This document shows positions 1-46,419 of a stretch of DNA of 46,419 bases, one piece after another (position 1 is the first letter of the stretch; the number at the start of each line of letters is the position of its first letter). The notes beneath the pieces are model-generated. The model was not told the origin of the DNA and did no database searches. It worked only from the letters and a program-made list of their open reading frames with translations. The stretch comes from Chiloscyllium plagiosum (Eukaryota). The DNA is taken from positions 8,332,704 through 8,379,122 of the forward strand of contig NC_057728.1 in the NCBI RefSeq assembly GCF_004010195.1. The letters run 5' to 3'. Both the position numbers and the translations under genes were made by a program.

Positions 1-419
1 AATGAATGCTTCTGGAATCCTAACCATTCTGAGTTAACACGTGCCTCTGTAATGTCCCTGGCAACCATTAACTCCCCAGATTATGCAGTTGTATGAAATT
101 TGATTTTGCATCAATTGATCTTACAAAGTCCTGACCAAACAGGCTGGAACCAGCAGAGATGTGCTTCAGATGTTGTTGAGTGAGCCCCCAGTCTGTCCTT
201 CCCTTGTGTTGAAGGAAAGAGCAGTTTGAACAAACCTCTGTTCATGCATTCATTTCTAAAAATCCCAACAGCCTTTCAGTTACACCCTCACAGCCTTGCT
301 GAACATGAGCAATCACTACCAGTGATACCAAATTCTTGAGTTAACTCGAGCCTGGCCAGTTGTGGTAATAGATTAAATTCCACTGGGACACGAGGGGCAA
401 TTCCCTCAAATTAATTCCC

Positions 420-3178
420 CAATTCCCGCCACACGTTCCCCGACTTCCGCCACCATCGCGGCCGCTTCCGCAGCCACTTCCGCCCCAATGACTCCACCCA
501 CACCACGCGTTTTGTCACTTCTGCCCCATGTCATCAATGACATCACGTGTTCTGTGACTTCTGCCACTCCTCTACTGCTGTTGTTGCCACCACTTCTGCC
601 CTCACCAACACAACTTACCTGCACACTGCCAGCACGCCTCCCACGGATCCCACTGTCTCTATCCCTGCCCCCCCAGAACCCTGAGGGGAACACCATCTCT
701 GCAAATGGCTCCAAACCCATTCCCCCAGTCACAGTCTCCGCCCCCACTCCCAGCTCCACACCTATGCAAGGTCCTATGTCCCAGCCCTGCTGGGTTTTCA
801 CCATCCCCCCAGACCTCCCCCTCACTGAGGACGAACGATCAGTCCTCAGCAAAGGCCTTACTTTCATCCACCCTGCCCACGCATCAACAAATTCAGTACA
901 CGTTGTGATGTCGAACACTTCTTCTGCTGCCTCCGCCTCTGAGCTTGCTTTTTCCATCATGACTCCCACCTACTTCCGAGGGCTCCTTCACTCGCCTTCA
1001 ACACACTCCATCCACCTGGACACCCCGTGATGGCCTATTACCTGGCCTCGATCTCTTCATTTCAAACTGCTGCCGGGACATTAACCGCCTCAACCTGTCT
1101 ACCCCCCTCCCCCACTCCAACCTCTCACCCTCACAACGCGCAGCCCTCCACTCCCTCTACTCCAATCCCGACCTCACTATCAAACCAGCGGATAAAGGGG
1201 GTGCAGTGGTAGTTTGGCTGAAGCCAGACGCCAACTCAAAGACACCTCCTCCTACCGCCCCCTCAACCATGACCTCACCTCCCATTACCAAACCATCATC
1301 TCCCAGACCATACACAAACTCATCACCTCAGGGGATCTCCTACCCACAACTTCCAACCTCCTAGTTCAGGAACCCCGCACCGCCTGATTCTACCTCCTTC
1401 CCAAGATCTACAAACCTGACTGCCCCACCCAACCCATTGTCCCAGCCAGCTCCTGCCCCACTGGACTCATCTCCACCTACATTGATACTGTCCTATCCCC
1501 CGGTCCAGGAACTTCCGACATATGTTCGGGACACCGCCCACTCCCGCCTCCTTCTCCATGACATCCGTTTCCCTGGCCCCCAACGCCTCATCTTCACCAT
1601 GGACACCCTGTCCCTCTACACCTCTATCCGCCATGACTAGGGCCTCCAAGCCCTCTGTTTCTTCCTATCCCGATATCCCCACTAGTACTCTTCCACTGAC
1701 ACTCTCATTTGTTTGGTTGAACTGGTCCTCACCCTCAACGATTTGTCTTTCAAATCCTCCCACTTCCTCCAGATGAAAGTGGTAACTATGGGCACCCGCA
1801 CGGGCCCCAGCTATGCCTGTCTCTTTGTTGGCAATGTAGAACATTCTATCTTATGTAGTTACACTGGCACCACTCCTCACCTTTTCCTCCTCTACGTTCA
1901 TGACTGCATCAGCGCCACCTCGTGCTCCCACGAGGACGTTGAGAAGTTCATCAATTTCATCAACACATTCCACCCTGACCTTAAATTCACATTGACCATC
2001 TCTGACACCTCCCTCCCCATCCTAGACCTCTCCATCTCCAAAAACGACGACCGACTCAACACTGACATTTTTTACAAACCTACTGACTCCCACAGCTCCC
2101 TGGATTACACCTCCTCCCACTCTACCTCCTGCAAAAATGCTATCCCATATTCCCAATTCCTCCGCCTCCGCCGTATCTGCTCCCAGGAGGACCAGTTCCA
2201 CCACAGAACACACTAGATGGCCTCCTTCTTTAAAGATTGTAATTTCCCCTCCCACGTGGTTGAAGATTCCTTCCAACGCACCTCCGCCCTCAAACTCCAC
2301 CCCACCAACCTCCACATAAACCACACCATCTGCCGACATTTCTGCCACCTACAAACGGACCCCACCACCGGGGATATATTTCCCTCCCACCCATATCCGC
2401 TTTCTGCAAAGACCGTTCCCTTCATGACGACCTGGTCAAGTCCACGCCCCCCAACAACCCACAGTCCCCTCCTGGCACCTTCCCCTGCCACCGCACAAAT
2501 TGCAAAACCTGCGCCCACACCTCCTCCCTCACCTCCATCCAAGATCCCAGAGGAGCCTTTTACATCCATCAAAGTTTCATCTGCACATCCACCAATGTCA
2601 TTTATTGTATCCCTTGCTCCCGATGCAGTCTCCTCTACATTAGGGAGACTGGACGCCTCCTCGCAGAGCACTTAAGGGAACATCTCTGTGACACCCGCAC
2701 CAATCAACTCCACCGCCCTGTGGCCGAACTTTTCAACTTCCCCTCCCACTTTGCCAAAGAACGCCTCATCTTCCACCGCGGAACCCTTCAACCCCAGGGT
2801 ATCAATGTGGACTTCAGTTTCCTCATTTCACCTCCCCGACCTTACCCCAGTTCCAAACTTCCAGCTCAGCACCGTCCTCATGACCTGTCCCGCCTGTCAA
2901 TCTTCCTTCCCACCTCTCCGCTCCACCCTCCTCTCTGACCTATTACTTTTATCCTTTCCTCCATCCACCTATTGCACTCTCAGCTACCTTCCAACCATCC
3001 CCACCCCCTCCCATTTATCTTTCCACCCCCGGGACTTCCAGCCTCATTCCTGATGAAGGACTCCTGCCCGAAACTTCGATTTTCCTGCTCTTTGGATGCT
3101 GCCTGACCTGCTGTTCATTTCCAGCACCACTCTAATCTTGACATTAGTCTCCAGCATCTACAGTCCTCACATTCGCCT
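420..3178 (+). mobile_element. Degenerate Penelope-like retroelement (Neptune-like): RT, GIY-YIG endonuclease and 3' pLTR
   Basis: Frameshifted RT motifs (FYLLPKIYKP, MDTLSLYTSI, MGTRTGPSYACLF, YVHDCI~YIDD, YKPTD, AIPYSQFLRLRRICS); GIY-YIG-like NVIYCIPC..C..LYI near 2594; C-terminal LIF..GTLQPQGIN; hammerhead-like pLTR at 3046. Boundaries approximate. Confidence 0.85.
3046..3081 (+). ncRNA. Degenerate minimal hammerhead ribozyme in PLE pLTR
   Basis: attc CTGATGA a ggac tcct gccc GAAAC ttc gatt; stem II mismatch and GTC>TTC, so probably inactive. Confidence 0.6.
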
Positions 3179-3180
3179 GG

Positions 3181-3341
3181 GAGCTTAACCACACCCATTC
3201 AGGCTGCTTCTACTGTTCCAAAAAAAAACTCAAGGCTTTACATGTTGTTTACCTTCTCATGGACTGATTGGCATTGGTCTCCCATCTCTTTTTAAAAGAA
3301 ACCAGGACGAAATAACTTTTTGAAGCCACAGCATTGTCACA
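3181..3341 (-). mobile_element. Fragment of the LTR-like repeat also present at 28040-28673
   Basis: ccacacccattcaggctgcttctactgttcc...aagccacagcattgtcaca aligns by eye to 28506-28673. Confidence 0.6.
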
Positions 3342-3976
3342 ATCCTGCTCCACAGTGAAAATTGCTTCACTGTATCTTGGTTTAAATTAATGTTTGTGCC
3401 AACAGGAGAATCACTCATGAAAAGATTCGTTCGACATGAATTTCTTTAAAGTGGAAGCAAAGTCACAGGGTAGTTTGAACTTTTTGTTTGAAAGTATTCC
3501 CTCTTCTTCTAGTGAGAAAACAAACCTCCCGGGGGTGGGGGGGGTGGGTGAGGGGGATAACCATTCGGTACTCTGCTGTCATGCTAACAATTTGTTATTA
3601 GCTGTATCTGCGAGTTTTCGATGCGGTTCTGCATATCGACCATTAAACTATTGTATGCTTGCTCAGTGTTGATGACTGAACTTGAAACTGCCGATCAGCT
3701 TGCTTTGAGTCAGACATCAAAACTTTATGCTTTACGCAGTAGAACTAGTTGACTGAAATATCATTCTGGAGTTTGATGGACTGGTGAAGGGTGTAGGTTG
3801 TGTCAACAATAAATTGGAATTGAACTTTGACTGCATTGGAGTTTGGCTCCAACCTGCCATAAGCTCACCTTGGCAAGTCAGTTAAGAATCTCGGCTTTAC
3901 TCTACAAAAATTGTACTTGTGACTGTCGATGAATTGTACTTGTGACTGTCTTTCTGCATCTGTCTGTCTTTTCTAG

Positions 3977-4072
3977 ACCTGGAGCGATTTCCAACAGAGG
4001 AGCGCCAAGCTGTGGAAGTGAATTTAGGAGTTGGGGTCATGCTCCTTTGTGCTGCCCCTCCCCATTTTCCAG
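3977..4072 (+). CDS. CNTN1: Contactin (CNTN1-like) internal exon, start of Ig2: LERFPTEERQAVEVNLGVGVMLLCAAPPHFP
   Basis: ttttctag acceptor and G|gtaatt donor; 96 nt, phase 1/1; resembles CNTN1 YLDPFPPEERPEV...LLCDPPYHFP; joins in frame to the exon at 16138. Not in the ORF track. Confidence 0.9.
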
Positions 4073-4645
4073 GTAATTGCATACATTTCTACATTTCAAT
4101 GTTACTTGAGCTGTGTTTTCCTTCTCTTGTCAATGTCACCACCTTCCCTCTTTCCCCATAAGGCTTCTTCCTGGACTGTGATTTGTGGGCACAGCTCGTG
4201 ATTAATGTTTTCAGGTGAGCGTTGGCGGTCAGTGTTGACAGAGTGACAGTCGGACAGGTTGTGGGCATTCTTTGAACTTAGCCGTAGCATCAGGAATGCG
4301 AGGTATATGATGAACCTTCCAAAATTCTGCTCTAAAAGGTAGGCAGCATTTCCCTCAAGACAGTGCTTCTCAACAAAGCCCTGATCATAACGGCATCAGA
4401 GAATCTGTTGTCCTGTTTTGGAGAAGCACTGACAATGTCCTTGCAGTCTCACCACATCACAAATAGAATCATGAAACATGAATCACTTAAAGATGGAGAC
4501 CAATGCACCAACTCCTCCTGGGGCAGTCTCACCAAATCACTGGACAGTTACAGTAAGATTTCTTTACTTCTGTGCTCCAGTTTCCATTAAAAAAAAACCA
4601 ACATGCCATTCTCGTGATTACTAGATATTTATGCTTAATTTCTGT

Positions 4646-4805
4646 CATAAAAGCAAAATATTGAGGATGCTGGAAATCTGAAAAAGAAAACCGAAAGTGT
4701 TGGAGAAACTCAGCAGATCTGGCAGCGTGTGGAGAGAGAAAAACAGTTAACATTTTGAGTCCAATATGATTTCTTCGAGAGAGACTCCAGCACTTTCTGT
4801 TGCCT
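4646..4805 (-). mobile_element. Old PLE pLTR-derived short element with decayed hammerhead region
   Basis: ggatgctggaaatctgaa...aaactcagcagatctggcagc...gttaacattttgagtcc; same family as 6040-6138 and 32445-32540. Confidence 0.55.
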
Positions 4806-5423
4806 TTCTGTGCTCCTTGTACGAGTGAACCCAAGTCTCTGTGAGCATCAATTTTTATCCGTTCCACAAGTTTCAAAACACATTCTGCTTTTTTATTCTT
4901 ATAACTAAAGTGTGGGCTCATCTTTGCCCACATTACATTCTGTCTGCCACATTATGACTCACTAAATTACCCCATTTCTCTCTGTCTGTCTGTCTCTTTG
5001 TGGTATCTTTGCGATCTTACAATTTCCATTCCCACCTAGCTTTGTATTGTCAGAAAACCTGATAAGTCATTTCCTGCTTCTGAATCACAAAGATAGATTA
5101 AAAATATTTGGAGATCTAGAATTGATTCTTGAAGCATTCCACTTATTAAAGCCTGTCAACTAAAAATTGTCTAGTTTATCTGTACTGTCTGCTTCTTGTC
5201 TGTTCATCAGTCCTCTGCTGATATATTCCTCCAACTCCACGTACTCTTATCTAGTGTATCAGTGACTTGTGTTGCTCCTTTTGGAAATTCAAATATACTG
5301 GATCCACTTGTGCCCTTTTACCTCCGTTTCTGAGAGAACTCTAACACATTTGTTAAGCACAATTTCTCTTTCATACTATAATTTTCTGAATGCACTGTTA
5401 AGTCTTCCTTAGCATTAGATTAA

Positions 5424-5545
5424 AGGGCGTTTGTGGTTCAGTGGTAGTGTTCCTATCTTTGAGTTAGGAGTCCCGGGCTCAAGTCCTACTTGTTCCGTAG
5501 GTGTGTTGTAATATCTCTGAGCAGGTTCATTAGAAAAACAGGTTA
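5424..5545 (+). mobile_element. Short tRNA-derived SINE
   Basis: Box A-like TGGTTCAGTGG and box B-like GGCTCAAGTCC; related copies near 22570-22765, 23650-23740 and 27290-27375. Confidence 0.55.
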
Positions 5546-6267
5546 AATTTAAAAAAAAGAAAGAGCAGGGGTAAGGTCTTTGGGGTGCAGTGGTAGACAA
5601 CAGATATGGTATATACCTGTAAAACCCTACTTATCTGTCTCTCATTACTTGAACAGCAATGTTAAATTTGATAATATCTAATCACTGGCACTGTTCTAGA
5701 ATCGAAGGAATTTTGGAAAATCATAACCAATGTTTCCAATATCTTTGCAACTACTTATTTTAAACCATCGGGCTGGGTACTGGGATTTGTTGGATTTATT
5801 CCTGAAAGTTTCTCCAACACTTGTTGTCTGCATTAAGCTCTTTTCTTTTGTTAGCCCTCTTGGTTGCCTTTTTATTTATTCAATGTCTCACACTTTCCTC
5901 ATTCCCCTTAATCATTTATTCTGTTTGACTCTAAAGGATTCCTATTTACTTTAGCTACTCTCCTCCTTTTCATATACTTATAACAGCTGTTACAATATAT
6001 TTTTTATCTTCTTTTAATCTAGCGTTAACCTTAATTTCAAACAAAACCAGGGGTTGCCGGAGAAACTCAGCAGGTCTGGCAGGATTTGTGGAGAGATAAC
6101 AAAGTTAACATTTTGAGTCCAGTCACCCCAAAGACATCTGTAGTGTTTGGAAGGAGGTTGGCCAGGTGGATCTCATGGAGTATGAGTTCTCTGATTGGGG
6201 CAGGTAAGATAGACCAATCAGGGAGTCCTGGCGGACAGATATAAACAGGAGTCGGAGCCCAGGTGTC

Positions 6268-7445
6268 GTAGAGGCATAGAGTCATAGAGATGTACATCAT
6301 GGAAACAGACCCTTTGGTCCAACCCGTCCATGCCGACCAGATATCCCAACCCAATCTAGTCCCACTTGCCAGCACCCAGCCCATATCCCTCCAAACCCTT
6401 CCTATTCATATACCCATCCAAATGCCTCTTAAATGTTGCAATTGTACCTGCCTCCACCACATCCTCTGGCAGCTCATTCCATACATGTACCACCCTCTGC
6501 GTGAAAAGGTTGCCCCTTAGGTCTCTTTTATATCTTTCCCCTCTCACCCATAGAGGGAACTATGCCCTCTAGTTCTGGACTCACCAATCCCCGGGAAAAG
6601 GCTTTGGCCGATTTACCCTACCCATGCCCCTCATAATTTTGTAAACCTCTATAAGGTCACCCCTCAGCCTCCGATGCTGCAGGGAAAACTGCCCCAACCT
6701 GTTCAGCCTCTCCCTATAGCTCAAATCCTCCAACCCTTGTAAATCTTTTCTGAACCTTTTCAAGTTTCACAACATCTTTCCGATAGAAAGGAGACATGCA
6801 ATTCTGATTGCATGCAATATTCCAAGAGTGGCCTAATCAATGTCCTGTACAGCCGCAACATGACCTCCCAACTCCTGTACTCAATACTCTGACCAATAAA
6901 GGAAAGCATATCAAACGCCTTCTTCACTATCCTATCTACCTCCACTCTCAAGCCGCTATGAACCTGCACTCCAAGGTCTCTTTGTTCAGCAACCTTACCA
7001 TTATGTGTATAAGTCCTGTTAAGATTTGCTTTCCCAAAATGCAGCACTTCACATTTATCTGAATTAAACTCCATCTGCCACTTCTCAGCCCATTGGCCCA
7101 TCTGGTCCAGATCCTGTTGTAATCTGAGGTAACCCTCTTTGCTGTCTACTACACCTCCAATTTTGGTGTCATCTGCAAACTTACTAACTGTACCTCTTCT
7201 GCTTGCATCCAAATCATTTATGTAAATGACAAAAAGTAGAGGACCCAGCACCAATCCTTGTGGCACTCCATTGGTCACAGGCCTCCACTCTGAAAAACAA
7301 CCCTCCACCCCACCCTCTGTCTTCTACCTTTGAGCCAGTTCTATATCCAAATGGCTAGTTCTCCCTGTATTTCATGAGATCTAACCTTGCTAATCAGTCT
7401 CCCATGGGGAACCTTGTCGAACGTCTTACTGAAGTCCATATAGAT
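6268..7445 (-). mobile_element. 5'-truncated CR1-clade LINE (HER1-like)
   Basis: [57 protein letters not shown]; ctctatga-type 3' tail repeat. Confidence 0.93.
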
Positions 7446-8333
7446 CCTGGGAGAAAGAGCATGCCCTCCAAATTTTCAGGGAGAGGTGGGCACTGCAGGG
7501 AGTGGAGTGTACTATTTCCCCTCCAACTCTATTTTGATTTAATCCCTGCCTTCCCCTTCACTGTTTGATCACACAGCATTGCCCTTTGATGTGAAGGGCA
7601 CTGCTTGTCACTGGCCACTCGGGTGTTTCATTTCTTCCTGGTGGTGGAATTTGAAAAACCATTCATGCACCTTGTGTCTTTCAGTGTGTCTCGCATCTGC
7701 ACACACACAACATGGGGGCTGGGGAAAAAAAATAAACAGAAGTCAGAGCCCAGGTGTCCTTGGTGAAAGAGCATGCGGTGTCCACCAACACCCTCAAGAT
7801 TTTTAGGGAGAGGTGGGCACCACAGGGAGTGGAGTGTATTATTTCCCCCTCCAATTCTATTTTGATTTAATCCCTACCCTTCCCTTCACTGTTTGACCAC
7901 ACAGCATTGCCCTTTGATGTGAAGGGCACTGCTTGTCACTGGCCACTCGGGTGTTTCCTTTCTTCCTGGTGGTGGAAATTGAGTAAAGATTTGTGCACCT
8001 CGTGTCTTTCGCTGTCTCTCACACCTGCACACACACAACATGGGTGCTGGGAAAAAATACAAGAGAAAAATAAATAAACAGGAGTCAGAGCCTGGATGAC
8101 CTTGGAGCAGGAGCATGCGGTTTCCACCAGCACCCTCAAGAATTTCAGGGAAAGGTGGGCACCTCAGGGAGTGGAGTGTATTATTCCCCCCGCAGCTCTA
8201 TTTTGATTTAATCCCTGCCCCCCCCGGAAATTTAATAAAGATTGGTACACCTGTTGTCTATCACTGTGTCTCAAAAAATATATATATAACCAGATTAGAA
8301 CTGTTCCAGTTGAGGACTGAGGAAAATAAACAA
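7446..8333 (+). mobile_element. Tandem 3' ends of a Tx1/L1-like LINE (3 units; unit 1 begins at 6254 and is split by CR1)
   Basis: Unit 2 (7745-8073) reads RAQVSLVKEHAVSTNTLKIFRERWAPQGVECIISPSNSILI*, then a 3' UTR and A-rich tail; unit 3 conserves the peptide; Tx1 assignment from a recalled ORF2 C-terminus. Confidence 0.7.
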
Positions 8334-8609
8334 ATAAACAGGAGTCTCAGGAGGTCTCCTCACTCTAGGGACAGGCTCTGAGCTGGCTGGTCAGAATCCA
8401 TGTACTGTGCACGTGTAAATAAAGGGTGACTTGGTGACGGAATACCGGCCACTGTGGAGTTATTTCAAGATCGGGACAGTCACACTGTTTCTGTCTATAT
8501 TAGTGCTGCCAGTCCTGTTGACTTTCTCCATCAATTTCTGTTTTGGTTTAGATCTTCAGCATTCACAGTTAGTTATTTTATTTCACTATCCTTCGTTTCC
8601 ATCGTAAGC

Positions 8610-8935
8610 CACTGATGGGAGTTCTGGATGCTGAGATGTTTCCCCCCAAGGGGGAGTCTAAAACTATTTGGGCACTGTTTAAAGATAAGGCATCTCCCAT
8701 TTAGGCTGAAGATGAGGAGAACTTCCTTTTCTCAGAGGGTCGTGGAATTTTCCTTCCACACAGAGCAGCAGAGGCCTTATCACTGAGTCTATCCAAGGCT
8801 GAGTTACACAAATTTCTGATTTACGAGGAAGTTTGCATTATGAGGTATCTTGCAGAAAAGCGCAGCTACGATCATAGTAAGATCAAGTATGATCTTATTG
8901 AGTGGTATGAGATGCAATCCATTTTCTGTTGCCTT
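8610..8935 (+). mobile_element. Degenerate CR1 3' end
   Basis: gatgaggagaacttccttttctcagagggtcgtggaat, typical of a CR1 ORF2 end. Confidence 0.55.
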
Positions 8936-9479
8936 CCTTTGAACTGAGGAAGTCAGTAATCTGTGAACTGTAACATTCGGAGCATACTCCATCCCAGGAG
9001 TTGCTAGGTTGCTACATTCAATTTTACTCAGCAGTAGGAGTGGGGCTTATTCCAAGGCTTTCAATTGATCACTCAGTGCAGTTTAGGGGTTACTGAAAAA
9101 AAAGTTCAAAGGTTGAAGCTGTGCAGTGAATGAGAATTTGAATGGGAGAGGGAGAAGACAGTGCTGCTGTTAATTGCATTGCTGAAGGCAATTGAAGTAC
9201 CTGGGATCTATATAGTGAGAGACAATGATGTCCTGGGAGCAATGGGAAGTTCAGAATAAGTCAGATACCACCAGTAGTTCATGGTAGCTGAGATGGGTAT
9301 TAATATTTGTTGGATGCATCTGGGCAAGGTGAAAGTTCAGGGAAAACCGCAAGGGCAGTTTTATCTCGGTGAAGCTAGTTGTCATTAAAGAGCTGCAGTT
9401 ACACTTGTGAATGATTAGGAGAGTATAGTTTCAGAGCTGAGGGGAGTGTAGACCCAGGAAAAGAGGATGATCTAGATTG

Positions 9480-10575
9480 GGGACAGTAATTGAGTTCACA
9501 ACACAAGGCCATTCAGTTCCTCACCACTTCACAGTCTTGATCCAAACATGCGTAAAAGAGCTGAATTCAAGAGGTGAGGTGAGAGTTACTGCCCTTGACA
9601 TCAAGACTGTATTGACTGAGTGTGGCATAAAGAAGCTTTAGCAAAATTAGAGATGAGGGTCAGGGGACTCTCTGCAGGTTAGACTCATACCTGGCAATTG
9701 GGAAGATGGCGGTACTTGCTAGTGGTCTGTCACCTCAGCTCCAAGAGTTCTCTGCAGGAGCTGCTTGGGATAATGGCCCAGGCCCAACTACTTAGAGCTA
9801 CTTTGTCAATGGCTTTCCCTCCATTGTAAGGTCAGTAGTGGAATAGTTCACGGATGTTTGCACAATAATACCATCTGTGTTACTGAAGCAGTCCATAACC
9901 ACGTGCAGCAAGATCTGGACAATGTCTAGATTTGAGCTGACAAATAGCGAGAAACTTTCATATCCAACAAGTGCCAGTCCATGACCAACTCTAATGAGAG
10001 AGAATTTAATCATTGACTTTTGACATTCAAAGGCATCACCATCACTGAAGCTCCACGAGAATATCCTAGGGGTTATCATTAGCAAGAAACTGAACTGAAC
10101 TGGCCATATAGGTTCTGTGGTTACAAGAGCAGGTCAGAGGTTAGGAATACTGCAGCAAATAACTCACTTCCTGACTCCCCAAAGCCTGTGCACATGGCAC
10201 AAGTCCGGAGTGTGCTGGAATACTCCCCACTTGCCTGGATGGTACAGCTCCCAGAAGCTTGACACTATGCAGGACAGCGCAACCTGCTTGATTGGCACCA
10301 CATCCTTAAACATTGCCTCCTTTGCTGATGCTCAGTAGCAGTAGTGTGTACTATCTACAAGATGCACTGTAGAAATGCACCAAAGCAATTTAGACAGCAC
10401 TTTCCAAATCCAAAACCACTTCCCTCAGGAATGACAATGGCAGCAGATACATGGGAACACGAACACCTGCAAATTCCCCTCTTGGCCACTCAGCATCCTG
10501 ACTTGGAAATATGTTATTTATCCTGCAGCATTGCTAGATCAACATTCTGGAACTCTCTTCCTAACAGCATTCTGA
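9480..10575 (+). mobile_element. Degenerate CR1/L2-superfamily LINE RT fragment
   Basis: Decayed LDIK..FD.VW, FVN.., WN.LP motifs; same family as 33700-34670. Confidence 0.6.
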
Positions 10576-10589
10576 GTCTCCTGACAATA

Positions 10590-10844
10590 ATTTGATTCCA
10601 ATTGGTGACCGTTTGTGTGGCGGTTGCACATTCTCCCCGTGTCTGCGTGGGTTTCTTCCGGCTGTTCAGGTTTCCTCCCACAATCCAAAGATGTGCAGGT
10701 CAGGTTGGTTAGCCATGGGAAATGCAAGGTCACAGGGATAGAGTAGGGGTCTGGGTCTGGGTAAGACGCTCGTCAGAGGGTTGGTGTAGACTTGAAGGGC
10801 TGAATGGCCTGCTTGCACCCCGTAGGGATTCAATGGTTCTATGA
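10590..10844 (+). mobile_element. 5'-truncated HE1/V-SINE
   Basis: V-domain ttgcacattctccccgtgtctgcgtgggtttc...ccaaagatgtgcagg plus a gtagggattc tail. Confidence 0.8.
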
Positions 10845-11759
10845 AGTGGACCGCAACCGATCAGCAAGGCAGCTTCCCACCACCATCTCATGGGGAACTT
10901 GGAACAGGAGATATATACTGGCCCAGCCAGCGATTTCCACAGCCTTGGAATCAATTTGGAAGTATAATATTTGGTTGACTTTGTTTTAGTTTAATGACTA
11001 GTTGTCTTTTTTCAAGTTTGAGATGATCAATTTCAGAAAGTGACAATTACATTTTCCCATTTACTAGTTTAAAGTACTGCCTTAGCCTAAAGAATTTGGG
11101 AAAAAAAAATCAGCAGCTATTCCTTTACCTGTTATCTCCTGTACTGCTTACGAGTTCTTTTGTTCTTTCTATCCACTCCACTTTTTTAAATTTCCACTTG
11201 TCTCAGCCTTTGGGTTACTGTGTTCTCATCTCCCTGCTCCTGATGGTCCCTGCTGTACCAGACCACTGTTCTTGCTCCCATTACTTCAGGAAAATTGACC
11301 ATGTTTCAACAATCCTGGGTTTTGAGAAATGTCTCCGAACTGGTCACACTTTTTACCAAACCCCTGTAGTGGGAGGGTGGGAGACGAGTTAAAATAGTCC
11401 TTGGGGAGCTGACCATTCCTAGTTCTAGCCTGCTCCTTGGAACAGCAAGGTGGGACATAGATTCACATGTCTGTTTGAGACTTGTATGTCGTGTCATGAT
11501 ATTGTCATTGCCATTTCGGATTAGTGACTGAACTGGGATTCTACAGTCAGGTGGGGAAGAAGATCTGTCTGTAAGTAGATTCAAATTGTTACAGATTTCT
11601 GGGTATGGGTGAGGAACCTGGAGCAGCAAGAGTATGCCTCTCTGTCCCACAAGGCAACTCACTCGTGCAAACTCATTACTTCTGCCTTGTCCTCCATCTC
11701 ACATTTTGGACTGCATTGTTTCCATTTAGGTATTCTTGAATGGGAAGGAATCAGTTCAC

Positions 11760-12140
11760 TTGATTTTGCAGAAGAGGAAGATTGATGGTGAGGGTAGAGA
11801 AGGACAATCTCCACTCGGCACAAGGGGATGCTGCAACAGTCTGATATTCACCGCTCCATTCCTGCACTCTCCTTCTGCCAACATCTGAGGGACAGTGCTC
11901 GATTTGTTGATGTCGTTAAGCTGAATGGCAGTCAAACTGTGCACATGACCAATGGTGATCCCTCTTTTGTCTGCTTGTGGATGAGATTGTCTGCTTCTTT
12001 TGATGTCCTCCACCTTCAATCTCCTCAAAGAAACTCATTCCCTCCCTTCCCTTCTGATAGCAGATTATCTTTCCTGACCAACAAATCTCTGATAAAGGTG
12101 CAGGACTTACTACAGACATTGGGAGCCACAGTCTTGGATA
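11760..12140 (-). mobile_element. Possible decayed RTE-like LINE 3' region
   Basis: Minus-strand ECRNGAVNIRLLQH resembles the RTE C-terminal C..SRIGL.SH motif; heavily decayed. Confidence 0.3.
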
Positions 12141-12400
12141 CCGAATAAACTTAGTTTAACTCAGTGATTGAGTGCAGCTTCTCTGATTAAGCCCTCTGGT
12201 TCTGTCAGTGAACTAGAGAATGGAAATTGCATTTCAACTACCTGGTTACAGCATTTGGAATGCCAGCTGCTAAACATCTCTATTGAACCTGCTGGAAGTG
12301 CAATAGAGCAGTTTTAAGTGAAACCCCTGAGGGATTTCAGCTCAGTATATGTCCTAGTTTGTTGTACCTATTGAGAAACGTTTTTGTACAGTGCACATCT

Positions 12401-12419
12401 CTTGCCACCTTGTGGCTGT
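12401..12419 (-). promoter_or_regulatory. Candidate CTCF core motif
   Basis: Reverse complement cagCCACAAGGTGGCAag fits the CCASYAGRKGGCR consensus at all but one position; motif match only. Confidence 0.3.
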
Positions 12420-13116
12420 TAACAGTCAGTAGATAGGAAACAACCCAGAACCATCCAAGTGATTTCAGCTCTCTTCCAACAACCGTGGATTCAAGAATAA
12501 TATTTGATGTAGATGATTATGTCAATCTTTGATAATTGAAGCATTCGTGTGTGGTGACTGGAAAAGACTCCCAAGATCCTAGAAAAGGCTCACAGACTGG
12601 GCTTTGAGCTGGAACAGAGTGGATGTGGATGGTGCATTAACATTGCTGCGAAGTATAGAGACTCTACAGTTAGAGCTGACTGCGTGGATTTAATGAATAA
12701 GACAACAAGCATTACAATTTCATTCAGACCTGTCTTAAATCATTGCACAAAGCTAAGATATACTTTCTCTTTTAAGCCCCTGATTACAGTTGCTTCCTGA
12801 TTATAATCCCAGGCAGCAATCAGCATACTGCGAGCCCCTGACATACTGCTGAGGTCATTGTGCAAGTGTTGTCATCTGCCCCATGAGGAGGGCACTGTCC
12901 AGTATGTGCAGATTTCTCTTTCCTCTGTCTATTCCTTTATTTGACTCTCTGCTTTCCTGTTAACTCCTGTGCAATGCATACATTTCCTGTTAACGCCTTC
13001 TTAAAGTAATTGGATTGAACCTGGGTTCTCCATTAAGCCATATATTTATGGTTCTGTGTGCTGAGAATTCTGTTATTCAGCCTTAATGTAAGGCTCTTGT
13101 TAGTTTATTCATGAAA

Positions 13117-13722
13117 GGGAGGCGGTTTGTGGTATTATCGTTGGACTGTTAATCCAGGGGCTCAGGTTCGAATCCCACCAAGGTCGATGGTGGAATTCGA
13201 ATTCAATGAAAGAAAATACACGGGTGGCACGGTGGCTCAGTGGTTTGCACTGCTGCCACACAGCACCAGAGTCCCAGGTTTGATTCCAGCCTCAGGCAAC
13301 TGTCTGTGTGGAGTTTGCACATTCTCCCCGTGTCTGTATGGGTTTCTTTCAGGTGCTCCGGTTTTGTCTCTCAGTCCAAAGCTGTGCAGGCTAGGTGAAT
13401 TGGCCAGTTAAATTGCCCATAGTATTCAGGGGTTTGTAGCTTAGGTGCATTAGTCATGGGAAATGTAGAGTAATAGGATAGGAGAATGGATGTGGGTATG
13501 GTACTCTTCAGAGGGTCAAAGTGGACTTGTTGGGCCAAATAGCCTGTTTTTACACTGTAGGGATTCTATGAAAGTCTGGAATTAAGAGTCCAATGATAAT
13601 CGTTGTTGATTTTTGGAAAGACCCATCTGTTTCGCAAATGTCCTTTAGGGCCATCCTTACCTACATGTAACTCCAGATGCTCAGCAATGCTCAGCAATAA
13701 ATGCCCATCCTGTGAATGAACA
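13117..13722 (+). mobile_element. tRNA-derived SINE interrupted by an HE1 SINE
   Basis: Box B GGTTCGAATCCC near 13165; body resumes after 13571 (ctggaattaagagtc...cccatctgtttc...aataaatgc). Confidence 0.6.
13222..13571 (+). mobile_element. Full-length HE1/V-SINE (tRNA-derived)
   Basis: Box A TGGCTCAGTGG, box B GGTTTGATTCC, V-domain, LINE-like tail ctgtagggattctatga. Confidence 0.9.
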
Positions 13723-13899
13723 GGAAAAATCCCCATTAACCACTAACTTGTGTAATTCAAAATAAGAACAGAGTTGAAAGAGCTGGACAAAAGCCTTCTT
13801 TTCTGTGGAACACTCTAAAATCAACATTCCCAGCTCCAGCCCAGAGCAATTTGGGAGCATGAATCCTGAAAAGCTAACATCCAAGTTCAGTGGATAATA

Positions 13900-14522
13900 G
13901 GGAAGACAAATGGATTGTTGCTTTTATATTCAAAGGGAATGGAGTCTCAAAATAAGGGAAGCGTTCCAAAAATTGTACAAGGCAAAATTAAACCATGTCT
14001 GGAATAAACAGTCCAAAGTCCTGTTATCTGAGGAAAGATATACTCGCATTGCAGGCAGTCCAGAGAAAGTTCGCTAGGCTGATCCCAAAAAGGAAAGATT
14101 CCATTATGAGGGGTGTTTGTGCAGGTTCGGGTTATAACCATTGGAATTTAAAAGAATGGAAGGAGACCTTGTTGAAACGTTTAAGATTCCTCAGGGACTT
14201 GACTTGAGTACATGAATACAGGTCATTCTCCCTTGTGGGAGAGTTTAGGACTAGAGTTAGGATGGAGATGTGAAGGAGTTTCTTCTTTCAGAGTGTAATT
14301 AATCTGTGGAATTCTTTATCACAGAGAGCTGTCGAGGCTGTGTTACTGAGTATATTCAGGCTGAGAGAAACTGATGTTTAATCAATAAGGAAATTGAGGT
14401 GATGCAGAAAAGACAGAAAAGTGGGTTTGAGGATTATTAGATTAGCCGCGACTTCATTGAATGATAGAGCAGATTGGACGAGCTGAATGGCCCGCTTTGG
14501 CCTTTGTAGCTTATGGTCTTAA
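13900..14522 (+). mobile_element. Degenerate CR1 3' region
   Basis: YLRKDILALQAVQRKFARLIP; CR1-type 3' UTR ending ttatggtctta. Confidence 0.75.
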
Positions 14523-15624
14523 GGTCGTATTCTGGAATGGACAAGCCTGGTGTTGTGGAAGCCTATTGGCTAGCTTAGCCCACTGTGGAGAATTTCCAGT
14601 CATCAATCCCTGGACTTCTCAACTTCCCCGTGTTCTAGTGAATTTTAGACCTGCCCAACTGACCTCTTTAGGTAAATGTTTAAATTTTTTTCCAAACCTA
14701 AGGCAAACCTTAAGTTTTGTTTTCTTCGTCTGTTCTCAGTGTCTGTTTGTGGTGCCTTTGAGAATATTTCTGATCATTGGTAAACAGTATGCTGGGTAAG
14801 TTATTTGGAACAAGTGTCACATTTACAATAATACTATCTGGACATTGATTTTCTGTTCCATTGCTCTTCGTGTCTCTGGTAGTATCTACAACATGGCAGT
14901 TAAAGTCTGACAGGAATCGAGTGTCGTGATTACAGTCAGTACGTGATATTTGTAGGAGTTCTAATACATTACAGATAAGGTGTAGTAACAATATGTTTCT
15001 ACAATTTAAGCTCCTGCCTGAACACAATGGAGTTTTAATTCTCAACTGAAGGAGGGGAAACAGCAAACTTGGTTTGAGGACGATACACAAAATCATTTTT
15101 GTTTCAGTATTGGAAGTGAATGAACCTGAAGCTAGTTTGAGTGTTTGTGACACTTGATGCAATTAAAATGAAGCAGTCTTAGTTTTGGTAATTTACCCCT
15201 ATTCTGAGGAGACCATGCATCCACATTCCAAATCTACAGGCTGAGAGGTAATTCCCTGTCCCGTCTGTCTGTCTAAGCGTTCTGCTCCCTTTGATCTCGA
15301 CAGAAGGGAGAAAACCAGGTTAAAACCTGTAGAGTAAGCACCGTTTCCATGTTTGGATGTTTCTGGAGCTTTACTGTTTCTCTTCTGGGTACGAACTAAT
15401 TTTCTGAATATTTTCTGTTCTTTATTAAATGTTTAAATGTGGCTAGTTTACAAACTGTGTGGGAAGGTTGTTAGTTTGCTGTATTGGACTTGGTGGGAAA
15501 GGGAAGTGCAATTATCTTTAGTCAATCACAATCATTTCGCGGTTCTTTGCGCAACCGTTTGCACACAAGTCATCAGGATTTCAGTCCCCCAGGGAAACTG
15601 CTGCACCTGCAGAACTAAAGAAAA

Positions 15625-15790
15625 GAAAGACTTGGGTTTAAAGGGTGCCTTTCACCACTTTAGAACACCCTGAAGCACTTCAATACCAATGAGTTAGCTG
15701 AGAGGTGTTGTCTCTGTTATAATGTTGGGAAGATGGAAGCCAATTTATGCACAAGCGAGCCACAGTTGACATGAGTGAAAGGTGCTTTGG
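15625..15790 (-). mobile_element. DeuSINE/AmnSINE-like 3' fragment
   Basis: gtgcctttcaccac...aagcacttcaataccaatgag...gccaatttatgcaca; reverse complement of the tail at 24300-24430. Confidence 0.45.
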
Positions 15791-16137
15791 ACTTCCCATG
15801 GCAGCAAAAGATGGTGTACTCATTTTACCAACAGAGAGATTCCTTTCAGATGCCACTTCTAGAAAGTACATAATGCATTGACGTCATATTTTGAATATAC
15901 GTCATTGTAGGATGGATGCAGTGTAGGAAAGTGATTCTTGCTTTACATGACCTGGTTGTGCCTAATCCTGATGTCAAGCATGAAACATCGAGCTGTGTTC
16001 AATTGAACTCACACTGATGTCTAGGGGCACAGGTGTTTGGAAAACTATGTTTTTTTCCTGGGCAAGTTGGGACTGGGATGTCCATTCTTTGCCAAGCCCT
16101 GTGTTAATCACAATGGAATGTTTTCTTCCCCCTACAG

Positions 16138-16344
16138 ATGACCTCACCTATCGGTGGCTTCTGAATGAATTCCCCAGATTCATCATGTCTGGCAGACGCC
16201 GTTTTGTCTCCCAGACCACCGGGAATCTGTACATTGCGAAGGTGGAAGAGAGTGACATGGGCAACTACTCCTGCATTGTCACCAGCCCGTCCATTTCCAA
16301 AAGTGTTTTCAGCAAGTACATCCCCCTCATCCCTCAGACAGCCG
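16138..16344 (+). CDS. CNTN1: Contactin exon, Ig2: [69 protein letters not shown]
   Basis: cctacag acceptor, G|gtgaga donor; 207 nt; contactin motifs YRWLLNEFP and [12 protein letters not shown]; [17 protein letters not shown] is CNTN1-like. Confidence 0.95.
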
Positions 16345-17789
16345 GTGAGAATTTTTGGTTTTGTGCCACTCCTCTCTGAATTACTTTGTTTTTTGAGGGA
16401 ATGGAAAGAAATCATGTAATTATCAGATGAGATTTATCTAAGGGCATTACAAGATGTTGTGAGGCAAACATGGAAAGCATTCTGTACAGATCCTGTAACA
16501 TTCTGCGTATAACCATCAGACTGCAGGAATGCATTTGTAAAGATATTTATACATATGAAATGTGAATAATATGAATGTGAGAGAGTCACTGAGGAGTACG
16601 GTATGGACTTGAAATAAAGCAAAGAGAATGCAAAATTTACTACCTCAGGGAGTGTGTGAAGCAAATGACTCAGATGCACGAAAGGGGAAACTGGATAAGT
16701 CTTTGAGGGAGAAGGGAATAGACATTAATGATGGTAAACTTAAATCAGGAATGATCAGAGGCAATGGAGTAGATCATAAACACTGGCATGGGCTGTTTTG
16801 ATTGTGCCATGTTTCCTGTCTAATGTAACCACCTAGCTGGGCATTATTTGTTCTCCTTAACTATGGACATGCACTCCTGATTGCACAGTTTGTCAGATCT
16901 TGTCTGACACTGGCTGGAGATTGATGGTATTTTAACCACGGAATATGGAAGTTGTTCGATTTCCCAGCAATCCTGGCTTTCTCCCAGAGCACCTCCATTG
17001 CTGAACTTGTGCAGAAGGAGTTTGGGGTGGGGGAGAGCCTGTGGCATCTCATCACGTTGTGAGGCGAGTGCTAACTTTTCAAGCGTGGGTCCAGAACAGA
17101 TCATGTGGAGGTATAGCAGAATCCAGCTTTGCCCTGTGTGCAAACCAGCGGGCAGGGCTTACCAACCAACAATCTGGAGAAAGCGCAACCCCCTAGTTAC
17201 CGGGCGGTGAAACCATTTGTGGTATCCAGCTGTAGTCATTAGTTCAGAGCACCAACTCAGTGTAGCCACCATTGTGGAAACACTTTTCACTAAAGCAGAC
17301 CAGGTGCAGAGTGCAGATTTGTGCAGGTTCACCTGAACGGGAACAGTTTGCAGTTGCTGATGTGTCCCAGTTGAAAAGGGGTCCGATTGAAGGTGGGCCT
17401 TTCAAATCTCAATTACCTGACAGATGCGCAGCTTGCAGTGGGAGTAACAACCAGAAATAGGAACCCTGCCATTCGTTTGCATTAATCCCTGCCCTTGCTT
17501 ATCAGATGACACTGAGGCCAATTGTACTGTACTAATCTGTGCCAGTGGATATAACCGGAATTGTGCCAGTGTTGCCTACCAACTACTTAGCTCAACTTGG
17601 GATGTCAGCAGAGAATGTGCTAAACCTTTACTTGCAGTTGTTTGGAAATGGTGAGTGAAAGTCAGGCTGGTAAAAGCACCCCCAGTGGTTTCGTTTCTCC
17701 TGTGGTTCATCTTACTCTGGTAGTACCTGTGACCAGACAGTCACGAGCAGCTTTAGTAATGTTTCTTGTACTGTTTGATTAAATTTCAG

Positions 17790-17889
17790 GTGTGGTGAAA
17801 AGATATCCTGCTGACATCAAAGTCAGGTTCACTGACACCCAAGTCCTGGTGGGTCAGAACCTCACCCTGGAATGCTTCGCACTTGGAAA
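17790..17889 (+). CDS. CNTN1: Contactin exon, start of Ig3: GVVKRYPADIKVRFTDTQVLVGQNLTLECFALG(N)
   Basis: tttcag acceptor, AA|gtaagt donor; 100 nt, phase 1/2; YPADI and LECFALGN motifs. Confidence 0.95.
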
Positions 17890-19084
17890 GTAAGTACAAG
17901 GAGTAAGATAATAAGTTTCAAATGTCGTGGTCTTCTTTCGAGAAGAGTTATTTTTCTGCACTTTCAGATATTAATGAAACATTGGATCGGTACAGAGGGA
18001 GGCCCTTGAGTCTGTTCTGCTATTCAGTTTGATCATGGCTGAATTGTACCCCATCAACATTTATCTGCTTTATTCCATATCCTGAAATGCCCTTACAACA
18101 TCAAGTAAGCTATTTCAGTCTTGGAGTTCCAGCTGACCCAAAATTTGCAATCTTTTGTGAAGCAAATGCTATATTTATACCAAGTCGTCAGTGATAAATC
18201 AGGTAGTGGTTTCTGATTTACTGCTTCCTGCCTGGGTGCTTTAATTTGATGATTAATGCCCTCGGTCAGATTTCCTCAAAGTAGCTTCTTTGACTCTTCT
18301 CTGTTGAATAATGCTGTAAATGTTAGATCTAAGTCTGGAACAGATCTCTCGATGTCCTACACTAAAAGGGGCACACAGCAAGTTGAAGCAACCCTAAAAG
18401 CTTATTTCGTGACCTTTCTTTACTTCCATTCTGTCTATGACATGACTTATAACCCATTACCTCGGTCAGCAGTTTTTGGGTGTGAACCTCATAAGTCTCA
18501 TCAGAGAAGGAATGTACTCGCCCATCCAGTCTGTTCCCCCAATCTCTGTTGGCCAGCCCTTCAGCTGTGGGGGTTATTGGAGGTCACTGAAATACCAAAA
18601 CATTTCTCGCTGGGGAATCTGGGTAATGATCAGGAGCAGGGGCCTACTCTATTCTCCCGACACGCTGCCCAGTATTTGGGGTGTTGAGATTTAATACACA
18701 GCACTGGCTGAGATTACCTGACATAGAGCAAAATGTATAAATTGTACCCCATCATCATTATGGTTTCAATCTTCATGAAGCCACGCTTTGCAATTCCCAG
18801 CTCACTCTTATCTCCTCAGTACCGAGCATTCTGGAAACATTGCCATTTACACCAAAGTGAATTTTGGGGATGTGTTTTTGTACTCGCCTGACTCTGAAGT
18901 GTCGCTGGGATAAGAAACTTACTCGAGTTGAATTAGTCTCAACAAAAGGGAGTAATGCACCATATATGTGATTGCTAAGCTTCATCTCTCATGGTCTGCG
19001 TTGACTCAATCCACGGCTGGCGTTATATTTTCTGATTTGAGTTATGTTCCATTGTCATTATGTACAAACCTGATCTCTTACTTA

Positions 19085-19592
19085 TCCTTCTTCCCATCTC
19101 TCTCCCTCCTCTTCTCTCACATGTGCTCTCTCTGTCTCGCTTGCTCGCTCTAACACTTCCCTTCTCTCCCTCCCCCACTCTGTCTTGTCTCTCTCCCCAC
19201 CTCTCTTTCACACTTCCCCGCACTCCCTTTCCCTTTCATCCCTTGCTCTTTGCACTCTCTCTCTTGTCCCATCACTCTCTCACACATTCTCTCTTTTCTC
19301 ATTGTCTCTCTCACCCTTTTCCTCACCTCTGCGTATCTCTTTTTTCCCTTCAAATTCTCCCTCTTACCCCTTTCTTTCGCTCTGTCTCACTATCATACTC
19401 AATTTCTCTCTCATACTCTCTGTCTCTCCCAATCCCACACTGTCTCTGTATCTCTCTCTCTCTGTCTGTCTCTCTCTCTCTCTCTAACTCTCTCTATTTC
19501 TAACTCTCCCTCTGCCTCTCCGTCTCCCTCTGTCCATCCCTATCCAAACCCTTCACTTCTCCTTTCTTTATCTCCCGTCTTCCCTTCTCCTC
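19085..19592 (+). repeat. ~500-nt CT-rich low-complexity/(CT)n tract
   Basis: Strongly pyrimidine-biased, with (CT)n runs, directly upstream of the 19595 acceptor. Confidence 0.9.
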
Positions 19593-19594
19593 AG

Positions 19595-19776
19595 CCCAAT
19601 TCCTCAGATCCGTTGGTGGAAGCAGGAGGGAAGTTTGCCGAGCAGTGCTGAGCTGCTCACCTACAACTCGGTGCTAAGACTAACCAACATCCAGCCTGAG
19701 GATGAAGGCACTTACGTGTGTGAAGCAGAGAACTCTAAAGCAACAGATCGGGTTGAGGGATGGCTCACTGTACACG
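19595..19776 (+). CDS. CNTN1: Contactin exon, Ig3: PIPQIRWWKQEGSLPSSAELLTYNSVLRLTNIQPEDEGTYVCEAENSKATDRVEGWLTVH
   Basis: ctcctcag acceptor, G|gtaagg donor; 182 nt, phase 2/1; Ig motif DEGTYxC. Confidence 0.93.
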
Positions 19777-19949
19777 GTAAGGGAACCCTTCTGACAGTCA
19801 CAGTCATAGAGTCATAGAGATGTACAGCACAAAAACAGACCCTTCAGTCCAACTCCTCCGTGCCGACCAGATATCCTAATCTCATCCCATTTGTCAGCAC
19901 TTGGCCCATATCCCTCTAAACCCTTCCTATTCATCTCAGATGCCTTTTA

Positions 19950-21006
19950 AACAACCCCAACCTCACCATCAAATCAGTAGACAAGGGTGGGCAGCGGTGC
20001 GCAGTTGTAGTTTGGTGCACCCCGACTTCTACATCACTGAATCCACGGACAGCTCCTCCTACTGCCCACTCGATCACAACCTCACCTCCCATCACCAAAC
20101 TATCATCTCCCTGACCATCAGCTCAGGGGATTTCCTATCCACAGTCTCCAACCTCAGAGTCTGGGAAACCTGCACCGCCCGGTTCCCCCTCTTACCCAAA
20201 ATGCACAAACTGCACACCCATTCAACCCATTGTCTCCGCCTGCTCCTGCCCCACCGAAATTAATTCTGCGTACCTTGATGCCATCCTGTCCCTCTGGACC
20301 AGGATCTTCCCACATTTGTTTGAGACACCACCCACACCCTCCACCTTTTGGTTAGCTGCCCCCAGTGCCTCATCTTCAACATCCATTCACCATGACGAAG
20401 GCCTCCAAGCCTTCCATCTCTTCTTTTCACGCCAACCCAAGCAGTACCCTTCCACATGTCACCTACTGTGTCCATTGCTCTCGATTGGTCTCCTTTACAC
20501 TGGGGAGACAGGACGTCAACTTGCGGAACGTTTCAGAGAACATCTCAGGGACACACACACTAAACAATCCCACTGCCCGAACACTTCAACTCCCCCTCCC
20601 ACTCCTCCATGGAGGTCCTGGGACTTCTCCATCACCAATCCCTAACCACCCCACGTCTGGAGAAAGAACACCTTATCTTCTGCCCTGCGACCCTCCAACC
20701 ACATGGGATCAATGCTGATTTCACCGGTTTCGTCACTTTCCCTCCCCTCATCTTATACCAGATTCAATTTTCCGACTTGGCACTGCCCTTTTGAACTGTC
20801 CTACCTGTCCATCTTCCTTCTTACCTATCTGCTACACCCTCCTCTCCGACCTATCACCATCACCCCCAACTTCATCAACCGCATTCCCAGATACATTCCC
20901 ACCAGCCCCACCCCCTTCACATTTATCTCTCAGCCCCCTTGGGCCACTCCCACACTTCTGATGAAGAGCTTATGCTCGAAACATCAATTCTCCTGCTCCT
21001 CGGATG
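19950..21006 (+). mobile_element. Internally deleted Neptune-like PLE
   Basis: RFPLLPKMHK, VTYCVHCSR / LLYTGETGRQLAERFREH (GIY-YIG), LIFCPATLQPHGIN; pLTR with hammerhead at 20958. Confidence 0.85.
20954..20989 (+). ncRNA. Minimal hammerhead ribozyme motif with compensatory stem II
   Basis: CTGATGA a GAGC ttat GCTC GAAAC ATC; stem II is GAGC/GCTC versus GGGC/GCCC in other copies. Confidence 0.65.
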
Positions 21007-22926
21007 TACTCTCTATACCCTCTAGATCTGGACTCCCCCACCCCAGGGAAAAGACTTTGTCTATTTATCCTATCCGTGCCCCTCATGATTTTGTAAATCT
21101 CTATAAGGTCACCCCTCAGCCTCTGACACTCCAGGGGAAACAGCCCCAGCCTATTCAGCCTCTCCCTATAGCTCAAATCCTTCAACCCTGGCAACATCCT
21201 TGAAAATCTTTTCTGAACCCTTTCCAATTTCATAGCATGCTTCCAGAAGGAAGGAGAGCAGAACTGCACGCAATATTCCAACAGTGACCGAACCAATGTC
21301 CTGCAGAGCCGTAACATGACCTCCCATCTCCTGTACTCTATGCACTGTCCAATAATGGAAAGCATACCAAATGCTGCCTTCACTATCCTATCTACCTACG
21401 ACTCCACTTTCAAGGAGCTATGAACCTGCACTCCAGGTCTTTTTGTTCAGCAACACTCCCCAGGACCTTACCATTAAGTGTATAAGTCCTGCTAAGATTT
21501 GCTTTTGCAAAATGCAACGTCCCACCTTTATCTGAATTAAACTCTATCTGCCACTCCTTGGCCCTTTGGCCCATATGATCAAGATCCCATTGTAATCTGA
21601 GGTCATCTTTCTCACTGTACACTACACCTCCAATTTTTGTGTCATCTGCAAACTTACTAATTATACTTCCTGTGTTCACATCCGTATTATTTACGTAAAT
21701 AACGAAAAGCAGTGGACCCAGCACCGATCCTTGTGGGGCACCACTGGTCACAGGCCTCAAGTCTGAAAAGCAACCCTGCACCACCAGTCTCTTCTACCTT
21801 TGAGCCAGTTCTGTATCCAAATAGCTAGTTCTCCCTGTATTCCATGAGATCTAACCTTGTTAACCATGAGGAACCTTGTCGAATGCCTTACTGAAGTCCA
21901 TATAGATCATGTCCACCCTCTGCCCTCGTGAATCCTCTTTGTTACTTCTTCAGAAAACTCAATCAAGTTGTTGAGACTTGATTTCCCACGCACAAAGCCA
22001 TGCTGACTATCCTTAATCAGTCTTGGCCTTTCCAAATACATGTACATCCTGTCCCTCAGGATTCACTCCAACAACTTGCCTACCACCCCTGTCAGGCTCT
22101 CCAGGAAGGCTGTATTTTAGCCCTTCTGAGCCAGTTCAGCTAACCCTATCCAAATCACTGGATAGTCTCCAGCTGGTACATTGTGTCCATTTCTAGACAC
22201 TTTAAAGAGGATGTCAGGGGAGTTGCAGAGGAGGCTGGAAGTGTACCAGGATGACAGCTTTACGTAGAAACTCTAGAAAAGCTTATCCTGTTGCAAACTG
22301 TAAGGAAATTGAATAGGTTAAAATTATAATTACCTTTGAGACTAAGGAGAAAGTGTTCTCAGTGACAAGAGGATTGATAACTTGAGAATTTTCCTAATAG
22401 GATGAAGCTACAAGGGGCTTGTTTACCAGATCTAGGACAGGAGACTTCCTCTTTTTATTGCTTTGATTGCCTGTGGGTGTGGTGTGTTGTTACAGCTCCC
22501 CAATGATAGCCTCAACCTCATAGCATGAACATCACTGAGCCTTGCATCAGCCAGCAACACCATAACACGGGTCTTATGCAGCACTGGCAGTGACTCCAAC
22601 TCTGAGCCAGGAGACCCAGAGTTGTAACATCTCTGGGCAGGTTGTTTTAAAAGCATTTTAAAAGTTATTTTCAATCATTCGAGGCATGTTACAGGTCATA
22701 TGGAATCTGAATCCCGATTGCCTGGCTCAGAGATAGGGACACTACCACTGCACCACAAAAGCCTTAGACAATATTATCAGGGGAAATAAAGAGCAACAGG
22801 GTTGGGGAATGGACCTGGGTAGGATAGTTTTCGGCGCATCAGTGTGGACCTGTTCAGCCTAATGTCCTGTTTCCACACTGTAAGGAATTCTATGATATTA
22901 TCCTAAATATGTACACTGAGCAGTGA

Positions 22927-23274
22927 ATAGAATCATAGAATCCCTACAATGCAGATAGAGGCAGTTTGCTCCAGTGAGTCAGCACTGACCCTCTGAACAG
23001 CATCCGACCCAGAGACACTCCTCCACCCCCTCACCATAACCCCAAATTTCACATGGCTAATCCACCTAGCCTGCACATCCCTGGACACAGTACAGCATGA
23101 CCAGTCCACCTAACCTGCACTTCTTTTGAACTGAGAAGGGAAACTGGAGCACTCGGAGGAAACCCGCACAGTCATGGGGTGTACGCAAACTCCACACAGT
23201 CACCCAAAGGTGGAATCGAACCCAGGTCCTTGGTGCTGTGAGGCCGCAGTTGCTAACCACTGAGCCACCGTGCC
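22927..23274 (-). mobile_element. Full-length HE1/V-SINE
   Basis: Reverse complement of box A (ccactgagcca), box B (ggaatcgaaccc), V-domain and tail catagaatccctaca. Confidence 0.88.
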
Positions 23275-23859
23275 AGTAGGTGAGTTGTTAGCTCCAGCCC
23301 TATTGAGCTGTTAAGCTCACCATTTGAATTCAGTCATTGAGAGCCCACGAGTATCGTCAGAGACTTGGAACCAGTCTTCAGACACTTCCATATGTGTGAA
23401 CTGTGTTCATGATATCAGGCCAGAAGGAAAATTTCCTTTTACTTTGTTCAATTTCCATGGGGACTTAGGAGAGATGGGAGTGCTTTCCTCTGTCCGAGGA
23501 GGCAGATTTACTTTTCAGCCAAGCCTCCTCTTTGATGATGAGGCTACTGTCATCTCTCTGAAGGCCATTTGTTTCTGCCACTGGCAGAGGTCTCTTGCTA
23601 CCAAGATTGCAACCAACATGGTGAAGACTGACTGACTGACTTTTATATTTATAAAAGTCTAATCAACCTGTTTCGAAGATGTTGTTACACATGTTTGGAG
23701 CCAGTGGGACTTGAACCTGGTTCTCCTGCAAGAGTCCTCTAAATAGACTCTGAATGGGCTGAAACCAGCAATGATTCTTTTAATCATTGATCAGAAATTC
23801 AACCTGCTGTCCATTGTGCAACAGATCCATATCTGGCTGTACTGTTGTGGACCAGTCCT

Positions 23860-24430
23860 CTGGCTAAGTCATGCCCTGAGCACTAACCTGGGGCCTAACA
23901 ATCCACTGCAGAGGTGCTGCACTGTGAGCAATGCTGTCTTTCAGATGAAATGCTAAGCTGACACTCCAGTGTTCCCTTTTAGGCGGATGTAAAACATTTT
24001 AAATCATAGATCATAGAATCCCTACAGTATGGACACAGGCCATTTGGCTCAACAAGTTCACACCGGCCCTCTGAAGATTATCCCACCCAGACCCATTCCC
24101 CTACCCTATTCTTCTACATTTACCCCTGACTAGTGCACCTAGCCTACACATCCCTGAACACTATGGGCAATTTAGCACGGCCAATTCAGCTAACAACTTA
24201 GGCCCTTTTTTGCCTCGCTGGGTGTTTTGGTCAGTATTTAACCCTCAGTTACCACACAAAAGCTGACTTGTTTGGCCAACGTCGGAAAGCTATTTTGTTG
24301 GAACATGCCGTGAGTGTGTGGACTGCTGTATTTCCTACAGAATAACATGGAATACCTTTCAAAATCACTTTATTGACAACAAAGCACTTTGATACCCCTT
24401 GAGGTTGTCAAAGGTGCTACAAGAACACTA
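23860..24430 (+). mobile_element. DeuSINE (AmnSINE1/SacSINE1-like) with an HE1 3' fragment inserted at ~24003-24195 (-)
   Basis: gtgctgcactgt...tgtctttcagatga...aggcggatgtaaaa resembles the Deu domain; L2-like tail aaagcactttg...gaggttgtcaaaggtgcta. Confidence 0.55.
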
Positions 24431-27400
24431 GGTTGTCAGTACTGGCCTGAGCTCCAAGGCTTTATCACTGAATCTGGAGTTCACATTAAAATGTTCCCTG
24501 CAACTCCAGCTTTGTCACTGACTTAGAACAACAGGCAGCGTGGCCTTAACAATCCATATCTTTTTTTTTGAGATGAGATAAAGCCTTAAAAGTCGATATT
24601 TGTAGATGTTCTTCGTTCCAATCAAAGCAGTCAAACCTTTGCATCTCTGAGAGGCAATTAATTGATTGCCAAAAGCTGAGGATTTGAGTTGCAATTAAGC
24701 AAAGAGCTCTTCCTACAAGTTGCCTCTTGCTGTTTCAGTTCATTAGTGGATTCTATGCCCTTCGCAGAAATTGAACAAAGAACAGTAAGATCAGAAGAGG
24801 CAGTAAGGTACTTGTGATTAGCTGTAAGTCTCTAATTTTCTCTCCTCCGTGGTGATTCATGTTTTAAACATAAACTATCTGGCTTTCCTCCCACATTTGG
24901 GCAGTCAGAAAGTTGAAAGGCTCTTATAATTTTGTCCCTTTGACCTTTTTGCATTCTCAGTCTCAGTGCAATTGGGTATCCTCCAGCTGACCAATAATGA
25001 TGCTTTACTTTGACCAGGACGCAAGGAGGCTTTGTTCTCAGAAGTTCTGTGTATCTGCTGAAAGTTTTGCCACATGGTTGTTTTTCTAGTTTACATTAAC
25101 CTCGGCTGTTCCAGATGAAGCATGCATAGGTGTGAGCATGATTCTGGAGAAAGAAGTGACTGAGTGACATTGTGGATGACCATAGTCCTCTTCATCACCT
25201 TTGTTAGTGAAATTGCCAAGACAGTGGTTTAAATGAGCTCTTCATGATATTAGCATTGGATAAGCCCTCCCATGCCCAACAGAATACATCAGTTGTATAT
25301 GAATGAATCTCCTGGAGCTGAAGCAGCTGGCTGTGTTACTGCTTTCAGCTGACAGAGCAGTTGTTGATGGCGGTGGGGAGGTGCAGTTAGTTCTACCATC
25401 TGTCCACAAGCTGGCAGTGTGATGGGAGTGGTTCAGGAGGCTGTAGGTGGTTGATCAGACCTCTCGCTTGAGGAGCTCTGTGTGCTGGTCACATTGTACA
25501 GGAATTTGTTTCTCCTGCTTGACTTAACATCCTCACCTCAATAGCCAGAACTCTGAAGAGGTGGAACCCATTGCTGAGTTGATGCAACTTGTGATGTATT
25601 CCTCTTTATTTTTAGACTCCATGGATTGGTGTTGAATTTGTTCTTTAGAACTAGAGGGAAATGTTTCCCTGGGGCAGTACTCCAAGTATGTGAGGTGTTC
25701 AGCTATTAGAAGCCCTTCAGCTCATCTGACCTCATTCTTTCACTCACTTTGACTTCCCTTCCTGGCAACATACAACAGCCCTTCTGTGGACAGAAGCACT
25801 CTCACTGCTGTCCTAATTTCACTCTTTGCAACCTTTAATCTGTGTCCGTCATCCTGTTTCTTTATTACAAGTTAAACTGACGTTACAGCCTCACTTCAAT
25901 TGAAGTTAAATACCTAAAATCCCCTGAAATATCTAATTTCCACAGTTATCTTGTCATTATCCAACCGGCTGTCTCATTGATTGGCTCAGTCACATTTCCG
26001 TTTGTTCCTTTCTGATTGTTTCTATGTAGCAGGAGGCCCTTTTGAAATGAGCCTTGGTTACGTTGTTGAGCCAGTGTGAAGGTTCTTTAGCCTGAACCCT
26101 AAGCTCAATCACAAACATGCCCCATTTCCTTCAAACTACTATCCTTAGCTTGATAAGCTGGAAACTTCATTCAGAAGTTATATTGATATTGCGTTAAATA
26201 TAAAGTGGTGACCTTAAATAGATCTTCATCCTCCATGACACATCATTTCCACTCAAATCCCCAAGAGCTCTCTGATCTGATGTGAAGTTAACTTCTGCTT
26301 CTCCTTCAAACACTCTCATGCTTTTTTGAAACATGATGGTTTCTGTAAGTTGTCTCAAGGAGCCTTAATTGAGCCAGTGTGGTATTCCGCCTAACAGCAG
26401 ATCAATTGCCTCACAGCTGCAGAGCAGTGAAGGGATTAGAGTGTGGAATTCTAACCAGCATCAAGTGAGGCAGGGGCTGTGATCAAATATTTCTCACTTA
26501 TCATCCTTGGCAAGCAACAGAACATTTCTGGCCTGTTATGGGACTCTTCACTAGCAGAGCACTGAATTCAGATGTATGTGTGTGATTAAGTGTACTTAGG
26601 AAATTTTACATTCTTGCAGAAAATTGTGTTTTGTACATATCGAGACCTCTAAAACATGTCAGCATTGGAGGCTATGTTTCAAGACACTGCGCCCTAATAT
26701 CCCCTTTCAAAATATAGCACTGTGCATGTGTCTCATGCTGGAAGCTGAGGCATTGATTGTAGCCTTTTACAGCATTTGAAATAGGCCATTTCATCCAATT
26801 GGGCCTGTTCCATCTTTTTGAAAGTGTTCAATTCGTCCCAATCCCTTGCATTTTCCCAAAGTTTGACAATATCTTTTTATCCCTTTTCAAGTATTTATCC
26901 CATTCCCTACCATCCATCTTCAGGCAAGTAACTTTTAGAGCATAATTGCATGCTGTTGCAAAACAAAATTCTCATGTTCCCTAATTTGCCCTTATCATAC
27001 TTGTGTGTTTCCTGCATGCCAACCCTTCCAGCAGTGAAAACCATTTCATCATTTCTTTATTTATCTGTCTATTATTTAGCAATGCAAACAAGAAAAACGT
27101 GAAGCAAAGCTTTTTATCTTGCACTCAACAGGACGGAGGTGCAAGAAGCATAAAAATAACTTGGAAACAACTTTTGGTTGGATTGTGTCACGGAGAGGCA
27201 GTAGGAACTATTAACTGTTTCATTTCTGTACTAACCACAAAGTGTCCTCTTCCCAAGCTACTTAGATGGTTGTTTCCTTAGGTTGTTGATATTTTCTCAT
27301 CAACCTGTTCACTTGTGTGAACTCGGTCCTCCTGGCAGACAGGTAGATACACTACCACAGTGCCTCAAGAGCCCTTTGTTTCCTTTCTAAAGTTGCTTTT

Positions 27401-27470
27401 CTTGCATTTCAATGTGTAAGACAAAATCTTTTGAGTTTTTTTGTCCCTTCTTGGGAACATTCACCTTCTG

Positions 27471-27564
27471 AGCTTAAAAATGTGTTGCTGGAAAAGCGCA
27501 GCAGGTCAGGCAGCATCCAAGGAGAAGGAGAATCGATGTTTCGGGCATAAGCCCTTCTTCAGGA
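27471..27564 (-). mobile_element. 94-nt PLE pLTR-only insertion containing a hammerhead motif
   Basis: Perfect 12-bp TSD attcaccttctg (27459-27470 and 27565-27576); reverse complement CTGAAGA a GGGC ttat GCCC GAAAC ATC. Confidence 0.85.
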
Positions 27565-28039
27565 ATTCACCTTCTGTACAATTAAGTATTTAATCAGGAA
27601 ATGCTTGGTGGATTGCTAGGAAATTTCTCTGGAGCTCTCTCGATTAGCCACTGGAATTTTGACCACAATTCCACTTCTATAGCTTATCCTGGTTCTCCAC
27701 TTATTCCTCCGCTCCGATACTGATAATTGATGCCTCTCACCAGCCACCATCGCTTCTACCAGCAGGAAGATCTCTCCTTACTCATCTTGAATTTTAAGCC
27801 CTGACTTTCAAACATCCTCCATTTGCTGTGTCAAATCTATATCTGTCTGACAGTCTCCCCTCTTATGGACTCAGATCTGCGCTGCCTGTTCACTGAATTT
27901 CTGTCTGTGGCCAACATTGCTGCCCTCGGTGCTGAGTTAATGGAAAGTACAGGTGAAGCTTTATTGATTGATTTGAAAATCAGTGTCATTGTGGAGAAAT
28001 GAGGATGGTCGTTTTGCTGCACATCGTGCAATTGCCCTT

Positions 28040-28673
28040 TGCTGTGGATCAGACCAGACTCTTTCAAAATATTTAAAGGAGTAGCCTAGACCCTAACTTA
28101 CTCTTATTTTAAAGGCAGATGTAAAGTGCTGTGTTCCCGATGTAATGTGACCAATCACAATACCTGGCGTTTAGCAAAACACAAGTTATTCAAATACCAT
28201 AGTTAAAATACACCAAAAGAAAGAATGACAGCATTATCGTAAAGCTTATCAGAATACCACAGTAACTATGACAAGTTAACTTTTGCAATGTAGTAACATC
28301 CCATTAAACCGCACCTTGGCAAAAAGGCAACTTCAGAAAATAGACTTTCTCACACACAACGCCCACATTTGGAAGAGAAACTCCAGCTTCTAGCTGTAAC
28401 CAAAAGAGAGGAAAAAGTAACTTCTACTTCTTCAAGACTCCAGCAGGTTCTGCTGAATCTAAAAATATAAAAAAAAAACTAGAAATTCTGGTCTGAGAGA
28501 GCTGGCCACACCCATCCAGGCTGCTTCTATTGTTCCAACTATTAAAAAAAAACTCCCAAGAATTTACAAGCAGTTCACACTGGTGGCACTGATTAGTCAG
28601 CACCTCTGCCTTGAACTTGTCTTCAAAAAAAAACTAGAACAAATTAACCTCTTAAAGCCACAGCATCGTAACA
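28040..28673 (-). mobile_element. Probable solo LTR
   Basis: TG...CA ends, imperfect 5-bp TSD ccctt/cactt, second partial copy at 3181-3341; orientation tentative. Confidence 0.5.
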
Positions 28674-29133
28674 CACTTACAAAAGCAAATACTTAAAATC
28701 TGAAATATAAACTGCAAGTGCTCAGCAGGTCAGACATTGTCGTTGGAGAGAGAAATGCAGAACCACAGGTGGGGTATCTTGAAGTAGAGTTGGTGGGAAG
28801 TTTAACAATGTAGGCATTGGTGAAAAGTCAGGTGAAAGGAAGGGGGTTTGACTAGGGTGGCTGTGAACCAGTAGATTGTGCCCAGATGCAGTGACGAAAA
28901 TGAGGATGGCACAAAGCAAAAGGAGATGCTCATAGGTCAAAGAATGAAAGTGAGAAGCTGAAACCAGGGAAAATATAAACGGTTGAGGCAGAAAATAAAT
29001 TTGCAAATTGATGCTTCTGCCCTGGTGCCGCTTTTTTTTTACCCCTCCTTCAGTTCGAAATATTTTTATGAAAATGAAATGGATCAATGCCACTGGCAGC
29101 TCATTTTAACTTGTAGCTCCTGTCTCTCTCCAG

Positions 29134-29267
29134 CTCATCCGTACTGGATTAGGTCGATCAACGACACCATGCAAGATATCGGGAGTGACTTCACCTGGCA
29201 TTGTGAAGCAGGAGGCAAACCGCAGCCCACTTACAAATGGCTCCGTAATGGAGAGGTCATCCATGGG
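29134..29267 (+). CDS. CNTN1: Contactin exon, first half of Ig4: AHPYWIRSINDTMQDIGSDFTWHCEAGGKPQPTYKWLRNGEVIHG
   Basis: ctctccag acceptor, GGG|gtatga donor; 134 nt, phase 1/0; INDT..DIGSD..W.C...GKP.P...WL.NG motif. Confidence 0.92.
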
Positions 29268-29676
29268 GTATGAAGCTGTGCTTGCATTCTCGCTGGGGTT
29301 GTCTAAGTTTGCTGCTGTTGTGTACCCACTTTTACACTCAGGAGAAAGAAGGGGAATGCATGGTCTGGGCCCATGCACAGTCTGTGTGCCCTGCTTGCTT
29401 TTGAATAGGAATGGCAAGTTCATGCTTATTGATCTCTGCTTCCATTCTAGAGAAGTCCTTCCTCGTGCAGTCTGTAAGTATACGCCAAGCACACAGTCAA
29501 CGATTTGGGTTTTTCTGCAAGTATCAATGTTTACCTCTCCCTTTCTCCAGGTCCCGGTCTGAAAGTGATAAACTCTTTGTAGTGCGTTGCTGGGAATATA
29601 CAAAAGTTCCACGGAGTTTTGATCTAAATGCGACCGAGTTCCCTTTTTCAGATCTGCTCATTTCAACTGTGTGCAG

Positions 29677-29806
29677 GCCCGGTTTCGAGTGAATCGAGGG
29701 GACCTGCGGATTTCTCGACTGACTTTGCAAGATTCCGGAATGTACCAATGTGTGACAGAGAACAAGTATGGATCCCTGTACTCCAACGCTGAGCTGAAAG
29801 TTCTGG
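29677..29806 (+). CDS. CNTN1: Contactin exon, second half of Ig4: ARFRVNRGDLRISRLTLQDSGMYQCVTENKYGSLYSNAELKVL
   Basis: gtgcag acceptor, G|gttggt donor; 130 nt, phase 0/1; DSGMYQC and YSNAEL motifs. Confidence 0.92.
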
Positions 29807-30445
29807 GTTGGTATTCAGAGTACAATGTTGCCCCGAGTTCGGTGAAAATTCTTCATCTCGCATGGTTCTGCCAAACCTCTATGATTCATGGAAGGAGATC
29901 AGGGCTTTGGAGAGGGTGCAGAGACATTAAAGCAGAGCAGTAGTCAGATAGGATGAAAGACCTCTGTTATGCTGAAGTCTTCAAAGATGTTATGGTTTCG
30001 GGCAAGATTTAATAGTGGAGTTCAAAATGATGACATGTTTACAAAGAATAAATAGAGAGAAACTATGTCCACTGGCGGGGGGAATGGTAACCAAAAGAAC
30101 ATATTTAAAGTAACTACAAAAGGTATTGGGAGTGATGAAAGGGCCTGTTCTGAGCTGTTATGTTTCCATGTAAAGCTACCAAGGGACATGGAGCTAAGGT
30201 GAGTAAAATGAGCTGCAAATGGAGCCTTTTTATGGGATAAGCAGATTAAGGAGGATTGAATGACATATGGTTCCTGCTGTTCAGTTGATAAAGCAGGGTT
30301 GTGTTCCCCAGTTAGATTTCCTCACCCATACATCCTAATAAAGCAAAATCAAATGGATTTGGAGGAAGGGAAAAGTGACACTTTGCAGAGAGTAAGCTTT
30401 CCTTAAACTCCTGGCTTTCTGATCCTGTCCTGTGGTTTCCTTCAG

Positions 30446-30596
30446 CTTCAGGCCCAGACTTCAGGTTGAACCCAGTGAAGAAGAAACTGCTGGGGGCCAG
30501 GGGAGGCAAGGTGTTGATGGATTGCAAACCCAAGGCCGCTCCCAAGGCAACCTTCATGTGGAGTAAAGGCACCGAGCTCATCAAGAATAATTCCAG
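30446..30596 (+). CDS. CNTN1: Contactin exon, Ig5: [50 protein letters not shown](R)
   Basis: ccttcag acceptor, AG|gtcagt donor; 151 nt, phase 1/2; CKPKAAPK and WSKGTE motifs. Not in the ORF track. Confidence 0.95.
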
Positions 30597-30886
30597 GTCA
30601 GTGAAATGAATCCACGCATGAGTGTGATGGATGGTATGTCATGGGATGGTTTGGCTTGCCAAGGCAGACATGGTGACCTAGAAAATTCTCCCAGTGTAAA
30701 TTGGAAACTCCGTACTCTCTAGGAATCCTTTAGATTATACTGTGCTTTATAAGAAACACTGTGGCTACTAAAATACTGACGAGTTAGCCATTAAACCCTT
30801 CAGACACAATGAAAATGTTCATGCTACTCATTCAAATTTCAATAGTTTGAACTCAAATGATTTTCATTTACACATATATAAATAAC

Positions 30887-31123
30887 GGGTTTAGGGTGAG
30901 AGGGGAAAGATGTAAAAGAGACCTAAGGGGCAACTTTTTTACGCAGAGGGTGGTACGTGTATGGAATGAGTTGCCAGAGGATGTGGTGGAGGCTGGTACA
31001 ATTTGCGAGGCATTTGGATGGGTATATGAATAGGAAGGGTTTGGAGGGATGTGGGCTGGGTGGTGGCAGGTGGGATTAGATTGGGTCTGTTTCCATGCTG
31101 TACATCTCTATGACTCTCTGACT
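30887..31123 (+). mobile_element. CR1 3' end
   Basis: Closely matches the reverse complement of 6280-6550; tail ctctatgactct. Confidence 0.88.
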
Positions 31124-32444
31124 CCCATTAGTTTACACTGAGTTAGTGGGTGGATGGTGACTAAATGAATGAGAAGGTGGGTGAGTTGGGTAGTTGGTTG
31201 TTTTAGTGAGGTAGCCAGATGGTCAGTGGTTAGCAATTGGGAGAGTCATTGTTAAGCTGGGTTACCCAGCTGTTTGACCATACATATGTGTAGGTAAATA
31301 TTCAGGCAAGACCCACATATCTGACCCCAAGTCTTCAGCCTAAGGTCAGGGTCCTGGGCAGTGGGAATCAGAAGTTTAAACTTCCTGGGTACTTCCCACG
31401 TATATCTAGAATCAGGAATGTCTTGGGGTTCTGTGGCTTTGGAGACTGGAAGTTTTGGGCCAGTATTTTTAACCTGTAATTTCACGGAGCTGGATAGCTT
31501 GCAATGTCCACAATTCAGCATTTTGTTTTCAATCATTCACTGAAGTGCGTGTCAGGGCCAGGAATTATTACCCATTACTAGTTGCCTCAGAAAACATGCT
31601 GCTTTTTGAACCTCTGCGGTTCCTGTCATTTACCCCCAGGAGGCAACCTGGAGGTAGTGGCATTCCTGCAGAGATGTTGCTCTTGTCATTTTAGATATTG
31701 GAGTTCATGGGTTTGGAAGGTCCTGCCGAAGGAGCCATAGTGACCTACTGCAGTGCATCCTGTGGTTGCTGTGAAGGTAGTGGGCAAGCTACCTGATGGA
31801 TGGTTTAGATTGCATCAGGTTTTATGAGTCCATTTGGGGCAGCACTTCAGCCAGTGGTTGTTTTGAGGGAGAGCTGCCAAGTGCTGAAGTGGTGCAATGT
31901 ATGAAAAGATAGGAAGCTCAAAGCTTGTCGAGGGCTGTGGAGCAGAAAGGACAGGATCACATGAGCCGCTCATTATATTCCCAGCTGATATCCAATTCGG
32001 TTTCTTCAGAAATGTTGAGCAGCAAGTGGAATTTTTGAAACGCGTCTGTCCACCATTACTGTCAGAACTTCGATACCAAAAGCAACCAATTCAACTCCTG
32101 GCAGGAGTTCTCGCCTTTGCACCATGCAATATTCGGTTCACTTTTAGTGAGAGAAGATCTCAGCCTGTTGAAGACTAGAATCCATTGAGCAAAGTGGGGA
32201 GGTGCACATGGAATGAGAGGTGAAGGAGGTTGAATTCTGTTGAACTGTGCTCGTTTTTTTTGTTGTTTATCTTTCAGAAGCTGGGCACAGGTAGATTAAT
32301 GTTGGGTAATATACGTAGCTCATTTCAGTCAGTCTGAAGAATCAAATATGAAGAGGATGGCAGGAGAGTGAAAACAGCTCACTGAAAGGAACCTTTCCGG
32401 GTGAGAATTGGCAGAAGTCATAGAACACCAGATTTAGTTTCTAT

Positions 32445-32760
32445 AAAATGTCAGAAACTCTGGATAAATTCATCAGGCCGGGCAGCATCTGTGGAGAGAA
32501 AGACACAGCCAATGTTTCAGGTGGATCACCTGTCTTCAGGTCCAAAAGGTGTCGGTCACTCAGAGCCATGGAACAGGCCGGGAGGTTCCGGGAAAGAGCA
32601 CTGGAAAGAGGGCTGAAATAGCGTGGAATCTGGAAGTGACTGAGACACAACATTGCAAGACAAAAGGAGATGAGAAAGCAAGTTTGTCAACAAAATATGG
32701 GCCCAGAAGAGGTTACAGAGTCATAGCAGAGAGGGAGGATCTGAACAAAATAAGAAGGCT
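32445..32760 (-). mobile_element. Old PLE 3' end with hammerhead remnant (32508-32540)
   Basis: Reverse complement CTGAAGA c AGGTG atc CACCT GAAAC ATT...ctctccacagatgctgcc. Confidence 0.6.
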
Positions 32761-33699
32761 TCCATAGCCCAGGACTATTGGAGAGAAGAACACCAAGAAG
32801 GCTTCTGGAGTGTGAAACCTCCATGGACTATGTATTGCGTTCTCAAGTGCAGCGTTTAAATGTTGCTCTATTTATCATCTTCCATGTTTGTTCTTGAATG
32901 CTTTGTCTGTAAGATCGGAGAACAGCTTTTAGCTATCACCTGTGCGGCACCAGGTCTTATTGAAGATTGCTGACAGCTGTTGGGAAAGATGATAATTTTC
33001 CCTGTTATGATAGTGCTGCAGTTCTATACAATGCTAACCCAGCCTATTGGTTGGAAATTCCTGCATTGTTTCATTCATATACTGGGAAATAATGTTACTT
33101 TTCACAAAATAATGTGTCCAGTTTTGTGGGAATATGAATATTGATTGACCTTTGGCCAGCCCCACTGAATCATTGCAATTATTTCTTGCTGCAGTGCTGA
33201 CTTATCCTCAACCATATGGAACACTCTCATTTACCGTGACATCTTTCAGTTATCGTATACCCTCCACGCCACTGTGGCTTTAACATGGATGTTCCTGTCG
33301 GTGACAGGCTTGTGATTGTTGCTGATTTGGTGACATCACCTTTAAACGCATAACAGGTTATCGACCCATTTAGTGAAGAAAATCCTGGGCATCTTTGGTT
33401 CAAACTTCATAACTGCCTCCTCTCCGGACTCTCAATCCTTCCACATTCCTGGCCCCATTACAATAGCTGAGAATTTTCTGTTCCTTCCTTGAACAGAAGC
33501 TCAAATAGCCTCCAGCTTCCACCATTGTCATTTGCACAACTGAATTTATTCTCTCATTGAGCAATTTCCCCTTTACCTTGTCTTACTTCATGATAATAAA
33601 AACATGGGCAGAAGCCTTATTTATGCCTTTCTGCTGTGGTATGTTCATTGTTGTTCTTGTAGTTAGGCCCCTTCACCAGCCTCTATCTCCATACATCAA

Positions 33700-34672
33700 T
33701 GATTGTGTCAATGCCACTTCAATTGATGATGGAACCAGCAAGAGGGGAAAACCTATTTGATCTTGTCTTTACCCAGCTACCTGTTCCAGGAGCATTTGGC
33801 CACAGACAGTATCAGTAGGTGATCCCTTCCATCATGATGTGTGACACGATTATCACACTAAATGAGAGAGATTCAGAACAGATCTGGCACCTCAAAACAG
33901 GGCACTCAAGAGGAGCTGTGGGTGCCATCAGCGGAAGATTGGTATTCAACCACAATTTGTAACTTTAGGACTCAGCGTATCCCTCTCGCCATACCTAGTG
34001 TCGAGCTGGAAGATTAACCCGAGTTTGATGAAGAGCGCAGAAGGGCATGACAGAAGCCAGAGCCAAGCTAAAACTCGGGTGTCAACTGGCGAAGGCGTGT
34101 TAATGGAATACTTGCGTGCCAAAGCAGTGAAAGCAGCAAGTGATAGGGAGGGCGAGGTGATGGCAGAAAGAACTGATCAGGTCGAAACTCTGCAGTCTTC
34201 CCACATTCAGTCCACCATGCTGGTGGATTATTCGACAGCTGATTCAAGTGAGGACTAAACCGATATCCCCATTATTCCCTCAAAATATCAATGCAAAACT
34301 CAAACCTGCAGCATTTGTGGCAATCTTCAGCCGCAGATGCGGAGTAGATGATCCACCTTGTGCTCTTCTTGAGATCCCAGCCTCACAAATGCAAGTCGTC
34401 AAACAAATTGATTCACTCAGAGTATCGAGGCAGAGCTGAATACTGCAAAGTTGCTGACAATATTCTAGCAATTGTCCTGAATACTTGTATTCCAGTTCAA
34501 CCACAATGCTGATGTCTGCCCAGCAATGACGACAATTGCTCGATTTGGGTTTTGCCAGTGTTACCCAATCTCTGACCACATTGCAACCTTGGTTCAAATG
34601 TAGACAAAATAGCTGACGAGGTGAGGTGGGAGTGACTGATCTCGACATCAAGACAGCAGTTACTCGAGGCAT
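33700..34672 (+). mobile_element. Degenerate CR1/L2-superfamily LINE fragment
   Basis: Ends in gaggtgaggtgggagtgactgatctcgacatcaagacag, matching 9570-9610. Confidence 0.5.
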
Positions 34673-34675
34673 GAC

Positions 34676-35011
34676 AGGGTGGCTGAGTGGTTAGCACTGC
34701 TGCCTCACAGCGCCAAGGACCCAGGTTTGATTCCAGCTTTGGGCGAGTGTCTGTGTGGAGTTTGCACATTCTCCCTCTGTCTGCGTGGGTTTCCTCTGGA
34801 AGCTCCCGTTTCCTCCCACAGTCCAAAGATGTGCAGGTCAGGCCATGCTAAATTGCCTGTAGCATCCATGGATGTGAAGGCTAGGTGGATTAGTCAGGGG
34901 AAATGCAGGGTTACAGGGTTGGGGGATGCATCTGGGTGGGATGCCCATTAGAGAATGAGTGTGGACTTGATGGGCTGAATGGCCTGCTTCCATGCTGTAG
35001 GGATTCTATGA
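34676..35011 (+). mobile_element. HE1/V-SINE
   Basis: Box A, box B, V-domain and gtagggattctatga tail. Confidence 0.9.
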
Positions 35012-35167
35012 AATGTTGAAGGAAGAAACAAACATTGGAGTGTTACTCTGTCCAGCAAACAACTTCAAGGCACCTCTTACTCATGCAGGATTGTATTTAA
35101 ATATGCTTAAGGCACTGAGAGGGTCTAATAACCGAACAGACCCCCATTTAACTTCAGTAGAAACGCC

Positions 35168-36630
35168 TCAGATGGTGGTCTTTACCCACTGTGCCATGGC
35201 TCCAGCTGCCTCAAGCTTTAGTGTGTGCCTCAGCATGTGTCCTTGGAGTGTGTCCATCTGTAACACTTGGTTGAGGTCAACTCCTTGCTCTGGAAGACCC
35301 GGTTTCGGGGCAGACCAGAGAGTGTCTTTCAGCGAGGTAATGGTCCTCCCAGCACAGTTGGTGTTTATCTCCTGGCGAACAGACCATAGAGCACAGAGTC
35401 CTGTGTCACAGAGCTGTTTGGGATGATCCTTGACTAAAACCAGTGCATATCTCTCTGGATTGCCTTTGCAAAGGCACATTCCAGAAGGAGATGTGTAACA
35501 GTCTCTATCCCCGCGCAATCCACTTCGAGTGTAAGGTGCATTCGTGCAGAGGGTCTGGGCATACATGATGGATCTCACAGGTAGTGCCCTTCTTACCACC
35601 AGCCAAGTGATGTTTGGTGCTTTTGGAAAGTTCTGGTGAGGAGGCATTCTGCCTAATTAGTTTGACAGTCTAATCAGGGAACCACGCAATAGAATCAAAC
35701 CTCCTTTACTCACAGGGTCTCAAAGACGCTAGGTGCTGACCACTTCCTGATGGGCTGGTGGTCAAAGGTGTTTTTCTTTGCAAATGTCTCTGTCAAGGAC
35801 AAGTGATACAGTATGGTCCAAATACTTGGAGCATTCTCCAGCAACGAGGCCAGATCCATCCTTCGTAACACCGGGGACAGGTAGAATCACAGTACATAGT
35901 GATAGTGCTGGGGATAAAATAAGCACTACCGCACTTAGGCGGTAGTGTGGGGGTTAAAAAAAGAAAAAAAAGAAAGGGGAAAAAAAAAAAAACAGGAGAT
36001 TTGGCGACTTGGGTGTTTTCCCTTTTAAAAAAAAAAGGAAAAAAAAATAGAATCAAACCTCCTTTACTCACAGGGTCTCAAAGACGCTAGGTGCTGACCA
36101 CTTCCTGATGGGCTGGTGGTCAAAGGTGTTTTTCTTTGCAAATGTCTCTGTCAAGGACAAGTGATACAGTATGGTCCAAATACTTGGAGCATTCTCCAGC
36201 AACGAGGCCAGATCCATCCTTCGTAACACCGGGGACAGGTAGAATCACAGTACATAGTGATAGTTAGCATTTGTGGACTGTGGGTCGACACACAGCTTGA
36301 TGCAGCTGCACACAAAGGTGGCCATCAGGATGACGATGGCCTTGGGTACATTCTTCCCCTCCTTATCCATAGCTTTGTACATGGTGTCCATGTAGACACG
36401 GTCAAACTTAGGCCTTCAGATGAAGTGGAAGATGGCTCGGATGACTGAAATGGTGCAAGTTTGGGGAAGGAGCCAGACCTGTACCACGTACAATAACAGA
36501 GAGTGCCTCACAACTGATGACCAGGTTTACATGAACAATGGAGAGAGCACGGTGCTTCCAAAAGGCCAGTTTTTGTTTCACTTTGGTGATGCACTCCTCC
36601 CAATAACAGGAAAGAACTAAAAGGAATTGA
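35168..36630 (-). mobile_element. Degenerate Tx1/L1-clade LINE, ORF2 C-terminal region
   Basis: WEECITKVKQKLAFWKHRALSIV..NLVI, WLVVRRALPVRS, decayed CCHC knuckle, KDTLWSA, ...AQWVKTTI*. Confidence 0.75.
35688..36264 (+). repeat. Perfect 219-bp direct duplication (35688-35906 and 36046-36264) flanking a 139-bp A-tailed insert
   Basis: Both copies read identical by eye, aatagaatcaaacc...catagtgatagt. Confidence 0.9.
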
Positions 36631-37012
36631 ACAGATGACTTGTTGTCACATATCTCAGGAGATACAGTGAGAAGTGTTCTGTTGCCACAACCCAGTCCCA
36701 TTTTGAGGCACAAAAGAATAAACAGAAAGTACTTGGACTTTAGCTTCATTTGCCTTGGGTTCCAAACACAGCTCCAAGGTCTCTGCAAGGTCCCCACTCC
36801 AGGCTACCGCCTCCAGGATTCCCCACTTTGCCATTGCTGCAACTGATGCCTCACCGTCAATTCCAGGAAGAGTTTGAAAACTTTCTGTGAATAAGAGGGA
36901 GCCAACATGGATTCATGACCGGCCAGTCATGCCTACAAACTTCTTAGTACTTTTTGAAGAGATGACTGAAGTTGTGACAGGGGATTGTCTGTAGATGTTT
37001 TTTACATAGATC

Positions 37013-37357
37013 GTAGAATCATAGGATCCCTACAGTATGGAAACAGGCCATTCGGCCTAGGAAGTCCACACCGACCCTCCGAAGAGTAACCCATCCAGAC
37101 CCATTCCCCCACCATGTTACTCTACATTTACCCCGAACTAATCCACTTAACCGACACATCCTTGAACACAATGGGCAATTTAGCATGGCCAATTCACCTA
37201 ACCTGCACATCTTTGGACTGTGGGAGGAAATCAGAACACCTGGAGCAAACCCACACAGACACAGGGAGAATGTGCAAAGTGCACACAGACAGTTGCTCGA
37301 GGGTGAATTGAACCCGGGTTCCTAGCACTGTCAGTCACAGTGCTAACCACTGAGCCA
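37013..37357 (-). mobile_element. HE1/V-SINE
   Basis: Reverse-complement V-domain, box A/B and tail. Confidence 0.88.
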
Positions 37358-37916
37358 TTTGATAGAATTCCACACAAGCGACCAATAGAGTTGAGGGCAA
37401 ATTACTGACATGGCTTGGAAATTGGTTGAGTGGCAGGCAACAGAAAATAGGGCTAATAGGCAGGCTATGACCAGAGGTGTCTCACAAGGACATTTGTTAG
37501 GGCCTCAATTATTCACATTATTTATTTGTAACCTGGGTAACGGCACAGAAAGTCACGTGTCCAGGTTTGCTAATGGCATAAAGTTAGATGGCATTGTAGA
37601 CAGTGTAGAATGATAATGTAAAATTGCAAAGGGATGTTGATAGAGTAAGTGAATATGCAAAACAATGGCAAATGACATTCACTGTAAACAAATGTGCAGT
37701 CAGCCTTTGGAAAAGAATAAGTCAGGATGCTTTATTGATGGTGTGAAGTTAAATACAGTGGATGTCCAAAGAGACTGAGAGGTTCGGGTGCATTGATCTT
37801 CAAAATGTCACACATAGGTGCAGAAAATAATCAAGACAGCTAATGGAATGCTGGCCTTTATATCTCGATGACTGAAGTATAAAAGTGCAGAAGTTATCTG
37901 CAGTTACAGAAAACTT

Positions 37917-38382
37917 AGGGTGTAGGTTTGCTCGCTGAGCTGTAGGTTTGATATCCAGACATTTCATTACCTGGCTAGGTAACATTGTCAGTGGCGACCT
38001 CCAAGTGAAGCGAGGCTGTTGTCTCCTGCTTTCTATTTATATGTTTGTCCTGGATGGGGTTCCTGGGGTTTGTGGTGATGTCATTTCCTGTTTGTTTTCT
38101 GAGGGATTGATAGATGGTATCTAGATCTATGTGTTTGTTTATGGCGTTGTGGTTGGAGTGCCAGGCCTCTAGGAATTCTCTGGCATGTCTTTGCTTAGCC
38201 TGTCCCAGGATAGATGTGTTGTCCCAGTCGAAATGGTGTTTTTTTCCATCCGTGTATAGGGCTACGAGGGAGAGAGGGTCGTGTCTTTTTGTGGCTAGCT
38301 GGTGTTCGTGTATCCTGGTGGCTAACTTTCTTCCTGTTTGTCCTACGTAGTGTTTGTGGCAGTCCTTGCATGGAATTTTGTA
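37917..38382 (-). mobile_element. Penelope/Poseidon-type PLE 3' fragment (GIY-YIG) with mutated hammerhead at 37955-37994
   Basis: YKIPCKDCHKHYVGQTGRKLATRIHEH; near-identical to 42517-42962; core CTGACAA...GAAATGTC. Confidence 0.9.
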
Positions 38383-38810
38383 GTTATAAACAACCTTTGT
38401 TAAACCCCATTTAGAGTACTGTGAGCAGATCTGGGCACCACACCTTAGGAAAGATAGATTGGGCAATGAATAGGAAGGGTTGAGGGGGATATGGGCCAAA
38501 TGCTGGCAAATGGGACGAGATTCATTTAGAATATCTGGTCGGCATGGACAAGTTAGACCAAAGGGTCTGTTTCCGTGCTATGCATCTCTATGACTCTATT
38601 GGCATGACCTCTTTGAATGGTGGAACAGGATCAAGGGGCTGAATAGTCTGCTCCTGTTCCTATATTCATGTGTGAAAGGAGGAGCAGATAAAGACAGGAA
38701 AGGAAAAGAAGATTGGGAGGAGGCTTCAGTAGATTGTAAGCACTATGGTGGACCAGTTGGGTTTGTGTTATAAACTCTCTCTAATTTGTCTTGTGCTGCA
38801 TTTATTGTAG

Positions 38811-38938
38811 GATGTCCATTTGGTTCAATGGCACTTTGGAGATTCGGGATCTGTCTAAGGCCGATGAGGGAGTCTATACCTGTTTTGCAGAGAACAACAG
38901 GGGAAAGGCTAACAGCAGTGGCACTTTAACAGTGACCG
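38811..38938 (+). CDS. CNTN1: Contactin exon, Ig5: MSIWFNGTLEIRDLSKADEGVYTCFAENNRGKANSSGTLTVT
   Basis: ttgtag acceptor, G|gtaagg donor; 128 nt, phase 2/1; YTCFAENNRGKANS matches CNTN1 as recalled. Confidence 0.95.
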
Positions 38939-39897
38939 GTAAGGGAGCAAAGCTTTGCCACAGAGTTATTTTAAACTGCCATTTTTAACTGAAGACTTTG
39001 GATCTCTTATTTTCAATTAAAAAATGTTCCTGAATATCTTTCCCTGGAAACCTAATTCTTTTCACGTCTGCCAAGTAATATTGCATCATCCAGTTTATCC
39101 CCTCGAGCTAGCTTTTAATAAAAGGACTAGATTGGTACAAGCGTAGTTCATGAAAGGGTTTGGTAATCTGCTACTTTCTGATGCATAACTCCCAATGTAA
39201 AATTAAATTGGTTCAAAACTGGATTGAAGCTCCTGGAGATCATAAGCACAGTTCAGTGTAAAATTTGAAGTGAACCCAACAGAGTAAAGACCAACTTCTT
39301 AACTTAAAAAAACCCTGGCTTAAATTTACAGTCATGATCCCCCTGTCCTAGGCTTCCCGATGAGCAGAAAAGGTTTCCTTTTATTTACCCTGTCAATGCT
39401 TTTCAAGATTCTCCATGCCACAGTAAATTCATCCCTATCCCAGCTAATACAAACCTAGTTTATGTGATCTCTCCTCAGAGTTGCACTCATGGATTTCTGT
39501 GAACATTTTTGTCATTCTGTGTTCCTTCTGGTATACAAAGATCATTGTCCAACCTGACTGCCACATCTCAGTTATAGTCCAAGGAGGATTTTGTATAGCT
39601 GTAATGGTATTTCCATCCCCTTTATACACTTTTGAATACAAATAAAATCTACTAAACTAATTAGCTAATTGTACCAAAAAAACAAATTTAAGTTTATATT
39701 AGAATGTTGCTTCAGTGGGAGATCATGGACTCCAGCCCCTGTGATGCAAAGCCAGACATGCACCAGTGGGCACCATGTCATCCTCTTTCAAGGTCATCTG
39801 GGCACAAACATAATATTGAAGTGAGGCAGGTACTTGGGTCTAACAACCCCAAGCATAGCCCGCTGTTTGAACCCGTTATTTGCCCCACTAGTTATCC

Positions 39898-40133
39898 AGA
39901 TTAGAATAGTGCTGGAAAAGCACAGCAGGTCAGGCAGCATCAGAGGAGCAGGAAAATCGATGTTCCAGGCAAAAGCCCTTCATCAGGAATGGCTTCGTCG
40001 GATTCCTGATGAAGGGCTTTTGCCTGAAACGTCGATTTTCCTGCTCCTCGGATGCTGCCTGAACTGCTGTGCTTTTCCAACACCACTCTAATCTAGACTC
40101 TGATCTCCAGCATCTGCAGTGCACACTTTCTGC
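39898..40133. mobile_element. Palindromic head-to-head PLE pLTR element with two hammerhead motifs
   Basis: 93-bp arms 39898-39990 and 40002-40094 (7 mismatches), 11-nt spacer, candidate TSD agttatcca/agtgatcca. Confidence 0.85.
40002..40037 (+). ncRNA. Minimal hammerhead ribozyme motif, core intact
   Basis: attc CTGATGA a GGGC tttt GCCT GAAAC GTC gatt. Confidence 0.7.
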
Positions 40134-40899
40134 GAGTGATCCAAACTAACGTTCCATTTTGGTTACTTCCAGAAATTAATTTGAACTTGAACTAGTTGGT
40201 TTATCCTCTGATATTTGCGATCTTACTCATCTCTCTGTTGAGACTCTTGTAATGCCTTATTTCAAGGCTTTCTTCATATCTCATTCCGCTGACATTATTA
40301 ATTAGACTCTGGGCTCTTTTGATCAGCTTAAATAGCGCCCCCTGTGGTTTATTAATGCAAAGGCTCAAGGCAAGAACATTGCAATTTAGTTATGACCTCA
40401 GAAAAAGCTAATCATTTCACCAGATTGTCCATTAAATCCAGAAGAATCCAAATTTAGCGATCTCCGATCGAGTAACCTGTGCTGAAGAGCAAAGTAGATT
40501 CCTGATCCAGGTTAATGAAGACATTTTTGGAAAAACCTTACATGTTGAGCAATAAGGAAGTGAAAGAAGTCAGATGTATATTTAGATCAGTGCTCATAGC
40601 ACTCGCACAATTTGTTTCTTCTGTTAGAAGTGGCAAACCTATTCTTCCTTGATAAATCATCTCCAGCTATCCCACTTCTCATCACATTATTCAGATAATT
40701 TTTTCTCAACACTTCTTCCTCTTCACTAACCCTCCTTTCATTTAGATTCTTCTGCCCTTTCTCCAAAACCACAGCTAATTGTCCCCTAATCCCATTTATA
40801 CAAAATAGGGGGACTAGCTACACCACCTCCATGTGAGAGTTTAGCAACTTGATGTATTTCCTGACCTTTGCAACAATTATGAGAAACTGTGGACTGGAC

Positions 40900-41570
40900 A
40901 AAAATCTGATATTAGCTCAATTGCCTGATGTGCACCTTCTAACGTGCGTGAAGTCCGTTTCATCCATCACCCCTGTTCCCTCTGATCTACATTGCCATCC
41001 AGTCCACCAAAACCTTGGTTTTAATATCCTCACCTCGGTATTGAACACTGTCTACCTTTCCATATCTCACTGATCTTCTCCAGCCACTCAACCCTTGGAG
41101 AACTCTGCATTCCTCAAATATGCACAATTCCCTTTGGTCCACATTGACAGTTGAGTCTGCAGTCAAGATTAGAGTGGTGCTGGAAAAGCACAGCAGGTCA
41201 GGCAGCATCCGAGGAGCAGGAAAAATCAACGTTTCAGGAATGATGAAGGGCTTTTGCCCGAAATGTCAATTTTTCCTGTTCCTTGGATGCAGCCTAACCT
41301 GTTGTGCTTTTCCAGCACCACTCTCATCGTGACTCTGATCGCCAGCATCTGCAGTACTCACTTCCACCCAGTTAAGTCTGCAGCCATTTGATCCTGAGCT
41401 GTGGAACTCTCTCCTTAATCTTCTCTTTCCTCTTCAATATTCTGCTTAGAATCTGTCTCTCTCATCAGGCTTTCTGTTGTGAACCCTCATATCGCTTTCC
41501 TTGGCTTATTATCAATTTGTCTTCAATTACATCTCTGTAAAGCGCTTTGACATGTCTCCTAGACACAAAA
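40900..41570 (+). mobile_element. Degenerate L2 LINE 3' region (hosts the palindrome at 41163-41368)
   Basis: ITPVPSDLHCHPVHQNLGFNIL resembles L2 ITPVL..LHWLPV..RI.FKIL; tail tgtaaagcgctttga. Confidence 0.6.
41163..41368. mobile_element. Second palindromic PLE pLTR element
   Basis: Arms ~41161-41235 and 41260-41334 around a damaged hammerhead core (atgatgaagggcttttgcccgaaatgtc); 15-bp TSD cagtt(g/a)agtctgcag at 41148-41162 and 41369-41383. Confidence 0.85.
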
Positions 41571-42087
41571 TACATGCCATTTGTTGTTGATGTCATTTTG
41601 CCAGTACTAACTGAGTTTCTTTGGCTTTTACCATGTGATAATTTCAAAGTCACATCCTCCCTTGCTGATGCAGTGTAATGCTACACAAGCAAGCAACATA
41701 ATCCAGACGTTGGTCAAGATCCTGTGAAATGGGAGTTAGTGTGGACGGAACAATTTTGTGTAACTGCATACTTTACAGGATAGGAACTTTACTTGGGAGC
41801 AACAAGAGAGCTTTTTCAGCGCAGCATTAGTTATTGGAGTAGATGATTAAAATTAATATTTTAAAAAGCCCATGAGGAGTAAGGAGTTTGTTTGAAAACC
41901 TTTACAAACTAGCTGCCAGCACCCACAGTGTCCCATCAGCTTTCATGTTTTGTCTCCCATTTGAACACAAAGTACACATGGCTTACAGTTCCACATTCTT
42001 CTTTGGCTCATGCTTTTTGGAAAGTTTTCAAGATGTTTAGATGTTGTAAATATGTTGGTTTTACATTTCTTCTTTTTGTCCTTACAG

Positions 42088-42263
42088 AACCCACCAGAAT
42101 CACTCTTGAGCCATCGAACATTGATATTACTGTAGGGGAAAATGGCACGATGGAGTGCCATGCATCTCATGATCCCATCCTGGACCTGTCATTAGTCTGG
42201 TCAACAAATGGTTATACCATTGACTTTGAGAAAGAGAAAGACTACATGGAACGCAGGATAGAG
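42088..42263 (+). CDS. CNTN1: Contactin exon, Ig6: EPTRITLEPSNIDITVGENGTMECHASHDPILDLSLVWSTNGYTIDFEKEKDYMERRIE
   Basis: ccttacag acceptor, GAG|gtaagt donor; 176 nt, phase 1/0; DITVGEN and NGY.IDF motifs. Confidence 0.95.
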
Positions 42264-42533
42264 GTAAGTGTCCAGAGGTAAAGGTCATTAAAATGTCCTT
42301 GTCACGTGCTGATCTAGGTTATTTTCATTGAACAACATTCTCATCACAGGTTATCACTGCAATCATCAATCAAATCAACTACCTTCCATTTAATGTCAGA
42401 CCACAGAACACTAATGTTTGCATAATTACAATATGTACCCAGACTCAATGGCAATACCTAGACTGGTGTTAATTTCCTGAAGGAATCAGAAATTTAGCAG
42501 AGTTCTATTATCTCTTGGGTGTCGGTTTGATAT

Positions 42534-42573
42534 CCAGACGTTTCATTACCTGGCTAGGTAACATCATCAGTGG
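42534..42573 (-). ncRNA. Intact minimal type I hammerhead ribozyme
   Basis: Reverse complement: cca CTGATGA t GTTACCT agcc AGGTAAT GAAAC GTC tgg; stem I cca/tgg, 7-bp stem II, palindromic ACGU stem III, GUC site. Confidence 0.8.
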
Positions 42574-43224
42574 CGACCTCCAAGTGAAGCGAAGCTGTTG
42601 TCTCCTGCTTTCTATTTATATGTTTGTCCTGGATGGGGTTCCTGGGGTTTGTGGTGATGTCATTTCCTGTTTGTTTTTTGAGGGATTGATAGATGGTATC
42701 TAGATCTATGTGTTTGTTTATGGCGTTGTGGTTGGAGTGCCAGGCCTCTAGGAATTCTCTGGCATGTCTTTGCTTAGCCTGTCCCAGGATAGATGTTTGT
42801 CCCAGTCGAAATGGTGTTTTTTTTCCCTCCGTGTGTAGGGCTACGAGGGAGAGAGGGTCGTGTCTTTTTGTGGCTAGCTGGTGTTCGTGTATCCTGGTGG
42901 CTAACTTTCTTCCTGTTTGTCCTACGTAGTGTTTGTGGCAGTCCTTGCATGGAATTTTGTAGATAACGTTGGTTTTATCCATGGGTTGTACTGGGTCTTT
43001 TAAGTTTGTTAGCTTTTGTTTGAGAGTGTTGGTGGGTTTGTGTGCTACTAGGATTCCCAGGGGTCTTAGTAGTCTGGCTGTCATTTCTGAAACTTCGTTG
43101 ATGCATGGTAAGGTGGTTAGGGTTTCTGGCTGTGTTGGTCTGCTTGTCGTGGTTTGTTCTTGAGGAATCTGCGAACCACCTATACAACGTATTCAAGAAG
43201 AACGGATACTCAAAAAAATACAGT

Positions 43225-43591
43225 NNNNNNNNNNNNNNNNNNNNNNNNNNNNNNNNNNNNNNNNNNNNNNNNNNNNNNNNNNNNNNNNNNNNNNNNNNNN
43301 NNNNNNNNNNNNNNNNNNNNNNNNNNNNNNNNNNNNNNNNNNNNNNNNNNNNNNNNNNNNNNNNNNNNNNNNNNNNNNNNNNNNNNNNNNNNNNNNNNNN
43401 NNNNNNNNNNNNNNNNNNNNNNNNNNNNNNNNNNNNNNNNNNNNNNNNNNNNNNNNNNNNNNNNNNNNNNNNNNNNNNNNNNNNNNNNNNNNNNNNNNNN
43501 NNNNNNNNNNNNNNNNNNNNNNNNNNNNNNNNNNNNNNNNNNNNNNNNNNNNNNNNNNNNNNNNNNNNNNNNNNNNNNNNNNNNNNNNNNN
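43225..43591. other. Assembly gap (367 N)
   Basis: Run of n. Confidence 0.99.
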
Positions 43592-44489
43592 TTCTTTCGA
43601 CTGTGACGTCCAGGAATGCGAGTTTGTTGTCGGTTTCTTCCTCCTTGGTGAACTTTATGCCTGTGAGGGTGTTGTTGATGATGTTAAATGTCTCTTCTAT
43701 CTTGTTTCATTTTGTGATGACAAAGGTGTTATCTACGTAGCGGACCCAGATTTTTGGTTTGATGGTTGGTAGGGCTGTTTGTTTTAGTCTTTGCATTACC
43801 GCTTCTGCTATGAATCCTGATAGCATGGGTGATCCCATGGGTGTGCCATTGGTTTGTTTGTAGACTATGTTGTTGAAGGTGAAGTGGGTGGTAAGGCACA
43901 GGTCCACTAGCTTCATGATGTTTTTGTTGGTACTGTGATTGGTGGTTGGTGTGTGTGTGATGCTCTCTTCTAAAAGTGTGGTAAGTGTTTCCTTTGCCAG
44001 GTCGCTTTTGATGGAAGTGAACAGTGCTATTACGTCGAATGAGATCATTGTTTCATCTTCCTCTATTTTGGTGTTTTTGATGATTTTTAGGAATTCCTGG
44101 GTGGAGTGGATGGAGTGTTGTGACTCTTCTACTAGGTACTTCAGTCTTGCGTGTAGTTCTTTGGCCAGTCTGTAAGTTGGTGTTCCGGGTAGTGAGACTA
44201 TGGGTCTGAGGGGGGCTCCTGATTTATGGATTTTTGGTAGTCTGTAGAATCGTGGGGTGTTGGTCCCATCTGATTTCATTTTCTGGAATTCCGTCTTGTT
44301 TAATTGTCCAGAATTGTGTAATTTTTTTAGGAGATATGTAATTTTGTTTCCGAATTGTGGGGTTGGGTCTAGCGCCACCTGTTGGTAGGTGTTGGTGTCT
44401 GCGAGTAGTACATTGGCTTTCTCTATGTAGTCCCTTCTGTTCAGGATGACTGTGAGCCGACCTTTGTCTATTATCTCTTTTTTTGGCTT

Positions 44490-45772
44490 GAGAACATGGA
44501 ACATTACAGCACAGTATAGGCACTTTGGCCCTCCATGTTGCACCAACCCATGAAACCAATCTAAAGCCCATCTAACCTACACTATTCCATTATCATCAAA
44601 ATGTTTATCCAATGACCATTTAAATGCCCTTAAAGTTGGCAAGTCCACTACTGTTGCAGGCGGGGTGTTCTACTCCCCTATTACTCTCTGAGTAAAGAAC
44701 CTACCTCTAACATCTGTCCCATATCTATGACCCTGAAATTTAAAGCTATGTCCCCTCATGCTAGCCATCACCATCTGAGGAAAAAGGTTCTCACTGTCCA
44801 CACTATCTAAACCTCTGATCATCTTATATGCCTCTATTAAATCACCTCTTAACCTTCTTCTCACTTAACGAAAACAGCCTCAAGTCCCTCAGCCTTTCCT
44901 CATAAGACCTTCCCTCCATACCAGGCAACATCCTGGTAAATCTCCTTTACACCCTTTCCAATGCTTCCACATTCTTGATATAATGCGGCGACCAGAACTG
45001 TATGCCATACTCCAAGTGCGGCCGCACTAGAGTTTTGTACAGCTGCAGCATGATCCCATGGCTCCAAAGCTCAATCCCTCTACCAATAAAAGCTAACACA
45101 CCGTACACCACCTTAACAACCCTATCAATTGGGGTGGCAACTTTTAGGCATCTCTGCTCATCTACACTACCAAGAATCTTGCCATTAGCCCAGGACTCTT
45201 TATTCATGTTACTCCTTCCAACGTGAATCATCTCATACTTCTCCGCATTAAACTCCATTTGCCACCTCTCAATCCAGCTCTGCTGCTTATCTATGTCCCT
45301 CTGTAACCTGCAATATCCTTCAGCACTGTCCACCCACCTTAGTGTCATCTGCAGATTTACTAACCCATCCTTCTGTGCCCTCATCCAGGTCATTTATAAA
45401 AATGACAAACAGCAGTGGCCCCAAAACAGATCTTTATGGTACACCACTAGTAACTGAACTCCAGGATGAACATTACCCATCAACCACCACCCTCTATCTT
45501 CTTTCAGCTAGCCAATTTCTGATTCAAACTGCTAAATCACCTTCAATCCCATGCCTCCGTATTTTCTGCAATAGCCGGCCATGGGGAGTCTTACCAAATG
45601 CCTTACTGAAAGTCACATGCACCCCATCAACTGCTTTACTGTCATCCACCTGTTTGGTCACCATCTTAAAGAACTCTGTAAGATTTGTGAGGCAAGACCT
45701 ACCCTTCACAAAACCGTGTTGACTATCCCTAATCAAATTATTCCTTTCTAGATGATTTATGTATCCCATCTC
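44490..45772 (-). mobile_element. CR1 LINE (second subfamily), 5'-truncated
   Basis: QHGFVKGRSCLTNLTEFF, FSKAF, WQMEFNAEK, LYKTLVRPHLEY, LRGDLIEAYKMIRG; atgttct-type tail. Confidence 0.92.
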
Positions 45773-46204
45773 TTAGGTTTTGTTTGATTTTGTCAGGTGT
45801 CCCACAATGTGACATGGTAGTTGGGGAAAATTCTGGCTAGGATGTTCCACAGGTCATGTTTTCCTGCCTGTAGTCATGGATAAAATGAACGAGAAATTGT
45901 TTTCTGACAGTAAGCTAATGTTTTGCAAAGATGGTTTAGGTCCATTTTCTACTTCTCTAATTTACACATTGCTCTACATTTCCTTGTGTCCACCACTGTT
46001 TCTGTTGTTTGAATGGATATTTGGAAAGGGAATTTTTCCCAGACGAGATTTGAGTCCATTTGGCAAGATAAATAGTATACAAGTGACATCAGCACTCCTC
46101 TCCCTTCCTGTAGTTGCTGCAGCCTCCAATATCCAAGTCCCACTTGCCCATGGTGGGACATAACTGTGGTCCCTTCATTTAGAAATCCTTCCTTTGACAG
46201 ATTC

Positions 46205-46419
46205 AGCAGCTGAAACTTTATTGTTGGAACAGCACAGCAGGTCAGGCAGCATCTAGGGAACAGAAGATTCGACGTTTCGGGCACATGCCCTTCTTCAGGA
46301 ATGAGCAGAGAGTGTTCAGCAGGAGAAGATAAAAGGTAGGGAGGAGGGACTTGGAGGAGGGGCGTTGGAAATGTGATAGGTGGAAAGAGGTCAAGGTGAG
46401 GGTAATAGGTCGGAGTAGG
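46205..46419 (-). mobile_element. 3' end (pLTR) of a Neptune-like PLE running off the window edge
   Basis: Reverse complement matches 2925-3125 (ctccgaccta...attcctga...gatgctgcctgacctgctg). Confidence 0.8.
46267..46302 (-). ncRNA. Intact minimal type I hammerhead ribozyme
   Basis: Reverse complement: attc CTGAAGA a GGGC atgt GCCC GAAAC GTC gaat; perfect stem I attc/gaat, 4-bp stem II, GUC site. Confidence 0.8.

What the first reader, a model, noticed from the sequence alone, without database searches (positions are those of the whole stretch)
3046..46302. About 10 hammerhead ribozyme motifs from at least three PLE families, with covarying stem II, inside contactin introns
Seen: the pattern CTGAWGA + 1 nt + hairpin + GAAAC(G)TC, or a 1-2-mutation derivative, occurs at 3046(+), 20954(+), 27531(-), 32508(-), 37955(-), 39955(-), 40002(+), 41236(+), 42534(-) and 46267(-). 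Stem II changes sequence but keeps pairing: GGGC/GCCC, GAGC/GCTC, AGGTG/CACCT, GTTACCT/AGGTAAT. Stem I also differs while pairing (attc/gaat; cca/tgg). Established: PLE pLTRs carry minimal type I hammerheads whose loopless palindromic stem III (here ACGU) requires dimerisation. Inference: shark genomes may hold a very large, mostly unannotated pool of such ribozymes; most copies here are damaged at the ACGT CpG. I cannot tell whether these shark families are already described.
Basis: partly seen in the sequence, partly recalled or inferred. Interest (0 to 1): 0.8.

Follow-up and report, generated by a model that had tools for sequence, protein, structure and literature searches.

The report
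Penelope retroelement hammerhead motifs in shark
The window holds about ten copies, most of them mutated, of the small hammerhead-ribozyme motif that Penelope-like retrotransposons are known to carry at their ends, here scattered through the introns of a shark contactin gene, so it is a correct call of a known kind of element, not a new one.

Summary
All 10 sites carry the motif CUGANGA + 1 unpaired nt + helix II + GAAA(CGUC), or a decayed form. Of the 10, 7 match the exact pattern (8 hits against 0.86 expected). Six meet a stricter structural descriptor (0.063 expected). Only 3 keep every core letter (46298-, 42570-, 40006+), and two of those have G.U at pair 10.1-11.1.

The carriers are Penelope-like elements (PLEs). 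Family C (- strand, 42511-44546) has an RT ORF with 211 homologues and a GIY-YIG ORF whose stop codon lies in loop II of the motif. Family A has decayed RT and EN remains upstream of 3050. Family B is tied to A only by 3'-end similarity. Short copies show PLE insertion marks: target-site duplications, head-to-head inverted pairs and a one-sided 34-35-nt tail.

Minimal, probably dimeric hammerheads in PLE repeats are published (PMC4209133). No Rfam hammerhead model matches. RNA reads show no ends at the cut site, so cleavage is unproven.

First readers of this scan noted the same thing on other DNA of this genome: 153 notes. Verdict: new member of a known kind, modest interest.

The parts
46267..46302 (-). 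Family A hammerhead motif. It is the only copy with all core letters, G-C at pair 10.1-11.1, ACGUC and a 4-bp helix I.
40002..40037 (+). Family A motif with an intact core and ACGUC, but G.U at pair 10.1-11.1. It forms the right arm of inverted pair 1.
   Evidence: Reads from other copies carry C at 40025 (114/280 and 236/279).
39955..39990 (-). Family A motif, decayed (GGAAC, ACAUC, G.U). It forms the left arm of inverted pair 1.
   Evidence: Reads from other copies restore 39965 and 39967.
41236..41271 (+). Family A motif, decayed (C3 changed to A, GAAAU, position 1.1 G changed to A). It forms the right arm of inverted pair 2.
41162..41240 (-). Left arm of inverted pair 2. It is a family A 3' end truncated inside helix II of the motif.
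   Evidence: (I16)
27531..27566 (-). Family A motif (ACAUC). It sits in a 94-nt insertion (27471-27564) flanked by a perfect 12-bp target duplication (27459-27470 and 27565-27576).
3046..3081 (+). Family A motif (one helix II mismatch, ACUUC) at the 3' end of a decayed PLE.
1214..3174 (+). Decayed family A PLE body and 3' end. RT-like similarity lies at 1214-1462, EN-like similarity at 2522-2719, and the motif plus tail run to 3174.
   Evidence: tblastn 33%, E=1.4e-5; 49%, E=7e-7; 45%, E=6e-8; D7
20954..20989 (+). Family A motif with compensated helix II (GAGC/GCUC) and U-A at helix I pair 2.1-1.1 (ACAUC). It lies downstream of a GIY-YIG-like ORF at 20316-20645.
32507..32543 (-). Family B motif with a 5-bp helix II, a 3-nt loop and ACAUU.
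42533..42574 (-). Family C motif with an intact core and ACGUC, a 7-bp helix II and G.U at pair 10.1-11.1. The EN ORF's stop codon TAG lies in loop II. A9, the unpaired U and G10.1 spell AUG.
42511..44546 (-). 5'-truncated family C PLE. The RT ORF is at 43707-44546, followed by an in-frame stop, and the frame continues to 43593. Then come the N gap at 43225-43591 and the GIY-YIG ORF at 42554-43084. The element ends about 15-26 nt after the cut site.
   Evidence: (D1, D18)
37954..37995 (-). Family C motif, decayed (CUGACAA, GAAAU). It sits in a second 3' fragment of the same PLE (37932-38499, 97-98% identical).
   Evidence: RNA reads from other copies restore all three letters.
39895..40134 (.). 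Inverted pair 1. Two family A 3' ends lie head to head (arms 39895-39990 and 40002-40097, 92% complementary), with a one-sided tail of about 34-37 nt (from 40098; many reads part from the window after 40131). A candidate 9-bp target duplication lies at 39890-39898 and 40135-40143 (8 of 9 identical).
   Evidence: (I8)
41163..41369 (.). Inverted pair 2 (arms 41161-41238 and 41257-41334, 86% complementary) with a one-sided 35-nt tail (41335-41369). The 14-bp target duplication lies at 41149-41162 and 41370-41383 (13 of 14 identical).
   Evidence: (I16)
4696..4739 (-). Relic of a related 3' end (tail box). The motif upstream is decayed beyond recognition. Similar relics lie at 6053-6113 and 28712-28749.
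   Evidence: D8; E=0.0012, 0.003, 0.0078

Best explanation
The ten sites are copies of the minimal type I hammerhead motif that sits in the terminal (pseudo-LTR, 3'-end) region of endonuclease-bearing Penelope-like retrotransposons.

Three shark PLE lineages are present. Family A has 7 motif copies plus one truncated arm. Family B has 1 copy and is a distant relative of A. Family C has 2 copies and is young, at 97-98% identity between them.

The copies reached the contactin introns by target-primed reverse transcription. That process starts at the element's 3' end and usually stops early. It explains why most copies are only the last 94-240 nt (motif plus tail). It also explains why two are head-to-head inverted pairs, with both DNA ends extended as shown in vitro for the Anolis Poseidon element, and why a 34-35-nt tail sits on one side only.

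Shown here: the motif, its pairing, the coding remains, the insertion marks, and that RNA-seq reads from other genomic copies carry the intact core.

Inferred from published work: in a transcript with two motifs, or between two RNAs, the palindromic ACGU of two motifs pairs to form helix III. Each motif can then cut after GUC, slowly. In this window only 46298- is fully canonical. 42570- and 40006+ are borderline, and the other seven are dead relics, mostly through CpG decay.
For: Motif excess over chance: 8 against 0.86 and 6 against 0.063.

Architecture as published for PLE minimal hammerheads: an unpaired nt after A9 in 10/10 copies, helix II of 4-7 bp, a short helix I and a loopless ACGU (PMC4209133).

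Helix II differs entirely between families yet pairs 4/4, 5/5 and 7/7. Within family A, 85.7% of cells are paired against 8.9-53.6% when the 3' partner is slid. There are 3 double changes, and 5 of 500 shuffles reach the observed covariation score.

Family C coding. The RT ORF has 211 homologues at E<=1e-5. The best are sharks at 59-77% identity, and one is named telomerase reverse transcriptase-like. Their Pfam domains are RVT_1, DUF8422 and HTH_animal. The EN ORF has GIY-YIG as its best Pfam family (E=0.0018), and 19 of 30 Atlas hits are sets that carry GIY-YIG. The ORF shows the run VIY...C-x2-C-H-x-H...YVGQTGR.

Family A has RT-like and EN-like similarity in the same order upstream of 3050.

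Insertion marks: target duplications, inverted 5'-truncated pairs and a one-sided tail, which match PMC8557442 and PMC11167929.

The AUG at the start of helix II and a cut site 25 nt after it mirror the Anolis Poseidon element (PMC11167929).

RNA reads of organism B restore the core letters at 37986 (23/23 and 6/6), 37987 (23/23 and 5/6), 37961 (20/34 and 8/8) and 40025 (114/280 and 236/279).
Against: No Rfam hammerhead model matches. This holds at gathering score, at E<=10 on the whole window, and at E<=10 on 101-nt stretches around the two best copies.

Raw RNA reads show no place where many molecules begin or end (table 6 'none'). The run is poly(A) single-cell data, and only about 2 in 100 of it was read.

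Helix I is 0-4 bp, and the family A majority form has only 2 contiguous pairs. Two of the three 'intact' copies have G.U at 10.1-11.1.

No second same-strand motif lies near any intact copy, so there is no partner for a dimer. No tandem pseudo-LTR arrangement is seen in the window.

Minimum-energy folds of monomers and homodimers do not give the hammerhead fold. The 40006+ copy would be locked in a 96-bp hairpin (-157.6 kcal/mol, z=-23.5).

The Pfam GIY-YIG scores are below the curated cut-off (19 against 22.6 bits).

Published work found low activity for such motifs even as dimers (PMC4209133). It also found that catalytic mutants did not affect insertion in vitro and that no reads ended at the cut site (PMC11167929).
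Confidence: 0.85

Rival explanations
1. The motif is kept by PLEs for a purpose other than self-cleavage. For example, it could be a structured RNA signal around the ORF stop/start that the element's own protein or the ribosome recognises. The hammerhead likeness would then be ancestral and catalysis irrelevant in sharks.
For: In family C the motif overlaps the ORF stop (loop II) and an AUG at the start of helix II. No read ends lie at the cut site. Helix I is weak, and G.U sits at 10.1-11.1 in the young family C. PMC11167929 reports that catalytic mutants did not affect insertion in vitro. [quoted passage not shown]
Against: The letters kept are exactly the catalytic core in three otherwise unalignable helix II contexts. 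Reads from other copies restore the core letters, not other letters. PAc core mutants C3G and G8C abolished cleavage, and the double mutant partly restored it (PMC11167929).
Confidence: 0.25
2. The short family A units (94-240 nt) are not merely 5'-truncated PLE copies. They would be a non-autonomous, separately transcribed element (SINE-like or retrozyme-like) that starts at the hammerhead and borrows the PLE machinery through the shared tail.
For: Three of 3 short insertion events in the window have their 5' end or inversion point at or inside the motif: 27564, both arms of pair 1 at the helix I start, and pair 2 inside the motif. At 40002, 210 reads of X19 run on into unlike sequence with low agreement (0.46). 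These repeats are covered very deeply in contig runs. The preprint 10.64898/2026.07.22.740005 argues that animal retrozymes derive from PLE pseudo-LTRs and finds them in its one chondrichthyan genome. An earlier unchecked note, s1-885836, says the same of another window.
Against: There are only three events here. No tandem direct repeats of the unit are seen, and those define retrozymes. Long copies (3050+, 20958+, 46298-) continue upstream of the motif into PLE sequence. Every read from another copy must part from the reference at 40002 whatever its own boundary, so the loose ends are not decisive. PMC4209133 already attributes single motifs to truncated PLEs.
Confidence: 0.2
3. The motif is a chance resemblance inside an unrelated SINE or fold-back (MITE-like) repeat.
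For: No Rfam hammerhead hit. Two copies are palindromic insertions with target duplications, which looks like a fold-back transposon. The palindrome scores as a microRNA-like hairpin below threshold.
Against: The same core with a paired helix II occurs in three repeat families with different helix II sequences, against 0.063 expected hits. Two of the families carry RT and GIY-YIG remains upstream on the same strand. The inverted pairs have a one-sided tail and their outer ends are 3' ends, as described for PLEs (PMC8557442).
Confidence: 0.03

Closest known systems
Minimal hammerheads (min-HHR) of metazoan Penelope-like elements (Cervera and de la Pena 2014, PMC4209133)
   Same: Type I order of parts. 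CUGANGA and GAAA core. One unpaired nt at the 5' end of helix II. Helix II up to 7 bp. Short helix I. No helix III loop, so a dimer is required. Most copies are single, some lie close together on opposite strands, and only a few sit next to a full PLE.
   Different: Shark families are not named in the main text: 0 occurrences of 'shark' or 'Callorhinchus'. The supplements are closed. Family A has a helix II of only 4 bp, shorter than the 7-8 bp described for Schistosoma.
Hammerhead of the Poseidon element PAc of Anolis carolinensis (Frangieh et al. 2024, PMC11167929)
   Same: In family C an AUG sits at the start of helix II and the cut site lies 25 nt after it; the paper gives 26 bp. The insertion ends in an A/C-rich stretch soon after. 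The insertion has a one-sided tail. No RNA-seq reads end at the cut site, in their data or in mine.
   Different: I could not see a full-length family C copy, so it is not shown that the AUG opens the ORF. What is shown is that the upstream ORF's stop codon lies in loop II. Clade membership (Poseidon against Neptune) was not tested by a tree.
Non-LTR retrozymes of animals (Cervera and de la Pena 2020, PMC7229834, abstract only; Li et al. 2026 preprint 10.64898/2026.07.22.740005)
   Same: Short non-coding units with a type I hammerhead, related to PLE pseudo-LTRs, and reported in one chondrichthyan genome.
   Different: Retrozymes are tandem direct repeats. No tandem unit with the motif occurs in this window. 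The preprint reports exclusion from introns, whereas all copies here are intronic.
Rfam hammerhead families (types I, II, III, HH9, HH10; names recalled, not printed by a call)
   Same: The same catalytic core letters.
   Different: No match at any threshold tried. The probable reason is that the motif has no closed helix III and only a very short helix I.

Membership tests
Hammerhead ribozyme, minimal PLE type | Core letters C3-U4-G5-A6-N7-G8-A9 and G12-A13-A14 | tested here: met
   Both boxes are intact in 7 of 10 copies. The other three have CUGACAA (37991-), GGA (39986-) and C3 changed to A (41240+).
Hammerhead ribozyme, minimal PLE type | A15.1-U16.1 and a cleavable H17 (here ACGUC) | tested here: met
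   ACGUC is intact in 3 of 10 copies (46298-, 40006+, 42570-). Six of the 7 others differ by a CpG transition.
Hammerhead ribozyme, minimal PLE type | Helix II paired, with pairing kept while the sequence changes | tested here: met
   Nine of 10 copies are fully paired and one has 3/4. There are three unrelated helix II sequences of 4, 5 and 7 bp. Within family A there is one G-C to A-U double change, one break and two G.U. Helix II has 96.4% of cells paired.
Hammerhead ribozyme, minimal PLE type | Helix I formed by the flanks | tested here: inconclusive
   Contiguous pairs are 4, 2, 2, 2, 2, 2, 0, 1, 3, 3. In family A helix I has 75% of cells paired, and one column pair is unpaired in 5 of 7 copies.
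Hammerhead ribozyme, minimal PLE type | One unpaired nt between A9 and helix II, and a loopless palindromic helix III (dimer needed) | tested here: met
   The unpaired nt is present in 10/10 copies. The palindrome ACGU without a loop is present in the 3 intact copies. The feature is as described in PMC4209133 and PMC6765202.
Hammerhead ribozyme, minimal PLE type | Self-cleavage after H17 | not testable with these tools
   The only indirect test was RNA reads, which show no pile-up of ends (table 6). Power was low: poly(A) single-cell library, about 2 in 100 of the run read.
Rfam hammerhead covariance models | Score at or above gathering, or any match at E<=10 | tested here: not met
   Searches list no hammerhead family.
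Penelope-like element (EN+) | Reverse transcriptase of the PLE/telomerase-like kind | tested here: met
   Family C ORF 43707-44546 has 211 homologues at E<=1e-5. Their domains are RVT_1, DUF8422 and HTH_animal, and one is named telomerase reverse transcriptase-like. Atlas hits are the same families at 0.96. The local Pfam copy gave no RT hit. No tree with reference PLEs was made.
Penelope-like element (EN+) | C-terminal GIY-YIG endonuclease by Pfam's own threshold | tested here: inconclusive
   GIY-YIG is the best family for 3 ORFs, but all are below the cut-off of 22.6 bits: 19 bits (E=0.0018), 16.5 bits (E=0.011) and 14.6 bits (E=0.043). Nineteen of 30 Atlas hits are sets that carry GIY-YIG.
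Penelope-like element (EN+) | GIY...YIG with the internal C-C-H-H motif, downstream of RT on the same strand | tested here: met
   Read directly in the translation of 42554-43084. The order RT then EN is colinear with shark homologues on both sides of the N gap. The motif is said to be universal in PLE endonucleases except Chlamys and Hydra (PMC8557442).
Penelope-like element (EN+) | Partial tandem giving pseudo-LTRs | tested here: inconclusive
   No direct repeat of a motif-bearing end flanks an ORF in the window. Both coding copies are 5'-truncated or decayed, so the feature could not show.
Penelope-like element (EN+) | Inverted 5'-truncated copies and a 30-40-bp tail at one end only | tested here: met
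   Two inverted pairs (I8, I16) have one-sided tails of about 34-37 nt and 35 nt. The feature is as described in PMC8557442 and PMC11167929.
Non-LTR retrozyme | Tandem direct repeats of a unit with one hammerhead each | tested here: not met
   The repeat finder shows no tandem direct copies of the motif-bearing unit.

The most novel reading that the evidence does not exclude
In this shark the hammerhead is more than a passenger of PLE ends. An RNA that begins at the first base of helix I and ends at the tail would be the preferred template of a very abundant class of 94-240-nt mini-retroelements. These insert singly or as twin-primed fold-backs. Each fold-back places a ~96-bp perfect hairpin (a possible small-RNA precursor) in a host intron. 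The ribozyme motif would then define the 5' boundary of a mobile unit, which is not its published role (cutting after GUC).
Probability: 0.25. Interest if true: 0.55.

Novelty: new member of a known kind. Interest (0 to 1): 0.3.

Why it matters
It gives a checked example that shark Penelope-like elements carry the same minimal, dimer-type hammerhead as those of flatworms, bony fishes, coelacanth and frogs. It also shows that such motifs are a large unlabelled part of shark introns that Rfam-based annotation misses completely.

This is useful for repeat and ncRNA annotation of chondrichthyan genomes, and it offers a source of natural helix II and helix I variants. It does not open a new question, because the kind of element, its architecture and the doubts about its activity are all in print.

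The one point that might repay work is why short copies and inversion points begin at the motif.

Tried and rejected
Rfam. The gathering scan gave 0 hits. The E<=10 scan gave no hammerhead; the best match was mir-4529 on the palindrome at 38.8 bits against a gathering score of 88, which I reject as a generic hairpin match. Two 101-nt scans gave only chance hits, snoU82P and ST7-OT3_4.

More copies for an unbiased covariation test. I scanned metagenome contigs for the 19-nt tail box. It returned 48 loci, and 0 of 48 have the element upstream. All look like chance matches in mostly GC-rich contigs. That route is dead.

As a result no full-length copy, no tandem pseudo-LTR and no genome-wide alignment could be examined.

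Local Pfam gave no RT family for the RT ORFs, even at E<=10. The RT call rests on homologues and the Atlas.

Thermodynamic folding of monomers and homodimers does not recover the hammerhead fold. I do not count this against the motif, because nearest-neighbour energies do not model the core, and I do not count it for the motif either.

MAFFT misaligned families B and C to family A. The pair counts were therefore made on family A alone (7 of the 10 copies) and the other three copies were read by hand.

A short-peptide search for the putative N-terminus that starts at the AUG in the family C motif found nothing meaningful among the 120 listed homologues.

Literature. 'hammerhead ribozyme' + 'shark' returned 22 papers; none of the 20 listed concerns shark genomes by title. 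'Penelope' + 'shark' + 'transposable elements' + 'elasmobranch' returned 3 papers, and the whale-shark paper only lists Penelope among LINEs. Lunse, Weinberg and Breaker (PMC5785218) is not held; I know it only from its citation in PMC6765202. Supplements of PMC4209133, which may list more species, are closed.

Rejected readings: a type III reading of the motif (no helix I hairpin upstream; my reading), and a SINE/MITE origin (see rivals).

Full report
THE GAP FIRST. The window has one run of N, at 43225-43591. None of the ten motifs is near it: the closest (42533-42574) is 650 nt away. Each motif is a self-contained stretch of 36-42 nt, so the finding does not depend on continuity across the gap.

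The gap does lie inside one carrier element, the family C Penelope-like element. I tested colinearity without touching the N's. Five shark and metagenome homologues (P0007, P0017, P0087, P0086, P0045) align to the - strand on both sides of the gap. They run up to 43593 on one side and resume at 43111-43135 on the other, leaving 87-106 residues unmatched. Both sides therefore belong to one copy, in the same order and on the same strand. The DNA distance (about 460 nt, including 367 N and 92 unaligned real bases) is roughly 200 nt longer than the homologues predict. It is also not a multiple of three, so the nominal gap length is probably too long and the frame cannot be judged.

THE OBSERVATION. 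All ten places hold the motif, or a derivative of it, on the stated strand. The pattern CTGAWGA-N6-36-GAAAC occurs 8 times against 0.86 expected, and 0 of 100 shuffles reach 8. Seven of the 8 hits are reader sites. The eighth (32437-32476) has no helix II and is chance. A stricter descriptor of my own (core, 0-1 unpaired nt, helix II of at least 4 bp, loop 3-8, GAAA) finds 6 hits, all reader sites and all with exactly one unpaired nt, against a mean of 0.063 and a maximum of 1 in 300 shuffles.

Reading each copy position by position:
- Three copies keep every core letter and ACGUC: 46298-, 40006+ and 42570-.
- Of those three, 40006+ and 42570- have G.U, not G-C, at pair 10.1-11.1.
- Helix II is fully paired in 9 of 10 copies.
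- Helix I is poor: 0-4 contiguous pairs, and only 2 in the majority family A form.

WHAT CARRIES THE MOTIFS. The ORF list shows two long ORFs on the - strand just upstream of the 42570 motif.

The first, 43707-44546 (279 aa), has 211 homologues at E<=1e-5. The best are from the sharks Stegostoma tigrinum (72-77% identity), Chiloscyllium punctatum and Hemiscyllium ocellatum. One is annotated 'telomerase reverse transcriptase-like'. Their precomputed domains are RVT_1, DUF8422 and HTH_animal. The Atlas gives the same families at 0.96.

The second, 42554-43084 (176 aa), has GIY-YIG as its best Pfam family, below the curated cut-off (19 against 22.6 bits). Nineteen of 30 Atlas hits are sets that carry GIY-YIG. 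Its translation shows a GIY...YIG pair with C-x2-C-H-x-H between the two halves. That matches the internal CCHH motif which Craig et al. describe for PLE endonucleases other than Chlamys and Hydra (PMC8557442, passages). RT followed by a C-terminal GIY-YIG endonuclease is the defining layout of EN+ PLEs (same paper).

The ORF's last codons run through CUGAUGA, and its stop codon TAG is the first part of loop II. A second fragment of the same family (37932-38499, 97-98% identical; D1 and D18) carries the decayed 37991 motif.

For family A, local tblastn finds RT-like similarity at 1214-1462 (33%, E=1.4e-5) and EN-like similarity at 2522-2719 (45-49%, E=6e-8 to 7e-7). These lie on the + strand, in that order, upstream of the 3050 motif. 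The 20958 motif follows another GIY-YIG-like ORF (E=0.011). Family B (32539) is joined to family A only by an nhmmer match of its motif plus tail to the family A profile (E=1.8e-4). Three further relics match the tail alone (E=0.0012-0.0078). 'At least three PLE families' is therefore right for A and C and indirect for B.

HOW THE COPIES GOT THERE. The short copies carry PLE insertion marks.
- The 27562 copy is a 94-nt insertion (27471-27564) between perfect 12-bp target duplications.
- Two insertions are head-to-head inverted pairs whose outer ends are element 3' ends. Pair 1 has arms 39895-39990 and 40002-40097, 92% complementary. Pair 2 has arms 41161-41238 and 41257-41334, 86% complementary. 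Pair 2 has a 14-bp duplication (13 of 14 identical) and pair 1 has a 9-bp candidate (8 of 9).
- In both pairs one arm alone runs on for a further 34-37 nt (pair 1) or 35 nt (pair 2).

Inverted 5'-truncated copies, and a 30-40-bp 'tail' present at one end only, are described as PLE hallmarks (PMC8557442). [quoted passage not shown]

COMPARISON WITH PRINT. Cervera and de la Pena (PMC4209133, passages) defined minimal hammerheads without helix III. They found them in the terminal repeats of all PLEs they examined. [quoted passage not shown] Every one of these points fits the window.

[quoted passage not shown] In family C, A9, the unpaired U and G10.1 spell AUG, and the cut site lies 25 nt after it. 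I could not see a full-length copy, so whether that AUG opens the ORF is inference.

Sharks are not named in the main text of PMC4209133, and its supplements are closed. A 2026 preprint finds non-LTR retrozymes in its one chondrichthyan genome and derives them from PLE pseudo-LTRs (abstract and passages). The whale-shark genome paper lists Penelope among its repeats (one passage).

COVARIATION. Between families, helix II is three unrelated sequences of 4, 5 and 7 bp, all paired. Within family A I used 7 of the 10 copies, because MAFFT could not place B and C. The named structure has 85.7% of cells paired, against 8.9-53.6% when the 3' partners are slid by 1-3 columns. It has 3 pairs with a change on both sides. 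Five of 500 shuffles reach the observed covariation score, and 19 of 500 reach the count of double changes. Two of the three double changes are in one copy (20958: G-C to A-U in helix II and C-G to U-A in helix I). There is also one break and one G.U event shared by the two arms of pair 1. With seven related copies this is suggestive only.

RNA EVIDENCE. The run search found four runs of unrecorded kind, from organism B, that hold half or more of the stretch's words. It found no run on record as RNA that holds the stretch, and it listed two raw poly(A) single-cell RNA runs of the same species label. I laid 37800-43224 on X19, X20, X2 and X1 at 90% likeness.
- X20 gave nothing.
- X19 gave 2,697 reads, of which 96 in 100 run on into unlike sequence. 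They therefore come from other genomic copies.
- Depth is high and equal on both strands over the family A pairs.
- Over family C, depth is 2-8 times higher for 'first mate on +'. By the tool's note this suggests RNA of the - strand, the element's sense strand. I hold this loosely for a single-cell library.
- No place is reported where many molecules begin or end, so there is no sign of cleavage. The library type and the 2-in-100 sampling make this a weak negative. It matches the negative result reported for Anolis.
- Reads from other copies carry the intact core where the window copy is mutated: 37986 (23/23 and 6/6), 37987 (23/23 and 5/6), 37961 (20/34 and 8/8), and 40025, which restores G-C at 10.1-11.1 (114/280 and 236/279).
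- A 7,759-nt contig of X1 (another species) joins 38809-38936 to 42087-42263. X1 is therefore RNA, and the 39955-41271 sites are intronic.
- Two exons searched singly match contactin-1 best (E=1.1e-34, residues 147-213; E=3.6e-21, residues 481-538). The host gene is a contactin on the + strand.

WHAT SPEAKS AGAINST ACTIVITY HERE.
- No Rfam hammerhead model matches at any setting.
- Helix I is marginal.
- No intact copy has a same-strand partner nearby for a dimer.
- The only near-intact sense-strand copy (40006+) would be buried in a 96-bp hairpin (-157.6 kcal/mol, z=-23.5).
- The two best copies (42570-, 46298-) are antisense to the host gene.
- Energy folding does not yield the hammerhead fold.

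VERDICT. It is the known PLE minimal hammerhead, in shark families that I could not find described by name. First readers of this scan have noted it many times on other DNA of this genome (153 of 998 notes mention hammerheads; unchecked). Catalysis is unproven, and for most copies it is excluded by mutation. The one loose thread is that all three short insertion events in the window begin or invert at the motif itself. Plain 5' truncation does not predict that, and cleavage after GUC does not explain it.

Noticed in passing
window 43707-44546 (-): After sharks (59-77% identity), the closest relatives of the family C reverse transcriptase are dozens of proteins from tapeworms and flukes (Sparganum, Spirometra, Dicrocoelium, Trichobilharzia) at about 40-49% identity. 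No other vertebrates appear among the 120 proteins listed. This may only reflect which genomes are annotated and the length filter of the search. A parasite-host link was not tested.
   Followed up: no
window 39895-40097 and 41161-41334: The two inverted PLE-end pairs would fold as near-perfect hairpins if transcribed with the intron (203 nt, -157.6 kcal/mol, z=-23.5). Rfam's mir-4529 model matches the first at 38.8 bits, below its gathering score of 88. They are possible sources of small RNAs.
   Followed up: partly
window 43105-43740: The assembly gap sits inside a PLE copy. The homologues predict about 88 residues between the flanks, roughly 200 nt less than the nominal distance. One homologue (P0017, residues 245-278) also gives a weak hit on the opposite strand at 43108-43209 (E=6.8e-4). 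This hints at an inverted PLE piece next to the gap, the kind of structure said to break assemblies (PMC8557442).
   Followed up: partly
window 43707-43709 (-): There is a single in-frame stop in the family C reverse transcriptase. Homologues align straight through it to 43593, so this young-looking copy is already dead.
   Followed up: partly
window 3095-3113, 27499-27517, 32471-32489, 39923-39941, 40051-40069, 41191-41209, 41286-41304, 46235-46253, and relics 4711-4729, 6068-6086, 28723-28741: A 19-nt box about 20 nt downstream of the motif is better kept than the motif itself, across family A, family B and three older relic families (D8, 12, 37). It may be the part of the RNA that the element's protein recognises.
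   Followed up: partly
window 38809-38936 and 42087-42263: A 7,759-nt contig from an RNA run of another species (organism A) joins these two stretches with 1-2 differences. This marks two contactin exons and shows very high exon conservation between the two sharks (table 8).
   Followed up: partly
window 6760-7308 (-), 20970-21784 (-), 44947-45393 (-): ORFs with LINE-type reverse transcriptase motifs (my reading). They form repeat families D2, D4 and D14. One abuts and cuts short the tail of the 20958 PLE copy at about 21012.
   Followed up: no
window 35688-35906 and 36046-36264: Two 219-nt direct copies are 100% identical and 358 nt apart (D6). Such identity is unusual among the decayed repeats of this window. 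It could be a recent duplication or an assembly artefact.
   Followed up: no
window 7464-8225: Three tandem units of about 330-340 nt at 71-86% identity (D3, D12). No hammerhead motif was found in them.
   Followed up: no

What the first reader, a model, noticed from the sequence alone, without database searches (positions are those of the whole stretch)
39890..40143. TSD-flanked palindrome with a hammerhead on each strand
Seen: 93-bp inverted arms (7 mismatches) separated by ggcttcgtcgg. Both arms start at the same base, the attc of hammerhead stem I, so the ribozymes are head-to-head at the centre. The right arm has a ~40-nt extra tail. Candidate TSD agttatcca/agtgatcca. Established: PLE insertions often carry inverted pLTRs. 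Inference: a MITE-looking but retro-derived unit in which either strand yields a ribozyme masked by its own antisense, and a long dsRNA hairpin in the contactin pre-mRNA.
Basis: partly seen in the sequence, partly recalled or inferred. Interest (0 to 1): 0.7.

Follow-up and report, generated by a model that had tools for sequence, protein, structure and literature searches.

The report
Twin-primed Penelope retrotransposon stub palindrome
This mirror-image repeat in an intron of a contactin-1-like gene is one of many thousands of stubs of a Penelope-type jumping gene, each likely built on landing from two short DNA copies of the front end of its RNA, so it is likely a dead footprint of how these elements insert and not a working double ribozyme.

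Summary
The palindrome is real: 93-bp arms with 7 mismatches, an 11-bp centre, a one-sided tail and a weak 9-bp TSD, in an intron of a contactin-1-like gene. It is two head-to-head copies of the terminal repeat (pLTR) of an abundant Penelope-like element (PLE). At least 1,987 exact centres exist genome-wide, and this spacer is unique. In 69 sampled palindromes, 67 have exactly one tailed arm and none has two; TSDs are mostly 14-16 bp. Arm 5' ends pile up at -5..+15 around the hammerhead's first base, with no peak at its cut site. Best reading: both nicked target strands prime on uncut sense RNA at two start sites about 35 nt apart, run off its 5' end and are joined by microhomology. It is not a MITE. 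'A hammerhead on each strand' fails here: the minus-strand copy has core and helix III mutations, and the plus-strand copy is buried in the hairpin. The architecture is in print, and this scan has noted such palindromes before (214 notes, this genome included). Added here: snap-back inserts and direct template-jump products.

The parts
39890..39898 (+). Left copy of candidate 9-bp TSD (overlaps the left arm end by 4 nt)
   Evidence: weak on its own (controls)
39895..39990 (-). Left arm: tail-less pLTR copy, element positions +1 to +96
39955..39990 (-). Degenerate minimal hammerhead motif (core GAAA mutated to GGAA, helix III palindrome broken)
39991..40001 (.). Junction filler: the first 4-5 nt copy the element's own helix II/loop (snap-back or cross-priming insert); the remainder is of uncertain origin; unique in the genome
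40002..40097 (+). Right arm: pLTR copy, positions +1 to +96
40002..40037 (+). Minimal type-I hammerhead motif (helix I 4 bp with U-U, CUGAUGA, extra A, 4-bp helix II with G-U, GAAA, palindromic ACGU); predicted cut after 40033
   Evidence: features compared with PMC4209133
40098..40133 (+). PLE 'tail': 36 nt between the two inferred reverse-transcription start sites
   Evidence: PMC11167929
40135..40143 (+). Right copy of candidate TSD
38811..38937 (+). Upstream exon of the contactin-1-like host gene (approximate ends)
42088..42263 (+). Downstream exon of the contactin-1-like host gene (approximate ends)
41148..41383 (+). Second, independent palindrome of the same family in the same intron; different centre, 15-bp TSD
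377..3178 (+). Long decayed copy of the parent PLE (RT and zinc-knuckle/GIY-YIG fragments) ending in the same pLTR and tail at 3046-3178

Best explanation
It is a short insertion of a Penelope-like retrotransposon, two head-to-head copies of its terminal repeat, likely made at this site when both cut DNA strands primed reverse transcription on the front end of the element's uncut RNA. Steps: (1) inferred: the endonuclease makes staggered nicks, usually about 14-16 nt apart; (2) inferred: one 3' end starts at about +96 and the other at about +132, one site per strand, which gives the one-sided tail; (3) inferred: both cDNAs stop after 100-130 nt because the RNA begins at about -5..+1, probably a transcription start; (4) partly shown by junction sequences: the free cDNA ends re-prime on element sequence by microhomology and are joined, leaving a site-specific filler. 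The unit is likely a dead-end product whose ribozyme motifs are inactive passengers.
For: Parent element: the same pLTR ends a long copy in the window whose fragments match RT + GIY-YIG proteins, and it opens the element body in other copies. One tail per palindrome: 40 of 40 centre-selected loci and 27 of 29 random ones (1 of 30 dropped at a region edge); none has two tails, while solos are about half tailed (54 of 113; p about 4e-18 against independent choice). TSD score >=8 in 37 of 40 loci against 0 of 197 shuffles, and in 21 of 29 random pairs. Rate of 5' ends per nt: 0.062 at -5..+4, about 0.003 upstream, 0.009 at the cut site and equally 0.009 at +16..+30. The AGCC insert follows each subfamily's own loop: TA precedes it in 82 of the first 100 listed TTAT-loop copies, AA in 14 of 30 TTTT-loop copies (p 1e-9). 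In 7 of 19 AGCC palindromes, and at this locus, the arm carrying the insert lacks the tail that its partner has, so the partner cannot be a fold-back copy of it. In vitro, the anole PLE protein nicks and extends both strands, starts at two internal sites bounding the tail, and uses uncut RNA (PMC11167929).
Against: No RNA 5' end was observed. 92% of exact-match arms have a pyrimidine at -1 (18,746 against G 908 and A 677), and ends spread from -7 to +6 in 80 arms, so the stop is a zone and a cap-derived G is not shown. About 30 of 150 arms pass the zone into upstream sequence, which needs a second, read-through RNA. In vitro the two strands showed no difference in start site, so the one-site-per-strand coupling is inferred from genomes only. 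The TSD here is short and weak. Two of 29 random palindromes lack a full tail, and a few arm ends (103-115) are ambiguous.
Confidence: 0.72

Rival explanations
1. Self-priming or fold-back: one cDNA (or an antisense RNA, as proposed in PMC3846280) folds back near the ribozyme and is copied to make the second arm.
For: Junctions carry self-complementary microhomologies and snap-back inserts. In 11 of 19 AGCC palindromes the insert-bearing arm is the tailed one, which fold-back allows. Published reading of head-to-head junctions.
Against: In 7 of 19, and at this locus, the partner arm has 36 nt that the insert-bearing arm lacks. Tail-less arms end at the same +85..+100 site as solo copies. An antisense RNA template is not excluded by direct data.
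Confidence: 0.15
2. The stop zone is a reverse-transcriptase stall or a processing site at the hammerhead fold of a longer RNA, not a transcription start; twin priming is otherwise the same.
For: The zone coincides with helix I; ends are spread; no cap G shown; in D. virilis an intron ends at helix I (PMC4209133).
Against: A stall would be expected at the 3' foot of the helices (+24 to +36), where there is no excess. The bases before +1 are not AG. Element copies that open the body also start near +1. Positions -1/+1 are always pyrimidine/A, initiator-like (motif recalled).
Confidence: 0.2
3. A non-autonomous palindromic element (MITE-like) that spreads as a unit.
For: Uniform 200-250 bp size and high copy number; one centre recurs in 4 of 40 loci and one join in about 7 of 30.
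Against: The spacer is unique; 37 of 40 centres are distinct; recurring centres are zero-insert microhomology joins in different subfamilies with the tail on either arm; ends are asymmetric; TSDs of 14-16 bp are as in solo copies.
Confidence: 0.04
4. A functional, selected dsRNA or masked-ribozyme module in the contactin intron.
For: Very stable predicted hairpin; two such palindromes lie in this intron.
Against: Density is about 31 tight palindromes per Mb in random DNA, so two in 3 kb needs little explanation; arms are 8% diverged, as in sister loci (mean 9%); the minus-strand motif is mutated.
Confidence: 0.04

Closest known systems
Insertion unit of endonuclease-bearing PLEs: inverted pLTR, 30-40 bp tail on one end, TSD (Adineta Pen2a, PMC3846280 passages and Discussion; PMC8557442 passages)
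   Same: Head-to-head pLTRs, tail at one end only, TSD, microhomology at the inverted junction.
   Different: No ORF between the repeats; about 100,000 copies by extrapolation; both arms stop in one narrow zone; the published explanation is antisense self-priming, while the data here favour twin priming.
Poseidon_Ac in vitro TPRT (PMC11167929, main text parts 1-2 of 4 read)
   Same: Two internal RT start sites bounding the tail, both strands nicked and extended, hammerhead cleavage not needed.
   Different: Different PLE family; that text does not describe palindrome formation, one start site per strand, or a run-off zone.
Minimal hammerheads of metazoan PLEs (PMC4209133, Results and Discussion read)
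   Same: Short helix I, extra base after A9, palindromic positions 15.2-16.2; pairs on opposite strands 100-700 bp apart were already noted there.
   Different: Both copies here are decayed; helix II is 4 bp; monomers had no detectable activity in that paper.
LINE-1 twin priming (recalled, no call)
   Same: A second nick primes a second cDNA on the same kind of RNA and gives an inversion.
   Different: L1 arms cover different RNA segments; here both cover the same 100 nt, with fixed internal start sites and no poly(A).
Non-LTR retrozymes (bioRxiv 10.64898/2026.07.22.740005, part 1 and passages)
   Same: Non-coding, pLTR-derived, type-I hammerhead.
   Different: Retrozymes are head-to-tail tandems; tail-to-start tandems are rare here (27 exact matches, against 1,987 head-to-head centres; patterns of similar but not equal stringency).

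Membership tests
EN+ Penelope-like element insertion | Parent encodes RT and GIY-YIG endonuclease | tested here: met
   Window 1686-2213 is 82% identical to an RVT_1 protein; window 2264-2677 aligns to the GIY-YIG region of an RT+GIY-YIG protein, E 3e-19. Direct Pfam scans of the decayed fragments found nothing.
EN+ Penelope-like element insertion | pLTR found at both the end and the start of the element body | tested here: met
EN+ Penelope-like element insertion | 30-40 bp tail at one end only | tested here: met
   36 nt here; 67 of 69 palindromes
EN+ Penelope-like element insertion | Target-site duplication | tested here: met
   Family: 37 of 40 against 0 of 197 controls. This locus: 9 bp with 1 mismatch, weak.
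EN+ Penelope-like element insertion | Clade placement (Neptune, Poseidon, Nematis) by RT phylogeny | not tested
   A CxxxxCxxC-type linker before the endonuclease is visible; reading it as Neptune/Nematis-like rests on the description in PMC8557442; no tree was built.
Minimal type-I hammerhead, plus strand | CUGANGA, GAAA, NUH, helices I-II, palindromic helix III, G10.1-C11.1 | tested here: inconclusive
   Core intact; G10.1-U11.1 and a U-U in helix I; buried in context
Minimal type-I hammerhead, minus strand | Intact GAAA core and palindromic helix III | tested here: not met
   GGAA and ACAU
Minimal type-I hammerhead | Self-cleavage | not testable with these tools
   Needs an assay; genomic copies show no excess of ends at the cut site
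MITE | Shared internal sequence, amplified as a unit | tested here: not met
MITE | Symmetric terminal inverted repeats reaching both ends | tested here: not met
   One-sided tail in 67 of 69
Non-LTR retrozyme | Head-to-tail tandem units each with an intact hammerhead | tested here: not met
   Head-to-head here; tandems rare

The most novel reading that the evidence does not exclude
PLEs make a 'strong-stop'-like intermediate: a dimeric RT-endonuclease loads its two active sites at two fixed points near the RNA's 5' end, one per nicked strand, and both run off after 100-130 nt. The outcome depends on where the run-off end lands: on the other cDNA (palindrome), on the target (solo), or on a downstream point of element RNA (pLTR-body-pLTR copies, up to full length). 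One mechanism would then explain inverted pLTRs, the one-sided tail and direct pLTRs without antisense templates or circular RNA. The 13 direct joints of body sequence to a second pLTR, 9 of them starting at +1, are the jump products it predicts.
Probability: 0.4. Interest if true: 0.62.

Novelty: new member of a known kind. Interest (0 to 1): 0.3.

Why it matters
The locus itself is ordinary. The family is a large natural record of PLE integration, whose inverted and tandem structures are called unexplained in PMC8557442. The one-tail rule, the run-off zone and the jump products give predictions that the existing in vitro PLE system can test directly. Practically, such stubs can be mistaken for MITEs, miRNA hairpins or double ribozymes, and about 100,000 of them (extrapolated) are a potential source of intronic dsRNA.

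Tried and rejected
RNA data: no RNA holder was listed. Laying runs on 38700-42400 gave almost no raw reads on the unique intron flanks; reads on the palindromes came from other copies, so editing and expression of this locus were not tested. Laying on a tandem copy found no place where many molecules begin or end; this run type is a poor test of 5' ends. Cap-derived G (lead from earlier scan notes): G 908 against A 677 at -1, but 14 of 30 G loci have TG there, which re-priming on the element's own CTGAT can give; inconclusive. I first read AGCC as upstream element sequence; rejected. An apparent peak of ends at +32 came from an older related family (6 of 17 ends near the cut site). The filter that removed it also dropped some true arms (17 of 176 removed), and the rates were alike before and after. 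A 135-nt circular retrozyme as source: tail-to-start tandems are rare and heterogeneous. Arm-to-arm gene conversion: no sign (within-locus 0.91, between 0.84, nearest other 0.94). Rfam miRNA hits are far below threshold. Look-up of earlier findings by sequence found nothing. Literature searches listed no paper on ORF-less pLTR palindromes, twin priming in PLEs or the one-tail statistic; the library lacks most subscription papers, older Penelope papers and Repbase, and I read no supplements (Fig. S2 of PMC11167929 may bear on 5' ends).

Full report
Observation. The arms, spacer, tail and candidate TSD are as described: 93 bp with 7 mismatches around GGCTTCGTCGG, hairpin z = -17.5. The unit lies in a 3.1-kb intron of a contactin-1-like gene on the plus strand; one contig from a run guessed to be RNA joins the two flanking exons. 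The 9-bp TSD has one mismatch and scores 6, a value reached by 22 of 197 shuffled flank pairs, so it is believable mainly because the family has TSDs.

Identity. Each arm is the terminal repeat (pLTR) of a Penelope-like element. A long decayed copy at window 377-3178 ends in the same repeat. Its fragments match an RT protein at 82% (best named hits are from sharks) and the GIY-YIG region of an RT+GIY-YIG protein. In other copies the repeat and tail run on into the element body. I number from the A of ATTCC as +1; the predicted hammerhead cut is after +32 and the tail ends near +132.

Abundance and origin. An exact 30-base pattern for the palindromic centre matches 1,987 loci. In 100 arbitrary 10-kb stretches (960 kb without N) there were 176 arms at 85% identity or more and 30 tight head-to-head pairs, about 31 per Mb or roughly 100,000 by extrapolation. 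This locus's spacer occurs once, allowing one mismatch. Of 40 centre-selected loci (the first 40 distinct of 50 listed), 37 have distinct centres. The recurring joins are microhomology joins seen in different subfamilies, with the tail on either arm. Both arms were of the same subfamily in all 25 of 33 loci where both could be typed. Each palindrome is therefore built at its own site; it is not a MITE.

Outer ends. All 40 centre-selected loci and 27 of 29 random pairs (one dropped at an edge) have exactly one tailed arm; none has two. Solo copies end at either site about equally (54 tailed, 56 tail-less, 3 shorter), so independent choice predicts about half mixed; p is about 4e-18. A few ends at 103-115 are ambiguous. 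TSDs are clear in 37 of 40 against 0 of 197 controls, mostly 14-16 bp including 1-3 nt of microhomology, and in 21 of 29 random pairs. The anole PLE protein nicks and extends both strands and starts at two internal sites that bound the tail (PMC11167929), which gives these ends a biochemical basis; that paper saw no strand difference in start site, so the coupling is inferred from genomes.

Inner ends. Of 150 usable arms, 77 end between -5 and +15. The rate of ending per base is 0.062 at -5..+4, about 0.003 at -16..-150, and 0.009 both at the cut site and at +16..+30 (alike before filtering). Templates were therefore mostly uncut, as in vitro. The stop is a zone: in 80 arms, 35 end at +2..+6, 11 at +1 and 34 match upstream sequence, mostly 2-3 nt and more often than chance; 92% of exact matches have a pyrimidine at -1. 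About a fifth of arms pass the zone. I read the zone as the RNA's 5' end, probably a transcription start (an internal promoter is reported for D. virilis Penelope, PMC2377424 passages), but no RNA end was observed.

Junction chemistry. The GGCT that opens the spacer here is not upstream element sequence. The same insert occurs in 135 exact matches, in solos and palindromes of several subfamilies, and the bases next to it follow each subfamily's own helix II loop (82 of 100 against 14 of 30). It is a re-priming of the finished cDNA end on element sequence. At this locus and in 7 of 19 such palindromes the insert-bearing arm lacks the tail its partner has, so the partner was primed separately. 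In 11 of 19 the insert-bearing arm is tailed, which does not discriminate.

Jump products. Among 30 loci fetched with the tail and body start, 13 join the body, cut 240-1,500 nt past the tail, directly to a second short pLTR; 9 of these start at +1 and two share one junction. Five of 13 have a clear duplication around the whole unit (score 10 or more; 5 of 156 controls) and two more have a weaker one at the right place. They fit run-off followed by a template jump. This set was chosen by similarity and is small.

Ribozymes. The plus-strand motif fits the minimal hammerhead of PMC4209133 except for G10.1-U11.1 and a U-U in helix I. The minus-strand motif has GGAA for GAAA and has lost the helix III palindrome. 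In context the plus motif's helix II has pairing probability below 1e-6; without the left arm helix II forms but helix I does not. In the random sample 31 of 82 arms keep the core. A double ribozyme is not supported at this locus.

Comparison and verdict. Inverted pLTR, one-sided tail and TSD are the published PLE architecture (PMC3846280; PMC8557442), and opposite-strand minimal hammerhead pairs were noted in PMC4209133. The published explanation, antisense self-priming, fits these data less well than twin priming on sense RNA. My seven paper searches listed no account of ORF-less pLTR palindromes or of the one-tail statistic, within the limits of the library. This scan has 214 earlier notes on such palindromes, several in this genome with the same reading; I had reached that reading before opening them, and they are not independent support. 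Verdict: a real but ordinary member of a known kind, useful as evidence on mechanism. Interest 0.3.

Noticed in passing
window 41148-41383: Second palindrome of the same family in the same intron, different centre, 15-bp TSD with 1 mismatch.
   Followed up: partly
L213, L218, L219, L222, L224, L225, L226, L229, L231, L236, L237, L239, L240: pLTR plus truncated body joined directly to a second pLTR that mostly starts at +1; several have one TSD around the whole unit; read as template-jump products.
   Followed up: partly
window 37932-38577 and 42511-44576, minus strand: Two copies (97% alike over 286 nt) of a second, unrelated PLE family with RT and GIY-YIG reading frames and its own hammerhead-like motif near 42570.
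   Followed up: no
window 377-3178: Near-full-length decayed copy of the parent PLE with a cysteine-rich linker before the endonuclease.
   Followed up: partly
L032, L044, L045, L089, L114; window 4697-4742, 32462-32540: An older related pLTR family (about 75-80% alike) that also forms palindromes.
   Followed up: no
L017 flanks: A palindrome inserted into the hammerhead-like motif of the other PLE family.
   Followed up: no
G000:C1:10199823 and 10201061 (L146): Two palindromes 1.2 kb apart with nearly the same complex spacer, probably a local duplication after insertion.
   Followed up: no
window 15984-42263: At least six Ig-domain exons of a contactin-1-like gene on the plus strand.
   Followed up: partly
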